Assembly: GCA_050247435.1 (NCBI GenBank)
Contig: JBFWUF010000015.1
Coordinates: 29-64,028, forward strand
Reading direction: 5' to 3'
Length of the DNA stretch: 64,000 nucleotides
Origin: Blastocatellales bacterium
GTDB lineage: Bacteria; Acidobacteriota; Blastocatellia; RBC074
The translations under genes were made by a program, and so were the position numbers. Shown one piece after another: positions 1 through 64,000 of the stretch. The first letter of the stretch is position 1, and each line of letters opens with the position of its first letter. The notes beneath the pieces are model-generated. The model made no database searches, was not told the DNA's origin, and worked only from the letters and a program-made list of their open reading frames with translations.

Positions 1-9
1 CCCCTGGGT

Positions 10-481
10 GCTTCAATGGAGCCACGCACAGCCGAACGTGGAAACTTATTTACCTCGGCAGTTAGGCTCCGATTGCCGCGAGGCTTCAATGGAGCCACGC
101 TCAGCCGAACGTGGAAACAAGGTAGCGCGCTGCGATCCCTGATACGGGAAGTCGCTTCAATGGAGCCACGCTCAGCCGAACGTGGAAACGTGTCGGAATA
201 CTCCCAGGCCTGGTCAGACGCAGACGGGCTTCAATGGAGCCACGCTCAGCCGAACGTGGAAACGCATTTTCGATTTGGAAGTCACGCTGAAAGGCGAGAC
301 TCGCTTCAATGGAGCCACGCTCAGCCGAACGTGGAAACTCGTGCGTCAACTCCCAGGCGGCGCGCAGATCGCCGCTTCAATGGAGCCACGCTCAGCCGAA
401 CGTGGAAACGGGCCTCTTGCGGTTCGCGTGCCGCGGCAAAAAGCAGCTTCAATGGAGCCACGCTCAGCCGAACGTGGAAAC
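10..481 (-). CRISPR. CRISPR array: 7 x 36-bp direct repeats and 6 unique spacers of 35-39 bp. The + strand repeat is GCTTCAATGGAGCCACGCTCAGCCGAACGTGGAAAC; the inferred transcribed (-) strand repeat is GTTTCCACGTTCGGCTGAGCGTGGCTCCATTGAAGC. The array is probably truncated by the window start.
   Basis: Repeats at 10-45, 83-118, 154-189, 228-263, 303-338, 374-409 and 446-481. Repeat 1 (far from cas2) has one substitution (CGCACAGCC vs CGCTCAGCC), which fits a degenerate leader-distal repeat. The minus-strand 3' end ATTGAAGC resembles the canonical ATTGAAAC 8-nt crRNA handle. Confidence 0.95.
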
Positions 482-610
482 AGTACGCAAACTAAGCTCA
501 ATGAACATTCGCATTTAGCGCACAAGATGCGAGAGGTGGTTTGCGCTGGCGCGGATATTATTTGTTTTCTCCTTGATCTCCAAGTCATTTCTTACAACCA
601 AATGATTTAA
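482..610 (-). promoter_or_regulatory. CRISPR leader: an AT-rich region with a putative sigma70-like promoter on the minus strand. The -35 TTGGAG is the reverse complement of 577-582, and the -10 TAATAT (reverse complement of 555-560) follows a 17-nt spacer; it would read into the array.
   Basis: Local AT richness in a GC-rich genome. It sits between cas2 and the perfect repeat 7. The hexamers were read directly from the sequence. Confidence 0.55.
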
Positions 611-660
611 TCGCTGCGAGCGGGCGCCGGAGGTAAGCTCACCGGCGCCGCGCTCGCAAG
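611..660 (-). terminator. GC-rich hairpin (GCGAGCGGGCGCCGG...CCGGCGCCGCGCTCGC) immediately downstream of the cas2 stop; putative terminator of the cas operon.
   Basis: Near-perfect 15-bp inverted repeat between the cas2 stop (678) and the leader. Confidence 0.45.
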
Positions 661-677
661 CCTTCCAGCAGGTTTGT

Positions 678-974
678 TCAGACGATTACGGCGATTCGAT
701 CCGCGCGATCATTGTTCGGCCCGCGACCAAGCGTTTCGATGCTACATCGCCCGCTGCCGTCCGCTGGGCCGATGTCTATTAGCATCACCTGGTCGTCACG
801 ATGATTAATGATCTTGCTCAACGCCTCGATCATCAACACACGCTCCGACGCCGAAAGGTCGCAGCGAAAGACCGAGTATTGCAACGGATCGCCGTAACCT
901 TTCATTGTGCGATGAACTCGGCGCAATCGTTTATCGTCCGAGATGTCATAACTGACAATGTAGCGTATTCGCAT
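678..974 (-). CDS. cas2: Cas2 (CRISPR adaptation endoribonuclease)
   Basis: 98-aa protein MRIRYIVSYDISDDKRLRRV...LQYSVFRC with the typical Cas2 N-terminal beta-strand/Asp motif. It lies adjacent to cas1 and the array. Confidence 0.9.
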   Translation of the reverse strand: MRIRYIVSYDISDDKRLRRVHRTMKGYGDPLQYSVFRCDLSASERVLMIEALSKIINHRDDQVMLIDIGPADGSGRCSIETLGRGPNNDRADRIAVIV

Positions 975-1013
975 TACATCTCCTGAATTCCCAATTCACG
1001 ATCCGCGATTCCA

Positions 1014-2726
1014 TCAACGGGTGCAGAACGGCGGATAGCTTTCGATCTCCCCTGTCAGAAAACGCCCCAGCAATCGCGCCTGCACTTCAAACACCCGGCG
1101 GTAACTGATCGCGTAACCGAATTTCGGATGCGTCACTATCGTGTCCATCCGCCGTTCATAAGCTTCGATCACCCGCCGGCGTCCGCTGTCGGTCAACGCC
1201 ACCGCTCCGGCGCGCTCTACGAAATCCGACTTTCGCAATTCGCCGTTGTTGATCATTCCGACCGCCGCCGAATCGGCCACCAGCGGGCGGAACTCCTCCA
1301 TCAAGTCCAATGCCAGCGCCGGACGTCCGTATTTCGGCTGATGATAAAAACCCAGGTAAGGATCGAAGCCCACGCTGACCAATGTCACCAGCATGTCCTT
1401 AGCCAGCATCGAGTAAAGGAACGACAGCAACGCGTTGACCGGATCGCGCGGCGGACGGCGATTGCGCTCGGTGAATTCAAAGACCGGCGCCACACCGTCC
1501 TCCGACGTTTTGAACATCCGCGCCAGATTGCCGAAGTATTCGCGCGCCGCCGTGCCTTCAATTCCCAGCAGTTGTTCGATCATCCTCGCCCGCTCCGCCC
1601 GCCGCCGCGATTCGGCCAGCCTGTGCAACACGCCTTCGGGCAATTCGCGCGCGTTGCGCCTGAGCAGCGTCCGGCAATTGCGAATCTTGCCCGCCGTGAA
1701 AGCCCGCGCCAGCCGCAGACACGACGCCGGATCGTCAGCCGTCTGAAACTGCCGCCGTCGCAATTCGATGTTCTTGTGCGGCGGCGGCGTAGTCACTGCC
1801 GCCAGCCATCCGCCGTAAGACAGATGCGTCACAATGATGTCGCGCGCCGCCAGTTCGCGCAGCGCCTGTGCCGAAACCTGCACATTGCCGAACAGGCTCA
1901 ACTGCGCCGTGTCCAGCAGCCGCGCCTCGTCAACCACCTTGCCCTTGTCGCGTATCTCCAGCGTCTCGCCTTTCAGCCCCACGCTCATTCCCTGCCCCTG
2001 CACGTAAACCGCCAACCGGTCGTCGCGCGCCGCCACCAACCGGCGAGGCTCGCTCGTAGCGCGCGGCGAAATCTGCGTGAGATGTCCCCTGCCCGAAGTC
2101 GCGCGCAACAGGTTGACCTCATCCGGCAAGCAGATGCCCACGAGCGAACATCGCGGGCATTTCGGCGAATCAACCAACGGCGCAGGAATCACTCCGCCTT
2201 CAGCCACTCGCCGCGCCTCGTCCAACAATTCCAAAGTGCGCGCGATCAGTTCATCCGTGAACTCAACCGTCACGCGCGTCTGCGAAGCGGCGAAATAGAG
2301 CGCGCCGTAATCGCACTCATACCCGTTTTCGCGCAACAACAAACCCTGCAAACAGACCTGCACACGCTCCGGTTCCCACGCGCCTTCGGGCAGATCGGGC
2401 GCCTCGCCGCGCTTGTAATCAACCGGAACCACCTTGCCGTCGTCCGCCTCGATCAAATCAATTCGCGCCACCGCGCCCAATCGGTCAGAGCCGATCAAGA
2501 CCGAACGCGAATGCAGCCTGACCTGATCGTTCAAATTTTCAGCGGCAGGCACGCCGCCTTCCTCGCGGTCTACGCGACGATGCACGAACCGCCCACCCAG
2601 CGTGTCGGCTGAGTGCGCCCACTCCTTCTGAACGTGTTCGAGGTAAAAGAGACGCGGGCAGTAAGCGTATTCATTGACCATCCGCGCGGGGATTTGTTCC
2701 AGCGCATCTGTTTGGCTGAGTGACAT
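1014..2726 (-). CDS. cas4-cas1: Cas4-Cas1 fusion protein (RecB-like Fe-S nuclease domain N-terminal, Cas1 integrase C-terminal)
   Basis: 570 aa. The N-terminus has YAYCPRLFYLE, a DYK (ExK-like) motif, QGLLLRENGY (QxxxY) and CPRCSLVGIC (three Cys), matching the Cas4 4-Cys/RecB motifs. The C-terminal ~330 aa is Cas1-like. AGGAGG RBS upstream. Such a fusion is the hallmark of type I-G/I-U. Confidence 0.9.
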   Translation of the reverse strand: MSLSQTDALEQIPARMVNEYAYCPRLFYLEHVQKEWAHSADTLGGRFVHRRVDREEGGVPAAENLNDQVRLHSRSVLIGSDRLGAVARIDLIEADDGKVVPVDYKRGEAPDLPEGAWEPERVQVCLQGLLLRENGYECDYGALYFAASQTRVTVEFTDELIARTLELLDEARRVAEGGVIPAPLVDSPKCPRCSLVGICLPDEVNLLRATSGRGHLTQISPRATSEPRRLVAARDDRLAVYVQGQGMSVGLKGETLEIRDKGKVVDEARLLDTAQLSLFGNVQVSAQALRELAARDIIVTHLSYGGWLAAVTTPPPHKNIELRRRQFQTADDPASCLRLARAFTAGKIRNCRTLLRRNARELPEGVLHRLAESRRRAERARMIEQLLGIEGTAAREYFGNLARMFKTSEDGVAPVFEFTERNRRPPRDPVNALLSFLYSMLAKDMLVTLVSVGFDPYLGFYHQPKYGRPALALDLMEEFRPLVADSAAVGMINNGELRKSDFVERAGAVALTDSGRRRVIEAYERRMDTIVTHPKFGYAISYRRVFEVQARLLGRFLTGEIESYPPFCTR

Positions 2727-2745
2727 AACAACCTCCTGAGAAAAT

Positions 2746-2849
2746 CCTGGGAGCGCATCGCTTCCAGCGTGCTCTTGGCAAGATATTCATTGAAAGGAAA
2801 TAAGCCTCTCGCCAAGAGCACGCTGGAAGCGATGCGATGCGCTCCCAGG
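2746..2849. repeat. Palindromic MITE/REP-like element, copy A (CCTGGGAGCGCATCGCTTCCAGCGTGCTCTTGGCAAG ... CGCCAAGAGCACGCTGGAAGCGATGCGATGCGCTCCCAGG)
   Basis: ~37-bp near-perfect inverted arms with CCTGGG/CCCAGG termini. It shares 27 identical nt with copy C at 44199-44297. It sits between the stop of the 272-aa RAMP ORF and the cas4-cas1 RBS. Confidence 0.8.
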
Positions 2850-2854
2850 AATGT

Positions 2855-3673
2855 TTACACTGGCAAAAACAACCCAAGCCCGAAATGACAACCAAAGCCC
2901 AGAGCGAGCGGCCCGGCTATCGGCTCCGCAAACTCAAGCTCGAACCCGGCCAGCCCGAATCCTTCAGTTCCATTGAACCGCCGCGTGTGAAATTCGAGCC
3001 AGCGAACCAAAGGCCGCCCTCCCGCCGCATAACCTTCAACGCGTTTGATCGAAACCGGCTCCGGCAATCCGCGCACGAGCAATTCACGAACGAGCTGCGC
3101 TTCAGGCAGATCGCGCGGACGCGGCGGCTTGCCCCCGCCACGATTGGCAAAACGCGGCAGCGAGAACGGAGTCACCGACCGCCACCTCCGCGACCGCGCA
3201 AAGATCGGCGCATCGCCGAACTGCCCCGCCTCGCCAAGCCCGGTCAAAACTAGCCGGACATCAGGCCGATTGCCCTGCCTGAAGATCGTCCGCAAAGCGC
3301 CGATGGCCTCAAGGTCGTGACGATCAAACCCGCACGGCGCATAAAGCGTAACGTGATCCAACCGCCCATCGCCGTCTTCATCCACCGCCAGATAATGCGC
3401 GTGCAGATGCCCTTCGAGCGGCGCGCCGTCAACCGTCTTGCCGACGATGGCTTCGGAATGCGAAGTGTCCACCCGATTGCGAATCAACGCGCGCCGCACC
3501 TGCTCAGCGAACGGCATCGCGTCCTGCGCGAGCGGCAGCAGTGAGGAGTTCAGGACATAGCGCGCCGCAGCAATCGTTAATGAGGAACTCAGATGATGGG
3601 GAGGTGAACTACAACGCACATCAACACATCGAGAAATAACGTCAGCGGGTGAATCAAGAACTGTAATCGGCAT
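2855..3673 (-). CDS. RAMP-superfamily Cas protein (Cas6- or Cas5-like), an extra gene not expected in canonical type I-G. The likely true start is the ATG at 3517 (MPFAEQ...).
   Basis: The C-terminal glycine-rich loop GFGCHFGLGLF fits the GhGxxxxGhG RAMP signature, and an RWRSVTPFSL segment is present. The first ~50 codons are low-complexity and probably not translated. Confidence 0.45.
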   Translation of the reverse strand: MPITVLDSPADVISRCVDVRCSSPPHHLSSSLTIAAARYVLNSSLLPLAQDAMPFAEQVRRALIRNRVDTSHSEAIVGKTVDGAPLEGHLHAHYLAVDEDGDGRLDHVTLYAPCGFDRHDLEAIGALRTIFRQGNRPDVRLVLTGLGEAGQFGDAPIFARSRRWRSVTPFSLPRFANRGGGKPPRPRDLPEAQLVRELLVRGLPEPVSIKRVEGYAAGGRPLVRWLEFHTRRFNGTEGFGLAGFELEFAEPIAGPLALGFGCHFGLGLFLPV

Positions 3674-3700
3674 AGTCGAGTCCTTTATGTTGCGGCAACT

Positions 3701-5155
3701 TCAAATGAAGCTGGCAGGCACGTCTTCAAGGCAAGGGATCATCAAGCCAAAGCCGGAATGCCTGCCGCGTCCAATGACCAACACGCCTTCAACTGGCCGT
3801 TTGAAAATTACTTCGGCGTGATAACGTGGCGTCTGCGCGAGGTAGCTGTTCTTTTCGATTTGATAGTCCAACGGATGAATGGTCTTTTGCACAATCGGGC
3901 CAGTAAAAGCGGCGACAGATTCGATCTCGCCCTCAGGCACACCTGCTTGCATCAATGCGCGCGCAATCAACGCTTCAGCGCCGCGTCCACGCCGCATCAA
4001 GCCGGTCAGGATAATCGGCGTCACCGTCCGCCAGACGCGCTGCCCTCTGCCGATGAATAAGCGCAGAACCGAATCATTCGGCGCAGCCCGTTTCAGATAC
4101 CCGGCGAACTCCCCCTGATCTTGCAACTCGGCGCCGTTGATGCCGTCCGCCAAGCTTTCAAACAAACCCTGTGAAGCCGCGTCCTCGCAGCCGTAGCCAA
4201 TTAGCAGCACGCGGCGAATCCATCCATCAGCCTTGCCATCCTCTTTCAAGCTCGGAATGGGCACGCATGCAATGTGTGCCCCGTTGTGCTGCCTGTCAGC
4301 CTCGTGCCCGGCAATCAGACGCGACGCCAACTCCTCGCCGTAATGCTGAATGAATTTAGGATTCGCCCTCATCCATTCAATCATCGCGTGCCTGACCATT
4401 GCCGCCGGTTGACGCAATTCGCGCGGATCAAAGCGCTTCCGTTCATCCTCATCACGCCACAATTCAAATAACGCCATCGGCGCGTCAAAGCCGATCGCAC
4501 CTGACGGGCGGTAATGGGTGCGCCTCACAGGGATTGTCACGTTATCTTTGCTCTCACCCCTCAACCACGCTTGGTAGCGTTCCTGATAAGATGCCAGCGA
4601 ACCTTTTGTAGGTGAAACCCAATCGCCGTCTGATTGTTCCACCGGCAACATCGCGCCATTTGGCAAAATATCGTCACCCGACACCTCTCCGCTGGCGTAA
4701 ACCACGTCCTGATGCTGGCCGAGATGCGTGATGAGTTTAGCCATCGCGCAGATGACGGCGGCGTTTGCTTCGGCTTCCGGCGTGGCTTGGAAGTTCCAGC
4801 GGTAAGTCAGCGAATCGCCTTGTGGAAAAACTTTTGCCAGAAAAGATTTGGCCGTCCTGACGTGTTCCAGCCGATTCTCTTTCCGCCCGTCATCATTGTT
4901 CGGCACGTAGTTGGTGACGCCAGCGCCCGCTGTTCGTTCGGAGGGCGCTTCAATCACAGGCGGCTCCAGAGTTTCCAGCCATCGCAAGGCGCGGTCACGC
5001 TCGGCGGTATGCACCTTGTCGTAGACGCCGCAATGGCTGCCCGCGATCAATGCCTGGAACAGACGCGCGGGCGATGGCGGAAATTCCAATTCGTCCTCGC
5101 CCCTGCGCCCGTGATAGCGACGCGTGGCGAATGTCAGTTTGATTTGTAGCTGCAT
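3701..5155 (-). CDS. csb2: Csb2-like Cas5-Cas6 fusion (GSU0054 family), type I-G effector subunit / pre-crRNA endonuclease
   Basis: 484 aa. The N-terminus has LTFATRRYHG...EFPPSPARLFQAL, which resembles the Csb2 signature (GRYHA...EWPPSPWRLLRAL). The C-terminus has the G-rich loop GRGRHSGFGLMIP. Confidence 0.7.
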   Translation of the reverse strand: MQLQIKLTFATRRYHGRRGEDELEFPPSPARLFQALIAGSHCGVYDKVHTAERDRALRWLETLEPPVIEAPSERTAGAGVTNYVPNNDDGRKENRLEHVRTAKSFLAKVFPQGDSLTYRWNFQATPEAEANAAVICAMAKLITHLGQHQDVVYASGEVSGDDILPNGAMLPVEQSDGDWVSPTKGSLASYQERYQAWLRGESKDNVTIPVRRTHYRPSGAIGFDAPMALFELWRDEDERKRFDPRELRQPAAMVRHAMIEWMRANPKFIQHYGEELASRLIAGHEADRQHNGAHIACVPIPSLKEDGKADGWIRRVLLIGYGCEDAASQGLFESLADGINGAELQDQGEFAGYLKRAAPNDSVLRLFIGRGQRVWRTVTPIILTGLMRRGRGAEALIARALMQAGVPEGEIESVAAFTGPIVQKTIHPLDYQIEKNSYLAQTPRYHAEVIFKRPVEGVLVIGRGRHSGFGLMIPCLEDVPASFI

Positions 5156-5167
5156 AAGATCACCTCG

Positions 5168-6331
5168 CTATTTCTTCTTGGTTTTCTTCGCCTCTTCCAC
5201 GCCTTGTTTGGCCGCCTTAGCGTCAAACCCGACTTCCTGCGAATCGCCGACGCCAAAAGTCTCGGCAGCTTTTTTCGCGTAGCCAAACGCGGCTCTCACG
5301 TCGAATGCAAAAGGCTGGCTGGCGCGGTTGGTGTATACCAGTTGAGCCTGTTCGCTCTGACAACGCAGCAGACAGCCTTCGCGCAAGTCGTAGCTCGTTT
5401 GCGCGCGCGCCGCGACCAGCGCCAATCCCAGCAGGTAGCGCCTGAGCTTCAGCGTCTCGTCTTCGTCAATCTTGCCGTCTTTGATCACACCCAGCGCGCG
5501 CAACCGCACCAGGTTGATTTGCGTGCGCCTCACAATCTGACCGTAAACACGCACGCCGCCGTGTGTGTTGACTGCCGGCGCCGCGCGCAAGCCCAATTTG
5601 GACAAAGGGTCTTTGCCGTCGGCAGCTTTGCCGGAAGTTTCTTGAACCTCAGTCTCGCCATCAGGAAGTTCCTCCGCCAACCCCAAGGCGGTTGGGTCAA
5701 AGGTGGGGTTGTATTGGGACGAGCGTTTGACGATTTCGATGTTGGTGGCGCGGATGGTTGATGAGAGCATGCGCCCGAATTTGTACATCGTGGTATCTGG
5801 CCGCGAGTCCCAGAAACCGAGCAGCAAGGAAGTCGGCGCGAGTTTGGCAAGCGGCGCGGCGTTGGCTTGATCGCGCATGGCCTTGATCGCGGCAGTGACT
5901 GTTTCTCGCAGGGCGGAAAAACGTACCGCCCCGTCCGCAATGCGGTGCCCGATGTCCAACAGGTTCGCCTTCACTTCGTCATTGAGTCTCACTCTGATTT
6001 GCGGAACCAACGCCGCCAGCGGCTCTTCTTTGAACCTTGCTTCCATCCGGTTCGCTTGCGAACCAACGCTGTCAATAAGGCAATTGTTGGCTTCAAGTCT
6101 GGCCTGGGCGGCGGCCTGTGCTGAGAAGTTTTTATCCAGCACATCAATTTGATAGGGATGGGTGGCTCCCCTGCCTACCGCGAAGGTCGGCGGAAAGATC
6201 ACGGCATCACGTCCTTCCGACGGCTCAAGCACTTCTTCCAGCGTGATCGCGACCGGCAAGTCGGGTTCCGCAAGCCAGTCCACAGATTCGATAAAGGCGT
6301 CATACTGCTCAATGTTGATTTCCTGGGTCAT
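5168..6331 (-). CDS. cas7: Putative Cas7 backbone subunit (Csb1/GSU0053-like)
   Basis: 387-aa protein located between the Cas8u-like ORF and csb2, as in type I-G. Its size and position fit Cas7, but no diagnostic motif could be verified by eye. Confidence 0.55.
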   Translation of the reverse strand: MTQEINIEQYDAFIESVDWLAEPDLPVAITLEEVLEPSEGRDAVIFPPTFAVGRGATHPYQIDVLDKNFSAQAAAQARLEANNCLIDSVGSQANRMEARFKEEPLAALVPQIRVRLNDEVKANLLDIGHRIADGAVRFSALRETVTAAIKAMRDQANAAPLAKLAPTSLLLGFWDSRPDTTMYKFGRMLSSTIRATNIEIVKRSSQYNPTFDPTALGLAEELPDGETEVQETSGKAADGKDPLSKLGLRAAPAVNTHGGVRVYGQIVRRTQINLVRLRALGVIKDGKIDEDETLKLRRYLLGLALVAARAQTSYDLREGCLLRCQSEQAQLVYTNRASQPFAFDVRAAFGYAKKAAETFGVGDSQEVGFDAKAAKQGVEEAKKTKKK

Positions 6332-6545
6332 TGCTATCTCCTTCTTTGCCGCCGTAGCGGCGGTTGAATTTAGCCGTGGTTTTCAAACCACGGCGCCGAT
6401 GAGAAAGTTTGCCGTGTCGCGTCAGCGACACCTGAACTCAAGCGTCACTACGCGACGCCGCGGTTACGCGGCTGAATCCCAGGCGTTGAAACGCCTGGCT
6501 AAAGTCAGGTCGCCGCTACGCGGCTGCAACAAGCCGCGTTGATAC
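6332..6545 (-). other. Highly structured 214-nt intergenic region inside the cas operon with at least 6 stem-loops: CCGTGGTTT-GA-AAACCACGG, GTGTCGC-TGAC-GCGACAC, CCAGGCGTT-TC-AACGCCTGG, GCCGC-GTA-GCGGC, CCGCG-TAAC-CGCGG and GCCGC-TACG-GCGGC.
   Basis: The inverted repeats were read directly from the sequence. It lies between the stop of the 316-aa ORF and the cas7 start codon. Confidence 0.6.
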
Positions 6546-7496
6546 TTATTGCCGGCGGCCTTTGCCAGATTTAGGCTTCGGCCAAACAGCCGCCAGCGCC
6601 ATTTTGAAGTTGGAATACTTGTCTCGCTTGGCTCGGCCTGCGCGCAGCGGGACTAGCGTGTCTTGCCGAATGGCTGCGCCAGTTGCGGCCAATCGCGCCA
6701 GTCTGATGGGAAGCGGCATTTGCCAAAGCCCGTACAGAAAAGCGTCATCCTCAACCCAGCCACGAGCGGATGTGATGCCGCCGCCCTGCCGGGTGCGTTG
6801 CGGGAAAAAATACTGCGCGGCGATGCCCGCCAGCATTTCCGCGAACGGATAAGTCGCAATCGGCAGGTTCAAGTCGTTCGCCGAAAATCCAGTGTCCAAT
6901 GCGTTGCGTGAGGAGCGCGGATCAAACCCGAAGCGCCCCGTCATCCCAGCGGACAGCTTGAGCAGCGCCGAGATGCTCTCGACTCGATGCTGCTGTAACA
7001 GCCTCGCCGCTTCTCCGGTCATATCGCGGGTGATCTTTTCGGCGGTCTGCTGCCCGGCGTACATCTTCCAGGCGCTCTTCTCTTTGATCTTGCGCTGCGG
7101 CGTCAGCGTTTCATACCACCAATCCAGCCGCAGGGTGGCCGACTGGTCGTTGAGATAAAACGACGGACTGAGCAAAATGCCTTCGTTGCCTTCCTCAGCA
7201 GCGTTTGCATCGTCCGTTTCGCTAGGTGGTTCCTCCTCAGCCTCGCCATTCTGCTCTTCCGCCTCCTGCGTCTGATTGGTTGATGTCTGCCAGGCATTCC
7301 AATCCGTCAAGGTCTGCGTCAGGCAGCGCAACAGGGATGTCTCGTCAATTTGGCTTTCCAGCCAACAACGCGGTTGCACATCGAGTTCCCACCAACTGAC
7401 GGCATTCGGATCAAAGCGCGCGATGATTTCCAGCACGCCGCAACAGGCTAGGTATTCGACCGGGTTATGCGGGTTCACTTGAATGTCATATTTCAT
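6546..7496 (-). CDS. Short Cas8u2/Csx17-like (large-subunit-like) protein with an internal acidic low-complexity insert (EAEEQNGEAEEEPPSETDDANAAEEGNEG). It is only 316 aa, versus ~700 aa for canonical Cas8u2.
   Basis: It overlaps the cas3 stop by 4 bp (ATGA). The N-terminal VNPHNPVEYLACCGVLEIIARFDPNAVSWWE resembles the remembered Csx17 N-terminal motif (L.GC.P.P...YLKALGVLRL...DP.A..WW). The position is that of the large subunit. Confidence 0.4.
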   Translation of the reverse strand: MKYDIQVNPHNPVEYLACCGVLEIIARFDPNAVSWWELDVQPRCWLESQIDETSLLRCLTQTLTDWNAWQTSTNQTQEAEEQNGEAEEEPPSETDDANAAEEGNEGILLSPSFYLNDQSATLRLDWWYETLTPQRKIKEKSAWKMYAGQQTAEKITRDMTGEAARLLQQHRVESISALLKLSAGMTGRFGFDPRSSRNALDTGFSANDLNLPIATYPFAEMLAGIAAQYFFPQRTRQGGGITSARGWVEDDAFLYGLWQMPLPIRLARLAATGAAIRQDTLVPLRAGRAKRDKYSNFKMALAAVWPKPKSGKGRRQ

Positions 7497-10400
7497 TGTT
7501 CACCTCCGAATTCGCCTCGGCTGAAAGCGCGTGAGGCCAGGGCGTCAGCGGCTTTGAGCACCGCTTCCAGGTAAGCCAGTTGCCACCATCCGTACTGCCG
7601 TTGCAGCCGGTCGAAGCGCAACAGCGCCTCGTGCGCGATTTGCTGATTCAGCGGCTTGGGTTGTTTGCGATCAAACGCGCGTTCGGGGAAGTGCGGGCGC
7701 GCGTAGCCGTGGTGCGACGCAATAAGATGAAGAATCAAATCACGGTGCGGATGGCCTTCGAGCGAATCGTCTTCGAGCGATTCAACCAGGGAGCCGAATT
7801 CGTGGCGGTAGCCTTGATTGAAATTGTGATCGAACGAGTTGTTGTTCGATTTGGCGTAGAACTCGCCTGTGAAATTGCCGATAGCCTTTTGCCACCAGTC
7901 GCGCGCCTTGCCGAGATCGTGGCGCACGCCAGCGGCAGCCAACGCTTCAATCAAGTCATCTGGCAAACCGATCCGCCGCCCCAGGTCGCGGGCGAAAAGC
8001 TCGACATCTTCGTCGTGTTGTTTGACGGTACGAGGCGCCAGGTCGAGCGAGGCTTGATCGTCGGCCTCTTCGCTGAAAAATGCGTCGGGCGTGATGCGCT
8101 GGCGGAAGCAGGCGATGTAAGCACGTGGTTCCTCATCGGTGGTGAAGGCATTTTGCAAGTCAGAACGATTGACCAGCACGCCTTTGCCCTTCACGCTTTT
8201 CAACGCTTCTTGCCAAGTCGAAAAGATTGCCTCTGTCCCATCCGCCAGGTTGAGTTGCTTGATTGAGTAATCCGTCTCGGCGCGGCGAGTGATGAGATAG
8301 CGCGCCCATTCAGCGCTATTGACGACATCGAACGACCGCGTCCCTTTGGCGTCAGGATTCCCATCGTCATCCAGACCGCCGATGCCGGCGGGCAAGATCA
8401 CCGCCGCGAACGCAATCTGGGCAAACAGCCCCTTCCTGGTTTTGTCATCCGCGAAGGAAGCCAGCCTGAACGCCTCTGCTTCACCGCCAGCGTCAATCAG
8501 AACGCACAGCTTTTGCGGATGCTTTTTGGCAAGCTCGGTCAGCAACTTCTCGGCGCGGAAGGTCGCTACGGCGGCGCGTTCCTGCGGCTGCACGGGGATT
8601 GCCGTCACCAACTCGGCCAGTTCTTCCGGCTGATTCGTCACATCAAAGCAGTCCAGTTCAGCCCGCCAGACGAACGTCGTTTGCGCCTGCTCGTCGTCAA
8701 TCACACCGCGCAGCCAGTACTGCGCCAGCGGGCGCGCGAATTCTTTCTGCTTCAGTGAAGTCATTGCCCAATCGTCAAGCCGCGCCTGATCCAGCGGCGG
8801 GCGAACCGGTTCATCTGGTAATGCTCGCTGGTTGGCCGCCAGCAGACCGCGCAGAGCCAGCGGCGATGCTTTCACTTTTCCGTTTTCCTCTCTGGATTTC
8901 AGCGCCAGCCAGGTGAAATAAACCTTCGGGCGCTCTCGCTCAATTTCTTTTTGGCCGCGCTCTGCACCATTCTTTGCCAGCTTTTTGTGTTGATCGGATT
9001 TTGCCCTGATCTGCTTCTGCAAGGATTGTTTAGCTTCCCTATCAGACTTCAAGATTTCAGTCTGAGCTTGCAACTCGGCAATTTCCGCCGCGAAGTTGGC
9101 CAAGTGTTGTTTGTGCTCTTCGTCTTTTTGAAAATCGGAGGCGGCAGCCTGCAAACCCAATTCATCAATCACCACAGTAATCGTGGAATCGGTCAAGCCG
9201 AAGCGATTGATGCGCCCGATACGCTGGATCATGCTGTCCAGCGTGGACAGGTCGCAGAGACCGTGATCAGCATCCAGATTGACGCCGACCTCCGCACATG
9301 AAGTTGCAATCATGTAATGAGTCGGGCGGGGGGTAGCACGATCCCGTTGATTAGGTGAAAAACGCATGAACTTGAGAACTTTGATTAGTTCATCACGTTC
9401 AGCGCCGCTGGCAGAAGCCAGCATTTGCATGATTTCCAACTCAGTTTTCTGAAGATCCGAGGTCAATTTATCGCGCTCCCATCCACGCATCTCGCCGGTC
9501 ATTTTGAGGATGCGATTGTTTATCTCCGCTTGCGCCGCTGCCTTTGCTTTTTTGTCAGTGGCCTCCCTGCCAGCAAGGCTTTTCTCTTCCAGCGCGGCTT
9601 TCAATTTGTCGAAGATGAGGTTCACCAACTCGACCGTTTGCGCAAAGATGATGACGGATTTCGGCGGGGTATTCTCATCGCCGACTTCGTGCTGAATCGC
9701 GCGATTCACCAAACGTTCCGCTAATGCCTCTCTGATTTCGGGTGGTGTGGCTTTCTTTCCTGCTTTCGCTTTAGCCCGCTGGTCAAAAGGCAGCCATTCG
9801 ATGTACTTGCGCGCGTTGAGGCGGCGTTCGGCAGTTTCGTTTCGGAGTTCTTGCTCTTCGTTCAGCGCCAGCGTGTTGCTCGCTCCGCTGAGCGTGGCCG
9901 ATAACGACATCACATGGAATGGCCGCAACGATTGTCCCTGTTGAACAAAGTTTCGGATGTCAAGTTGAGTAGCGACAAAGCAGGGGGACAGGTGCGCCTC
10001 ATCAATCACGATCAGGCTGTCTTGCCCCAACAAGCCGGCTTGCAGGCTGCGATGGTTGATGCCGACTTTCCCATAGCCGGTGAACAACATTCGGCTGCCG
10101 ATCATATCTACCGTGCCGATGATGATGGCCGGACGCGATGGGTCAAGACACCATTCCCGATTGTCAGCTTTTTGCCCGCGCAAAGTCGAAAGCGCAATCA
10201 GAGACTCCTGCCCTTTCATTGATGCTGCGCGAAAGGTTTGCGCCAGTAGATGAAGCGGATTCGATTCATCTGAAAGAGCGACAGTAAGTTTCTTCAGCAG
10301 GCTTTCAGCTTCCGCCGTCGCCTGATCAACAATGACGCGACGGTCTACGACATACACCAGACGCAATGGAATCTTGCGCGTGCGCTCTTTGAGCATGTGC

Positions 10401-10567
10401 GCCAGCGCAATCAACCAAATCGCCATCACTGAAGTCTTGCCCAGTCCGGTTGGAATGTCGCAGGCTTCGGGAAAATCTGCGCTCATGAAACGGTCAAATA
10501 GCCTTTCTTGCCAGTCAAAGGGTTGCTTTTCTGTTAGCTTGCCGAAACACTCTCTGAAATTAATCAT
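7493..10567 (-). CDS. cas3: Cas3 helicase-nuclease with an N-terminal SF2 helicase (GLGKTS Walker A, VIDEAH box) and a C-terminal HD nuclease (RHDLGK, SHHGYARPH). It contains a long Lys/Glu/Gln-rich coiled-coil-like insertion.
   Basis: 1024 aa with motifs read directly. A C-terminal HD domain is characteristic of type I-G Cas3. Confidence 0.9.
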   Translation of the reverse strand: MINFRECFGKLTEKQPFDWQERLFDRFMSADFPEACDIPTGLGKTSVMAIWLIALAHMLKERTRKIPLRLVYVVDRRVIVDQATAEAESLLKKLTVALSDESNPLHLLAQTFRAASMKGQESLIALSTLRGQKADNREWCLDPSRPAIIIGTVDMIGSRMLFTGYGKVGINHRSLQAGLLGQDSLIVIDEAHLSPCFVATQLDIRNFVQQGQSLRPFHVMSLSATLSGASNTLALNEEQELRNETAERRLNARKYIEWLPFDQRAKAKAGKKATPPEIREALAERLVNRAIQHEVGDENTPPKSVIIFAQTVELVNLIFDKLKAALEEKSLAGREATDKKAKAAAQAEINNRILKMTGEMRGWERDKLTSDLQKTELEIMQMLASASGAERDELIKVLKFMRFSPNQRDRATPRPTHYMIATSCAEVGVNLDADHGLCDLSTLDSMIQRIGRINRFGLTDSTITVVIDELGLQAAASDFQKDEEHKQHLANFAAEIAELQAQTEILKSDREAKQSLQKQIRAKSDQHKKLAKNGAERGQKEIERERPKVYFTWLALKSREENGKVKASPLALRGLLAANQRALPDEPVRPPLDQARLDDWAMTSLKQKEFARPLAQYWLRGVIDDEQAQTTFVWRAELDCFDVTNQPEELAELVTAIPVQPQERAAVATFRAEKLLTELAKKHPQKLCVLIDAGGEAEAFRLASFADDKTRKGLFAQIAFAAVILPAGIGGLDDDGNPDAKGTRSFDVVNSAEWARYLITRRAETDYSIKQLNLADGTEAIFSTWQEALKSVKGKGVLVNRSDLQNAFTTDEEPRAYIACFRQRITPDAFFSEEADDQASLDLAPRTVKQHDEDVELFARDLGRRIGLPDDLIEALAAAGVRHDLGKARDWWQKAIGNFTGEFYAKSNNNSFDHNFNQGYRHEFGSLVESLEDDSLEGHPHRDLILHLIASHHGYARPHFPERAFDRKQPKPLNQQIAHEALLRFDRLQRQYGWWQLAYLEAVLKAADALASRAFSRGEFGGEQ

Positions 10568-10663
10568 AGCTATCCTCTTCTAATCCGTTAATGGGTAGGT
10601 AATTTATGCTACTAAAGCTACTTGCGTATTTTGGATAATTGCTGTACTACGTTGATCGTGGCT

Positions 10664-10679
10664 GTGGCTCCATTGAAGC
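10664..10679 (+). repeat. Solitary CRISPR-repeat fragment (GTGGCTCCATTGAAGC, the 3' 16 nt of the minus-strand repeat, preceded by a duplicated CGTGGCT) in the cas3 promoter region. It is inverted relative to the array.
   Basis: Exact 16-nt match to the repeat, ~100 bp upstream of the cas3 start codon. No adjacent full repeat. Confidence 0.7.
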
Positions 10680-10742
10680 TGAGACTTACAGGTCTAGTCT
10701 CTTGCGGTTTTCAAACTTTCCCAGCCACATTAAATAACTGAC

Positions 10743-11006
10743 TTAATTAGGGCTTATGTCGTCCAACCATATGTACATTTCGTTGTTTGGTCCTGGACGA
10801 ATTGGCACATTCAACGCAATCGCATCTGTTTCGGAAACGTCGTTCCCAATGATTAAAAATTCTGGCTGCATCTCGTCTTCGGTTTCACCGTCTCCACCTT
10901 TTTGCCTAGACTTGTAATTCTCATAAGTTTCCATTGCGGAGGGGAAGATAATCACCGTTGCCCAGCCTGTCAAGCTGGAAAATGCGTGACTTGCACCATT
11001 TGGCAT
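10743..11006 (-). CDS. Hypothetical small protein (87 aa) in a low-GC island between the WYL regulator and cas3; possibly a gene fragment
   Basis: ORF only. The surrounding ~680 bp is markedly AT-richer than the rest of the window. No recognisable motif. Confidence 0.3.
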   Translation of the reverse strand: MPNGASHAFSSLTGWATVIIFPSAMETYENYKSRQKGGDGETEDEMQPEFLIIGNDVSETDAIALNVPIRPGPNNEMYIWLDDISPN

Positions 11007-11243
11007 CCAAATATGTGCGAAATCTGTACTTAACTTCTCTCAAATTTTCCCCTCCCGTTAGAGGCTTTAGATAACTTGGTCACCTTCTGTAACTCCGGCT
11101 CATAAGAGACATCCTACATGCGACACCGGGCGACTAATCCCGCTATCGCCTCCCTCCAAAATTTTTTTTTCGCCCTACACTCTTACCTCGCCTGATATAC
11201 CGCTCGACGGCGGCGAAGTTCGACAACTCGCCCGTAATTTTTT

Positions 11244-12254
11244 TCATTCCCCGCCTCCGCATCGAGCCAGAGCCTTTCGGTGCGCCTCGGCGACTTCGCG
11301 GCGCATTTCCGGTGGCGAGATGACTTCGACCTCCGGCGCCCAGCTCAAGATGAAGCGCACGAGGCCGCGTCCTCTGGCCACTTCCATTTCGATGGTGATT
11401 GATTCGGGTCTTTCGGCGCCCTTCGGGTAACGTTCGATCTCGCGCTGGGAGCGATGAAAAGTGCGTTCGGCGAAGACTGAGGCCGTCACGCCGTGAGCGC
11501 GCAGTCGCACGCGGATCGGTTCGTCGTGGATGCCGTTGAAGCAGTATCGGGCCAGGTAATCGCGCAGGTTCCAATCGGGCGGACGGCGGAATCGTTCGCC
11601 CGTTTCGCGGATGCGGCGGATGTGATCTACCGAGAAGGTGCTGATCCTCTCGTGGTCGTGGTCGTAGCCGATGACTTTGATCGTCGCGCCATCGGGGTCG
11701 AAGTAGACGGCGTAGGGGTCGAGCTTGCGTTCTTTGGTTTCGCCGCTGTTGAGCGAGTGGTAGCGCATGACGATGCGGCGGCGCGCGACAGCGGCGTTGG
11801 TCAACCGGTCAATCGTCGCGGCATAGGGCGCGAAATCTTTGGCGGGCGCGGTGGCCGAACCGTAAACGGCGGACATCGCTTCCAGTCTCTCGCTCAGCGA
11901 CGGCGGCAACGCGTCTCGCACTTTTTGCAGCAGCGACTCGGCGTGGCGGGCGAAAGGCGAGCTGATCGCGGTCAGGCCGGTTGAACCTATGGCTTCCTGC
12001 GCCAGCAACAGCGTCGCCAACTCCACGGCGGTGAAGTCGGGGCGCTTGCGTCCGGCGATGCTGTAGTAATAGACGTGACGGCCCTCCCGCCTTTCCGTGA
12101 TCCCGTAGCGTTTGGTCAGTGCGTCAATACTGCTTTTGATGGTTTTCCGATCAACGCCGAAGTATTCCATCAACTCCTTTTGGGTGTACCAACGTTCGGC
12201 GAGCAGGCATGGCAATTCGGCGAAACGCGTCGCCATTTTGTCACTGTGCGACAT
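11244..12254 (-). CDS. WYL-domain transcriptional regulator (HTH - WYL - WCX-like C-terminal), a likely regulator of the adjacent cas operon
   Basis: 336 aa. It has an N-terminal HTH (YTQKELMEYFGVDRKTIKSSIDAL) and a central WYL-type segment (RRRIVMRYHSLNSGETKERKLDPYAVYFDPDGATIKVIGYDHDHERISTFSVDHI). Confidence 0.75.
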   Translation of the reverse strand: MSHSDKMATRFAELPCLLAERWYTQKELMEYFGVDRKTIKSSIDALTKRYGITERREGRHVYYYSIAGRKRPDFTAVELATLLLAQEAIGSTGLTAISSPFARHAESLLQKVRDALPPSLSERLEAMSAVYGSATAPAKDFAPYAATIDRLTNAAVARRRIVMRYHSLNSGETKERKLDPYAVYFDPDGATIKVIGYDHDHERISTFSVDHIRRIRETGERFRRPPDWNLRDYLARYCFNGIHDEPIRVRLRAHGVTASVFAERTFHRSQREIERYPKGAERPESITIEMEVARGRGLVRFILSWAPEVEVISPPEMRREVAEAHRKALARCGGGE

Positions 12255-13044
12255 GCTGATTCCTCCGGGGTTGGATTGGCAAAGTTACACGGGTTGAGAT
12301 AGTCAGTCCGATGGCAGTCGGTTATCAGCTTTGGTTGCGCCCATCCGTGATGAGCGCGGGATCGTTCGATGAATGTTGATCTATTGCGCGGTCACTTGAA
12401 CTACTTGGACGAGTGACTCGCGTTGCATGGGGCAGTTGAGATGGCCGCCGGTAGAGTAATCCGAACTCGCCGAGGGGTAAAGCGAATGTCGCCGGCCACT
12501 CTTCTTTCTGTCCGGGAGTTCGCGCCAAGAATTATCGGCGATTGCCTGATAAACAATTGACAGGGCGCCGGAGCGTAATTAAAATGCGCCCGGTCAGTGG
12601 GCGCTCCTCACATGAACTTGCATTTTCCAAAAGGCAGTTACACCTGAGGCTCGCTGGCTGAAATCACTTCATTGGGCGTGTGATGAACCAATTGCGGGCC
12701 TGGGCTGGTGGGAATTATTCAATGCCCGTGGGGCCGCCACCGCAATCACTGGGCGGTGATCATCGCAACGTACATTTCTGAACAAATTACGGTTCACACG
12801 AAAGCAAGCCTCGTTATATTGCTCCGGCTGCGCGCCCTCACGGTTCTGTTTTCACTACGCTACAACAATTCTGCTCAACATCTGATTGCCCCGTCTGACG
12901 CTGGCTCTTTGTCCATTCGCTTCCCCCGCCGCGTCCAGATCGCCATCCGTCGGCCATAGTTATTCCCATGGACAGTGGGACTATGACGCAACAAGAACGA
13001 GGTCATCGAAAATGCGACTATACAACTGGATTTCCCCACCCCTC

Positions 13045-14142
13045 ATGCACAGCATATTCCCATCGCCGAAATCTCTGAAGAAAAAGAGTTCATCCACCCG
13101 AGTCGCCATGTTATTCGCGGTTCTATTCGTTTTTGCCGCAGCCGCTCTCAGTCTCGCGGCGGCAGCCGAGAGCCGAAATACCAACAGGGCGTCCGGCGCG
13201 GAAGCCGCTTTCAATTTCAGCCAGGATCCCGGCAATCGTCTGGCCGCCGATTCGGAGATCAGCGATCAAAAAGCCGGCTCGGTGTTGATCTATCCTTTCT
13301 ACTGTTCACTGGCCAGCGCCTCGAACATGCAGAACACGCGCATCAACATCACCAATACCGACACGGAGCGCAGCGCTTTCGTCCACCTGTTTTTTGTTGA
13401 CGGATCGAACTGCTCGGTCAGCGACGCCTTTGTCTGTCTTACAGCCGCCCAGACGACCACCTTTTTGTTGTCGGATATGGATCCGGGCATCACCGGTTAC
13501 CTTATCGCGGTGGCTGTTGACGCGGACGGATGCCCGGTGGTCTTCAACGAATTGATCGGCGACGAGTACATCAAGCTCGGCGCCATTCACGCGGCGAATT
13601 TGGGCGCGGTCGCCGTATCCGCGCTACCGAAAATGGAGATGGAGTCGACTTGTTCATCAAATTCCGCAACGGCGCAACTGAACTTCGACGGGGTGGATTA
13701 CAACATGCTGCCGAGAGTCCTCGCGGCGGATAATCTGCCCGACCGCACGAGCGGGAACGAGACGCTGCTCATCGTCAACCGCATCGGCGGCAGTTTGGTT
13801 TCAAGCGCGGCGAAACTCGAATCGGTTTTCGGCATGCTGTACGACGACGCCGAGAACGGCTACAGCTTCTCGTTTAACTTCAATGTCTGCCAGTTTCGAG
13901 CGATTTTGTCGAACAATTTCCCGCGCACAGCGCCGCGGTACACTCAGATCATCCCCGCCGGGCGTAGCGGCTGGATGAAGCTGTGGTCGTACAACGACGC
14001 CGCGATCATCGGCGCGATGATCAATTTCAACCCGAATCACAAGTCGAATCCGGGGTCATTCAACCAAGGTCACAACCTGCACACGCTGACGTTGACCGAC
14101 ACCGCGACTTTGACAATCCCGATCTTCCCGCCGTCCTGTTGA
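13045..14142 (+). CDS. Secreted protein of unknown family, paralog 1. It has a signal peptide, conserved Cys residues, and motifs [38 protein letters not shown] and a C-terminal PIFPPSC.
   Basis: 418-aa ORF from 12886. The likely start is at MHSIF (13045), or MRLYN (13012, which has a GAGGT RBS), or MLFAV (13108). It shows ~45% identity over its full length to the ORF at 15648-16631. Confidence 0.6.
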
Positions 14143-14381
14143 TCCGTGAAAGGGTGATGGGGCGCGTTGGCGGCGAAAGCCGCGCGCATTGTCCTCACTC
14201 CACCCATTACCCTTTCGCTCCTGTGGTCATTATTCGTTTTCCATTCGCCATTGGCTCGGCGGCTCGACAACGCAAGCGCGCCGGCGGCTTTCGCGCGATA
14301 GCTGCCGCGCTTGCCTTTTAAACTCCTCGCTCGTACACTCTCGCTTCGTTTCTCCGGCAACGATCAAATCATCACAATCAC

Positions 14382-15554
<1,173 letters not shown>

Positions 15555-15647
15555 GCGGGGCAATTCGGCGAATTGTCCCACAGCAAAATAATCCCGAGAG
15601 TAAAAAAGGCCGGTCATTATGACCGGCCTGAATTATTTTTGGGTGAT

Positions 15648-16631
15648 TTAGCAATTCGGCGGGAAGACCGGGATGGTGACGCTTGAATTCGTCAATCTCA
15701 GCTTATGCAGGTTATGGCCCTGGTTGAAAGCTCCCGGCGACGCGTTCACAGCCTCATTCAGGTTGATCACCGCGCCGAGCAGTGGCACATCTCTGTAGGT
15801 GTACAGCTTCATCCAGCCCGTGCGTCCCGATGGAACGACCGTGGTGAAACGCGGCGCCGTGCGCGGCGTCGTGTTGTTGATGCTGAGTTTGAGTTGGCAC
15901 TGGTTGGCCGTGATCGCGAAGCTGAAGGCGTCCTCCGTGTCGTTGTAAAGAATGCCGTTGATAATGCCGATCCTATCCGCGCCGGTCGCCAAATTACCCG
16001 ACGGGCGGTTGAGAATCAGCAAGGTGTCGTTACCGTCAGCGCGGCTCATGATGTTATCCACCGAGACGGTCGCTGGTAGCTGTCCGTACTCGCTGCCATT
16101 GAAATTCAGCGTGTAGGTCGGCGATGTTTCATCGCATGGCAGTTGGTTGATAGCGCTGACCGCCTCGGCGCCCAGATTGGCTTTATGCCCCGAAGCGAAC
16201 TTCACATACTCATCACCGATCAGGAAATTGTGTTTGGTCGGGCAGCCGTTCTCGTCCGTCGCAATCGCAACGATGTATCCCATCGTGCCCGGATCGAAAT
16301 CCGCTGCTTTGAAGTTGGCTGTTTGATTGGCCGTCAGGCAAAGCACGCTATCAGCCGGACTGCATGACGAACCGTCAATGAAGAAGAGGTGGACGGTAAC
16401 CGATGAGAGTGACGAAGTGTTGGTGATGTTGATGCTCGTGTTCTCGCCAATCGAGTTGGTCGCGCTGGAAGTATAGATGTTGTAGAAAAGAACTGAGCCT
16501 GCCCGTTGATCACTGACGACCGAATCATCCGGAAAAGGTGTTCCCGGATCCGCGGCCAGAGCCGTAACGGAAAACAGGAAGGGGGCCATCAAGGCCAATA
16601 GAAGTGAGGAAAAACCGCGTGAGGTTCGCAT
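15648..16631 (-). CDS. Secreted protein of unknown family, paralog 2 (same motifs as 13045-14142; C-terminal PVFPPNC)
   Basis: An AAGGAG RBS lies 10 nt upstream of the ATG at 16631 (MRTSRGFSSLLLALMAPFLFSVTALA signal peptide). Conserved blocks are shared with paralog 1. Confidence 0.6.
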   Translation of the reverse strand: MRTSRGFSSLLLALMAPFLFSVTALAADPGTPFPDDSVVSDQRAGSVLFYNIYTSSATNSIGENTSINITNTSSLSSVTVHLFFIDGSSCSPADSVLCLTANQTANFKAADFDPGTMGYIVAIATDENGCPTKHNFLIGDEYVKFASGHKANLGAEAVSAINQLPCDETSPTYTLNFNGSEYGQLPATVSVDNIMSRADGNDTLLILNRPSGNLATGADRIGIINGILYNDTEDAFSFAITANQCQLKLSINNTTPRTAPRFTTVVPSGRTGWMKLYTYRDVPLLGAVINLNEAVNASPGAFNQGHNLHKLRLTNSSVTIPVFPPNC

Positions 16632-17100
16632 TGTGGTCATACTCCTTTTACAACGTTTATTTGGTTCGATCATTAGTTTGAGTCTGTGGACACAACTTAC
16701 CCATAATCTGACCCATGATCTGAATTGATCTTCAATTCAAACTAGAACAAGCCAAATCAAGAATAAGGTCACAGCTTTCGAGTGTGGAGGCACAATAACA
16801 ATCCGTGGGCTTTCCCGCCGTGGGAGCGAGCAGGCGAGTCATCCGCGAATGCAAATTCTCAAGATGCTGTTTGCTTGAGCGCTTTGGTTCGCGCGCTGTG
16901 ATGCCGTTGCTTAACGATCAGTTGCGATTGCAATCTTTATGCCGTGGCGTCGGCTCATTAAAGCATCAGCGAGGTTTCGCTTTTTACTGGGGGAACTGAT
17001 GTGATTGAGAGGTTGAATCAAACAGCGCATCAGGGCGGGGCGTCATTTACCTGGTGATTGCTACTCAATTAGTGAGGTGAGTCAATCTCACGCGGCGCAG

Positions 17101-17129
17101 TCTATGCAAGCAGAATGCAGGTGTCAACA
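17101..17129 (-). promoter_or_regulatory. Putative sigma70 promoter (TTGACA-17nt-TAGACT on the minus strand) ~430 nt upstream of secreted paralog 2
   Basis: Hexamers read from the sequence. This implies a long 5' UTR or a separate small transcript. Confidence 0.3.
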
Positions 17130-17261
17130 AGTTATTTCTTTAGAATCAGGGATTAATGTGGGATTGATGTCAACAATCGGCTTTGTTGTAAACCGCTTTG
17201 TTAACAAAGCGTGACAGCGGTTCCGCGATTGAACGCCAGCGCTCGGTGAATCATTTATTCA

Positions 17262-18923
17262 TTAAATCTCCAGCACGACCGGAATGATCATCGGCCTTCG
17301 TCCTGTCTCTTTCTGAATATATCGTTTGAGATCGAGGCGTATCTTTTCCTTGATCACGGCCCAGTCCACGCGCTCTTCGTGCCTGGCGTTGGTCACGGTC
17401 TCGCCGATGATAACTCGGGCTTTGTTTAAGAACTCGGCCCCGTCGTCGCTCAGAGCCAGGCCACGCTGGATGACTTCGGGCGCTGATTCCAGTTCGCCTG
17501 ACGCTTTGTTGATCGCCACGATTGGCAGCACGATTCCATCGTAGGCCAGATGCTTCCGGTCGCGCAGCACCAACTCGTCTATCCGGCCCGTCCCCGAATC
17601 GTCAATCAGCGTGCGGCCTACGGTCACCTTGTCCACCACCTTCGCGCTGTTTTCATCAAGCTCGATGATGTCGCCGCTTTCGGAGAGCACGACGCGGTCG
17701 CGCGGCACGCCCCATTTGCGCGCGGCTTCGGCGTGGCGATAAAGCTGCCGGGTCTCGCCGTGAATCGGGATCAAAAATTTAGGCCGCACGGCGTCGTACA
17801 TGATTTTCAGATCGCCTTCGCGCCCGTGACCCGAAACGTGAATCCGCGCGATGCTCGAATCAATCACGCGCGCGTCCTTTTTAAACAGATGATTCATCAT
17901 CCGCGAGATTGATCTCTCATTTCCCGGGATCTGCCGCGCGGAGATCACCACAGTGTCGCCCTGTACCACACTGGCGTCTTTGTGCGAATCAACCGACATT
18001 CTTGCCAGCGCGGACATCGGCTCGCCCTGGCTGCCGGTAACCAGCAGACACACCTCACTCGGCGACGACCTCTTCGCCTGCGCGGGGCTGATCAATTGTC
18101 CTTCGTCCACGTCCAGGTAGCCGTAACGCAGCGCTGTCTCGACATTGCGGATCATCGCGCGTCCCAGCAGTGCGACGCGCCGCCCTCTCTCCGCCGCCAG
18201 GTCAAACACGATCTGCAACCGGTGGATGCTGGTGGCGAAGCACGAGACGATGACGCGCCCTTCAGCGTCATCGAAGATTTTATCGAAGGCCGGGATGACG
18301 GCCTTCTCCGATCCGGTGCGGCCTTCGCGTTCGACGTTGGTCGAATCGGCGAGCAGCGCCAACACGCCGTCGTCACCGTAAGCCGTCAACCGATTCAAAT
18401 CAATCGGCTCACCGATCACCGGCGTCTCGTCAACCTTGAAATCGCCAGTATGCACGACGACGCCGACCGGCGTGTGGATCGCCAGCGCGACGCAATCTAT
18501 CAACGAGTGCGAAACGTGGATGAATTCGATCTCGAATGGCCCGAGCGTGAATTTCTGCCGCTGGTTGATCGTGTGCGTCTGGACTTTGTCGAGCAGGCCG
18601 AATTCCTGCAGCTTCCCTTCCACCAGCGCGAAGGTGAATTGAGTTGCGTAGATCGGAACGTTCGCGACTTGCAGGACAAACGGCAGAGCGCCGATGTGGT
18701 CTTCGTGCGCGTGCGTCAGCACTATGCCGATGATCTCGTCACGATGCTCTTCGATGTAGGTGAGGTCGGGAATCGCGATGTCAACGCCGAGCAGGTCTTC
18801 GTCGGGAAACATCATCCCGCAATCAACGATGATCATCTGATCGTCGTACCTGAAGACAGTTATGTTCATTCCAAACTGGCCCAGACCGCCCAGTGGTGTG
18901 ATTTGTAGTTTGCCCATGTCCAT
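17262..18923 (-). CDS. rnj: Ribonuclease J (metallo-beta-lactamase / beta-CASP RNase)
   Basis: 553 aa with HAHEDHIG (HxHxDH) and beta-CASP motifs. An 18-bp palindrome (CGCTTTGTTAACAAAGCG, ~17193-17210) lies just downstream. Confidence 0.85.
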
Positions 18924-19015
18924 TGGTCATTTCCGCTTTCTATTTATTGCCCCGCAGTATAGCTCAAAACCGCGCGGGGGATGAGGGAGGAACAACCAGG
19001 CGAGTGAAAAATCCA

Positions 19016-19855
19016 TTAGCCGCTAATTATTGCGTCAGCCAGACGCGCGATCTCTTCGATAGATAGTGTTTCGGCGCGCCGCTTCGGATCGAGTCCGCTG
19101 GAAGACAGCGGGCCGGAAATCCCGGAAACGCCAGGCAGTCCCAATCTGCCCCAACCAGCGCGCAGGTTGTTTAGAATGGTCTTCCTGCGCTGCGCGAAGA
19201 GAACCTTCGTCAGTTCGATCAGCAAAGCCTCGTCTTTGACAGCCGCCGTCCGCTCGCGCACGCGCAGCCGGAGAACACTAGAATGAACTTTCGGCGCGGG
19301 GCGAAACGCGCCGGGCGGAATATCGAACAGCTTCTCGACCTCGCAGTAAAACTGCGCGAGCACGGACAGGAAGCCGTACTCCTTGCCTCCCGGAGAGGCC
19401 GCGATCCGCTCGACCACCTCACGCTGCAACATCAAAGTCATCTCGCTAAGACATCGGCGATGCTCTATCAATCGCTGCATGATCGGCGTCGAAATGTAAT
19501 ACGGCAAGTTCGCAACCACTCGCGCCGTGGGTCGCGCCGTGGGTCGCGCCGTGGGTCGCGCGGTAGTGTCAGGCGCGATCAATTCGCAATAATCAACCTG
19601 CAACGCATCAGCTTCGACCAGCCGGAAATTTTCGCGGCCAGCGAAACGCTGTGAGAGATGCGGAATCAACTCAGGATCGAGTTCGATGGCAATGACGCTA
19701 GCCCCGCTCTCGACCAACAGCCCGGTCAATGCGCCCTGCCCCGGCCCAATCTCGACGATTGTCTCGCCCGCACGCGGCGCGACGGAATCAACGATGCGCC
19801 GGGGGTAATGCGAACCAACAAGGAAATTTTGTCCAAGCCCGCGTTTGGCTCGCAT
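19016..19855 (-). CDS. rsmA: 16S rRNA (adenine1518/1519-N6)-dimethyltransferase RsmA/KsgA, containing an in-frame TARP x3-4 tetrapeptide repeat
   Basis: GQNFL...[15 protein letters not shown]-binding motif. Tandem 12-bp repeat at 19521-19568. Confidence 0.85.
19521..19568. repeat. 12-bp tandem repeat (CGCGCCGTGGGT: three perfect copies and one diverged) inside ksgA, encoding (TARP)n
   Basis: Read directly from the sequence. Confidence 0.9.
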
Positions 19856-19906
19856 AAGCCTTCAAGCAGTGTGGGGGATGAATTCGCTAGTGGGGTGATA
19901 AGAACG

Positions 19907-19940
19907 AATATGCCATATGCCATATTTCATATGAAATATG
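19907..19940. promoter_or_regulatory. AT-rich operator-like motif: direct ATATGCC x2 followed by the perfect 20-bp palindrome CATATTTCATATGAAATATG, upstream of ksgA
   Basis: Perfect palindrome in a GC-rich context, ~65 bp upstream of the ksgA start. Confidence 0.35.
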
Positions 19941-19963
19941 AACCTGATGACGCCGCAGAGCGA

Positions 19964-20962
19964 TTACAGATCCGCTTCGGCTGGTCGAACTTCACTACTC
20001 AATTCGATGCTCTCTTTTTTCGTCAATCGGCTTGCCAATCTCAACCTCGAAGTCATCACTCCGGCGATGATTAACGCCGCGCCCACGCCTCGCCGCCAGC
20101 CCAGATTCTCGCTCAGAACCAGATATGCGAAGACTGCCGACGTGACTGGTTCGAGCGCGTAAAGAATCGCCGCGTGCGTCGAAGAGACTCTCTTCTGCGC
20201 CCACGTTTGCACCAAAGCCGCGACGAACGTCACCACGACGGCCATGTAAGCCACCTGCGCGGCGAACTGCCAGTTGATCGGGTTCGCCCCCGCCTCCATC
20301 GCCACCAGAGCCGGGAGCGATTTCGGATCAGCCGCCGAATGGGCGATCCAGCTCAAGATCAAATAGGCTGTGATCGAGAGCGCGGCCACGACCATCACTT
20401 GCACGGCGGCCAGCGTCTTCACGTCGGCTTCGCTGGCGAACGCGCTCGTCGCCGCGATGTGCGCGGCCCAGGCCACGGCGGCGAACAGAATCAGGAAATC
20501 TCCCCAGTTGAGCGATTCGCCGCCTTGCGGGTAACTGAGCAGGGCGAATCCGCCGATCGCGATCAGAAGTCCGGTCAGGTGGTCGCGCGTCGGTCGCGAA
20601 CGAAACAGCAGATACGCGAGCAGCGGCGTGAAGACCAGATAAAGCCCGGCGATGAATCCGGCTTTCGACGCTTGCGTGAAGACCAGTCCGGAAGTGTAAA
20701 AAGCTATGCCCGCGAAGCTGAACAGTCCGAGCATCGCGCCTTGAAGAATCTCTTTCCTGCCGCTGCGCCGCAGATGGCCGGAGAACAGCAGTCCGAAGCA
20801 GAGCGCCGCGATTCCGAAACGCAAACTGGTGTAATAAGCCGGAGAATGATCCGACAGAATCGTTTTGGTGATGACATGCGACGTTCCCCAGATCAGCGCG
20901 AGCGAGATCAGAGCGGCGTCAGATTTCCAGAAGGAGGCTTGATTCGTTTGAGGTTTGTTCAT
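19964..20962 (-). CDS. EamA/DMT-family transporter (10-TM)
   Basis: 332 aa with two EamA-like halves and a hydrophobic profile. Confidence 0.7.
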   Translation of the reverse strand: MNKPQTNQASFWKSDAALISLALIWGTSHVITKTILSDHSPAYYTSLRFGIAALCFGLLFSGHLRRSGRKEILQGAMLGLFSFAGIAFYTSGLVFTQASKAGFIAGLYLVFTPLLAYLLFRSRPTRDHLTGLLIAIGGFALLSYPQGGESLNWGDFLILFAAVAWAAHIAATSAFASEADVKTLAAVQVMVVAALSITAYLILSWIAHSAADPKSLPALVAMEAGANPINWQFAAQVAYMAVVVTFVAALVQTWAQKRVSSTHAAILYALEPVTSAVFAYLVLSENLGWRRGVGAALIIAGVMTSRLRLASRLTKKESIELSSEVRPAEADL

Positions 20963-20968
20963 CGCTGA

Positions 20969-22210
20969 TTACTCGAACAGGCCGTCAACATAAGTCTTCG
21001 GGTCGAACACGACCAGGTCGTCGGCCTTCTCGCCGATGCCGCAATAACGGATCGGCAGATTCAGTTCCTTCGCAATCGCCACGGCGATGCCGCCTTTCGC
21101 GGTGCCATCGAGTTTGGTCAGAACCAGCCCGGTCACGTCGGCCACCTTCATAAATTCGCGCGCCTGGCTCAAGCCATTCTGCCCCGTCACCGCGTCAACC
21201 ACCAGCAGCGTCTCGTGCGGCGCGCTTTGCACTTCGCGCCCGGCGACGCGCTTCATCTTTTCAAGCTCAGCCATCAGGTTCGCCTTGTTGTGCAACCGTC
21301 CGGCGGTGTCAACGATCAGCACATCGGCGTTGCGCGCCTTCGCGGATTTGAGCGAATCAAACACAACCGCCGCCGGGTCGGTTCCCTGCTTCTGCTGGAT
21401 CAACGGAACACCTGCGCGCTCGGCCCAGATCGCAAGCTGATCGGAAGCCGCCGCGCGGAAGGTGTCCGCCGCGCAGATCAACACGTCATACCCGTCGGCC
21501 TTGATGCGCTGAGCCAGCTTGCCAATCGTGGTTGTCTTGCCTGCGCCGTTGACGCCGACGACCATCATCACGTAAGGCCGCACGTCATCGCTCACGGCTG
21601 TCTCCGCAGCCACACCGCGCGCGTGCTCGGCCTTTTCGAGAATGTCGAGCAGATGCTGTTTGATCACCCGCTTCAATTCGTCAACATCTTTCAAAGACTG
21701 CCGATTGACCTGACGCCGCACGTCCTCGATGATCTCCATCGTCGTTTGCACGCCGATGTCGGCGCCGATCAAAGCCTCTTCAAGCTCCTCCAACGTCGTC
21801 TCGTCAATCTGCTTCCGGCCTTTGACGGCGTCCTCGATTCGAGTGGAGATGTTTTCGCGCGTGGCTGAAACGGCCTTGCGGAACCGCGAGAAAAAGTTCT
21901 CTTCCTCGACCGGTTCTTCGGGTATCTCTTCAAGCGCGGGTTTCGCGGCAGTGGGCTGCGAACTTCGGAACGAAGGCTTCGCAGGTTCAAACAACTTCGC
22001 AGCTTCGGCGGCCCATTGCTCAGATGTGATCTCAACGGGTTTAACCGTCTCAGGCTCCGCCACAGCCGGTTCAGCTATCACAGGCTCAGCTACGACTGGC
22101 TCGACCTCCAACCGGGCGGGTTCTTCAACTCGCGCCTCATCCACTTCATTCGGCCCGCCCAATCCCAGCGAAATAAAATCGTCTTTCTTACGTCTCCAAA
22201 AAAGGCCCAT
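20969..22210 (-). CDS. ftsY: Signal recognition particle receptor FtsY
   Basis: [20 protein letters not shown] and an NG domain. Acidic repetitive N-terminal region. Confidence 0.9.
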
Positions 22211-22219
22211 AACAAAATC

Positions 22220-23464
22220 TCAATCCCGAATCTCGAATTTCAAATTCCCGCTCAATCCCCCAACCGCCAACGCCTCGGTCGTTTGCGCGGCGACTGCCTG
22301 TTCGTCTTTCGGATAAAACCACAGCAGCGCGGCGGAAACCAGCGGAAAGATCGCGGCCATTGCCAGCGCGTGCGCGAATCCGAATCGCTCGCTCATCTTC
22401 CCGACCAGCGGAGTCATCAACGCTCCCGCGCCCCACGCGAATCCCATCATCAACGCTGAAACCGTGCTCGCGCCGCCGGGAACCAGCCGCTGAGCCATCA
22501 CCACGCTGATCGGGATCGGTAGGTTCAAAACCGTTCCGCCAGCCATCAGCAAAACATTGCTGAGCGTCCCGCGCGTCGAAAACGCCGCCAGCAACAGAGG
22601 CGTGGCGATCAACATCGCCACCAACGAAACTCGCCGTGCGCCCAGACGGTCAGCCAGCGCGCCTCCAAAAAAACCGCCCACCCCGCCGAAGAATAAAAAT
22701 CCAGCCAGCACCGAACCGTATTCCATCTCGGTCATCCCGAAACTCTTCAACGCGAACGGCCAGTAAGTCTGCACGCTGACCGAAACCGCCGAGCGCAGCA
22801 CGACGGCGAAATAAAGCAGCGTCAACGGCGCCCAGGCCGCGCGCAAAGCGTCGCCCAATGAAGGCGCATCCGCCGCCCGCTCCCTGCGTTCAAGCGGCGG
22901 GCAATAACGAAGCATCACGACCCAGATCGCCACGCCCCAGACGACCGCGTACCAGCTTCGCTCCAACCCGAACCGGCCAACGATCAGCGCGATCAGCAAC
23001 GGCCCCAGCGCGTAACCAACCGTGCCCGCCGACGAGAAGATGGACATCACCATTCCCTGATGCCTGCCAATCTTGCCCATTTTGTCGGACGAAGCCGCGC
23101 GAGACACCAGAGCCGCTCCCTGCGGATGGAATATCCCGACGCCGACGCCGCCCAGAATCACCAGCGCCATCAGCATCGGCAAACTGTCGGCCATCCCCAG
23201 ACAGGAGAGAAAGACCGCCGCGATCAGAGGCCCGAAAACCACCATCGAACGTTTCAAATAACGATCAGAAATCACGCCGTAAACCGGCTGCATCAGCGAC
23301 GAAGCGATGGTCAGAACCGGCGGAACCAATCCCGCCTGCGCAGGCGTCAGGTGAAGTTTCACGGCCATCAACGGCAGCAGTTGAAACAAAAAGCTCGAAT
23401 AAGAATCCATCACGAAGTGCGCCGTTGACAGCAACGTGATGGTCAGTTTGTTCTTTCTATCCAT
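22220..23464 (-). CDS. MFS transporter
   Basis: 414 aa, 12-TM-like profile and an MFS-type loop motif (GVISDRYLKR). Confidence 0.7.
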   Translation of the reverse strand: MDRKNKLTITLLSTAHFVMDSYSSFLFQLLPLMAVKLHLTPAQAGLVPPVLTIASSLMQPVYGVISDRYLKRSMVVFGPLIAAVFLSCLGMADSLPMLMALVILGGVGVGIFHPQGAALVSRAASSDKMGKIGRHQGMVMSIFSSAGTVGYALGPLLIALIVGRFGLERSWYAVVWGVAIWVVMLRYCPPLERRERAADAPSLGDALRAAWAPLTLLYFAVVLRSAVSVSVQTYWPFALKSFGMTEMEYGSVLAGFLFFGGVGGFFGGALADRLGARRVSLVAMLIATPLLLAAFSTRGTLSNVLLMAGGTVLNLPIPISVVMAQRLVPGGASTVSALMMGFAWGAGALMTPLVGKMSERFGFAHALAMAAIFPLVSAALLWFYPKDEQAVAAQTTEALAVGGLSGNLKFEIRD

Positions 23465-23503
23465 TTCGACGGGTGATGTTTATTTGTAGCTTCGAGGGAA
23501 CGA

Positions 23504-23620
<117 letters not shown>

Positions 23621-23653
23621 CTTCTCTCAAATTGCGTGTTTTGGTGTCGCTTC

Positions 23654-24403
23654 TCAGATTCCATACTTCCGAGCCGCTTCAATAAATTCTCTGAAAATAG
23701 CCTGCGAAAACTTATCTTTCTCCCAGCCGATTTCGGGATGCCATTGCACGCCCAATACAAACCGATCCGGGCGCCTGTCAACGATCGCCTCAATCACTCC
23801 GTCCGGCGCGCACGCGATCACGCGCAGATCGCGCCCGACCTTATTCACAGCCTGATGATGAGAACTGTTGACGCGCGCGGTTTCGCCTCCGGCGAGTTGC
23901 GCGAGCAGCGAATCGGCTTCGATCCTGACGTGATGCGAAGGCCGGTTCACAACCTGTCCCTGCTCGTGTTTGATGGCCCCAGGCGTTTGCGACGCCAGGT
24001 CTTGAATCAACGAACCGCCGCGCGCGACGTTCAACGACTGCATCCCGAAACAGATGCCCAACACCGGCATCGCGTTCTTTTCGGCAAGTTCAAGCAGAAT
24101 CAGATCGGCCTCATCGCGCTCCGGGATGACCGGCCCAAGCTTCTGATGCGGCTCCTCGCCGTAATAAACCGGGTCGAGGTCGCTGTTGCTGCCCGACAGC
24201 ATCAAACCGTCGAGCCGCTCGCAGAGCGCCGAAAGATATTCACGATCTGGAATCAGGGGAATGTAGACGGGCGCGCCGCCTGCCGCTTCGACAGCCTCGG
24301 CGTAATACCGGCGCAGGTAAAAACTATCTTCCTCATTGAGCCGCGTAGTGACGCCGATCAATGGATGTGAGGCAACAGATAAAGCCGACCGAGCCAATTT
24401 CAA
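23654..24403 (-). CDS. Class I glutamine amidotransferase / gamma-glutamyl-GABA hydrolase family (peptidase C26)
   Basis: GICFGMQ catalytic Cys motif and HH...E near the C-terminus. Confidence 0.75.
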
Positions 24404-24503
24404 ACTCCCATAACGAAATTTAGTGAGCGAATTGCGAGTGTAAACGGCGCCTTGTGGCTTGTCAAAAGAGGGCTTCGAGCAGTGTTATGTGAACGCCCTC
24501 GAA

Positions 24504-24836
24504 TCAAAATAGAGTCAGAACGCCGGAAATTTGATCCTGGGACAAGGCTCGGATGTCGTCGTAGTAGTTCCGCAAAAGGCTTTCGATGTCAGAAGTTTTG
24601 CAGTTCCCACGCCGAATCCAGATCACTTTTGGAGGAAACCCGAGCAGCAAGCACAAGTCGCTGAAATCGGCGTCTTTGGTCACAACCAGAAAATCATTCC
24701 GCCGCGCATATTCGCGGATGATGGTGTCATTTACCTGATCGAGTCCCAACAGGGAAACGTGGCTGGAGCCGGGAAAGAGGTCACTGAGGCGGTTGATCAG
24801 ACGAGGCGACAGGTTGTGGTCGAAAAGCAGTTTCAC
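24504..24836 (-). CDS. DUF5615-family PIN-like protein (putative toxin). Its GTG start overlaps the stop of the upstream DUF433 gene (GTGA).
   Basis: The protein begins (V/M)KLLFDHNLSP, as DUF5615 proteins typically do. The 4-bp overlap was read from the sequence. Confidence 0.6.
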   Translation of the reverse strand: MKLLFDHNLSPRLINRLSDLFPGSSHVSLLGLDQVNDTIIREYARRNDFLVVTKDADFSDLCLLLGFPPKVIWIRRGNCKTSDIESLLRNYYDDIRALSQDQISGVLTLF

Positions 24837-25120
24837 GTGGGAACAACCATCAGACTTTTTTCCCGATCCGCCGCATAACTCAGACAAGCGCGGATGTCTT
24901 CTTCCGTCAGGTATGGGAAGTCATCAAGGATTTCCTGCGGCGTCATTCCCGAAGCAAGGTATTCAAGCACATCGTAGACGGTGATGCGCATGCCCCTGAT
25001 ACAGGGTTTGCCACCGCGTTTTCCCGGCTCAATTGTAATGATGTCTTTGTAATTCATAGCCCCGATGGTAGACCGCTGGCTGCGAACAGACAAGCCCTCA
25101 TCCCCGTGATTGAGTTTCAC
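24833..25120 (-). CDS. DUF433-domain protein (putative antitoxin partner of DUF5615)
   Basis: 95 aa; ...PCIRGMRITVYDVLEYLASGMTPQEILDDFPYLTEEDIRACLSYA is typical of DUF433. Confidence 0.6.
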   Translation of the reverse strand: MKLNHGDEGLSVRSQRSTIGAMNYKDIITIEPGKRGGKPCIRGMRITVYDVLEYLASGMTPQEILDDFPYLTEEDIRACLSYAADREKSLMVVPT

Positions 25121-25157
25121 TTCATGTCCAGCTCAAAACGAGTGTTATCTGAAGCCC

Positions 25158-25568
25158 TCACTCCACCGCCCTATTCCGGGCAATCATCCTCAACATCTCT
25201 TCCCTGCTCTTCTTTTTTTCGTTGTATCCGCGCTCGCCGTAAGGCTGCAATCTCTCCAGCCATAATTCTTCAAGGAACGTCAGGTCTTCCCGATAATCGC
25301 GCGCCGGATCGTTTCCGGGCGTGAGTTCATCCAGAATCTCGAAGGCGAAGCTTTCACCGCCGAACTCATTCCACTCAGCTTGAAGCCGCGCGTTAGGATG
25401 ACTTCCCATCTTCAATTGTAGTTTCTGCCGATTGAACATACCGGGAAGATTGAGTGAGGCGCCAACCAGGACTTTGTCATTGACGATGTTGCGTATTTCG
25501 TAAACGCCCATCGGACGATGGCTCAGTTTGTACTCTCTCTTCAGTTCTTTCTTCTTGTTACTCATCAT
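25158..25568 (-). CDS. Stand-alone GIY-YIG nuclease-family protein
   Basis: GVYEIRNIVNDKVLVGAS...N (GIY...YIG-like) N-terminal domain; 136 aa. Confidence 0.6.
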   Translation of the reverse strand: MMSNKKKELKREYKLSHRPMGVYEIRNIVNDKVLVGASLNLPGMFNRQKLQLKMGSHPNARLQAEWNEFGGESFAFEILDELTPGNDPARDYREDLTFLEELWLERLQPYGERGYNEKKKSREEMLRMIARNRAVE

Positions 25569-25609
25569 TATTCCTTCTTCCTGATGCGGATAGTTTTTGC
25601 GGCGAGGGT

Positions 25610-26524
25610 TTACAGGTCAGAGAAGTTGATCAGCTTCACGTCACTCTCTTTCAACATCGCAACAACATCAGGATCGGTCAGCAGCCGCAGTTCGTTCTCT
25701 CTCGATGCGCGCAAGCGTGTTTTGACGCCGTCGAGTTCAGCGTCGTCATACCCCGGATGGCACATCAACTCGCTGGCGCCGCAGGGCAATCGTTCGATCA
25801 GGCCATTCAGCCAACGTATGCTCCAGAAGCCGGTTTGTGTGACTCCGAAGAAGGCGTCGGTCGTTTTGACGTTTGTTTGCCGCAGCGCCGACTCGCCCGC
25901 GCGGCACAGTTGCGAGAGGGCGAAAGCTCCCGCGCTCTGGCCGATCAGTTTGAGCGAGCTTGCGCGCGGGTCGAACCACCATCGCTCGCGCGGCAATCGC
26001 ATCGCGTTGACGCCGTAGTCGTTGATCGTTCGGGCAATCGCGCGGCAAACCTTCGGCAGCGCGTGCGTGTGTTTGTGACTGTCAACGTGAGTGAGTTTGA
26101 TTCCGGCGCACAGGGCCTTTTCAAGCTGCGCGCGCAGTTCAATGACAACCTCTTCAATCCGCAAACGCCCGGCGATCAGGCGTGGGACAATCGCCGCGCT
26201 CGTTCCCAAAAACTCACCGCGTTCGTCAAGCAGGCCTCCGAGCCGCGAAGGGTCGGCGACAGGGCGTCCCTGCGTGATGTTGAAATGCAATCCGACGCCG
26301 AGCGACGGATGATCTTTGGCCAATCGGACGGCGTCGTCGAAAGCAGGCATGTTGGCCATCAATGTCGCGCTGGTGATGATGCCGCGCGTGTGGGCTTCGA
26401 TGATTGCGCGGTTGACCCCGGCGGTCAGCCCGAAATCATCCGCGTTCACAATCAACCGCTTTGTCCTTCGCGCGACAGACTGTCCGGTCCGCAGCGGATT
26501 TTCTTCTCTCATCAGTTGGCGCAT
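25610..26524 (-). CDS. ChbG/YdjC/HpnK-family carbohydrate deacetylase
   Basis: LIVNADDFGL...GVGLH...HVDSHKH motifs. Confidence 0.75.
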   Translation of the reverse strand: MRQLMREENPLRTGQSVARRTKRLIVNADDFGLTAGVNRAIIEAHTRGIITSATLMANMPAFDDAVRLAKDHPSLGVGLHFNITQGRPVADPSRLGGLLDERGEFLGTSAAIVPRLIAGRLRIEEVVIELRAQLEKALCAGIKLTHVDSHKHTHALPKVCRAIARTINDYGVNAMRLPRERWWFDPRASSLKLIGQSAGAFALSQLCRAGESALRQTNVKTTDAFFGVTQTGFWSIRWLNGLIERLPCGASELMCHPGYDDAELDGVKTRLRASRENELRLLTDPDVVAMLKESDVKLINFSDL

Positions 26525-26735
26525 ATTCAGCCCTTTTGATAAGGCGCGTTTGGTGTTTCGTAACCAATGGCATTATCAGGGCGACATCAGGGATTTTTGA
26601 AGCGGGATTGATTCTTTTGCCCGGAAGAAGTCGCGGAACAGGAGTTGCGGCAAACCGGTTTAAGCGGTCTATGCTGGTTGACGGGTGGCGAACCGGGATT
26701 CTGAAGAGCGACCGCGACGAAGTAAGAAGGAACAT

Positions 26736-28088
26736 ATGACCAATCGTGTCGCCTTATCAAAAGCAGCGGTTGAGAAGATGCAAATTTTCTTTATCGCGCT
26801 CATTTTCGCGCTGGCGGCAGGCTCAAGCGCCTGCGTTTCGCCAGAGTCGGAAACCATCGGCGCGTCTGTCGCTCCGGCGCCGGCGCATTCTTCCATCCCG
26901 GCGAGTGACCCGAACTACCTGCCCATCACGTTGCCTGTCCTTGACGCGCTCCTCGCGGATGAAGCTTTCCGGACGGAGTTGAAGTACCAGATTGGCTTGA
27001 GCGACGAACAGATCAACCAGCTCAGCGCGGTCGCGAGCGAAGAGAACTCAGTGCCCCGCGAGACGGCTGACTGGCGCGGCGCCGCCGCCTTGACGCGCTC
27101 CCGGAAACGAATCGCAGAGGCCATCGGCGAGGAGAAGGCGGCGCGGCTTCACACGCTCGCGCGCGAGTGGTGGAGCGACGCCGCTGTGGCCACAGCCAGC
27201 ATTTTACCCACCGACATCCCCGCTGACACGCGCATCGTCATCAATACGCCGGCGTACCGGATGGACATTTTTGAGAATGGCAAACTGGTGAAATCTTATC
27301 GGATCGGCATCGGCTACCCGGAGTTCCCGCTGCCGACGGGGATGCGAATGGTGGATGCGATCATCTTCAATCCGACGTGGACGCCGCCAAATGAGCCGTG
27401 GGTCAAATCATCCGGAAGCAAAATCAAAGCCGGCCAGATAATCGCAGCGGGCAGCAAACTCAACCCCCTTGGGCTGGTCAAAATCCCGATCGGCTTGCCG
27501 TCGCTGATTCACGGCGGCAAGTCGCCAGCCCAACTCGGCGGCTTTGCCTCGCACGGTTGCGTGGGTTTAACCAACGCGCAGGTCATCAGCCTCTCCAAGC
27601 GGCTCGCGCAACTGGGCGGCGTTGAAATCACCGACGATCAGATCGCGAAATACAGGCGGAGCCGCACGGAGACAAGAAACATCGTGCTCCAGCAGGCGAT
27701 CCCGGTCGAATTTCGTTACGAAACAATCGTCGTCGAGGACGGCAAGCTGCGCATCTATCGCGACGTTTACGAACGCGGAACCAACACTGAAGAGAATCTG
27801 CGAAACGCGCTCGGCGCTTACGGCATGACGCTCGAAAGCCTGAGCGGGAGCGAACGCTCGCGGGTGTTTGACGCTCTCAACCAGATGGGACGCGATGCTA
27901 ACGGAAAAGAAGTTCCCGACACTGGCCTGTCGCCAGGCGCCGCGCCGTCAAAGCGCCAAAACGCTTCTGGGAAAAAGACGCGCCGGGTCATAGGCGAAAA
28001 AATGATAGTGATCGAGATTCCGGCGCTCGCGGGCAAAGGCTACGCCGCGCCGGTCGAGCTTGACTCTGGGGAAAAAGAAACGCTTTAA
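26736..28088 (+). CDS. L,D-transpeptidase (YkuD domain) lipoprotein/secreted
   Basis: HGCVGLTNAQ catalytic Cys motif. Signal peptide with AGSSAC. Confidence 0.75.
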   Translation: MTNRVALSKAAVEKMQIFFIALIFALAAGSSACVSPESETIGASVAPAPAHSSIPASDPNYLPITLPVLDALLADEAFRTELKYQIGLSDEQINQLSAVASEENSVPRETADWRGAAALTRSRKRIAEAIGEEKAARLHTLAREWWSDAAVATASILPTDIPADTRIVINTPAYRMDIFENGKLVKSYRIGIGYPEFPLPTGMRMVDAIIFNPTWTPPNEPWVKSSGSKIKAGQIIAAGSKLNPLGLVKIPIGLPSLIHGGKSPAQLGGFASHGCVGLTNAQVISLSKRLAQLGGVEITDDQIAKYRRSRTETRNIVLQQAIPVEFRYETIVVEDGKLRIYRDVYERGTNTEENLRNALGAYGMTLESLSGSERSRVFDALNQMGRDANGKEVPDTGLSPGAAPSKRQNASGKKTRRVIGEKMIVIEIPALAGKGYAAPVELDSGEKETL

Positions 28089-28158
28089 ACAATTCCCGCC
28101 TCGATAACGTAAACTCTCTCGCGCAAATCCAATCTCAAATTCGGAAAAGAAAATCGCT

Positions 28159-28246
28159 CCTGGGCGCCCATCGCTTCCAGCATGCAGACTTCGATCCGAG
28201 GGCCTACCAGCGAAAGCGGGCACGCTGGAAGCGATGCGAACCCAGG
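28159..28246. repeat. Palindromic MITE/REP-like element, copy B (CCTGGGCGCCCATCGCTTCCAGCATGC ... GCACGCTGGAAGCGATGCGAACCCAGG)
   Basis: Same termini and core (CATCGCTTCCAGC.TGC) as copies A and C. It lies immediately upstream of the PQQ-dehydrogenase start. Confidence 0.75.
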
Positions 28247-28263
28247 AATTTTCGGAGGGAAGA

Positions 28264-30258
28264 ATGAAAACCAGACGAAAATTGATCGCCTTGTTCGTCC
28301 TGTTGACGGTCGTCGCCGGTCAAGGGGCGCATCAATCGAACGCGCAGAAGAACTCTCAGAAGAAACTGTCGCAATCGCAATCTTCAACTGCCGACTACGG
28401 CTGGCCCGCATACGGACGCGACTCGGGCGGCTCACGCTATTCTCCGCTCGCGCAGATCAATCGCGAAAACGTCAAGAACCTGAAGGTCGCGTGGACGCGC
28501 CGCACCGGCGCGGCGGATGTCAAAGCCGCTTCCGCCAGGAGCGCGGCTTTTGAAGCGACGCCGATTCTGGTTGATGGCTTGCTCTATCTCACTACGCCTT
28601 ACAACCGCGTCATCACGCTCGATCCGGCGACGGGAACTGAAAAATGGACTTTCGATCCGCAAGTAAAACTAGAGCAGCGTTATTCCGAAATGACTTCGCG
28701 TGGCGTGTCGGCGTGGCCCGCGCCAAATGACAAGCGCAAGCTCGCACGCCGTATTTTTCTCGGCACGCTCGATGCGCGGCTGATCGCGCTGGACGCCGCA
28801 ACTGGCAAGCCTTGCGCTGATTTCGGAGAAAACGGACAGGTTGACCTGACGCGCGATGTTCGATTTGTTGAGCGCGGGAACTACCAGGTGACTTCTCCGC
28901 CAGCGGTGATCGGCGATGCGATCATCGTCGGCTCGGCGCTCGGCGACAACCGTGGCGTCGAATTGGAGCGAGGCGTCGTGCGAGCGTTCGACGCGCGCAC
29001 CGGCAAGCTGTTATGGAGTTTTGATCCGATTCCGAAAAACGCAAACGATCCCGCGCGCAAGACCTGGGCTGGCGATAGCGCGGAACGAACCGGCGCGGCC
29101 AACGCGTGGTCAATCATCTCGGTTGATGAAAAGCTCGGCCTGGTCTTCGTGCCCACCAGCAGTCCCAGCCCCGATTTTTACGGCGGCGAACGCAAGGGCG
29201 ACAACCGCTACGCCAATTCCGTCGTCGCGCTGCGAGCCGCGACCGGCCAGGTCGTCTGGCATTTCCAGGTCGTGCATCACGACGTGTGGGATTACGACGT
29301 GGCGTCGCAGCCGATGCTGATCAATTTGAAACGCAGCGGACGTAATGTTCCGGCGGTCGCCGTCGGCACAAAAATGGGAATGATCTTCGTGCTGGATCGC
29401 CGCAACGGTAAGCCAATCTTCCCTGTCGAAGAGCGCCCGGTGCCGCAAACCACAGTGCCTGGCGAACAAACTTCGGCGACGCAGCCTTTCCCGAAACTTC
29501 CCCGCCCGCTCGTGCCGCACAGACTCAACCCCGAAGACGCGTGGGGATTGACCGACAAAGACCGTGAAGCCTGCCGCGAGAAGATCGCCGCGTCACGGTC
29601 GGAAGGTATCTACACGCCGCCGAGCCTCGAAGGCACGGTCGCGATTCCGGGCAATGTCGGCGGGATGAATTGGAGCGGGATGTCATTCGACCCGGTTCGC
29701 CAATTGCTGATCGCGAACACCAACAACCTGCCGTTTCTGGTCAAACTCATCCCGCGCGACGAATACAACCGGATGCGCGAGACCGGCGCGATGAACCGAG
29801 TCAAAGGTGAATTCGGGCGGCAGACGGGCACGCCGTACGCGATGTACCGCGAGCCGTTGATGTCGCCGAGCGGAACGCCCTGCGTCGCTCCACCCTGGGG
29901 CAAACTAACAGCCGTGGATTTAATCACGGGCGAGATTCGCTGGGAGTCGCCGCTGGGCCGCATCCCGCAGCTCGCTCTCTTTCCGAAAACAGCCGAATTC
30001 GGTTCGATCAATCTTGGCGGTTCGATGGTCACCGCTGGCGGGTTGGTCTTCATCGCGGCTGGAATGGACGACAAGCTGCGCGCGTTCGATGTCGAAACTG
30101 GAAAAGTGATTTGGGAAGGTCAGCTTCCGGCCAGCGCGCAGGCCGCGCCGATGACCTACTCGGTCAACGGCAAACAGTTCGTGGTGATTTCAGCCGGAGG
30201 GCACGGCAAGCTGGGCACGAAGACGGGCGACCACGTGGTGGCTTTCACGCTGCCTTGA
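28264..30258 (+). CDS. PQQ-dependent dehydrogenase (8-bladed beta-propeller; glucose/quinate-type), secreted
   Basis: Signal peptide MKTRRKLIALFVLLTVVAGQG and repeated W-containing PQQ repeats. Confidence 0.75.
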   Translation: MKTRRKLIALFVLLTVVAGQGAHQSNAQKNSQKKLSQSQSSTADYGWPAYGRDSGGSRYSPLAQINRENVKNLKVAWTRRTGAADVKAASARSAAFEATPILVDGLLYLTTPYNRVITLDPATGTEKWTFDPQVKLEQRYSEMTSRGVSAWPAPNDKRKLARRIFLGTLDARLIALDAATGKPCADFGENGQVDLTRDVRFVERGNYQVTSPPAVIGDAIIVGSALGDNRGVELERGVVRAFDARTGKLLWSFDPIPKNANDPARKTWAGDSAERTGAANAWSIISVDEKLGLVFVPTSSPSPDFYGGERKGDNRYANSVVALRAATGQVVWHFQVVHHDVWDYDVASQPMLINLKRSGRNVPAVAVGTKMGMIFVLDRRNGKPIFPVEERPVPQTTVPGEQTSATQPFPKLPRPLVPHRLNPEDAWGLTDKDREACREKIAASRSEGIYTPPSLEGTVAIPGNVGGMNWSGMSFDPVRQLLIANTNNLPFLVKLIPRDEYNRMRETGAMNRVKGEFGRQTGTPYAMYREPLMSPSGTPCVAPPWGKLTAVDLITGEIRWESPLGRIPQLALFPKTAEFGSINLGGSMVTAGGLVFIAAGMDDKLRAFDVETGKVIWEGQLPASAQAAPMTYSVNGKQFVVISAGGHGKLGTKTGDHVVAFTLP

Positions 30259-30261
30259 AAG

Positions 30262-30346
30262 TACGGAGCAAACGTAAAAGACGGAACGAACGAAAAAGCT
30301 CCCCTGTGGGATTTTCCGTCTGTTCCGTCTTTTCCGTTTGTTCCGT
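30262..30346. terminator. Long imperfect hairpin (~32-bp stem: GTACGGAGCAAACGTAAAAGACGGAACGAACG / CGTCTGTTCCGTCTTTTCCGTTTGTTCCGTAC) between convergent genes; putative bidirectional terminator
   Basis: Inverted repeat read directly, 28/32 matches. Confidence 0.6.
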
Positions 30347-30364
30347 ACTCTCTTCCGCCTCGCG

Positions 30365-33300
30365 TCAGAAGGTCAGCCGCAAGGTGATGCGGATGGTGCG
30401 GCGGCTGTCAATGTTCTCCTGGCTGAAGCTGTCGAAGAAGCGGCCAAAATCCGGGTTGCGGTCAAGCGAGTCGATCTCTAACCGCTGATTGGCCGGATTC
30501 ACCCGCAGATTGATCGTCCCCAGCCAGCCGGCCGACTGATCGCCGCTGGGCGGGCGTAGCGGATGATTGAAAACGTTGTTGAACTGCGCGCCCAATCGCA
30601 GTTTGAACCTTTCACCCAGCCGGAACGATTTATCCAATCCAAGGTTGGCGCCCCACGCGCCGGGCCCTTTCAACAGATTGCGCTTGGCGACGTTCGGGTT
30701 GTCGAAGACGTCCGCGCCCAGTGGCGGCGCTCCGAAAGCGTCCGGGTTGAAGAAGCGATCCCCCGTTCGCACTTGCGGGTTGCCCGTCACGATGGGACGG
30801 AACGACGTGCCTCCGAAACCTCCCACGGCGTCCACGGAATCGCTGCCGATGTTGCCCGGAAAGACCGGGTCGCAGTTGCCACAGTCCCAGAAGGGCGTAA
30901 AGCCGAAACCGCTCTTGGCAAACATATTCCATGAGATCTGCCAGCCGCCCGCGATGGCGTCAACCGCCGCCGGAGCGTCGCTGCCGAACTTCCGGCCTTT
31001 GCCAAAAGGCGCTTCGATGATGCCGTAGGCGATAAAGCGGTGCCGCGACACGAAAGCCTCCGCGCCGAAATCATTCTCCGGTTTGAACTGGTTGTAGACC
31101 GTCCCGCCCAGGGAGGCGTTGCCGGTATCCGGCGCGCTCGATTTTTGATCGAGCAGCGTGTAACTGAGGTTGAAGGTGAAGCCGTTCGACATGCGGCGGT
31201 TGACTTCAAATTGCATCGCGTGTGAGCGGCCCCGGCCGGTGTTGCCGAACGTAAGCAGGAATGTCCCGAGTTCCGTATACGGCAGCCGCGCAATGTCGGC
31301 CGGCGACAGGTCGCAATCTTCGCCCGGCGTGCAAGGCGTGACGCCATCACCGGTGGTCGTGCCAAAAGGCTTATCGCTCGGCGGCAGCATATTGAGATCA
31401 ATGCCCGAAATCAGCCCGCTCAGCCGCGTCCCCAGATACGAAGCTCGCACGGCCAGCTTCCAGGGCAGTTCATGCTCGAAAGTGGCGTTGTACTGCTGAA
31501 TGCGCGGCTGCCTGATGTCAATCGGAACGGCATTGGCCGACGGCTGCGAACCCAGCGTGCGCAACAACCCGCCGCTGAATGGGCTGACGCCATGAGGATT
31601 CAGGCCGCCCGGCCAGCCGGAGAGCGGCGTCGCCGCTGGGCTGGTCTTGGTGCGTCCCTGGTTGAACGCGTTGGTCGCAAGCGGATCGCGCATTCCTTGC
31701 GCCGCCGACGTCGGATAGAAGAGGCCGTACCCGCCGCGAATCACGCTCTTTTCGGTCACGCGCCAGGCCGCGCCCAGCCGAGGCGCGACGTTGTTCGTAT
31801 CCGTCTTGATCAGCCCGCGGCCGACCCCGGCTTCGTCCGCCGTGACGACGCCATACGCAATTATGCGCGGATCAATGCTGGCAATGGTTTTCTGCGCCGG
31901 AACGATAAAGCGCCCGCGCCGCCCATTCGCCGCTCTGAAGTCGGGATCGAAGTTGACCAGCAGGTCGTTGCGCTCGATGAACGGCGTGATCAGTTCGTAA
32001 CGCAGCCCCAGAAAGAGCGTCAGCTTCGGATGGATTTTGAAATCATCCTGCACGAAGTAGCCGTGCTCCCAGTTGAAGACGTCCATCGGCGGACGCAGAT
32101 TATTCACAAACGACGCAGTCGTCGCGGGCAATCCGATCAGGAAGCGGGCGAAACGGTCAGTCCCGCTGCCGCCGGAATAGGTCAGCAGCCCACGCGGGTT
32201 GCCACGATTGTTCGCGAATCCGTCCTTAGCCGCATTGTAGACGATGTCGAAGCCGCCCTTGATCGTGTGCCGTCCGGCGATCCAGGTCAGCGTGTCGCCG
32301 AAGGTGTAGAGATTCTGGTCGAGAGGCCGGAATGTGTTGCGCCCGCCCGTGCCGAAAGTGGCGAAGCCGTTGGCGAAACTCACACCGACGTGGCCGAAGG
32401 TCGGGCGCGCGTTCTCGCCCACCACCGCGTAGTAGGCCGCGATGTCGCTTCTGTCAAAGCCGATGCTTTCGAGGAACGACGTGGGCGTGGTGTTGCTGTT
32501 GCGGAACAGAAATTGGAAGTTGAAGCCGCCGCGCGCCTCGTTGACGACGTTGGGCGAGAAGATGCGCGTGTGCGAGAGCGAGAGCGTGTGGTTGCTCCGG
32601 TCGTCGTGTCTCAAGCCCAGTCCGGTATACGGCGACACAACGGCGGAGGTAGATTGATCAGTGAATTGGGTGTTGTAGACCGCCGAAATTTTGTCTTTGG
32701 CCGTCAGATCGTGATCAACGCGCAAGGTGCCGAGATCGCGCACGACAAGGCCGGTTCTGTTCTCGAAGAAATCCACCAGTCTGCCATTGCCCGCGTTGAT
32801 CGGCGCGTTGACGCTCGTCGCCGGGAAATAGTTTTTGATGAACGCCTGTGTCGCCGGATTGAGCAGCCGCGACGGGATGGTCTTAAACCGCCGTGTTGTT
32901 CCGGTCAGAATCGTGTTGGCGTCAATCTCGGCCTGCGTCAGCGTGAGTCCGGCGGGCACGACCGGTTTGATCGAGTCGTTGACCTTCGTGAAATCGCCTG
33001 TGTACAGACTCGCGTGTGGCAGGGTCGTGCTGCGGAATCGCACCGGCGCCGCGCTCCACCGCCGCTCGTAAGAGGCCAGGAAGAATGTCTTCTCCTTGCT
33101 GAAAGGAACCGGCCCGCCGAAACTGCCGCCGGTCTCGTTGAGGTTGAAATACGGCGCCGGAAATTCGGAAAGAGCCGGCGTCGGCGTAAAGGCCGCCTCG
33201 CCGCGCTTGTCGCCAATCGGCCAGGCCGCGAGCGCCGAGTTCTTGTTGTTGTAAAAGATCGAGCCTTGATAGTCCTTGCCGCCGCGCCTGGTCGTCACGC

Positions 33301-33997
33301 GAACGTTGGCGATGCCTGCGTATTCCGCGCTGAAGTTGTTCGAGAGCACGACCAGTTCGCCAATCGTTTCGAGCGACGGCTGGCTGGCGGTCGGCGAGCC
33401 GAAGATGCCGCCGTTGGCCCGCTGCCCGTCAAGCGAGAAGCTGGCGCCGTAGCTCTGCGCGCCTATAAACTTGAATTCACCGTCCGCCACGCCCTGCGTG
33501 ATGTTCGGGTTGAGGTAGAGGAACGAATAGATGTCGCGGTTGTCGCGCGGCAGATTGATCAGTTCGCGGCTGGTCAGTTGGCCGCTGACGGTCGGCGTCT
33601 CCTGATTGATGGTCGTGGTTGCGGTCACTTCCACCGTTTCGGTAGCTCCGCCGACCTGCAACTCCACGTCGGCGCGCACGGTGTCGCCGCCGCGCAGCGC
33701 GACCTGATTGACCGACGCCGTCTTGAACCCCTGCGCGGTCACCGTCACTTTGTAGACGCCGTATTTCAGGCCCGCCACTTCATAGGCGCCTTTGCTATCT
33801 GTCGTCGCCTCGCGCGAAAGGTTGGTTTCAAGATCGGTCACCTGCACTTTCGCGCCGGAAACCAGCGCGCCGTTGGCGTCGGTCGCCGTTCCGCGAATCG
33901 TCCCCAGGTTCGTCCCTTGCCCGAAAGCCGTTCCCGCCCCCAACAACAGGCAGAGGCACAATATTACGCTCGAAAAAATGGAATGACTGATCTTCAT
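30365..33997 (-). CDS. TonB-dependent-receptor-like outer-membrane protein with an N-terminal carboxypeptidase-regulatory-like (CarboxypepD_reg) domain
   Basis: 1210 aa, signal peptide, GTIRGTATDANGALVSGAKVQVTDLETN...GAYEV, C-terminal ...LRLTF beta-barrel end. Confidence 0.8.
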   Translation of the reverse strand: MKISHSIFSSVILCLCLLLGAGTAFGQGTNLGTIRGTATDANGALVSGAKVQVTDLETNLSREATTDSKGAYEVAGLKYGVYKVTVTAQGFKTASVNQVALRGGDTVRADVELQVGGATETVEVTATTTINQETPTVSGQLTSRELINLPRDNRDIYSFLYLNPNITQGVADGEFKFIGAQSYGASFSLDGQRANGGIFGSPTASQPSLETIGELVVLSNNFSAEYAGIANVRVTTRRGGKDYQGSIFYNNKNSALAAWPIGDKRGEAAFTPTPALSEFPAPYFNLNETGGSFGGPVPFSKEKTFFLASYERRWSAAPVRFRSTTLPHASLYTGDFTKVNDSIKPVVPAGLTLTQAEIDANTILTGTTRRFKTIPSRLLNPATQAFIKNYFPATSVNAPINAGNGRLVDFFENRTGLVVRDLGTLRVDHDLTAKDKISAVYNTQFTDQSTSAVVSPYTGLGLRHDDRSNHTLSLSHTRIFSPNVVNEARGGFNFQFLFRNSNTTPTSFLESIGFDRSDIAAYYAVVGENARPTFGHVGVSFANGFATFGTGGRNTFRPLDQNLYTFGDTLTWIAGRHTIKGGFDIVYNAAKDGFANNRGNPRGLLTYSGGSGTDRFARFLIGLPATTASFVNNLRPPMDVFNWEHGYFVQDDFKIHPKLTLFLGLRYELITPFIERNDLLVNFDPDFRAANGRRGRFIVPAQKTIASIDPRIIAYGVVTADEAGVGRGLIKTDTNNVAPRLGAAWRVTEKSVIRGGYGLFYPTSAAQGMRDPLATNAFNQGRTKTSPAATPLSGWPGGLNPHGVSPFSGGLLRTLGSQPSANAVPIDIRQPRIQQYNATFEHELPWKLAVRASYLGTRLSGLISGIDLNMLPPSDKPFGTTTGDGVTPCTPGEDCDLSPADIARLPYTELGTFLLTFGNTGRGRSHAMQFEVNRRMSNGFTFNLSYTLLDQKSSAPDTGNASLGGTVYNQFKPENDFGAEAFVSRHRFIAYGIIEAPFGKGRKFGSDAPAAVDAIAGGWQISWNMFAKSGFGFTPFWDCGNCDPVFPGNIGSDSVDAVGGFGGTSFRPIVTGNPQVRTGDRFFNPDAFGAPPLGADVFDNPNVAKRNLLKGPGAWGANLGLDKSFRLGERFKLRLGAQFNNVFNHPLRPPSGDQSAGWLGTINLRVNPANQRLEIDSLDRNPDFGRFFDSFSQENIDSRRTIRITLRLTF

Positions 33998-34451
33998 TGG
34001 CTGGCTCCTTCGTCAGGCGAGCGCCCATCCGCTCGCGGTTTCAGGTAATGGTTGTGTGATTACCGGCGCCTGCGCGCCAAGTCCTGTTTGCTGATCCCAG
34101 AAAGCCGTGTCTCGGTGAGGAAGGCCGTTATTCCTGATTTGTCGTTGATCGTTAAGACGGGCGGATTCTATGCCACTTCACGAAATTGCTCAATGGTTCA
34201 ACCATCGAAAGACGTCCTCGCCTCCAGTCTTGATGTCTCAGACGAAAAGCCGTACATTGCCCGCCATCAATTCAAAAGCTTTACCGACATTTTAACGATT
34301 CAACTGAGCTTGCTGGGATGGACTGATAAAAACGAACCTGCGCACGGGTTCGATGGACGCTGATGAATTTGCTCGGAACGCCCGCGTTCATTCTATCCCG
34401 CCCATTCGATCCGCGCGCCACATCCCAACCTCAATCATTTCGGGAGGAATT

Positions 34452-37400
34452 ATGCATATCAAAAAGCTGCTCGCCTCGGCAGTGAGCGTTATCTTGATGG
34501 CGGTTTGCGCGCATTCCACCTTCGCCCAATCAACTTTCGGCTCGATGCTCGGCACGGTGAAGGACGCTTCGGGAAGCGTCGTCCCGAACGCCACCGTCAA
34601 GATCACCAACGTTGACGAGAACACCGTCCGCACCGTCACATCCAATGACAACGGCGATTACGAAGCCGTCAATATGAAACCGGGCCGTTACCGCATCGAG
34701 ATTTCGGCTTCCGGCTTCCAGCCGTTCAACACTTCGGAAGTGGCGCTGGTCGCTCGCCAGACCTTGCGCGTGGACGCGGCCTTGAGCGCCGGTCAGGTGA
34801 CAGCGCAGGTTGACATCACATCCAACGCCGGCGCGATCACGACCGAGACGCAGACCATCTCTTCGGCGTTCGAGTCGCAGAAGATTCTCAACCTGCCGGC
34901 CAATTACCGCGGGGGTGGCAGCACCAGTCCCTACGTCCTGATCGCCGCGCTGCCCGGCGTGCAGGCCGACAACAACAACAACTTCTCGATTCAGGGCGCG
35001 CTGCCTTCGCAATCGCAGTTTTCGCTCGACGGCATCTCGACGACCAACGTTCGCGGCAACGCGCCGTTGACCCAAGCCTTCCCGTCGGCTGAATCCATCG
35101 CCGAAATCAAGGTGCAGGGCGTCGGCAACGCGGCTGAATACGGCCAAGTCGGCGACGTGACCACCATCTCAAAAAGCGGCACGAACGACTATCACGCGAC
35201 CGCCTTCTGGTTTCATCAGAACCGCGCGCTCGATGCAAAGGCTTACGGCGCGTTGACCAAGCCGCAAAAGATCGGCAACGACTTTGGCGTCAGCGGCGGC
35301 GGCCCCATCCGTTTTCCGAAAAAGGTCTTCGGGCCGCTCGGCGGGTACAATGGCAAAGACCGGACTTTCTTCTTCGGCACCTTTGAAGGCTTTCGCTTTC
35401 CGCGCGGCACGACGATTCAGAACGCGGTGCCGACCCAGGCGATGCGCAACGGTGATTTCAGCGCCGAAGGCGTGACCGTGCGCGATCCGCTGACCGGGCA
35501 GCCGTTTGCCAACAACCGCATCCCGGACAACCGCATCAGCCCGATTGCCAAAGCGTTTCTGTCGCTCTATCCGTTGCCCAACAACGGAGCGACCGACAAA
35601 CTGCGCGTCGCCAACTACATTCGCAACAGTTCCAGCAGCCTCAATTCAAATCAGTACGACATTCGGATTGACCACTATCTGACCCAGAAGCAGTCGGTCT
35701 TCGGGCGCTGGACGTGGAAGGATGTGAAGCAGGACAGCCCGAACAGACTGTCCCTCCCATCAAGTACCAACTTTGACAAGTACAAGATTCTGGTGGTTTC
35801 GCACAACTACACCATAACCCCCTCTCTGCTCAATGAGGCGCGCTTCGGGCTGACGCTCAATGACAACGGTCGCAGTTTCCCGTTTGATGGCCGCGCATTC
35901 ACCAACGGGCTGGGGCTGAAAGGCATCGGCCCGAATTTCCCCTTCAACGGCTTGCCGAATGTGTCGTTTTCGGGTGACACCTCAAACCTAAACATTGGCC
36001 GCGCCGACGGCCCCTCGCAATCGCGCACTTACCAGTTCAATAACAATCTGACCTGGACCAAAGGCCGCCACACGATGAAGTACGGCTTCGATGTGCGCTG
36101 GATTCGCGCTACCACTCCGCTCGGTTTCATCGGCGCGGACAACTACAGCAACTACGAATTCGACGGGACGTTCAGCGGCAACGATTTCGCCGACTTCCTG
36201 CTGGGGATTCCGATTCAAAGCTCGTACGCGATCATCCAGAAGGATAACGACGGGCGTGCGCGGCACTATCATTTCTTCGGGCAGGACAGCTTCCGCGTCA
36301 ATCAAAAGCTGACACTCGAATACGGGCTGCGGTATGAATATCATCCGGCTTACACCGACGCTTCGGGCAACATCGGAAATTTTGATCCGACCGTGCCGCG
36401 TTCGGGCCGCGTGGTGTACCCGACCGGCAAGCAGGGGCTGCTCGCGCAGGGCTTTTTGAAGACCTTCAATGCCTGCCCAGGGCCTGCCGCCAACGGCGCG
36501 CCCTGCACGCCCGTGCTTTCGGCTGAAGAGGCCGGATTGCCGGAAAGCTTGCGCATCGTGCCGAAGCTGCGCTTCCTGCCGCGTTTCGGCTTTGCCTTCC
36601 GCCCGTTTGGCGACGACAAAACGGTGGTGCGCGGCGGCATCGGCGCGTACAACGGCACGCTGCTCGGCAATATCTATTTCTCGCTGACCGGCACATTGCA
36701 ATCGGACGTGCGCGAATTCACCAACCTCGATGCGCAGGGCCGCCCGATTTTCCAGTGGCCGCAGATTCAAACCGGCGGCACGGGCATCTCGTCGGGGGAT
36801 TTCGGGACGGCTTCGTTCCGCACCGCCAACGATATTGATTACCGCGATCCGTACTCGGTGCAATGGAATCTCTCGGTTGACCGGTACGTGGGCTTCGGCG
36901 TGGGCGTGCGCATCTCATACATCGGGATGAAGACGACGCAACTGGGTTGGGCGCCCGACCTGAATCAGATGACCCCGTCGCGCACCTTTGCCATCAACCG
37001 CCCGCTGAGCGACCGTCCGTTCCCGAACTGGGGCATCATCTACACGCGCTCGGCTGGCGCAACGGCTTTTTACAATGCGCTGCAAGTCGAGGCCAATCGC
37101 CGTTTCGCCAATGGCCTGACCTTCAATTCGACTTACACCTGGGCGAAGAACCTGGCTGACAACCTGGGGCCGAATGCGACGGGCTTCATCGGTGAAACCG
37201 GCGGCGGACGCGTGGCGGACTATTACAACCGGCGCGCCGAATACGGTAACGATTACGCCACGCGGCGGCATCGTTCGATCACGACGCTCGTGTACGATTT
37301 GCCCTTCGGAACTCGCCGCAAGTTTGCCAGTTCGATTCATCCGGCGGCAAATGCCATTATCGGGGGCTGGCAGTTGAGCACGATCTTTCTGGCGCAGACC

Positions 37401-37886
37401 GGTCCGTATCTGACGCCGACGGTCAGCGGCGTTGATCCTTCCGGCAGCGGTTCCGGCCTGGCGCGCACGCAACACCCGGATCGCATCGCGGACGGCAATC
37501 TCGCCAATCCAACCCAGGCTCAATGGTTTGATGTGAATGCGTTTGTTTGTCCGGGACTGACGACGCGCGTCGCCGCCAGTTGCCGCATTGGCGTCAATCC
37601 GGCGCGCGATGCTGCGCCTATCGGACGCTTCGGCACGGCGGGCGTGGGCATCCTTCGCGGCCCCGGCACGATTAATCTCTCGCTCGGCTTGAACAAGGCG
37701 TTCTACCTGACCGAGAAGATCAAGCTCGAAGCCGGCGCTTCCTTCACCAACATCCTGAATCGCGTGAATCTGGCGGACCCGAACATGAACGTCACCAGTT
37801 CAGCCTTCGGACGCATCACCAGCGCGCGCGGTTCCGAACTCGGCGGCAGCCGCACGGGACAGGTCACCATGCGCATTAGCTTCTAA
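34452..37886 (+). CDS. TonB-dependent-receptor-like OMP with a CarboxypepD_reg domain (paralog of 30365-33997, divergently oriented)
   Basis: 1145 aa from MHIKKLLASAVSVILMAVCAHSTFAQ; GTVKDASGSVVPNATVKITNVDENT; C-terminal ...MRISF. Confidence 0.8.
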   Translation: MHIKKLLASAVSVILMAVCAHSTFAQSTFGSMLGTVKDASGSVVPNATVKITNVDENTVRTVTSNDNGDYEAVNMKPGRYRIEISASGFQPFNTSEVALVARQTLRVDAALSAGQVTAQVDITSNAGAITTETQTISSAFESQKILNLPANYRGGGSTSPYVLIAALPGVQADNNNNFSIQGALPSQSQFSLDGISTTNVRGNAPLTQAFPSAESIAEIKVQGVGNAAEYGQVGDVTTISKSGTNDYHATAFWFHQNRALDAKAYGALTKPQKIGNDFGVSGGGPIRFPKKVFGPLGGYNGKDRTFFFGTFEGFRFPRGTTIQNAVPTQAMRNGDFSAEGVTVRDPLTGQPFANNRIPDNRISPIAKAFLSLYPLPNNGATDKLRVANYIRNSSSSLNSNQYDIRIDHYLTQKQSVFGRWTWKDVKQDSPNRLSLPSSTNFDKYKILVVSHNYTITPSLLNEARFGLTLNDNGRSFPFDGRAFTNGLGLKGIGPNFPFNGLPNVSFSGDTSNLNIGRADGPSQSRTYQFNNNLTWTKGRHTMKYGFDVRWIRATTPLGFIGADNYSNYEFDGTFSGNDFADFLLGIPIQSSYAIIQKDNDGRARHYHFFGQDSFRVNQKLTLEYGLRYEYHPAYTDASGNIGNFDPTVPRSGRVVYPTGKQGLLAQGFLKTFNACPGPAANGAPCTPVLSAEEAGLPESLRIVPKLRFLPRFGFAFRPFGDDKTVVRGGIGAYNGTLLGNIYFSLTGTLQSDVREFTNLDAQGRPIFQWPQIQTGGTGISSGDFGTASFRTANDIDYRDPYSVQWNLSVDRYVGFGVGVRISYIGMKTTQLGWAPDLNQMTPSRTFAINRPLSDRPFPNWGIIYTRSAGATAFYNALQVEANRRFANGLTFNSTYTWAKNLADNLGPNATGFIGETGGGRVADYYNRRAEYGNDYATRRHRSITTLVYDLPFGTRRKFASSIHPAANAIIGGWQLSTIFLAQTGPYLTPTVSGVDPSGSGSGLARTQHPDRIADGNLANPTQAQWFDVNAFVCPGLTTRVAASCRIGVNPARDAAPIGRFGTAGVGILRGPGTINLSLGLNKAFYLTEKIKLEAGASFTNILNRVNLADPNMNVTSSAFGRITSARGSELGGSRTGQVTMRISF

Positions 37887-37891
37887 CTCGC

Positions 37892-37927
37892 TCCGCGACG
37901 GGAGCCGCGCTCCGGCTCCCGTCGCGG
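37892..37927 (+). terminator. Perfect GC hairpin CGCGACGGGAGCCG-CGCT-CCGGCTCCCGTCGCG downstream of the OMP gene
   Basis: 14-bp perfect inverted repeat with no U-tract. Confidence 0.5.
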
Positions 37928-37943
37928 CCTTACTGTTACCTAC

Positions 37944-39410
<1,467 letters not shown>

Positions 39411-39428
39411 GTTTTTATAGGAGGTCTG

Positions 39429-40820
39429 ATGGCGACAATTCAATTTCTAGGCGCGGCTCGCACCGTCACCGGATCGAAACACCTGATCGAAGTTGGCGGC
39501 TATCGAACGCTGGTTGATTGCGGGTTGTTTCAGGGCTTGAAAAAACTGCGATTGCTCAACTGGGAGCCATTTCCGCTCAATCCGGCTTCGATCAACTCCG
39601 TGATCCTGACTCACGCGCATATTGATCACACCGGCTATCTGCCGAAGCTCGTGCGCGACGGGTTCGACGGACCGGTTTACGCCACCCCGGCGACAGTCGA
39701 ACTGTCGCGGATCATGCTTCCCGACTCCGCGCGGCTGCAGGAAGAGGACGCGAACTACGTAAACAAGGTCGGCGCGTCGAAACACAAACCGGCCTTGCCG
39801 CTTTACACTGAAAAGAATGCGAACGAGGCCTGCCGCCTTCTGGAATCGGTCAATTATCACAAACGAATTGAACTGACGAAGAAACTCGCGTTCGAGTTCG
39901 TCACCGCCGGCCACATCCTCGGTTCGAGCTTCGTCGTTTTCGATTTTGAATCGAACGATGGGAGCCGCAAACGAATGATCCTGACCGGCGACCTGGGGCG
40001 TTATGACGAACCGATCATCAATGACCCGGCAAACATTGATGAAGCCGATTACATCGTCGTCGAATCAACTTACGGCAACCGCGAACACCCTGATTTCGAT
40101 GTCAAAGCGAAGTTGGCCGAGATCATCAACGAAACGGCAGAGCGCGGCGGACACGTCCTGATTCCATCTTTCGCGGTCGGGCGCACGCAGTTGCTGCTCT
40201 ACCTGCTTCGCGAACTTGAAGAAGAGAATCGCATCCCGATCCTCCGCGTCTTCGTCGACAGCCCGATGGCCGGTAAGGCGACGAAGCTCTACCTGCGCCA
40301 CAAGGAAGATCACGATCCCGACATGAAACAATTGTCGAGCGGCGGGACAAATCCGCTGGCGACGAAACGGTTCAACATTGCGCGCACGATTCAGGAATCG
40401 AAGAACGCATCAGCCGAGGAAGAATCAACGATCGTGATTTCGGCCAGCGGGATGGCTACCGGCGGGCGCATCCTGCATCACCTGCGCAAACGGTTGCCCG
40501 ATGAACGCAACACGGTGATCTTCGTCGGCTATCAATCCGAAGGCACGCGGGGCCGCAGGCTGTTGGACGGTGAAAATGAAACTAAGATTTTCGGCGAGTT
40601 CGTTCCCGTGCGAGCGAAGATCGAAAGGCTGGAGAACCTCTCGGCGCACGCCGATTCGCGTGAGACCCTGCGCTGGCTGGGCGGATTCAAACGCGCGCCC
40701 GAAAAAATCTTCCTGGTTCACGGCGAACCCGACGCGCAGGAAGCGTTGAAAAACAAGATCGTCGAAAAATTCGGGTGGCAGGTGGAGATACCGGATTATT
40801 TGCAGAAGTTCGAGTTGTAA
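39429..40820 (+). CDS. MBL-fold metallo-hydrolase, RNA-metabolising beta-CASP family (CPSF/RNase J-like)
   Basis: THAHIDHTG (HxHxDH) and beta-CASP C-terminal motifs. Confidence 0.75.
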
Positions 40821-40893
40821 TCAGCCGCAATTCCAGACTGCGGGCCGGTTGTTTGCGCCCGCCTTCGCAAACTTCCAAACAAGGAGACAGACC

Positions 40894-41370
40894 ATGAGTT
40901 CAATCCTCGGCCAATCAGAACCGCAGGTCTTCGCGTGCCCGAAATGCAGAGAGATGATCAACACCTCGATGACTCAATGCGCTTATTGCAACGCGCCCGT
41001 TGACCCGCAATGGGCGTCGTGGGCGGCGAACGCGCAGACGACGATCAGCAGCGCGTTCAACCACGCCAACAACATCATGCTCGCCGCGCGCGGGATGGCC
41101 GTTCTGCTGGTGGCCAGTTACTTCCCCTGCGGCGGGAATATCGCGGCGATCGCCTTGTGGGCGATGATCTTCGTCTTTCCCATCCTGGTTCTGATCTGGT
41201 TTTCGAAATACCAGTGGAGTCTGCAAGGAATAGACAAAAACCACGACGACCTGAAACAGTCCCGCCGCAGGATATTGAAAGCGTCAATCGTTTATGGAGT
41301 GACGATCATCGCCTGGCCAATCATCACGATCATACTCGGACTCATTATGATCTTATTCGCAAGCGCATAA
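40894..41370 (+). CDS. Small membrane protein with an N-terminal zinc-ribbon (CPKC...CAYC) and 3 TM helices; hypothetical
   Basis: AAGGAG RBS and Cys pairs read from the translation. Confidence 0.5.
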   Translation: MSSILGQSEPQVFACPKCREMINTSMTQCAYCNAPVDPQWASWAANAQTTISSAFNHANNIMLAARGMAVLLVASYFPCGGNIAAIALWAMIFVFPILVLIWFSKYQWSLQGIDKNHDDLKQSRRRILKASIVYGVTIIAWPIITIILGLIMILFASA

Positions 41371-41373
41371 GGG

Positions 41374-41751
41374 TCACCAATGCCAGACCTGATCGTGCGC
41401 GTCCAGGATCGGCGCAATTTCGCCTACGCCGATTATTTCAACGCCCGCGATGCAACGCCGCCGGTCAATCCCGCGTTCTTCCAGGTCTTCGCGTACGGCG
41501 TAGACGCGCGCGCCTTTGGCTTGCAGTCGCGCGATGTCTTCCGACGGCCTGGCCGGATGATTGACGCCGACATTGCCAATGGTCAGCTTCGGACATTCCT
41601 GATTGACGATGTAATTCACAGCATTGCCGCGCAGCAGCACCGACAGATCGGCGCCGGCGTTCTGCAAAGCGCGGCTGAGCCAGAGAATGGTGTCGTCCTG
41701 TTCTTCAATCGTCGCGCGATAAGCTGTCTCCACGATGTTCAAGATTTTCAT
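41374..41751 (-). CDS. DsrE/DsrF/DsrH (TusBCD)-like sulfur-relay family protein
   Basis: 125 aa; size and hydrophobic N-terminal core typical of the family; third gene of a trio. Confidence 0.5.
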
Positions 41752-41767
41752 AATTGACTCCTATTTG

Positions 41768-42187
41768 TCATTTCGTCGGAATGACCAGCGTATTGTTTGA
41801 CGCTTCGGCCATCTTCAAAAAATCGCCCGGCCCGCCACGCTTCACGCCTTCGACGCAATTACCCGCGCCGCGTTCGTCCACGCACAGTCCGCAATTAACC
41901 CAGGTCAGCAGAGGATTGTTTTTGCCAGGTTCGATCCCACGTTCGAGTAATGAGGCGACGAAGTTTTTGGTCGTCGGGTGATCTTCCTCTTCGACCGTCG
42001 TGCCTTTGACCGGATTGGCGTGCGGCGCCTGATCTTTGATCGCCAGGCTGACCGCGCCTTCGTAAGCGAAGACGTTCACGTTGATTCCTTTTTTCAACGC
42101 CGCGGAAATGATGCGAAAAGCCGTGGTTGAATTGGCCGATTCGTAAGGCGCGTCCATCAACGCCACAGTCAATGTCTTCTCAGCCAT
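41768..42187 (-). CDS. DsrE-like protein with a conserved Cys (VNCGLCVDERG)
   Basis: 139 aa; DsrE/F-like fold motif. Confidence 0.5.
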   Translation of the reverse strand: MAEKTLTVALMDAPYESANSTTAFRIISAALKKGINVNVFAYEGAVSLAIKDQAPHANPVKGTTVEEEDHPTTKNFVASLLERGIEPGKNNPLLTWVNCGLCVDERGAGNCVEGVKRGGPGDFLKMAEASNNTLVIPTK

Positions 42188-42199
42188 GTTTATCTCCTC

Positions 42200-42529
42200 T
42201 CAGTGCCAGATTGCTTTGGTTTCTTTTTGAATCAGCAGATCAACCAGCGCGTCAACGCCTGATTCCCGAATGCCTGCGCCCAGTTCCTCGCTCGCGACGC
42301 CGCGCTCGCGCAACGAGAAATCATCGGCCAGCACGCTGATTCCGGCTTTGGCCAGCAGCGGCAGGTGAGAGCGGCGCGCGTTTTTGCGCGCGGCCAGCAC
42401 GCCGTTCTGCGCCAGAAAGATCACGACTTCATGGCCAAGCTGTTTCAGGGCCACAGCCGTGTCGGTGACGAATTGCGTGTCGCGCGACTCGAATGGGTCA
42501 CGCGATTCGATCAAAACATATCGAGCCAT
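42200..42529 (-). CDS. DsrE/DsrF-like family protein
   Basis: 109 aa, MARYVLIESRDPFESRD...VVIFLAQNGV. Confidence 0.5.
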   Translation of the reverse strand: MARYVLIESRDPFESRDTQFVTDTAVALKQLGHEVVIFLAQNGVLAARKNARRSHLPLLAKAGISVLADDFSLRERGVASEELGAGIRESGVDALVDLLIQKETKAIWH

Positions 42530-42550
42530 TTTTATTCTCCTTCGGATAAT

Positions 42551-42651
42551 CCTGGGGGCGCACGCGGCCCGCGTGCGGGCTTGTTGAAAGATACCGCACG
42601 ATAAAAATAGCGACTGAGTAAGCCCGCACGCGGGCCGCGTGCGCCCCCAGG
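42551..42651. repeat. Palindromic element, copy E: perfect 32-bp inverted repeat CCTGGGGGCGCACGCGGCCCGCGTGCGGGCTT ... AAGCCCGCACGCGGGCCGCGTGCGCCCCCAGG around a 37-bp loop. Each arm is itself palindromic.
   Basis: Read directly. It starts 4 nt after the stop of the PAP2-like gene and ends 21 nt before the DsrE-like start. Confidence 0.85.
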
Positions 42652-42654
42652 GAA

Positions 42655-44181
42655 TTAACGAGCCGGATGCGCGCCGTCGCGTTTAGCTCTTTCGATAAAC
42701 AACGGCGCCATACGACGGCCTATGGCCAGGCCGGCATCAACGTCGAAGCGCCAATGCGTCCCATCGTACAAGCGCGAGATCCCTCCGCCTTCCGCTTCCT
42801 CACGCAAAGAGTCGGTGTCGATCGGGAAGAAGAACGACAGGACTTCGGCCGCCACTCCCCCGCACGTCGAATTGCCGGACGTGTACGACGGATCGCGCGG
42901 CGTCGGGCGCACCGAAGTGAAACTCTGATCGAATCTGCATTGACGGATGATCGTCTGCGGCCTCGCAGTCCAGTACTTGTACTTCGACTTCCACGAGACC
43001 TGGAGCGAATCGGCCAGAGCCACATTCACCAGCGCGCTGATGCGGGCCGCGCGTGGCAGATTCAATTTGTCCCGCGCCAGCAGTTCCAGCGTAATCAGAT
43101 TCCACCGAACGGCGGGCGGCCCAGCCCACCGAGCGATCAGCGCGTTGCGCGGCCCGCCGGGCAGCTCCGCTCGCGTCGCGGCCACGTGATCCATCAGTTC
43201 CCGCGCAGGCTGTTCAAGCAGATTGCATACGTCCGTTTGATTCGTCCCGTACAGGTTGAATCCCGGCGGCGGCTCGGCCAGAAACCGCTCGGATGATGGA
43301 ATGACCCACGTTCGCCATTCGCCAGCCAGAGGCTCGGTCGGCGTCCGGCCTGCGGGCGGGCACAGATCGAACGGCGCTGAAGTCGGCTCCCAGAATCCAG
43401 GCCCCGTCAGCCTGCCGGGCTGGACTACGCAATCCCAGGTGGCGAACGAGCCGTCGTTCATCGCGCGACGGCTGATCATCAGTTCCGCCACGGCGCCGCC
43501 CAGTTCAAATCCCGCCTCGATGTCGCTGCGGTAATTAACTCCGGCCCGCAACCGCGAGAATGCCGCCTCTTTCGCGTTCGCCTTGATCCTGGCGGCGTCG
43601 GAAGGAAACAAATATCCCAGCATTCGCGCCGCGGCTCCGGCTATCGCGGCGTGTTCCGAAGGATATGTCGGATGAATTGGCGGCTCGACCGAAGGCGATA
43701 ACGAGCGATCCAGCCGGTCGGGCCGCGCGCGATGATAGACGTACTTCCAAAACCAGGCCGCGACGACGGCGTCGTAGATTGCGGCGTGAACGAGCGCCAG
43801 CCCGCGATGCGCGCGTGGCGGGTTGACGCTCTGGTTGCGGATGAGATCGAGTTGCGTCTCAGTCCACGGCTTGAACGCCGGGGCCGCGTTCCAGAAATCT
43901 ATCCTTGCCTGAATCTCGGGCGTCCGCTGCTGTTGCAGCCTCCTTAGCTCTGCCAATTCGGCGCGAGTTCGATGGCTGCGAGAATGCGGCGGAGGCGGAA
44001 CCAGAACCTCGGCGCCGAAAGCCAGGGCGTAAGTCCTCCAGAAACCGGCGCGCCGCTCTCGCAAACGGCTGTTCGGATAATTGAGCGGTTGCGCGCTGAT
44101 GGCGAACAACTCCGTCGGAAGAGCCAGCAGCAAGCTCAGCGCGAGACCGGTCAATTTGATTGTTGAGCTTCGAGACTTCAT
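42655..44181 (-). CDS. Secreted PAP2-superfamily / vanadium-haloperoxidase-like protein with two PAP2-like halves (degenerate N-terminal half, canonical C-terminal half)
   Basis: The C-terminal half has KYKYWTARP, ...SGNST... and SRLYDGTHWRFDVDAG (KxxxxxxRP / PSGH / SRxxxxxHxxxD). The start is likely MKSRSS at 44181 (the ORF extends to 44211). Confidence 0.65.
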   Translation of the reverse strand: MKSRSSTIKLTGLALSLLLALPTELFAISAQPLNYPNSRLRERRAGFWRTYALAFGAEVLVPPPPHSRSHRTRAELAELRRLQQQRTPEIQARIDFWNAAPAFKPWTETQLDLIRNQSVNPPRAHRGLALVHAAIYDAVVAAWFWKYVYHRARPDRLDRSLSPSVEPPIHPTYPSEHAAIAGAAARMLGYLFPSDAARIKANAKEAAFSRLRAGVNYRSDIEAGFELGGAVAELMISRRAMNDGSFATWDCVVQPGRLTGPGFWEPTSAPFDLCPPAGRTPTEPLAGEWRTWVIPSSERFLAEPPPGFNLYGTNQTDVCNLLEQPARELMDHVAATRAELPGGPRNALIARWAGPPAVRWNLITLELLARDKLNLPRAARISALVNVALADSLQVSWKSKYKYWTARPQTIIRQCRFDQSFTSVRPTPRDPSYTSGNSTCGGVAAEVLSFFFPIDTDSLREEAEGGGISRLYDGTHWRFDVDAGLAIGRRMAPLFIERAKRDGAHPAR

Positions 44182-44198
44182 GAATTTTCTCCTCGGCT

Positions 44199-44297
44199 CC
44201 TGGGTACGCATCGTTTCCAGCGTGCCATTGGCGAATAGCCTATTTCCTCTCGATCAGCTTCTCGCCAAGAGCACGCTGGAAGCGATGTGTACCCAGG
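44199..44297. repeat. Palindromic MITE/REP-like element, copy C (CCTGGGTACGCATCGTTTCCAGCGTGCC ... CTCGCCAAGAGCACGCTGGAAGCGATGTGTACCCAGG)
   Basis: It shares a 27-nt identical segment with copy A. It is intergenic between the YVTN gene stop and the PAP2 gene start. Confidence 0.8.
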
Positions 44298-44309
44298 AGC
44301 AATTGTGGA

Positions 44310-45455
44310 TCAGGGCACGTATGCCAGCCCAAACGGGTTGAAGCCGACTGTGATCTCTTTGTGGTAAACCGGCAGGTCGCCCTTCAGCTTGTAGACAGTC
44401 ACCTTGCTGGCGGTCGCGCCGGAGTGGGTCAGGTAAAGCTTGCGGCCGCCGCGATCATTCGGGAAAAAGATTCCGCGATCAGGCGAGAGCGCGATGTTGT
44501 GCGGGCCTGGGAACGGTGTGTCGAGCGGCGAGCCGATGACGGCGTTTGAATTGGTGTCAATCGTCCACAACCCGTCATTCCCGCCGCCGGGGAGATTAGT
44601 GGTGTAAAACGTCTCGCCGTCATAGGCCATCCCGGCGCCGTGCGCTCCCGGAATCAAGATGGACGTCACAGGCGCGAGCGTTCCTCGATCCAGCACCGCG
44701 ACCACATTGCTGTTCTGGCAAGGCACGTAGAGCAGGTTGTTCCGCCGCGTCGCGGTAAGATGCGGGTCTTTGCCGACCGCCACGCGCCCGACTTCCTGGA
44801 ATGTTTGCGTGCTGTATTTGACTACGAAGTCGGCAGGCCCCGTCACGCCGATCAGCGAAACGTAAGCGAATTCGCCGGCGACCGGATCAAGGATCACGTC
44901 GTGCGGTTTGCCGCCCGCAGAGGCCAGATCAGCCGGCGTCGGAACCGTCGCCAGAACCTGCAGCGTGAGCGGATCAATCACCGTGCAGGTCTTGTCAATG
45001 TCGTTGTTGACCCAGAGCTGGCGGTCGAACGGATCAGCCCACATGTGCCAGATACCCGCGCCCGCCGGGACTGTCCCTTCGACGACGAAGGTTCGCGGAT
45101 TGAAGACCGCCACGCGATTGTTCGCGCGGTCGCCGACGAAGACGCGCCCGCGCGAGTAAACGACGTACATCGGTTCCGGGGTTTTAGTGTCGGCAGGCAG
45201 GGCATAAGTTCCGACGACCCGGTCTGAAGCGGCGTCAATGACGGAGATTGTGCCCGAAGCGCGATTGGCGATAACCATCTTGCCTTTGCGCCGCCCAAGC
45301 CCCGGAACCCCTCGCGCATCTTCGTCCTCGCGCGTCAGTTGGGGGTCTTGTTGACCTTGCGGCTCACGCGCAGATGACGTGTTCTGGTTTCCGCTGATCG
45401 CCGCGATGATGACCAGCGCCAGACAGTGCGTGATCAGGAAAAGTCGGCGTTTCAT
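44310..45455 (-). CDS. Secreted YVTN-family beta-propeller repeat protein
   Basis: Signal peptide and repeated blade motifs (YVxxxxxxxVxVxD). Confidence 0.65.
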   Translation of the reverse strand: MKRRLFLITHCLALVIIAAISGNQNTSSAREPQGQQDPQLTREDEDARGVPGLGRRKGKMVIANRASGTISVIDAASDRVVGTYALPADTKTPEPMYVVYSRGRVFVGDRANNRVAVFNPRTFVVEGTVPAGAGIWHMWADPFDRQLWVNNDIDKTCTVIDPLTLQVLATVPTPADLASAGGKPHDVILDPVAGEFAYVSLIGVTGPADFVVKYSTQTFQEVGRVAVGKDPHLTATRRNNLLYVPCQNSNVVAVLDRGTLAPVTSILIPGAHGAGMAYDGETFYTTNLPGGGNDGLWTIDTNSNAVIGSPLDTPFPGPHNIALSPDRGIFFPNDRGGRKLYLTHSGATASKVTVYKLKGDLPVYHKEITVGFNPFGLAYVP

Positions 45456-45636
45456 GAATTTTCTCCTTTGATAGCTGTTTTGGTTTTGTGATTCAGAGTT
45501 GATGAAGAGTTTAGAGCTTTCTCTCTGCCCTCAACCTCTCATGCAGAAAACCGGCGCGAATCGGCTCAGCAATAATGAAAAATTTCGACTTTGTCCTGAC
45601 CTGCGGTAAAATTCGCGTTCTTTGCGGGAGACGACA

Positions 45637-46200
45637 ATGACCTCAACGCCTGAACAGATCACCCGAATGCTGATTGCCTGGAATCAGGGCGACGAGAGCG
45701 CGCGCGACGAGTTGATGCCGCTCATCTACGACGAACTGCGCCGGCTGGCGCGCGCGCGCCTGCGCCGCGAGCGGATCAACCACACGCTGCAACCGACGGC
45801 GCTGGTTCACGAGGCTTTTCTGCGGCTGGTGGATCAGAGCAAGGTCAATTGGCAGAACCGCGCGCACTTCTTCGGCGCCGCCGCGCGGCTGATGCGCCAG
45901 ATTCTGATCAATCACGCCGAAGCGCGCCGCGCAGCCAAGCGGGGCGGCGAGGCCGAGCGAATTTCGCTCAACGATGTCGATCGTTTCAAAGTGGAAGAAG
46001 AGATAGACCTGGTCGCCCTGAACGAGGCGCTGAAGCGGCTGGAACGCATTGATCCGCGGCAGGGGCGGATCGTCGAGATGCGCTATTTCAGCGGGTTGGC
46101 CATCGAAGAGATTGCGGAAGCGCTGGGCGTTTCGCCCGCGACCGTCAAACGCGAATGGAGCGCGGCCAGAGCATGGTTGAGGCGTGAACTCAGCCGTTGA
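45637..46200 (+). CDS. ECF-family RNA polymerase sigma factor (the type paired with Ser/Thr kinases)
   Basis: Sigma2 and sigma4 regions (ALVHEAFLRLVD..., ...RQGRIVEMRYFSGLAIEEIAEALGVSPATVKREW). Confidence 0.8.
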   Translation: MTSTPEQITRMLIAWNQGDESARDELMPLIYDELRRLARARLRRERINHTLQPTALVHEAFLRLVDQSKVNWQNRAHFFGAAARLMRQILINHAEARRAAKRGGEAERISLNDVDRFKVEEEIDLVALNEALKRLERIDPRQGRIVEMRYFSGLAIEEIAEALGVSPATVKREWSAARAWLRRELSR

Positions 46201-46209
46201 TCATCAGCT

Positions 46210-48822
46210 ATGGAACAGGAGATCACATCCGAACGCTGGCGGCTGGTGAAACAGATATTTCAAGCCGCCGTCGAATTGCCCGGCGCTGAGCGGGACGCTT
46301 ATCTCGCGGACGCGTGCGCTGATGATCCTTCGCTTCGCGCCGAAATCGAATCGCTCATCGCCGCTCACGAACAGCCGGGCAGCTTCATGGACACGCCTCT
46401 CTTCGATCTGGTCGAGGAGCCTTCGGCCAATTCGCTGTTGGGCAAATCCCTCGGACGTTATCGGATTATGGCGATGCTCGGACGCGGCGGAGTGGGCGAG
46501 GTCTACAAGGCGAAAGACACAGTGCTCGGCCGCGACGTGGCGATCAAGGTGCTGTCTTCCGGCTTCTCGTCCGACCAGGACCGCCTGAGCCGCTTTGCGC
46601 AGGAGGCGCGCGCCGCCTCGGCGCTCAATCATCCGAACATCATCACCATTCACGAATTCGGGCAGGCCGAAGGCTTTCACTTCATCGTCAGCGAGTTCAT
46701 CGAAGGCCAGACGTTGCGCCGGTTGATGGCAAGCAGACGTATGAACACCGGCGAGATTCTGGAGATCGCCATCCAGATCGCCAATGCTCTGAACGCGGCG
46801 CACGAGGCAGGGATCGTCCACCGCGACATCAAGCCTGAAAACATCATGGCGCGCCCCGACGGGTTGATCAAAGTCCTCGACTTCGGGCTGGCCAAATTGA
46901 TCGAGCCTAGCGCGCCCGCAAACGCCGCAAATGACACCGAAGCTTCAACGCGGGATTTGGGCCGCACCGCGGCTGGGATCGTGATGGGCACTGTCAATTA
47001 TATGTCGCCGGAGCAGGCGCGCGGTCTTTCCGTTGACGCGCGCACAGACATCTTCAGCCTGGGCGTTGTGCTTTACGAGATGACCACAGGCCGGGCGCCT
47101 TTCGCGCGCGCTACGGTCGCCGACGTGATCGCCTCGATTCTGGAAAAGGAGCCTCCGCCGTTCGCCGAGTCCACGTCCGAAGCTACCGAAGCGCCTGAAG
47201 CTATGGAGGCGATCATCCGCAAGGCGCTGCGCAAAGACCGCGGGGAGAGGTATCAAACGGTTGGAGGATTGCTCGCCGACCTGAAGAGCCTGAAGAGCGG
47301 CGAAGCGGTCGCAGCTCTTCAGCCCGCCAAAAGCGAAAACCTGATCGGCATGCTTAAACGGCGCTGGCGCGCCGCTGCAATCACATTGGTCGCGCTGGCG
47401 GCGATTGCCGCCGCCGTCTACTTCAGCAAAAACGAAAGAGCGATAGAGTCCGTGGCCGTCCTGCCTTTGATCAATGCGGACGGAAACCCGGAGACTGAGT
47501 ATCTGGCGGACGGCCTCACTGAGAGCTTGATCAACAGTCTCACTCAACTGCCCAATCTGACCGTGAGGCCGCGCAACCAGGTATTTCGATACAAAAAGCG
47601 GGATACCGATCCGCAAATCGCCGGGCGCGAGTTGGAGGTCGAAACGGTTCTGACCGGTCAGATGTCGCTGCGCGGCGAGCAGATCATCATCAGCCTTCAA
47701 TTGATTGATGCGCGCGAAAACCGCCAGCTTTGGGGCGAGCGCTACCAACGCAAGTTCGCCGATATTCTGAGGACGCAAGAGGAGATCGCCCGCAAAGTCT
47801 CGGAGAACCTGCGGCTGCGCCTGTCGAGCGCGGACGAACGGAGACTGGCCAAACACTATACCGACAACTTCGAGGCGTATCGCGCATACCTGATCGGTCG
47901 CGACTTCTGGAACAAGAGAAACAGAAAGGGCTTTGAGAAGGCAATTGATCACTTCAACCAGGCAATCGCGATAGACCCGAACTACGCCCTGGCCTACTCA
48001 GGACTGGCTGATTGCTATATCGCGATGACTACGTATGGCGAGATTCCGCCGTCAGAGGGCTTCTCCAGGGCGAAAGACGCGGCGAAGAAAGCGCTGGCAA
48101 TAGATGACACGCTGGCCGAAGCTCATACTTCTCTGGCTCATCTGACCTGGCTTCACGAGTGGGATTGGGCCGGAGGAGAAAGAGAATTCGAGCGGGCAAT
48201 TACACTCAATCCAAAATATGAGATGGCGCATCAATGGTATGCGACCTATCTGTCGGCGATGGGACGGCACAAGGAAGCCATCGCCTCGATAAAACGCGCT
48301 CATGAACTGGATCCGACTTCGAGCATCATCGGCCTGGACGTGGCCAGAACCTATTATTTCGCGACCCTGTACGACCAGGCCATTGAACAATGCCTTAAAG
48401 TGTTTGCGGCGGACCCGGACTTTAACAGAATCAGCGATTGGCTGGCGATGGCTTATGAGCAGCAAGGTCTTCATGACAAGGCCTTCGAAGAGAACCTCAA
48501 AGTGTTTGCCAGACGCGGCGTGAGTCCGGAAATAATGCTTGCGTTGAAGAAGGCCTACGACACTTCGGGGTGGAAAGGTTTCTGGCGAAAACATCTCGAG
48601 TGGACGCAGAAAGAAGCCAGGGAAAGATACGTGCCGCCATACTTCATGGCCAGAATCTATGTCCGCCTCGGCGCCCACGACCAGGCTCTCGAATGGTTGC
48701 AGAAGGCTTACGACAGACATTCCGATTATCTGGTCGTGCTCAAAGTCGAACCGTTGTTCGACCCTCTGCGCTCGGACCCGCGCTTCACAAAACTGCTGCG
48801 GGATATTGGCTTCGCCCCATAA
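46210..48822 (+). CDS. Ser/Thr protein kinase with a TM segment and C-terminal TPR repeats
   Basis: LGRGGVGEVYKA...VAIK, HRDIKPENIM, DFGLAK, and C-terminal TPR-like repeats. Confidence 0.85.
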   Translation: MEQEITSERWRLVKQIFQAAVELPGAERDAYLADACADDPSLRAEIESLIAAHEQPGSFMDTPLFDLVEEPSANSLLGKSLGRYRIMAMLGRGGVGEVYKAKDTVLGRDVAIKVLSSGFSSDQDRLSRFAQEARAASALNHPNIITIHEFGQAEGFHFIVSEFIEGQTLRRLMASRRMNTGEILEIAIQIANALNAAHEAGIVHRDIKPENIMARPDGLIKVLDFGLAKLIEPSAPANAANDTEASTRDLGRTAAGIVMGTVNYMSPEQARGLSVDARTDIFSLGVVLYEMTTGRAPFARATVADVIASILEKEPPPFAESTSEATEAPEAMEAIIRKALRKDRGERYQTVGGLLADLKSLKSGEAVAALQPAKSENLIGMLKRRWRAAAITLVALAAIAAAVYFSKNERAIESVAVLPLINADGNPETEYLADGLTESLINSLTQLPNLTVRPRNQVFRYKKRDTDPQIAGRELEVETVLTGQMSLRGEQIIISLQLIDARENRQLWGERYQRKFADILRTQEEIARKVSENLRLRLSSADERRLAKHYTDNFEAYRAYLIGRDFWNKRNRKGFEKAIDHFNQAIAIDPNYALAYSGLADCYIAMTTYGEIPPSEGFSRAKDAAKKALAIDDTLAEAHTSLAHLTWLHEWDWAGGEREFERAITLNPKYEMAHQWYATYLSAMGRHKEAIASIKRAHELDPTSSIIGLDVARTYYFATLYDQAIEQCLKVFAADPDFNRISDWLAMAYEQQGLHDKAFEENLKVFARRGVSPEIMLALKKAYDTSGWKGFWRKHLEWTQKEARERYVPPYFMARIYVRLGAHDQALEWLQKAYDRHSDYLVVLKVEPLFDPLRSDPRFTKLLRDIGFAP

Positions 48823-49026
48823 TCCTCCGTCTCTCCGTCTCCCCGCTTCGACTAAGCGGCGCGTTTGAGCTATAGTATCGGCCTACTGCTCTCATAGTCA
48901 GATCAGGATGACATCAGCTTCAATATCAATTCGACTTAACGAGAATGATTGCGAAGGCGCGCATTACGCTGCTGAAGTGTGGCCGAACGCAACGACAAAA
49001 TACGCAACGAAGGATTAAGAAAGACA

Positions 49027-51729
<2,703 letters not shown>

Positions 51730-51747
51730 ACTCGCGTTCATTTAAAG

Positions 51748-52648
51748 TTGACATCATTCCCGGAGTTGTCTTGTGCGCCGGTCTTTCGCCGTCAGTGGCC
51801 AAGCCTCTACGAAGCGGCGCAAGATGGCGCGCTCAACCGCCAGGAATTGCTCAAACTCGAGGTCGAGAACTTGCCCACAGCTTCTCGGCAATTGTTGGTC
51901 GGTGACCACACGGCCTGGTCGCGCCCGCAAGCGCGCACGCTGCGTGATCGCAGCTTCGAGCATCAGCCGACTCCGATCCGCGGGCAAAAGCCGATCACCA
52001 TCGGGCACGGTTACAGCACACTCGGCGTTGTCCCGGACAAAGAAGGTAGTTGGTTTCTGCCTCTGCTGCACGAGCGGATTAAGAGCGAGACGAAGCCTTC
52101 AGCCAAGATGGCTGAGCAACTCAAAGAGGTCTGTCCCTTATTGCCTGAGCGACCACTGGCGCTGTTTGACGCGGAGTACGGTAGCGGCGCGTTCGTCAAG
52201 GAGACTGACGGCATCAATTGCGATCTACTCTTCCGCCTGCGCCCCAATCGCAAGCTGCGTCTGGCGCCAGGGCCTTACAAAGGGCGAGGCCGCCATCCGA
52301 TTCACCAACCAAACGCCTGAACAGAGCGAGCTATGGAGCACATTGATGGTGATCGCGAGTTGGCAACTGTGGCTGGCTCGCTCCCACGCGGAGGACAAGC
52401 CTCGCCCGTGGCAAAAGCCGCAACCGCCCGAGAAGATGACGCCTGGGCGCGTTCACCAAGCGATGGGGGGAGTTTTGGCGAGGATTGGTACACCGGCTAG
52501 CGATCCCAAAGCTCGTGGAAATTCGCCAGGCTGGCCAGTCGGGCGGATTCGCGCCAAGCGCACACGCTACGACGTGGTCAGAAAGCGTCCCAAGGAGACC
52601 AACGAGGTGAAAAAAGAACCCCCGAAAAACAAGCAGGCATCGCTCTGA
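51748..52648 (+). pseudogene. DDE transposase remnant, N-terminally truncated and frameshifted near 52295 (two overlapping frames: 51748-52320 and 51773-52648); IS4/IS701-like superfamily, family uncertain
   Basis: Frame 1 has LLVGDHTAW...GHGYSTLGVV...LFDAEYG (DDE-like). The continuation in frame 2 has ...ELWSTLMVIASWQLWLAR... Neither frame alone is full length. Confidence 0.55.
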
Positions 52649-52903
52649 CGCTAATTTGGTGATTGTCAATGAACTTTCAACTCACTCGGACATCGCCGAG
52701 GATGAGGTTGTGTAGTCTAATCTCGAAACGAAGCCATACTCAAAATAGCCGGGATGCCGGGCATTGGGCATTTGCGCGAAGACCTCGCTGACGAACCTTG
52801 CGCTTCTGGCCGGTTCATCGTTATCTGATCATCTACCGATCCGAGATTGAGCCTTTGGAGATTGCTCGGATCTTGAGCAGCAGACGCGACATCCGCGCAT
52901 TAC

Positions 52904-54184
52904 TCACTCGAATGCGGTAAGCCCGCCGATGTCCCGCCTGAACTGCATTCCATCGAACCGAATCTCACCAACCGATTTATAAACCCGCGTCGTCGCTTCT
53001 TCCAGCGTCGCTGCGCGCGCGGTCACGCCAAGCACGCGTCCGCCGGCGGTTTCCACTTCGCCGTTCGCGTTAAGCTTTGTTCCGGCGTGGAAGACGACAA
53101 CGCTTTCAACCTGTTCCGCTTCACCAATTCCCGTGATCGTTTTGCCGGTCGAGTAACTTCCCGGATAGCCCGCTGAAGCCATCACCACGCACGTTGTTGT
53201 TTCGCCGCTCCAGCGCGGCTTCACACCGGACAATCGCCCTTGCGCCACGGCCAGAGCTATCTCGGCGAAATCGCTGTCCAGGCGGCGCAGAATGGCCTGC
53301 GTCTCTGGGTCGCCGAAGCGCACGTTGTATTCGAGAGCCTTCGGGCCATCGTCGGTGAGCATCAGGCCGCAATACAACACGCCGCGGAACGGGAAGTCTT
53401 CGGCGCGCGCGGCTTCCAGCGTCGGCTCGACGACTTCGCGGAAGATCCGCCGTTCGAGTTCGGCGTCGAGCAATCCCGGCGTCGAGAAAGCGCCCATCCC
53501 GCCGGTGTTCGGCCCGAGATCGCCGTCGAACGCGCGTTTGTGATCCTGAGCGACGGGCATCGGCGCGTAATCCTTCCCGTCGCTGAAGACGAGGTATGAC
53601 AGTTCGCGCCCGGCCAGACACTCTTCGATGACTAGCCTCGCGCCCGCATCGCCCAATTTGCGGTCAACCAGCAAATCCTCAATCGCCCGCCGCGCCTGTG
53701 TTTCGTCTTCAGCGATGATCACGCCTTTGCCGGCGGCCAGCCCCTCGGCTTTCACCACTACGGGAAATTGGAAAGAGCCGTCGGTGACGGCTTTCAACGC
53801 GTCTTCGGCGTTGTCGGCGATCCGGTAGCGCGCGGTCGGGATGTTGTGGCGGGCCATGAACTCTTTGGCGAATACTTTGCTGCCTTCGAGCCTCGCCGCT
53901 GCCCGCGAGGGGCCGAAGACCACAACGCCGCGTTCAACGAGCGCGTCGGCCAGACCATCAACCAGTGGCTGTTCGGGGCCGACGACTACCAGATCAATCT
54001 TTTCGCGCGCGGCGAATTCGGCCATTGAATTGACGTCGCTGGCGTTCACAGCGGCGGCTGTCGTTTGTTTCAGGATGCCCGCGTTGGTAGTCGCGGAGTA
54101 AATTTGTTTGACGAGCGGGCTGCGGGCCAACGACCACACCAGCGCGTGCTCACGCCCGCCCGAACCGATCACGAAAACTTTCAT
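52904..54184 (-). CDS. purD: Phosphoribosylamine--glycine ligase
   Basis: [23 protein letters not shown]...; ATP-grasp. Confidence 0.9.
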
Positions 54185-54275
54185 AATCTCCTTCAAACAT
54201 GGGAAATACGGATTTGTTGTGATGCGCGAAGAAGAGCGCAACTTTACCCTTTGGCGTTAAAACTTGAAAGCCGCG

Positions 54276-54350
54276 CCTGGGAGCGCACGCATCCTTGCGT
54301 GCTGGTTTTCTGCCGTAAGCCCAGCACGCAAGGATGCGTGCGCTCCCAGG
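54276..54350. repeat. Palindromic element, copy D: perfect 30-bp inverted repeat CCTGGGAGCGCACGCATCCTTGCGTGCTGG around a 15-bp loop, followed by a partial direct duplicate of the terminus (CGCTTGCTCCCAGG, to 54364)
   Basis: Read directly. It lies upstream of purD, between purD and rpsU. Confidence 0.85.
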
Positions 54351-54534
54351 CGCTTGCTCCCAGGCGCTTGACAGTTTGCAGGGCCGAAAGCTAAGGTTGC
54401 GGTTCGCTTCACCAGCGCCGTCGCCCGCATGGCGTCCCAACAATCTCGAATGGCTAATTCGGTCAACGAGAATGCCCGGCGAACGCGCGGTGAAACTTCC
54501 AATCGCAGACATTTGAAAGGCAGGTGAGAAGTAA

Positions 54535-54732
54535 GTGGCAGAAATCAAACTCGGCGATAACGAGACGCTGGAGAGCGCGCTCCGCCGGTTCAAGCGCAAA
54601 GTGCAACAGGAAGACATCATCCGCGAAGTCAAACGGCACGCCTTCTATGTTCCACCTGGAGAGAAAGCCCGCCTGAAATCGGCGCTGGCTCGCAAACGCA
54701 ACCGCAAAAAATACCGCCGCATACCTGAATAG
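54535..54732 (+). CDS. rpsU: 30S ribosomal protein S21
   Basis: MAEIKLGDNETLESALRRFKRKVQQEDIIREVKRHAFYVPPGEKARLK... Confidence 0.9.
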   Translation: MAEIKLGDNETLESALRRFKRKVQQEDIIREVKRHAFYVPPGEKARLKSALARKRNRKKYRRIPE

Positions 54733-54782
54733 CCTCGGAGAGTGAAATCCGCAGGGCAAGGTATCGGCCATATTCGTAAAAA

Positions 54783-54823
54783 CAAAGGCCGCGGAATGAC
54801 GCCATCCGCGGCCTTTGTTTTTT
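54783..54823 (+). terminator. Rho-independent terminator of rpsU (CAAAGGCCGCGGA...TCCGCGGCCTTTG followed by TTTTTT)
   Basis: Perfect 13-bp stem plus a U-tract. Confidence 0.85.
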
Positions 54824-55006
54824 CATCACTCGTCTTGCGGCGACAGCATCAACCGAACAGCGTGGCCAAACAGCAACAAACCTGCACGGGTCTTTAATCT
54901 CCATTCGGCAGCCGTCATTGTCGAGGAAGCGTTTACGAGCCGTTTCGGCGCGACTGCGAAAATGGCTCACGGATTGCTTTATTCCTGCTTCATCAATTGA
55001 ACAACT

Positions 55007-55888
55007 TTGAGAGGAACTCCCCGCTTGAGCAAACAGACAACGATTGGCTCCAGTTTCAGCGCGAGTGGAACCGGGCTTCATTCAAACTCACCAGTCAACG
55101 TCACGGTAAAGCCCGCGCCGGCCCACACCGGTTATGTCTTCCGTCGCACCGACCTCAACGACTTCGAGATTCCCGCCTCGCCGGATCACGTGACGCACGT
55201 CAGTTACGCCACGACGTTGATGAAATCGGGAGTGATGATCTCCACGGTCGAGCACCTGCTTTCGGCTCTGATGGGCTGCGGCGTGGACAACGCGATCATC
55301 GAGGTTGATTCGCTGGAGGCGCCGATCCTGGACGGCAGCAGCGGGCAGTGGGTGAAATTGATCGAACAAGTGGGCATAGTCGAGTTACAGGCGCCGCGAG
55401 CTTATCTGCGCGTGCTCAAGCGCGTCGAGGTCAGCGAGAAGGATCGCGTGATGTCAATTGAACCAGCCGATGAATTCCGCATCACCTGCGAGATTGACTT
55501 CAACCATCCGATGATCGGCTTGCAACGGCGCGAGATCAGCATTCGAGCAAGCGAATATTCAAGAGAGATTGCCCCCGCCCGCACGTTCGGTTTCGTGGAA
55601 GAGATCGAGATGTTGCGGCAGAACGGCCTGGCGCGCGGCGGCTCGCTCGAAAACGCAATCGCGTTGACGCGCGATGGCATTCTCAACCCGGAGCCTCTGC
55701 GGTTCGACGATGAGTTCGTGCGCCACAAAATTCTGGACATCATCGGCGACCTGGCGCTGGCCGGGATGCCGGTGCTGGGCCACGTGCGCGCGTCGCGTTC
55801 CGGGCACGGGCTGCACACGATGCTGCTTTCGACTTTGCTGCGCGATCGTGAGGCGTGGGAGGTAGTGAATGGAGGCGAGAATCCTTGA
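55007..55888 (+). CDS. lpxC: UDP-3-O-acyl-N-acetylglucosamine deacetylase LpxC (a TTG start at 55025 with a GAGAGGAA RBS is possible)
   Basis: GTGLHSNSP...TVKPAPAHTGYVFRRTDL...ISTVEHLLSALMGCGVDN...RTFGF...HKILD...GH, collinear with E. coli LpxC. Confidence 0.9.
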   Translation: MRGTPRLSKQTTIGSSFSASGTGLHSNSPVNVTVKPAPAHTGYVFRRTDLNDFEIPASPDHVTHVSYATTLMKSGVMISTVEHLLSALMGCGVDNAIIEVDSLEAPILDGSSGQWVKLIEQVGIVELQAPRAYLRVLKRVEVSEKDRVMSIEPADEFRITCEIDFNHPMIGLQRREISIRASEYSREIAPARTFGFVEEIEMLRQNGLARGGSLENAIALTRDGILNPEPLRFDDEFVRHKILDIIGDLALAGMPVLGHVRASRSGHGLHTMLLSTLLRDREAWEVVNGGENP

Positions 55889-55956
55889 TAACTTCAGCGG
55901 TAAAGTTCCTCTTGAGTCGCAAGTCGAATGATCATAAAACATTCGCCCGCCCTCTT

Positions 55957-56505
55957 TCACTTGGCTGCCGCCGGAGGTGTTCGATCCTTGATGACCCTAC
56001 CCGCGCTCACGAATGAAATCCCTTGCTGGGAAGCCGTGCTGATCATGACAGCCTCGACCACAGGCGCCGTCACCTCGATGCCCGCGCTCCATTCCACAAT
56101 AAAATTGGCGCCCGCCCCACCGCTCGTATCATCCTGTTCCACCACAAAGTCGGTGGAAGCCATGGGGGCCAGGCGGAGCGGCGCCTTTACGTACTCTCTC
56201 AGCAACGCGCCATTCGTATCGTAATAACGCGCCGAGTTAATGCGGATTGGGTTTTGCGCATCCGTATTCCGGATGCTGAGTGTGGCGGCAAGGTTGATCA
56301 CCCGGCTTTTATCCCGGATATAGATGTGCGAATAGACGGGAACGTAGACCGTCTGGCCCACGATCTGGTTTTCATTCTCTTCTTTGGAGATTGTGGGCCG
56401 CGTCTCCACAGGCGCCGTTTGAGACACGGCTTGCCGCTCCGCTTGCCGCGATGCGCAGGAGGTCAAGACTAGAATATGCAGTATCACCGCAACAATCTTT
56501 ATCAT
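55957..56505 (-). CDS. Small lipoprotein (LTSC lipobox), DUF3124-like, translationally coupled to the upstream antiporter gene
   Basis: Signal peptide + Cys; 4-bp overlap with the 56502 gene. Confidence 0.5.
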   Translation of the reverse strand: MIKIVAVILHILVLTSCASRQAERQAVSQTAPVETRPTISKEENENQIVGQTVYVPVYSHIYIRDKSRVINLAATLSIRNTDAQNPIRINSARYYDTNGALLREYVKAPLRLAPMASTDFVVEQDDTSGGAGANFIVEWSAGIEVTAPVVEAVMISTASQQGISFVSAGRVIKDRTPPAAAK

Positions 56506-58514
56506 TTTACCCCTCCACCGCCTCCCGATGTGACCAGGACTTTTTGAGCCTCATTGAGCTGCTCCTCATTGCCGACAAGTCCCATCAGGTCATCGGCTTG
56601 TAAAACGGCCCCTGGCTCGGGGTTGGTTATCAACTCCCGATCACGCATTATGGCGACAACCGACGCGCCGGTTGTCGTCCGCAAGTTCGCCTCGGCCAGC
56701 GACCGGCCTACCAGCGGGTTGCCGGTTTCCAGCCGCAGCCAGGTGAGGCCGATGTTATCGCTGGCGCTCAACAGGTCCTGCAATAGTTGCCGTTCCTGTT
56801 CTGTGTTGATGCTCGAATCGTAATAATCGCCGCGCACGGCATCCGCGTATTCCTGTACTTTGCTTATGGGGAAACCGAGTTGCAGCAGCGTCCGGCGCAC
56901 GATTTGTAACCCGCCCTCGAGTTCCGGATGAATCACCTGTTGCGCCCCCAGCGATGCCAGGCTTCTCACTCCTGCGTCCGTCGCCGCGCGGGCGATGATC
57001 GGCAGGTGGGGGGCCTCATCTCGCGCCGCGGCTACGATCACTCCCGTCGTCGCTTCTTCAGGGATCGTCACCACGAGCAGGCACGCGCGTCTCAACCCGG
57101 CATGCGCCAGCACTTCTGAGTTGCCCGCATCACCATACAGCGTAGGCATACCCCGCGCGTCCAACTCTTCAATCCGCAAGGCGTCCGAATCTATCACCAG
57201 GCGGGGAACGTTGAGCTGGCCCAGGACATTGACTATGTGCTGCCCTACTCGTCCGTATCCGATGACCACCACATGATTGGAAAGAGGCTCCACCACTGGA
57301 GCGCGAGCCGGTCCATGACGATCCATCCACTTCCAAATCGTCGGGAACTTTTTCAGCCACTTCTCCACCAGGCTGACCGAGCGGAACATGAGCGGATTGA
57401 CCGTGATGGACAGCAACGCGCCGGCGAGTATCAATGAATATTGGTCTTGATTGAGCAGTCCCAAAGATAAACCCGATTGACCCAGGATGAAGGAAAACTC
57501 TCCGATCTGGCTGAGGCCTGCCGCAACCACCAGAAAGGTGCGGGCCGGGCGTCGAATCAGAAAGCCCAAAAGAACGGTCAGAACATACTTGCCGAGTACG
57601 ATCAATGCCGTCAGCGCCAAAACCGATCCGATGTTACTCGCCAGATACCGCAGATTGACCAGCATCCCAATCGAGACGAAAAACAAGACGGAGAAGGCCT
57701 CGCGAAACGGCAGAAGGTCAGCGCTCACCTGATGGCTGAGCGGCGATTCGCCGACGACCACTCCGGCGACGAAAGCCCCCAGAGCCAGCGAAACGCCAAA
57801 TAATTCCGCCGCTCCCAGAGCCGTCCCTAAAGAGATGGCCAGCACCGCCAGGATGAACAACTCACGCGAACCGGTGCGGGCGACGCCGAGCAATATCCAG
57901 GGAATCAGTTTTTTACCGACGAATAACAGAATCCCGACGAAGACCGCCGCTTTGAGCAATGTCAATCCGAGGGTAACCCAATCAATTCCCCCTGTCTCCG
58001 CGGCCATCCCCGGCATGAGAATCAGGATAAAGATGGTCGCCAGGTCTTCGAATACCAGCCACCCGATTGCCGCCTGGCCGTGCGGCGTGTTGAGCAGGCC
58101 GTTATCCATCAACCCTCTGATCAGGACAACCGTGCTGGCCACCGAGATGGCCAGCCCCAACACGAGGCCCGCCGGTTTAGACCAACCCCAGGTTTGGGTC
58201 AGCCAGTAACCCAGCACGGTCGCAATAATCGTCTGGCCGAGCGCGCCCGGGATCGCAATATCCCTCACCTTCCAGAGGTCGCTGAGAGAAAAATGCAGGC
58301 CGACGCCGAACATCAAAAAGATCACTCCCAGTTCGGCCAACTGGCTGACGGTATCAACATCCCCCACAAAGCCGGGCGTGAATGGGCCGATGGCAATCCC
58401 CGCCAGCATATATCCGACAATCGTTGGAAAGCCGATTCGACTGGCGATCACTCCGCCAACGAACGCCAGGACCAGGGCGACAGCGATGTTAATAAGTAGC
58501 GGTAATTCGTGCAT
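56502..58514 (-). CDS. CPA2-family cation:proton antiporter (KefB/YbaL-like) with C-terminal RCK/TrkA-N and TrkA-C domains
   Basis: 13-TM N-terminal domain; VVIGYGRVGQHIVNVL Rossmann motif. Confidence 0.8.
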   Translation of the reverse strand: MHELPLLINIAVALVLAFVGGVIASRIGFPTIVGYMLAGIAIGPFTPGFVGDVDTVSQLAELGVIFLMFGVGLHFSLSDLWKVRDIAIPGALGQTIIATVLGYWLTQTWGWSKPAGLVLGLAISVASTVVLIRGLMDNGLLNTPHGQAAIGWLVFEDLATIFILILMPGMAAETGGIDWVTLGLTLLKAAVFVGILLFVGKKLIPWILLGVARTGSRELFILAVLAISLGTALGAAELFGVSLALGAFVAGVVVGESPLSHQVSADLLPFREAFSVLFFVSIGMLVNLRYLASNIGSVLALTALIVLGKYVLTVLLGFLIRRPARTFLVVAAGLSQIGEFSFILGQSGLSLGLLNQDQYSLILAGALLSITVNPLMFRSVSLVEKWLKKFPTIWKWMDRHGPARAPVVEPLSNHVVVIGYGRVGQHIVNVLGQLNVPRLVIDSDALRIEELDARGMPTLYGDAGNSEVLAHAGLRRACLLVVTIPEEATTGVIVAAARDEAPHLPIIARAATDAGVRSLASLGAQQVIHPELEGGLQIVRRTLLQLGFPISKVQEYADAVRGDYYDSSINTEQERQLLQDLLSASDNIGLTWLRLETGNPLVGRSLAEANLRTTTGASVVAIMRDRELITNPEPGAVLQADDLMGLVGNEEQLNEAQKVLVTSGGGGGVK

Positions 58515-58586
58515 GCGGCCTCATCCAATCTACAATCGCTCAATTTCTTGCAACCATTCAATATTACATTTAGCGCGCTACCTGAA

Positions 58587-60938
58587 TTACTTCGCGCGAA
58601 ACACCGGCGATGTCAGCCGCGCCGGCAGCAAGACCAAATCTTCAACCAAGCATCCGATGATCGTCACCGCCGAAAGCAGTCCGAAAGAGGCCACCGGTTT
58701 GAAATTCGAGAAGAAGAAGATTGCGAATGTCGCGGCCAGCGCGATGTTCGCGTAAATGATCGGGCGGCCTGAGAGCCGCATGCTTTCCAGTATCGCTTCC
58801 CGCAATTCCGGGGTTTCGGCCTGCACGCGGCGGAAACGCACGATGAACTGTACGGCGTTGTCCACGGCCAATCCCAGCACCACGCTCGCTACGAGGCTCG
58901 TCGTTAGATTCAGTTCGATGCCGCGCCAGCCCATGAAACCGAAGAAGAACAAGACGGGAATCAGGTTGGGCACCAGCGCTGTGAAACCAACGCGCAATGA
59001 GCCAAACAGCAGCGCGAGCATCAGGTAGATCGCCACGAGCGCGATGGTCACGCTCTGCACTTGTTCGCCAGCGATCTGATCCGACGTGAGATTGAGCAGT
59101 ACGAAGGTTCCGGTGGCGAAGACTCTGAAATCGGGCAGCAACTCGCGGCCCTTCGCTTCAACTTCTCTGATCGCCCCGGCCATCGCCTGCGAACCTGAAA
59201 GATTTGATCGGATGAGTATCCGCGCGCTCCGGCCATCCGGCGCGAGAAACGCGCGAAACTGGCTGCCGTCGGAAAGCAGTTCACCGAGGACATTTTCGTC
59301 GGCGGGCAGCTCGTAATGCCGCTCGTCGTTGTCGTGAAAAGCGCGGTTGGCGTGTTTGACGAAATCCACGACGGACAATGCGCGGTCAATGCCCTGCCCG
59401 CTCGCGTTCTTCCGCGTTTCGGCGAAGGTCTGAAGCTGGGCGATTCGCCGCAGAACATCAGGCTTTTCGATGGCGCCTGCGCTCTTCCCTTCGACGATAA
59501 TGTCGAAGCTTACAGCCCCTGACAACCGTTTGTTGATCTCGGCCAAGCCGATGGTCGTCTCGGAATTCGGTTTGAAGAAATGGAAATAGTCTATGTCAAT
59601 CACGATGCGGCTGACGCCGACGGCGCTGACGACAACGATGATCGCAGTCAGAATGTAGAGCAGAGTCTGGTTCGACGTGGCCCATCGCCCTACGCCTTCG
59701 AGCAGTTTGACCATGCCGCCAGTAAGCCCGATGCGGAACGCAATCGCCCGCTCGCCCATCAACATCAGCACAGCCGGAATGAACGTCAGCGAAAGCATCA
59801 TCGTAAACGCCGCGCCAATCGCCGAATAAATGGCCGTGGTGCGAATCGCCGGAATTGTCGTGAAGGCCAGCGACATGAATCCCGCGATGATCGTCAGGGC
59901 CGAAACGACCACGGGCAGGCTGATGAACCTGAGAGCCTCTTCGATTGCGGATTGCGGATTGCGGATTGCGGATTGTTTGTCGCGGATTGCGGATTGGCTG
60001 GCCGGGTCATTCCGCATTTCGCATTCCGCATTCCGCATTCGGCGATATGAGATTCCGATCTGGTTGACGACGTGAACCATGTACGAACAGCCGATGGCCA
60101 GCATCACCGTGGGCAGCATCAAAGCCAGGATCGTGAAGTGGGCTTCAAAATAGCCCATCAGCCCCATCAGCCACAGCAGCCCGATGCCGATAGTTCCCAG
60201 TGGCAACGCGACCGCGACAAACGACCGGAAACAGAGCCAAAGCAACAACGCGATCAGGAGTAGGGTTAGCGGGAGGAAAACGCGCAGGTCGCTTTTGACC
60301 GCTTCCGTCGCGCGCCACTGCGAAAACGGATCGCCCGCGAAATAGACCTGGTCGAATCCGGCGTTGCGCGCTGCCTCATAAATCTGTTCGGTGATCACAT
60401 GCCGCGCCGCCGTGGGCAAGTCCGACTTGAGCAGGATGTTCAATGCGGCGGTGCGGGAATCGGCTGAAACAAGGTTTCCAACGTAGAGCCTGTCGGTGGT
60501 CGCCATCCGTCGGACTTCATCAATGCTCACGCCGCCCACTTCGGGGCCGTCTTCCGCAAACTCGCCGGGCATCAGCCTTTCCGCCGAAACCACGCCGTCA
60601 ACGCTTCGCGCGTAAGGCGCATTGACCAAACTCAGAACTTCGGCCACGCCTTTCGTTTTCGTGATCTGTTCGTGCAGCTTTCTCAGACGCGCGATGGCAG
60701 CCGGGGCGAACACGTCGTCGCAAACGACGGCGGCCACAAGGTAATCATCCGCGCCGAAATTCCTGCGCGCGCTCTCGAAATCGGTTCTTTCCTGGCTTCC
60801 CTGCCCGACAAACCCAAGCGGCGAGACGTCAAGCTGCACACCTCGCCGTAACCCGAAGCCGAAGAGTGCGCTCAACACAACGACCGCCGAGATGATCGCC
60901 AGCGGGCGCCGGACTATGAAGACGATGAATTGGCTCAT
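58587..60938 (-). CDS. MMPL/RND-superfamily exporter (12 TM, two large periplasmic loops), containing a heptamer-repeat-encoded insertion (...AECEMRNDPASQSAIRDKQSAIRNPQSAIEE...)
   Basis: 783 aa, hydropathy profile, MMPL-like motifs. Overlaps the LolA-like gene by 4 bp. Confidence 0.75.
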   Translation of the reverse strand: MSQFIVFIVRRPLAIISAVVVLSALFGFGLRRGVQLDVSPLGFVGQGSQERTDFESARRNFGADDYLVAAVVCDDVFAPAAIARLRKLHEQITKTKGVAEVLSLVNAPYARSVDGVVSAERLMPGEFAEDGPEVGGVSIDEVRRMATTDRLYVGNLVSADSRTAALNILLKSDLPTAARHVITEQIYEAARNAGFDQVYFAGDPFSQWRATEAVKSDLRVFLPLTLLLIALLLWLCFRSFVAVALPLGTIGIGLLWLMGLMGYFEAHFTILALMLPTVMLAIGCSYMVHVVNQIGISYRRMRNAECEMRNDPASQSAIRDKQSAIRNPQSAIEEALRFISLPVVVSALTIIAGFMSLAFTTIPAIRTTAIYSAIGAAFTMMLSLTFIPAVLMLMGERAIAFRIGLTGGMVKLLEGVGRWATSNQTLLYILTAIIVVVSAVGVSRIVIDIDYFHFFKPNSETTIGLAEINKRLSGAVSFDIIVEGKSAGAIEKPDVLRRIAQLQTFAETRKNASGQGIDRALSVVDFVKHANRAFHDNDERHYELPADENVLGELLSDGSQFRAFLAPDGRSARILIRSNLSGSQAMAGAIREVEAKGRELLPDFRVFATGTFVLLNLTSDQIAGEQVQSVTIALVAIYLMLALLFGSLRVGFTALVPNLIPVLFFFGFMGWRGIELNLTTSLVASVVLGLAVDNAVQFIVRFRRVQAETPELREAILESMRLSGRPIIYANIALAATFAIFFFSNFKPVASFGLLSAVTIIGCLVEDLVLLPARLTSPVFRAK
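59942..60044. repeat. Heptamer microsatellites forming an imperfect palindrome: (CGGATTG)x4, a diverged unit, (CGGATTG)x2, then an 11-bp spacer and (CATTYCG)x5; inside the MMPL coding sequence
   Basis: Read directly. (CATTCCG) is nearly the reverse complement of (CGGATTG). Confidence 0.9.
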
Positions 60939-61789
60939 TGTTGGTCGAGTTTGCGAACCGCGGCGCTGATGAAACTTTTCAGGCGCTCTTCGGTGAAAAG
61001 ACTGTCTGGAAGGCCGCGATCGTATTCGATCTTGCGAGTTTCGACTTTGACATTGAGCTTCTGCTGAAGGTCTTCAATCGCCAGACGGGTGATCGTCTGT
61101 CGGTTCTGAATCGGTTTGACCTCCTCGATCTTCACTCGCTTCTGCAATTCGTCCCGCGCGTCGTAAAGTTCGAACTTCGCCGGACTCTGATCTTTTTCGC
61201 GGAAGAAGCCGACGATGCGCGGGTAGGCCAGATTGCGCCACGACTTCTCCTTGAACTCGACTTTGATCAACGACTCTCCGTCCGCATTCACTCGTTCGCC
61301 CGCGCCGTGGTCGTATTGGCCAAGCTCCATCGCCAACATCTCCTGCACGGTGATTTTAGCGCCGTGAAAACCGAGTTGTCTGTCAGAGTTGATTTTGGTG
61401 AGCTTTCTCAATCCGGCGAGATAGGAGAAGGCTTGCGTGGGTTGATCGGCCTCTTCTACCGCGAGCAGAGCTTTGTTGGTGTCCGCGAGCGGCGCGATGA
61501 CGGAAAGGAATGTCAAGGCGCGGTTCCCAGCGTACTTTCGCTGCACTCTGAATTCAACGCGCTCGCGCTTGCCGTTTCCGCCTTCGGACACCATCCGCAT
61601 CTCGGCGGTGAAGTCCTTGCATCCGTCCTGCGTGATCATCCGTTTGACCATCGCGTTAACGTCGGGCAATGGCGCGGGTGTAGTTGATGGGTTAGCGTAT
61701 GCGTTCTCGTTCGATGTCGAGCCGCCGCCGCCGCAACTGCACAGCAGCGCGCATAGCAAAACCAGGGGGACAACTTTGTTGGGGTGCAT
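60935..61789 (-). CDS. LolA-like outer-membrane lipoprotein-sorting / DUF-family lipoprotein partner of the MMPL exporter
   Basis: Lipobox LLCSCGGG; 284 aa; operonic with the MMPL gene. Confidence 0.55.
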   Translation of the reverse strand: MHPNKVVPLVLLCALLCSCGGGGSTSNENAYANPSTTPAPLPDVNAMVKRMITQDGCKDFTAEMRMVSEGGNGKRERVEFRVQRKYAGNRALTFLSVIAPLADTNKALLAVEEADQPTQAFSYLAGLRKLTKINSDRQLGFHGAKITVQEMLAMELGQYDHGAGERVNADGESLIKVEFKEKSWRNLAYPRIVGFFREKDQSPAKFELYDARDELQKRVKIEEVKPIQNRQTITRLAIEDLQQKLNVKVETRKIEYDRGLPDSLFTEERLKSFISAAVRKLDQQ

Positions 61790-61805
61790 TTATCTCTCCG
61801 AATTA

Positions 61806-62396
61806 TTATTTGCTCTCGCCAGCGTCGAATTTGACCCTGCGGTAGATTTCCCTCAAGGACAGTTCGCAATCGCAGGAGGCGAGTTTGACGACATCTTCCA
61901 GCGCATTGAACTCGCGGTGAAGCCAGAATCCGTCGCCTTGTTTGATGAATTGCGAAACGTTCGGGCCGTCTTGTGAGATCAGCAGGTACTCAATGAAGCT
62001 CGGAATTGATTTGTAATGAGTGAACTTCTTGCCGCGATCTCTGGCTTCGGTGGACTTCGATAGAATTTCAATGATCAGAGCCGGATTGATCAACGCGTCA
62101 ACACCGTCAATAACTTCAAACTGCGGTTCGCCGCAAAGCGCTGATACGTCGCCGTAACGATAAGGCGGCAGGCTCGGAACCTTGATGCGCATGTCAGCGG
62201 GGAAAACACGGCATCCACGTTCTGACAAACGCGCGTCGAGAGAAACTATCAGGTTCACTTCAATCTGACTGTGCTCATCGCTCACGCCGCTCATCGAGAA
62301 CACTTCGCCATCCCAATATTCAAGCCTTTCATCCGAGTTCCGATCCATCTCCAAATATTCTTCCAGCGTGTAACGTAATTTCGGTTGCGCTGACAT
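61806..62396 (-). CDS. Uma2-family (DUF820) endonuclease
   Basis: YTLEEYLEMDRNSDERLEYWDGEV...PALIIEILSKST... characteristic of the Uma2/PD-(D/E)xK family. Confidence 0.7.
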   Translation of the reverse strand: MSAQPKLRYTLEEYLEMDRNSDERLEYWDGEVFSMSGVSDEHSQIEVNLIVSLDARLSERGCRVFPADMRIKVPSLPPYRYGDVSALCGEPQFEVIDGVDALINPALIIEILSKSTEARDRGKKFTHYKSIPSFIEYLLISQDGPNVSQFIKQGDGFWLHREFNALEDVVKLASCDCELSLREIYRRVKFDAGESK

Positions 62397-62578
62397 GGTT
62401 TGATTCTCCTTCGTTGCGGGTGGCCGCTAGAGTACCGCAACCCGCTCGAAACACTCAATGCCGCGATCATCATTAACAGCCTCGCGGCATTTGTTTTCTT
62501 CATATTTTGCATTCGCCGGTCGCGTGGTATGATGCGTCTCCCATAAACCGCAATATTTAATTTAAAGGCAAAATTTCA

Positions 62579-63553
62579 ATGTCCCAACCGATCTATCTGG
62601 TGACCGGCGCGCACGGCTTCATCGGAGCCTGGGTAGTAAAGCGGCTGCTCGCGTCGAATTTCAACGTAGTCATCTTCGATAAAAGTCCCGATCCACATCG
62701 TCTGCGTTTGATCATGGACGACGACGAAATCGAACGGGCGGCGTTCGCCGCGGGCGACATCACCGACGCCGACGCCGTCTCGCAAATCGTCGAGCAGCGC
62801 GAGGTCACAAACATCATTCATCTGGCCGGGTTGCAGGTTCCTACCTGTCGCGCCAATCCGCGCCTGGGCGCGATGGTCAACGTGATAGGCGCGATAAACG
62901 TCTTCGAGGCCGCGAAAAATTCCGGCGGGCGCGTCAAAAGAATCGCTTACGCCAGTTCAGCCGCCGTCTTCGGCAAGAACGACGGCGCGGTGACCGAAGC
63001 CCAGGCAGGCGGGATGAACACGCATTACGGCGCGTTCAAACGCTGCAACGAAGACAACGCGCGGGTCTATTTTCTGGATAACGGCATTAACAGCGTTGGG
63101 CTTCGCCCATTGACTGTATACGGCGCCGGGCGCGACACGGGGATGACTTCCGATCCGACAAAGGCGATGAAGGCCGCGGTTGCCGGACGCCCGTTTCACA
63201 TCCGCTTCGGCGGCAAGACGGATTTTCTCTACGTCGCTGATTGCGCCGACGCGTTCATCCGCGCGGCTTCGGCCAATCTGGAAGGCGCGCACGCCTTCAA
63301 TTCGCACGGCGAGACCGTCGAGGTCGAGGCTGTCGTCGAAGAGATCGAGAAGCTGATTCCGTCGGCGAAAGGCCTGATCACTTTCGATCCGACGCCGCTG
63401 GCGCTGCCGCCCGAACTGGACGATTCTGCGATTGTCCGCGCGCTCGGCGACATCCCGCACACTTCACTTGCCCAGGGCGCGAAAGAGACGATTGAGCGCT
63501 TCGGACGCCTCCACCGCGAAGACAGACTCGACACGAGCGATTTAGACCAATGA
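62579..63553 (+). CDS. NAD-dependent epimerase/dehydratase (extended SDR)
   Basis: [16 protein letters not shown] Rossmann motif; YxxxK. Confidence 0.8.
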
Positions 63554-64000
63554 ACGAAACATCCCGCAATCATCCACAAGAAATGGCCGCAATCCGCAAT
63601 CCGCAGATGCGGGCCCTGACCGTCTCCGCTCCCGAAAAGATGGAACTGCGCGAGATCGCCGCGCCTGAAATCGGCCCGCGCGAAGTTCTGATCAAATCGG
63701 GCGCGGTCGGGCTGTGCGGCACCGACTTCCACATTTATCAGGGGCACGCCAACTACAATTTTGACGACGCGGGACGGCAAATCCCCTTCGAGGAGCGGCC
63801 ACAGATTCTGGGCCATGAATTCTGCGGCGTCGTAGTTGACGTCGGCTCCGAGGTGAAAGATTTGAAAGCCGGAGATCGCGTCGTGGTGGATCAGGGCATC
63901 AACTGCCTGAGCCGCGCCGCAGCGGAATTGTGCGAATACTGCGCGACGGGCAATTCACATCAATGCGCGCGCTACGAAGAACATGGCATCACGGGCTTGC
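63550..64000 (+). CDS. Zinc-binding alcohol dehydrogenase-family protein (partial; the 3' end lies outside the window). Its N-terminus contains AAIRNPQ encoded by (CAATCCG)x3.
   Basis: [12 protein letters not shown] and LCGTDFH zinc-ADH motifs. The ATGA overlap with the upstream stop was read from the sequence. Confidence 0.7.

Follow-up and report, generated by a model that had tools for sequence, protein, structure and literature searches.

Paired palindromes dispersed in a Blastocatellales genome, one of them between type I-G cas genes, are probable REPINs of a RAYT-associated family

What kind of element separates the interference genes of a type I-G cas locus from cas4-cas1-cas2 in a Blastocatellales genome, and how did similar elements come to lie elsewhere in the same 64-kb stretch of DNA (the window)? 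A sequence-only reading had described five intergenic palindromes of 75–105 bp with CCTGGG termini as MITE- or REP-like. We consider it very likely that the five are REPINs of a Blastocatellia family with a cognate RAYT, which would mobilise them. They are a known kind of bacterial repeat in a new lineage and not a new kind of element. This reading draws directly on element anatomy, hairpin covariation, family membership, RAYT adjacency in relatives, and presence or absence at orthologous sites; mobilisation by a RAYT through single-stranded DNA, and any present-day activity in this genome, would follow by analogy, and a cognate RAYT in this organism is assumed.

Inverted-repeat detection, applied to all five palindromes, recovered each one and, together with folding, confirmed where they lie; all are intergenic, as described, and they measure 75–104 nt. 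The arms are 30 nt at 97% plus an outer 20 nt at 95% in A, 28 nt at 86% in B, 44 nt at 86% in C, 33 nt at 100% in D, and 32 nt at 100% in E, so that the perfect 32-nt repeat reported for E stands, while that of D reaches 33 nt instead of 30 when its GCG/CGC flanks are counted. All five do form long hairpins, with single-stranded DNA folds of −26.9 to −53.1 kcal/mol and z-scores against shuffles of −4.8 to −13.2.

Co-directional genes surround copies A, B, C, and E, which sit within apparent operons, 3–12 nt past a stop codon (70 nt for B) and 17–21 nt before the next start, and leave the ribosome-binding site free; D alone lies between divergent genes. No strand is assigned to the REPINs themselves. 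REPIN A (2746..2849; 104 nt; dG −48.4, z −12.5) starts 5 nt past the stop codon of a Csb2-C-terminal-like ORF (2855–3673, minus) and ends 19 nt short of the start codon of cas4-cas1 (1014–2726, minus). Its left REP unit (2746..2772, plus; CCTGGGAGCGCATCGCTTCCAGCGTGC) scores 42.3 bits (E 1.5e-6) under the covariance model described below, and its right unit (2818..2849, minus; 28.2 bits), in which a 5-nt CATCG duplication forms a bulge in the fold, completes the pair. REPIN B (28159..28246; 88 nt; dG −26.9, z −4.8; units of 19.6 and 39.7 bits), with a diverged left arm, follows a YkuD-domain gene (26685–28088, plus) and ends 17 nt before the ATG of a PQQ-dehydrogenase gene at 28264, which has a GGAGGG ribosome-binding site. 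REPIN C (44199..44297; 99 nt; dG −36.1, z −10.5; units of 32.2 and 32.6 bits) begins 12 nt past the stop codon of a lactonase/YNCE-like gene (44310–45455, minus) and ends 17 nt ahead of the start of a PAP2 gene at 44181. A, B, and C share a T-bulge REP subtype.

The two copies with perfect arms differ in setting. REPIN E (42551..42651; 101 nt; dG −53.1, z −12.0), with the REP hairpin GCACGCG-GCC-CGCGTGC at 41.9 bits per unit, begins 3 nt past the stop codon (42655–42657, minus) of a PAP2/haloperoxidase-like gene and ends 21 nt ahead of the start of a DsrE-like gene at 42529. REPIN D (54276..54350; 75 nt; dG −44.4, z −13.2), with the hairpin GCACGCA-TCCT-TGCGTGC at 42.6 bits per unit, lies where purD (minus) and rpsU (54535–54732, plus) diverge. 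The right end of D and its flank carry a tandem duplication (54342..54370, plus) of the 14-nt unit GCTCCCAGGCGCTT in 2.1 copies, with a weak covariance-model match at 54356–54364; it is a partial extra REPIN terminus. Runs of four T follow A and B, and no T-run follows the full hairpin in C, D, or E.

Each REP unit consists of an unpaired 5' foot, CCTGGG-NN-C, and a short hairpin with a 7-bp stem (GCA(T)CGC-N / N'-GCGTGC) and a 3–4-nt loop, mostly TCC. Since each arm forms its own small REP hairpin, the elements are inverted REP doublets, or REPINs, whose two units are joined by a spacer of 15–50 nt. The CCTGGG foot had been read correctly from the sequence, but the spacer after it is always 2 nt and not 2–3, and the ends are less uniform than supposed, with CCCA in place of CGCA at the left end of B and TGTG in place of TGCG at the right end of C. 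Likewise, the stretch identical between A and C is 28 nt and not 27, and the ends are conserved as proposed but the interior is not freely variable, as every arm keeps GCA(T)CGC...GCGTGC and its own hairpin. The seventh, top pair of the stem, which our search patterns left unfixed, is Watson-Crick in 142 of 147 units (TA 61, AT 44, GC 31, CG 6). Among 30 distinct hairpins, which include all four pair types at this position, it is Watson-Crick in 25, compared with 7.7 ± 2.3 in shuffles, and 0 of 10,000 shuffles reach 25. The foot and the base of the stem are thus conserved while the top pair and the loop covary, which is how a REP hairpin is built.

The pattern CCTGGGN{2,4}CNCA matches the window 12 times against 1.1 expected, ten of the matches being element ends, and CCTGGGNNCGCAN{8,9}GCGTGC matches seven times against 0.00 expected. 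A covariance model of the REP half-unit, run on the window with filters off, returned exactly 10 units forming five pairs (19.6–42.6 bits); because the next-best match scores 11.8 bits (E=1.1), no copy was missed in the window. Beyond the window, a further ~2 kb on either side contains no additional copies. A second record (GCA_050181015.1, JBFXDP010000021.1) has 100 N in place of the middle of element A, and this cross-check covers the two ends of A only.

The refuting case named in the sequence-only reading, copies confined to the window and unrelated in sequence, does not hold: the paired motif occurs in many Acidobacteriota and Blastocatellia genomes. A cross-genome scan matched at least 112 stretches, of which at least 78 come from ~28 assemblies assigned to Acidobacteriota/Blastocatellia by record titles and our own classification, and at least 20 stretches lie in the MAG JBBIWA01 alone. 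The 78 stretches contain 43 head-out doublets (74–169 nt, median 89), and the share of doublets is inflated because the scan demanded the paired motif. REP units also form tandem direct arrays, 18 units long in one genome, and whole REPINs are kept between genomes, spacer included: A resembles copies at two other loci (L065 and L174). The family is spread through Blastocatellia and other Acidobacteriota. It is almost certainly wrong to regard the copies as ordinary intrinsic terminators or attenuators, each specific to its gene and only superficially alike. GC-rich hairpins following genes, the T-runs past A and B, and, in D, the inner REP hairpin with TGGTTTTCTG after it, flagged as terminator-like, would suit such a role; however, the dispersal contradicts it, copy identity within and across genomes is far above chance, the elements read symmetrically on either strand, D is in a divergent promoter region and not downstream of a gene, C, D, and E lack the T-run, and the same elements adjoin RAYT genes. 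Rfam gave only sub-threshold matches, to generic microRNA hairpin families.

The proposal that the ends are recognised by a RAYT-like or IS200/IS605-type transposase gains support from nine loci in related genomes, where a RAYT adjoins the same REP units. This protein of ~205 aa is a REP-associated HUH/Y1 tyrosine transposase with the motifs PNHVH and YIENNPV, and its HUH and Tyr motifs are invariant among eight members. One representative, at locus L084, exceeds the cut-off of 80 on NCBIfam NF047646 REP_Tyr_transpos with 87.2 bits, matches Pfam Y1_Tnp (1.7e-8) and E. coli TnpA-REP (PDB 4ER8; 5.7e-7), and has 4518 homologues at E<=1e-20, many of them labelled RayT or Acidobacteriota. At 9/9 loci a few hundred nt at most separate REP units from the gene, and at eight they flank it on both sides, with L170 having them upstream only; the nine loci contain 46 model matches in 46.5 kb, and L172 has a REP that overlaps the RAYT gene at its 3' end. 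In the clade comprising L084, L173, L174, and L175, the RAYT has CCTGGGTACGCATCGCTTCCAGCGTGC units around it, which are of the same subtype as copies A, B, and C; other RAYT variants are accompanied by other hairpin variants. Two RAYTs that are 71% identical have an epimerase gene upstream and a PNPOx gene downstream in common, neighbours that would fit vertical inheritance. No RAYT gene was found within the window.

Movement by a classical multi-copy IS200/IS605 TnpA, in place of a domesticated single-copy RAYT, is very unlikely. Both enzymes belong to the HUH/Y1 superfamily and would share the logic of acting on a subterminal hairpin plus a short guide, or foot, on single-stranded DNA without target-site duplication, and an IS200-like Y1 gene (Pfam Y1_Tnp, 83.9 bits) does lie at the orthologous cas junction of the relative L181. 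The repeat flanking that gene, however, is a different one, GATCCCGGTGG...GTCCCTCCGGGAC, and not a CCTGGG unit. The proteins adjoining CCTGGG units exceed the RAYT equivalog cut-off, compared with 18.2 bits on the IS200 model (cut-off 55), and carry the signature Y...NP of class 2 RAYTs rather than Y...Q. Unlike IS200/IS605 genes, the RAYT gene is single, its neighbours are conserved across genomes, and it is vastly outnumbered by the repeats.

Going by E. coli TnpA-REP and IS200/IS605 as analogues, the RAYT would most likely recognise foot and hairpin on single-stranded DNA and cleave and rejoin the DNA, so that REPINs would be copied or moved into permissive intergenic gaps without target-site duplication. 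Selection may then keep them only where the stop codon and ribosome-binding site stay intact, and their spacing from stop and start codons would follow from such selection. Classical MITEs, deletion derivatives of DDE insertion sequences that move via terminal inverted repeats with target-site duplication, are likewise short, non-coding, intergenic, and dispersed with inverted-repeat ends, yet this origin is extremely unlikely, and in its strict sense the label is unsupported. We found no consistent direct repeat flanking the five copies, with AAT on both sides of A only; the inverted repeat spans nearly the whole element; a covarying hairpin in each arm is not a MITE feature; tandem direct arrays are typical of REP clusters; and the sole gene consistently adjacent to these termini encodes a Y1/HUH RAYT and not a DDE transposase. 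As the comparisons yielded no clean empty site whose flanks could be aligned, both the precise point of insertion and the lack of a target duplication are read from five flanks.

Copy A lies, as had been noted, exactly between the interference genes and cas4-cas1-cas2. Among relatives, this junction is empty in L182 and L183, which have a 37-nt spacer without insert. In L185 and L248 it holds a homologue of A that has decayed, and in L184, L180, L181, and L228 other, unrelated repeats. At the sites of C and E, PAP2 relatives (87% identical) have different palindromes. A hairpin-rich insert thus occurs at the cas junction in six of eight relatives as well as in the window, and this agrees with a view in which the elements are now chiefly host-serving RNA or DNA modules whose mobility is past: mRNA 3'-end stabilisers, read-through attenuators, RNase III sites, or sites binding nucleoid proteins or gyrase. 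Under it, A would possibly tune cas4-cas1-cas2 relative to the interference genes. The tight stop/start placement of four of the five copies, its recurrence in other genomes (element-to-start distances of 17–23 nt in 12/22), and the very stable hairpins also speak for it. E. coli REPs, as Newbury (1987) and Liang (2015) are said to have found, stabilise upstream mRNA and affect translation near the stop codon. We nevertheless regard this view as unlikely. Neither a promoter-like nor a canonical terminator-like signal, nor a U-tract, was found at A; the same placement would arise if insertions landed randomly in short spacers and purifying selection then acted on them; and the unrelated inserts and the empty 37-nt spacer suggest that the site tolerates insertions and does not require a module. 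It is also compatible with the REPIN-RAYT reading, under which hairpins of 28–44 bp, where transcribed within operons, could possibly stabilise upstream mRNA, attenuate read-through, or serve as RNase III sites.

The elements fit the published definition of REPINs, and the REPIN-RAYT system of Pseudomonas fluorescens SBW25 and other Proteobacteria (Bertels & Rainey 2011, PMC3116915) is similar in joining two inverted REPs and a spacer into a 70–110-nt hairpin, in its intergenic dispersal with singlets, doublets, and tandem clusters together, and in its single RAYT gene flanked by its own REPs. It differs in that the host here is an acidobacterium, the REP sequence is unrelated, with a CCTGGG-NN-C foot and not a GTAG-type tetranucleotide, and the RAYT motifs NHVH and YIENNP are not those of groups 2 and 3, which accompany the classical abundant REPINs. 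The GTAG- and CGTC-tagged super-families that unite most described REPs are also short palindromes with an unpaired conserved end tag, often dimeric, but CCTGGG fits neither consensus, and what that survey describes from Acidobacteria are TIRYTs, tyrosine transposases associated with TIRs, and no REP/RAYT pairs like these (Di Nocera et al. 2013, PMC3733652).

The RAYT motifs, PNHVH...YIENNP in ~205 aa, resemble TnpA-Y1 subclass 2.4 (NH[IFV]H...YIxNNP, ~194 aa, "various phyla"; Quentin et al. 2018, PMC6006769), a match by motif only; the W motif is WE/WH/WD here versus WQ, and the published feet are GT[AG]G. Subclass 2.4 includes "double-foot" REPs, for which the authors suggest a possible origin as an inverted dimer. 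The motifs also resemble RAYT group 4, which surveys link only weakly to abundant repeats, with a modest flanking-repeat abundance of ~14 occurrences (Bertels et al. 2017, PMC5581495). In E. coli, REP/BIME elements likewise lie between operon genes and homology to TnpA-REP is detectable, but the Blastocatellia REPs have no GTAG guide, their 7-bp stems are shorter and fairly regular, the A/B/C subtype carries a single-T bulge, and the RAYT has an extra ~90-aa N-terminal region (RGYFPHFDG motif) that stayed unaligned in the comparison with the E. coli protein. In MAG JBBIWA01, the arms of a doublet have different hairpins, GCACGCATCCTTGCGTGC and GCACGCTTGCGAGCGTGC, which recall the alternating Y and Z REPs of E. 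coli BIMEs.

The five CCTGGG...CCCAGG elements picked out by the sequence-only reading (A, 2746–2849; B, 28159–28246; C, 44199–44297; D, 54276–54350; and E, 42551–42651) occupy exactly these positions, and each is a long inverted repeat. Inverted-repeat detection gave perfect arms of 33 nt in D and 32 nt in E, and arms 86–97% complementary in A, B, and C. Folded as single-stranded DNA, the five elements reach −26.9 to −53.1 kcal/mol, 4.8–13.2 standard deviations below shuffled controls. The pattern CCTGGGN{2,4}CNCA occurs 12 times in the window (1.1 expected), and the longer pattern CCTGGGNNCGCAN{8,9}GCGTGC occurs seven times (0.00 expected). Every arm is a small hairpin of its own, consisting of a CCTGGG-NN-C foot, GCA(T)CGC-N, a 3–4-nt loop, and N'-GCGTGC, with a 7-bp stem; TA, AG, or CG are the most common dinucleotides at NN. 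Thus each element is two short palindromic units set face to face, not a single palindrome with arbitrary filling. Of the earlier description of conserved ends around a variable interior, the ends hold, but the interior is not arbitrary, since a small hairpin lies in each arm.

A covariance model of the unit, built from 38 distinct sequences and containing seven base pairs, was used to scan the window with filters off. It returned ten units forming five pairs, scoring 19.6–42.6 bits, while the next match scored 11.8 bits (E = 1.1), so the five copies are the complete set for the window. The CCTGGG unit has the form of a REP element, a short imperfect palindrome (about 20–40 nt) that can form a stem-loop and has a conserved unpaired end. 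As in REPINs, all five window copies consist of two inverted REPs and an intervening spacer, and each is predicted to fold as a single long hairpin. The 64 kb contain 5 REPINs (10 units) compared to 0 expected, and all are intergenic. Three hairpin subtypes are found in the window, one with a T bulge (A, B, and C) and one each in D and E; this diversity could reflect more than one REP-associated tyrosine transposase (RAYT), cross-mobilization, or relics. At 54342–54370, the right terminus of D plus five flanking nucleotides (GCTCCCAGGCGCTT) is tandemly duplicated and followed by TTGACA, which could be a trace of another element since lost, or the result of imprecise processing.

Copy A sits in a minus-strand type I-G CRISPR-Cas operon with the order Cas3g, Cas8g2-like, Cas7g/Csb1, Csb2, a 272-aa Csb2-C-terminal-like protein, element A, a Cas4-Cas1 fusion, and Cas2, followed by the CRISPR array (82–410). 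As had been noted from the sequence, A therefore parts the effector genes from cas4-cas1-cas2. B has a YkuD-domain gene on one side and a PQQ-dehydrogenase gene on the other; E and C are placed on either side of the PAP2/haloperoxidase-like gene, which belongs to a series made up of lactonase-like, PAP2, and two DsrE-like genes; and D lies between the divergent purD (minus strand) and rpsU (plus strand). The four copies between co-directional genes start 3, 5, 12, or 70 nt past the stop codon of the upstream gene, and their ends lie 17–21 nt short of the next start codon, narrowly missing the ribosome-binding site. In other genomes, the distance from element to start codon is 17–23 nt in 12 of 22 cases.

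The same cas operon has other features. The 272-aa Csb2-C-terminal-like ORF (2855–3673, minus strand) matches only positions 236–492 of TIGR02165 (97 bits) and is adjacent to a full-length Csb2, and the Cas8g2-like protein (6546–7496, minus strand) scores 77 bits, below the family cut-off of 125. Between the Cas8g2-like gene and csb1, a gap of 215 nt contains two inverted copies of the Rfam Acido-Lenti-1 motif (6347–6393, minus strand, 31.8 bits; 6479–6525, plus strand, 37.7 bits against a gathering threshold of 37). This pair resembles a further doublet-type hairpin repeat more than it does an independent sRNA gene.

Because our search patterns fixed the six outer pairs of the stem, these pairs are uninformative on selection; the seventh pair was left free. 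Watson-Crick pairing is seen at this position in 142 of 147 units (TA 61, AT 44, GC 31, CG 6). The same is true of 25 of the 30 distinct hairpins, which represent all four pair types, compared to 7.7 ± 2.3 in shuffles, and none of 10,000 shuffles reached 25. This covariation indicates that the REP hairpin is under selection. There is no conservation 5' of CCTGGG, which therefore marks the boundary of the element. Eight stretches of the metagenome-assembled genome (MAG) JBBIWA01 (L072, L076, L082, L086, L117, L126, L130, and L152) contain "heterodimer" doublets, in which one arm carries GCACGCATCCTTGCGTGC and the second carries GCACGCTTGCGAGCGTGC or another variant, and in which the arm tips do not pair. 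As the arms differ in hairpin variant, the conserved object is the small hairpin of each arm and not the long hairpin of the doublet. These two-variant doublets recall the Y and Z REP types of E. coli BIMEs.

A search of 185,579 species-representative genomes for the paired pattern CCTGGGNNCGCAN{6,14}GCGTGCN{20,50}GCACGC yielded at least 112 stretches. Sorted by record titles and our own classification, 78 stretches among the matches listed come from approximately 28 assemblies labelled Acidobacteriota, Blastocatellia, Pyrinomonadaceae, or Chloracidobacterium, or from four MAGs labelled Heliobacteriaceae/Heliomicrobium whose behavior is no different. At least 20 stretches with the paired pattern come from the single MAG JBBIWA01. 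Another 34 stretches among the matches listed are from unrelated phyla (Streptomyces, Rhodoferax, and others), most with one unit on one strand; by our own estimate, about 19 or more matches are expected by chance in a uniform-composition collection of 596 Gb, and we treated these mostly single, one-strand units as chance matches rather than as members of the family.

With a relaxed regular expression, the 78 stretches contain 154 units. These include 43 head-out doublets of 74–169 nt (median 89; the scan pattern favoured pairs), 29 further units in tandem arrays, and 39 apparent singlets, 23 of which have a degenerate inverted partner. Doublets are kept between genomes together with their spacers, as seen in the full-length likeness of window copy A to elements in two fetched stretches, L065 and L174. 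In the viral collection, the single-unit pattern matched 54 stretches, each with one match on one strand; this is chance level and thus indicates no phage link. No further CCTGGG units were found in the approximately 2 kb beyond the left end of the window, read from the matching NCBI record (JBFXDP010000021.1 of GCA_050181015.1), or in a 6.2-kb Logan contig.

These data bear on the possibility that the copies are ordinary intrinsic terminators, each specific to its gene, which together with confinement to the window had been named as the outcome that would refute a dispersed family. Terminator scanning flagged only the inner hairpin of D, an element situated where two promoters would diverge. 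Neither a promoter-like nor a canonical terminator-like signal was found at A, and such scans gave nothing convincing at D either. Given the lack of a call at A and a sequence common to several loci and genomes, we rejected the terminator explanation; the family also extends beyond the window, into other genomes. Rfam 15 assigned no family at the gathering or E-value threshold, returning only sub-threshold eukaryotic microRNA-precursor models, which are generic long hairpins.

Two observations from these genomes deserve mention. Five stretches from the Heliobacteriaceae/Heliomicrobium-labelled MAGs (L113, L116, L163, L167, and L173) carry REPINs of the CCTGGG family together with a RAYT that shares 82% identity with the Blastocatellia one; mislabelling or mis-binning would account for these Firmicutes-named contigs, and so would horizontal transfer. 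In MAG JASJCB01 (stretch L131), 18 REP units form tandem arrays on opposite strands (1705–2611 and 6413–7168) that bracket a 1150-aa ORF, whose product by eye resembles a phage tail or host-specificity protein, and the arrays possibly mark a hotspot of REP clusters at the edge of a prophage.

The sequence-only reading proposed recognition by a RAYT-like or IS200/IS605-type transposase, and an association with a RAYT is borne out in related genomes, where a RAYT gene adjoins CCTGGG REPs in nine loci. Among the ORFs of the retrieved stretches, a filter on HUH and Y...NP motifs left one match, in stretch L084. The L084 protein scores 87.2 bits on NCBIfam NF047646 (REP_Tyr_transpos, an equivalog with a cut-off of 80), whereas the IS200 model gives it only 18.2 bits; it matches Pfam Y1_Tnp, and its sole credible PDB relative is E. 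coli TnpA-REP (4ER8; E = 5.7e-7). Its homologs number 4518 at E ≤ 1e-20, several of them called RayT (JGI) or Acidobacteriota/Blastocatellia transposase (NCBI). We examined the L084 locus and eight more fetched on contigs (look-ups P0105, P0077, P0070, P0046, P0001, P0004, and P0114). In all nine, the unit model placed REPs within a few hundred nucleotides of the RAYT, on both sides in eight and only upstream in L170; the nine loci together contain 46 unit-model matches in 46.5 kb, nearly all beside the gene. The related genomes thus hold a cognate RAYT for the REPINs, with HUH, a catalytic Tyr in Y...NP, and a score above the curated threshold. PNHVH and YIE[ND]NPV are invariant in eight RAYT proteins, all from related genomes. 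In L172, the 3' end of the RAYT gene is overlapped by a REP unit (3112–3145), from which the protein gains a C-terminal tail (RRLGTHTSGVLV) missing in other family members.

The hairpin variant changes from RAYT clade to RAYT clade, the pattern expected of cognate RAYT-REP pairing as judged from these sequences. The RAYT in L084 has CCTGGGTACGCATCGCTTCCAGCGTGC at its flanks; window copies A, B, and C are of this subtype, which also flanks the RAYTs of L173, L174, and L175. Two RAYTs from different assemblies, 71% identical, both lie between epimerase and PNPOx genes; these common neighbors, in the two loci compared, would fit vertical inheritance of the RAYT. No RAYT was found in the 64-kb window, and the eight further RAYTs fetched all belong to other assemblies. 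At the right end of the window, the epimerase gene is followed by an alcohol dehydrogenase gene and not by a RAYT.

The elements would work like a REP/REPIN-RAYT system, of which they have the unit anatomy, the inverted pairing, the adjacency to a RAYT (in related genomes), and the presence/absence variation. To our knowledge, nearly all work on such systems has been in Proteobacteria, and our literature search found no paper connecting REPs with Blastocatellia. In the two described super-families of tagged REPs, the hairpin foot is a GTAG or CGTC tetranucleotide that stays unpaired (PMC3733652); with its CCTGGG-NN-C foot, the family described here lacks this feature. The RAYT motif pair matches the signature of TnpA-Y1 subclass 2.4 (Bertels group 4) (PMC6006769), a likeness at the motif level and not a phylogenetic assignment, and the RAYT subclass it resembles has been reported with few associated repeats (PMC5581495). 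These elements thus form a coherent and widespread REPIN family in Blastocatellia, a major soil lineage. A foot outside the two tag super-families, combined with a RAYT that by motif resembles a subclass reported with few repeats, widens the known range of long-lived, lineage-bound repeats and provides a concrete REP/RAYT pair for biochemistry on foot and hairpin recognition. The family is useful for annotation and for REP/RAYT biology; it leaves the understanding of how such elements work unchanged and will not surprise a specialist.

The anatomy of the elements, the covariation, the adjacency to a RAYT, and the presence/absence variation fit the published REPIN definition (PMC3116915), and we infer that they are non-autonomous elements copied by a RAYT. 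By analogy with E. coli TnpA-REP and IS200/IS605, the RAYT would read the foot and hairpin on single-stranded DNA. Only insertions into the few free bases of short spacers would survive, which is the simplest explanation for the tight placement between stop codon and ribosome-binding site. MITEs derived from a DDE-type insertion sequence also have terminal inverted repeats, but no consistent flanking direct repeat or target-site duplication is visible across the five copies, and the only gene sharing their ends is the Y1 RAYT; we therefore rejected this reading. REPs in E. coli have roles in mRNA stability, attenuation, and RNase III processing, and it is possible that the hairpins of this family, when transcribed, have such an added role.

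Insertion is supported at orthologous sites. A metagenome search with Cas4-Cas1 recovered eight close relatives (75–94% identity), in which the end of the upstream gene, the ribosome-binding site, and the start of cas4-cas1 are alignable and the spacer between them is not. Two relatives (L182 and L183) have a plain 37-nt gap, so copy A is an insertion relative to this empty state. In L185 and L248, an element of approximately 85 nt has a right arm (GGAAGCGATGCGC-NN-CC(C)GG) and a left core (ATCGCTTC) clearly homologous to A, with a decayed head; the insertion of A is probably old. Other repeat families occupy the junction in L184, L180, and L228. In L181, an IS200-like Y1 transposase gene (1450–1896; 148 aa, Pfam Y1_Tnp 83.9 bits) lies exactly at the position of element A and is followed by the repeat GATCCCGGTGGTTCCACCACCGG...GTCC(C/T)TCCGGGAC, which recurs in L180 (1741–2000) with three tandem units of approximately 73 nt.

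The C and E sites also vary. A metagenome search with the PAP2 protein returned no relatives; those used here were obtained by protein search and contig look-ups. Relatives with an 87%-identical PAP2 keep the gene order and have unrelated palindromes at both sites, and a more distant one has gaps of 44 and 21 nt. Presence/absence variation is thus found at the cas junction and at the C and E sites, although no clean empty site with alignable flanks was found, the closest relatives (87–94% protein identity) having diverged or differently occupied spacers.

In the window and its relatives, the hairpin repeats at the cas junction belong to different, unrelated families, a few of which are linked to Y1 transposases, and this interference/adaptation junction is a favored landing place for several repeat families. 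A stronger reading is that the cas junction of type I-G operons is a recurrently re-occupied landing site at which a hairpin is kept as an insulator or attenuator, making REPIN A an exapted regulatory part. We consider this improbable; if true, a strong junction hairpin would hold adaptation-gene expression apart from effector expression, and A would not be a passenger. The repeated occupation of the junction is itself a small, testable lead on operon architecture.

The hairpins also affect assembly. In the NCBI record matching the window (L001), 100 N (2860–2959) stand in place of the central 77 nt of A, and the intergenic gap is 151 nt compared to 128 nt in the window. The N run would represent a scaffold gap for which the hairpin is responsible, or else masked sequence; the interior sequence of A is supported indirectly, by its likeness to C and to elements of other genomes, not by this record. 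Assemblers evidently struggle with element A. As CCTGGG hairpins break assemblies and seed spurious ORFs, we advise annotators of Acidobacteriota MAGs to mask them.

Other repeats are present in and around the window. A CACGAA-rich hairpin with 34-nt arms, 97% complementary, beginning TTTTAGCCACG...CGTGGCTAAAA, is found at 23504–23616, and a second CACGAA-rich hairpin lies approximately 2 kb past the right end of the window (fetched stretch L263, approximately 5930–6020). The palindrome at the site orthologous to E in two relatives (L176 and L177) also starts with AGCCACG, and the CACGAA-rich hairpins may be a further dispersed family. Another hairpin, which does not belong to the CCTGGG family, lies at 30257–30352, with the PQQ-dehydrogenase gene on one side and a 1210-aa minus-strand ORF on the other; its 41-nt arms are 85% complementary, and it is composed of 9/18-nt tandem units (AAAGTACGGAACAAACGAA / TTCCGTCTG). 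Finally, two adjacent 7-nt tandem arrays, GATTGCG x7.7 and CATTCCG x4.7, occupy 59943–60040, and an independent Logan assembly of the same sample has a contig break exactly at these arrays.

Follow-up and report, generated by a model that had tools for sequence, protein, structure and literature searches.

A probable recombinant of two type I-G CRISPR-Cas variants with a putative free-standing Cas6 gene

Two described variants of type I-G are closest to the locus analysed here. The Csb3 variant, or 'Dpsyc' subtype (Csb1-Csb2-Csb3), has been studied experimentally and is exemplified by Bifidobacterium animalis; Csb3 is its large subunit, and the catalytic residues H520 and D530 of its Csb2 lie in the C-terminal domain (bioRxiv 10.1101/2022.08.19.504415). 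The Csx17 variant is represented by Thioalkalivibrio sulfidiphilus (PDB 8b2x), where the catalytic His503 of Csb2 is near the C-terminus and the repeat is cut 4 nt 3' of the stem; taken by itself, the C-terminal domain of this Csb2 is able to fold and to cleave the repeat, and its binding to the hairpin is tighter than that of the whole protein; in vitro the isolated Cas6 domain was unable to replace Csb2 in Cascade assembly (PMC9638904). The locus described below, which lies in a 64-kb stretch of DNA (the window), is in our view probably a recombinant of these two variants (probability about 0.7), with a Csb3-type cassette in a Csx17-type setting and the Cas6 domain left over from the displaced Csb2 kept as a working Cas6 gene.

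Gene content and the short large subunit

It can be seen in Table 1 that the locus carries a full set of type I-G genes, with Csb1 and Csb2 present and no separate cas11. The open reading frames called in a first-pass annotation of this DNA are all in place on the minus strand, and the hallmarks it had listed (Cas3g with a C-terminal HD domain, a Cas4-Cas1 fusion and a Csb2 that is a Cas5-Cas6 fusion) were confirmed, to which Csb1, Cas2 and an array of 36-nt repeats (104 in the source contig) can be added. A scan of the operon for open reading frames found no further one besides ORF272.

Table 1. Features of the CRISPR-Cas locus in window coordinates
Feature	Position	Strand	Evidence or remark
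CRISPR array	10..481	-	7 of 104 repeats in window; runs off window start
Putative leader, between cas2 and first repeat	482..677	-	Inferred from position only
cas2	678..974	-	PF09827 and TIGR01573
cas4-cas1 fusion (Cas4g/Cas1g)	1014..2726	-	NF049935, 791 bits against cut-off of 560
Palindromic element, ~100 nt, between ORF272 and cas4-cas1	2745..2850	.	Small repeat family
ORF272, putative free-standing Cas6	2855..3673	-	Profile matches, homologs, AF2 model, selection, Shine-Dalgarno
Exchanged effector cassette, boundaries approximate	3566..11110	.	blastn of L001 against L003
csb2, full-length Cas5-Cas6 fusion, Csb3-type lineage	3701..5155	-	TIGR02165 (210 bits, positions 2-491 of 492), PDLC01410 (223 bits)
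csb1 (Cas7g)	5168..6331	-	PF09617 and TIGR02570 (98 bits)
Acido-Lenti-1 RNA motif, two inverted copies in csb3-csb1 gap	6347..6525	.
csb3 (Cas8g2, GSU0052 family), ORF316, short large subunit	6546..7496	-	TIGR04106 and 4 PADLOC Cas8g models
cas3g, helicase with C-terminal HD nuclease	7493..10567	-	TIGR02621, 573 bits against cut-off of 400; HD at residues 851-983 of 1024
WYL-WCX domain protein, putative transcriptional regulator of locus	11244..12254	-	PF13280 and PF25583

The order cas3g-csb3-csb1-csb2-cas4/cas1-cas2 and all the protein families are those of the Csb3 variant, of which we take GSU0051-0054 of Geobacter sulfurreducens to be an example. Loci L047-L051 of our collection are of this kind and have no extra Cas6 gene. 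The window differs from the Csb3 variant in three respects: a free-standing Cas6 gene lies between csb2 and cas4-cas1; the adaptation module, repeats and WYL flank come from the Csx17-type lineage; and Csb3 contains an acidic, disordered insert some 30 residues long (74-105) that is missing from more distant Csb3 proteins. With the Csx17 variant it shares the Cas6 domain of ORF272, Cas4-Cas1, Cas2 and the repeat architecture of that lineage; however, there is no Csx17, ORF272 is without the N-terminal Cas5-like half, and the effector proteins are those of the Csb3 variant.

ORF316, encoded between cas3g and csb1, is an ordinary full-length Csb3 large subunit and a member of a known family. Its residues 4-274 align with positions 3-254 of the 282 in TIGR04106 (E 1.8e-21), the matching PADLOC models are 250-296 positions long, every one of its 82 homologs matches TIGR04106, and its homologs carry the name Csb3 at JGI. 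The score of 77.1 bits is below the NCBI curated cut-off of 125 bits, which points to a divergent Csb3 subfamily. The AF2 model (pLDDT 79.9) has the large-subunit (Cas8) fold and matches Csx17 structurally over about 224 of 649 residues; the difference in size (316 against 649 residues) implies that the C-terminal Cas11-like bundle of Csx17 is absent. We rejected the possibility that ORF316 is itself a Csx17 (Cas8g1, about 700 residues), given its length, the partial structural match and the lack of any NCBIfam match to the Csx17 family TIGR04113 at E <= 0.1; hhalign against one Csx17 paired only 31 N-terminal columns (E 0.25). The first-pass annotation had started from the premise that canonical I-G has a single Csx17 of about 700 residues, and had considered that the large subunit might be minimised, split, of a novel kind or else truncated. 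The premise was mistaken, since large subunits of about 280 residues already form a curated family (Csb3/Cas8g2, TIGR04106), with which ORF316 aligns from end to end. The proposals found no support; nor did the idea of large-subunit functions shared out over ORF316 and ORF272, the latter having a Cas6 fold unrelated to Cas8. Short Cas8g proteins of this kind should therefore be annotated as Csb3 and not as truncations.

The Cas6 domain encoded between csb2 and cas4-cas1

ORF272 follows the csb2 stop codon after just 27 nt. It matches the C-terminal half of the Csb2 profiles, over positions 236-492 only of the 492 in TIGR02165 (97 bits) and positions 221-447 of PADLOC PDLC01778 (185 bits), which bears out the earlier suggestion that this 272-residue protein is a RAMP. 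Lacking an N-terminal Cas5-like domain, it is not a Csb2 in the sense of TIGR02165. The AF2 model (pLDDT 76.9) shows a disordered extension derived from the junction (residues 1-36), followed from about residue 37 to 272 by a Cas6 domain with two RRMs and a C-terminal glycine-rich loop. In having this fold, the loop, a conserved histidine and a gene of its own, ORF272 resembles the stand-alone Cas6 proteins (Cas6b, the Cas6 of type I-B, Csf5 and type III-associated Cas6). It differs from them in that there was no sequence-level match to curated Cas6 families, the family matches being to Csb2 models only, and in that a second Cas6 domain co-exists in the window inside Csb2.

ORF272 is 30% identical to the C-terminus of the neighbouring Csb2, and 70-86% identical to the C-terminal halves of Csb2 proteins of 470 residues. 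It had been seen as an additional subunit of the present effector that repeats a function already in Csb2; the repetition is real, but its origin lies in a second Csb2 lineage. Judged from its sequence, then, ORF272 is a Cas6 that stands free as a gene of its own, and its homolog is the Cas6 domain at the C-terminus of Csb2 in the Csx17-type lineage. All the residues that are invariant in fused Csb2 proteins are kept, including H263 in the G-rich loop (GFGCHFGLGLF), which is invariant in 80 sequences and is likened to H503 of T. sulfidiphilus and H520 of B. animalis by its position near the C-terminus and not by direct residue alignment. The ATG at 3673 has a Shine-Dalgarno sequence (AAGGA) 7 nt upstream, and the conserved, well-modelled domain begins at residue 33-37 or so, upstream of the methionine at 3517; a start at that methionine, as proposed previously, is thus unlikely.

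The Csb2 of the window, which contains EFPPSPARLFQAL, also retains the histidine of its Cas6 domain in a C-terminal alignment (the putative catalytic residue in GRGRHSGFGL), and this domain is under purifying selection as strong as that on ORF272. Because the Cas6 domain of Csb2 is intact and under selection, processing is probably redundant or shared between the two proteins, and ORF272 may be redundant with it. Locus L051 (cas3-csb3-csb1-csb2-cas4/1), which shares the repeat family of the window, has no stand-alone Cas6, indicating that a Csb3-type effector can use these repeats without the gene; it is also missing from L046, a close relative in which IS elements have caused decay. It is even conceivable that a free Cas6 with tight binding competes against Csb2 for the 3' hairpin. 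With two Cas6 domains in a single I-G locus, the question arises which of them produces the crRNA and caps it.

Cassette exchange and recurrence of the stand-alone gene

We compared 44 related genome loci, mostly from Acidobacteriota. The boundaries of the cassette were set by loss of nucleotide homology between the window locus (L001; window coordinate = 13674 minus L001 coordinate) and its Csx17-type sister L003 in blastn. Homology is present on the WYL side, where the WYL-WCX protein of the conserved left flank shares 78% identity with its L003 counterpart, returns exactly at codon 37 of ORF272 and continues through cas4-cas1, cas2 and the array. The stretch swapped is thus about 7.5 kb, comprising the cas3 promoter region, an 87-residue open reading frame, cas3g, csb3, csb1, csb2 and the first 36 codons of ORF272, and its right breakpoint is the start of the Cas6 domain. 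A second pair shows the same pattern, since L032 (stand-alone gene) and L026 (full Csb2) have flanks that are 90-91% identical around 7 kb of unrelated sequence.

The arrangement of cas3-csb3-csb1-csb2 followed by a stand-alone Cas6 was found in 13 of the 44 loci, and 25 have a fused Csb2; loci with the full-length protein carry Csx17. At least five junction sequences of the stand-alone gene were seen, and in neighbour-joining trees without bootstrap support of the Cas6 domain and of Cas4-1 the stand-alone forms are interleaved with fused ones. We suggest that a stable unit, made up of the Cas6 domain, cas4-cas1, cas2 and an array with repeats of the kind GTTTCCACG..CGTGGCTCCATTGAAGC, plus the WYL regulator on the far side, would have belonged to a Csx17-type I-G locus as it does in relatives, whose 470-residue Csb2 has the Cas6 domain as its C-terminal half. 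A complete cas3g-csb3-csb1-csb2 cassette would then have taken the place of the Csx17-type effector genes and of the Cas5-like half of Csb2, with the resident Cas6 domain surviving as a separate translated gene. If so, the locus represents natural shuffling of CRISPR modules with a breakpoint at a domain linker inside a gene, and is the natural counterpart of the Csb2 domain split engineered in vitro.

Another explanation would be that ORF272 is a non-functional scar of the exchange, the 3' half of the displaced csb2, kept only by its position between two selected blocks or by signals within it for the expression of cas4-cas1. It does begin exactly at the recombination breakpoint, its first 36 or so codons are disordered and poorly conserved (dN/dS about 0.5), frameshifted copies occur in L041, L044 and L045, and L051 and L046 do without the gene. 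However, at least 12 loci, which between them show several different junctions, have an intact ORF272-type reading frame; ORF272 has its own Shine-Dalgarno sequence and ATG and preserves the invariant residues, and the dN/dS of the stand-alone gene between sister loci (0.15-0.3; 0.15 for ORF272) is similar to that of neighbouring cas genes. For the Cas6 domain part alone the value is 0.108, with a range of 0.11-0.28 between pairs that are both stand-alone, and in L021 and L038 (below) a homolog is the sole Cas6 found among the open reading frames scanned. We therefore regard a scar as improbable, and favour a functional Cas6 retained through the exchange.

Proposed crRNA processing and possible partner effectors

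Read in the direction of transcription (minus strand), the 36-nt repeat of the array is GTTTCCACGTTCGGCTGAGCGTGGCTCCATTGAAGC; it folds into a 4-nt flank, an 8-bp stem, a 4-nt loop and a 12-nt tail, a geometry that fits cleavage 4 nt 3' of the stem as reported for T. sulfidiphilus. ORF272 most likely processes the repeats of this array, possibly redundantly with Csb2. The mechanism we infer is that it would bind the 8-bp hairpin and, with H263 as the putative catalytic residue, cut 4 nt 3' of the stem, leaving crRNAs that carry the 8-nt handle AUUGAAGC; the crRNAs would be loaded onto a Csb1/Csb2/Csb3 Cascade, which would recruit Cas3g.

Homologs of ORF272 also occur beside other effectors, where they appear to fill the role of a stand-alone Cas6. 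Locus L021 has Cas8b-Cas7b-Cas5b-Cas3, then the homolog, just upstream of Cas4-1, and L038 has a complete III-B module, then the homolog, then I-B; the open reading frames scanned in these two loci included no other Cas6. In L025 the homolog heads a Cmr module adjoining a Csx17-type I-G module whose Csb2 has its own Cas6 domain. These arrangements, together with the intact Cas6 domain of Csb2 in the window, could mean that ORF272 mainly serves an effector elsewhere in the genome, such as a III-B or I-B system that lacks a Cas6 and shares the array, and is dispensable for the neighbouring I-G, which would explain purifying selection despite redundancy. We consider this unlikely, as neither the 64-kb window nor the 10-kb flanks of loci combining a csb3-type cassette with the stand-alone gene hold any type III or I-B genes, and the genes adjoining the window locus are housekeeping genes.

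It is still less probable that ORF272 serves the Cas4-Cas1-Cas2 adaptation machinery, for instance by recognising the leader or the repeat, instead of processing crRNA. The gene is inherited together with cas4-cas1, cas2 and the repeat family and is usually directly upstream of cas4-cas1; but whole effector modules intervene between the two in L025 and L038, ORF272 has the fold and the conserved residues of a Cas6 endoribonuclease, and the linkage is explained by the gene order of the fused ancestor.

Returning to a role in crRNA processing, a broader and more tentative proposal is that the Cas6 domain, cas4-cas1, cas2 and the array make up a portable 'memory and processing' unit, whose border runs through csb2 at the linker of the Cas5 and Cas6 domains and at which Csx17-type I-G, Csb3-type I-G, I-B and III-B cassettes could dock. 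In such chimeras the free Cas6 might then be indispensable as the repeat-cognate processing enzyme and 3'-hairpin cap, fitting a foreign effector to the resident array. The locus itself indicates that the crRNA-processing domain is inherited with the array and adaptation genes and not with the effector, which bears on how effector modules may be exchanged without loss of stored spacers. For annotation, 'Csb2' proteins of about 270 residues are probably a distinct class of stand-alone Cas6 and not fragments.

Two non-coding elements were also observed. The palindromic element beside cas4-cas1 has further family copies at 42551-42651 and 54273-54353. One copy of the Acido-Lenti-1 motif is on the plus strand (6479-6525, 37.7 bits) and the other, which scores below threshold, on the minus strand (6347-6393, 31.8 bits); the motif has an identical location in L002.

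The type I-G operon and its short large subunit

A single operon on the minus strand of the window runs from a gene for a WYL/WCX regulator to cas2 (see table), with a CRISPR array at the window edge. As the operon genes and the array are all present, the type I-G hallmarks named in the first-pass annotation are each confirmed, by profile matches to the operon genes. The full array comprises 104 repeats (GCA_050181015.1, contig JBFXDP010000021.1), and the repeat folds as an 8-bp stem, then 4 + 8 nt.

Features of the type I-G locus in the window
Feature	Position	Strand	Remarks
WYL/WCX regulator	11244-12254	-	
87-aa ORF	10743-11006	-	separates the WYL regulator gene from cas3; within the exchanged cassette
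cas3g	7493-10567	-	TIGR02621, 573 bits; HD = residues 851-983
ORF316 (csb3)	6546-7496	-	TIGR04106
csb1 / cas7g	5168-6331	-	profile searches
csb2	3701-5155	-	484 aa; TIGR02165 aligned over 2-491 of 492
ORF272	2855-3673	-	C-terminal half of Csb2 profiles
cas4-cas1	1014-2726	-	NF049935, 791 bits
cas2	678-974	-	profile searches
CRISPR array	10-481		extends beyond the window edge; 36-nt repeat GUUUCCACGUUCGGCUGAGCGUGGCUCCAUUGAAGC

The short large subunit, ORF316, had been proposed to be a minimised, split or novel form, a view that its profile matches, homologs and structural model do not bear out. TIGR04106, a 282-position profile of the GSU0052 family ('type I-G CRISPR-associated protein Cas8g2'), aligned with ORF316 from end to end, and four PADLOC Cas8g models, themselves 250-296 positions in length, also gave hits. 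Its TIGR04106 score of 77 bits falls under the NCBI cut-off of 125, and it therefore represents a divergent subfamily. Of 304 proteins retrieved as homologs, the top 120 were nearly all 280-325 aa long, with many named Csb3 by JGI, and TIGR04106 was matched by all 82 of the homologs that we aligned. The AF2 model (pLDDT 79.9, pTM 0.82) was confident except at residues 74-105. The hundreds of homologs of this size, the end-to-end profile match and the complete fold model rule out a truncated Csx17. We conclude that ORF316 is an ordinary Csb3, from an already-known family, and neither a truncation nor a novelty; experimental work on the Csb3 type of I-G exists for B. animalis (bioRxiv 10.1101/2022.08.19.504415). 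We did note that 53 of the 82 homologs additionally match NF049934 ('type I-G CRISPR-associated protein, Cas3-extension family'), which suggests that NCBI holds two overlapping models for the short I-G large subunit; the window Csb3 itself had no match to NF049934 at E <= 0.001.

When the Csb3 alignment was compared with one Csx17 sequence using hhalign, only the N-terminal motif paired (E 0.25, not significant), so that structure comparison was needed to see the relationship; about 224 residues of fold are in common. Cas8g carries a C-terminal Cas11-like bundle (PMC9638904), and from this description and the small size of the window Csb3 we infer that the bundle is missing from it. No Cas11-like small ORF was found in the csb3-csb1 gap. 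The 43 residues between the conserved W69 and F113 of Csb3 include 13 D/E and no K/R, and residues 74-105 within this stretch are modelled as disordered. This strongly acidic insert is 35-50 aa long in close homologs, whereas in distant ones the corresponding stretch is 15-16 aa and the insert is absent. It is a lineage-specific loop, and a DNA-mimicking or autoinhibitory role is speculation.

A stand-alone Cas6 of the Csb2 type

ORF272, the extra RAMP protein encoded between csb2 and cas4-cas1, matched the C-terminal half of the Csb2 profiles only (TIGR02165 positions 236-492; PADLOC PDLC01778 positions 221-447, 185 bits). It shares just 30% identity, across 115 aa, with the C-terminal end of the neighbouring Csb2, which rules out a recent duplication of that gene. 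Its best 120 homologs split by length: some 85 measure 240-300 aa, and some 29, at roughly 470 aa, are complete Csb2 proteins. The C-terminal halves of these long proteins align to ORF272 with up to ~79% identity over the whole alignment, rising to 85-86% in the top local BLASTP match. ORF272 is a free-standing Cas6 from a Csb2 lineage other than that of the neighbouring csb2.

Residues H263 (in the G-rich loop), H72, H89 and H91 of ORF272 are invariant in 80 sequences, both stand-alone and fused. The isolated C-terminal domain of Csb2 from Thioalkalivibrio sulfidiphilus folds, binds the repeat hairpin tightly and cuts 4 nt 3' of the stem via H503 (PMC9638904), and the geometry of the window repeat fits cleavage at this position; for B. 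animalis Csb2 the catalytic residues are H520 and D530 (bioRxiv 10.1101/2022.08.19.504415). A PDB sequence search with ORF272 and ORF316 gave chance hits only.

The ATG of ORF272 at 3673 has a Shine-Dalgarno sequence, AAGGA, 7 nt upstream. A start at Met 3517, as proposed previously, is ruled out, since a conserved strand (residues 35-42) and the similarity with fused Csb2 proteins both begin upstream of it; this Met lies inside the folded domain and is Leu in most homologs. Likewise, we rejected a csb2-ORF272 fusion made by stop-codon read-through: the two genes share a frame in the window but not in L002 (a near-identical locus), L006 or other loci, and the match is therefore a coincidence.

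Between sister loci that both carry the stand-alone gene, its dN/dS is 0.15-0.28, like that of the adjoining cas genes, and 0.108 for the Cas6 domain proper. ORF272-type proteins also occur beside other effectors: between Cas8b-Cas7b-Cas5b-Cas3 and Cas4-1 (L021), between a complete III-B module and a I-B module (L038), and at the head of a Cmr module (L025). The last locus also has a Csx17-type I-G module, whose Csb2 has its own Cas6 domain; no second Cas6 was found among the ORFs scanned in L021 and L038. Among the top 150 relatives in a library clustered at 50% identity, about 33 are no longer than 330 aa and have a near-complete domain. Purifying selection, the I-B and III-B contexts and these short relatives mark the ORF272-type proteins as a true class of stand-alone Cas6. 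The 64-kb window, including the surroundings of its I-G locus, yielded no type III or I-B genes.

Most likely ORF272 would process the resident repeats, possibly in redundancy with Csb2. The Cas6 domain of the window Csb2 is intact and as constrained as ORF272. We looked for relaxed selection on this domain of Csb2 beside stand-alone Cas6 genes and saw none, and the G-rich-loop residue of Csb2 varies (His/Tyr/Asn) with no tie between His loss and loci carrying the stand-alone gene. Two loci, L051, which has the same repeat family, and L046, are without a stand-alone Cas6, and a few loci have frameshifted copies. L046 (ERZ25039588 contig_2533, a 9.5-Mb contig) is a closely related but decaying Csb3-type locus, with IS110, DDE and IS21 transposases inserted and cas3, csb1 and cas4-cas1 in fragments.

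Exchange of the effector cassette

We compared 44 genome loci that encode relatives, mostly from Acidobacteriota (Blastocatellia, Pyrinomonadaceae), annotated by tblastn and profile searches. Canonical Csx17-type I-G, with a fused 470-aa Csb2 after Cas3g, Csx17 and Cas7g, was found in 25; the architecture of the window, cas3g-csb3-csb1-csb2(full)-stand-alone Cas6-cas4/1-cas2, was found in 13, L002 included. The repeat family GTTTCCACG..CGTGGCTCCATTGAAGC is common to fused-Csb2 and stand-alone-Cas6 loci.

It can be seen by blastn that the window and L003, a Csx17-type sister locus, are homologous on the WYL side, that homology then breaks, and that it resumes at exactly codon 37 of ORF272 and extends across cas4-cas1, cas2 and the array. 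In window coordinates the swapped segment spans approximately 3566-11110. Similarly, L032 and L026 have flanks that are 90-91% identical and an unrelated internal 7 kb. This is a clean cassette exchange. The 87-aa ORF within the cassette matches no recorded family, and its conservation in L002 is weak (42% over 59 aa).

Stand-alone forms do not separate from fused ones in neighbour-joining trees, whether built on the Cas6 domain or on Cas4-1; the two are intermingled. Ahead of the Cas6 domain there are at least five distinct junction sequences, one of them common to loci with highly divergent Cas6 and Cas4-1. Either the exchange has therefore recurred, or recombination spreads a csb3-type cassette and one of the crossovers falls at the 5' end of the Cas6 domain, which is highly conserved; under both scenarios the Cas6 domain remains with the adaptation genes and array. 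ORF272 is the Cas6 domain left behind by a displaced Csx17-type Csb2, and has become a gene of its own, under selection, in an I-G locus that is a chimera. The observation that drew attention to the locus was real, as was the extra RAMP, but the interpretation of the large subunit and of the RAMP as a novel effector part needed correction. A stand-alone Csb2-type Cas6 or chimeric arrangement was undescribed in the literature searched, the coverage of which was incomplete. The value of the locus lies mainly in module boundaries and effector exchange.

Intergenic elements

The 214-nt csb3-csb1 gap contains an Rfam Acido-Lenti-1 sRNA motif (RF01687) at 6479-6525 (+), antisense to the cas operon, scoring 37.7 bits against a gathering threshold of 37, and a second, inverted copy at 6347-6393 (-) that is sub-threshold at 31.8 bits. 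L002 has the motif at the same site (6092-6138), in a gap with an extra hairpin-rich insertion of ~130 nt. Instead of encoding a dedicated sRNA, the motif could represent a small repetitive element.

Three near-perfect palindromes of ~100 nt with common ends (CCTGGGAGCGCA...TGCGCTCCCAGG) lie at 2745-2850, after the stop codon of ORF272 and before cas4-cas1 begins, and at 42551-42651 and 54273-54353; the latter two gave spurious miRNA-precursor matches in Rfam. The three resemble a family of intergenic repeats of the REP/MITE kind. The intergenic site that follows the stand-alone Cas6 gene and precedes cas4-cas1 varies among loci; in L002 it is a gap of ~980 nt (9889-10865) in which a 33-nt direct repeat, CCTCCGGGACAAAAATTCATCGGCGTTTTTCCG, occurs three times.
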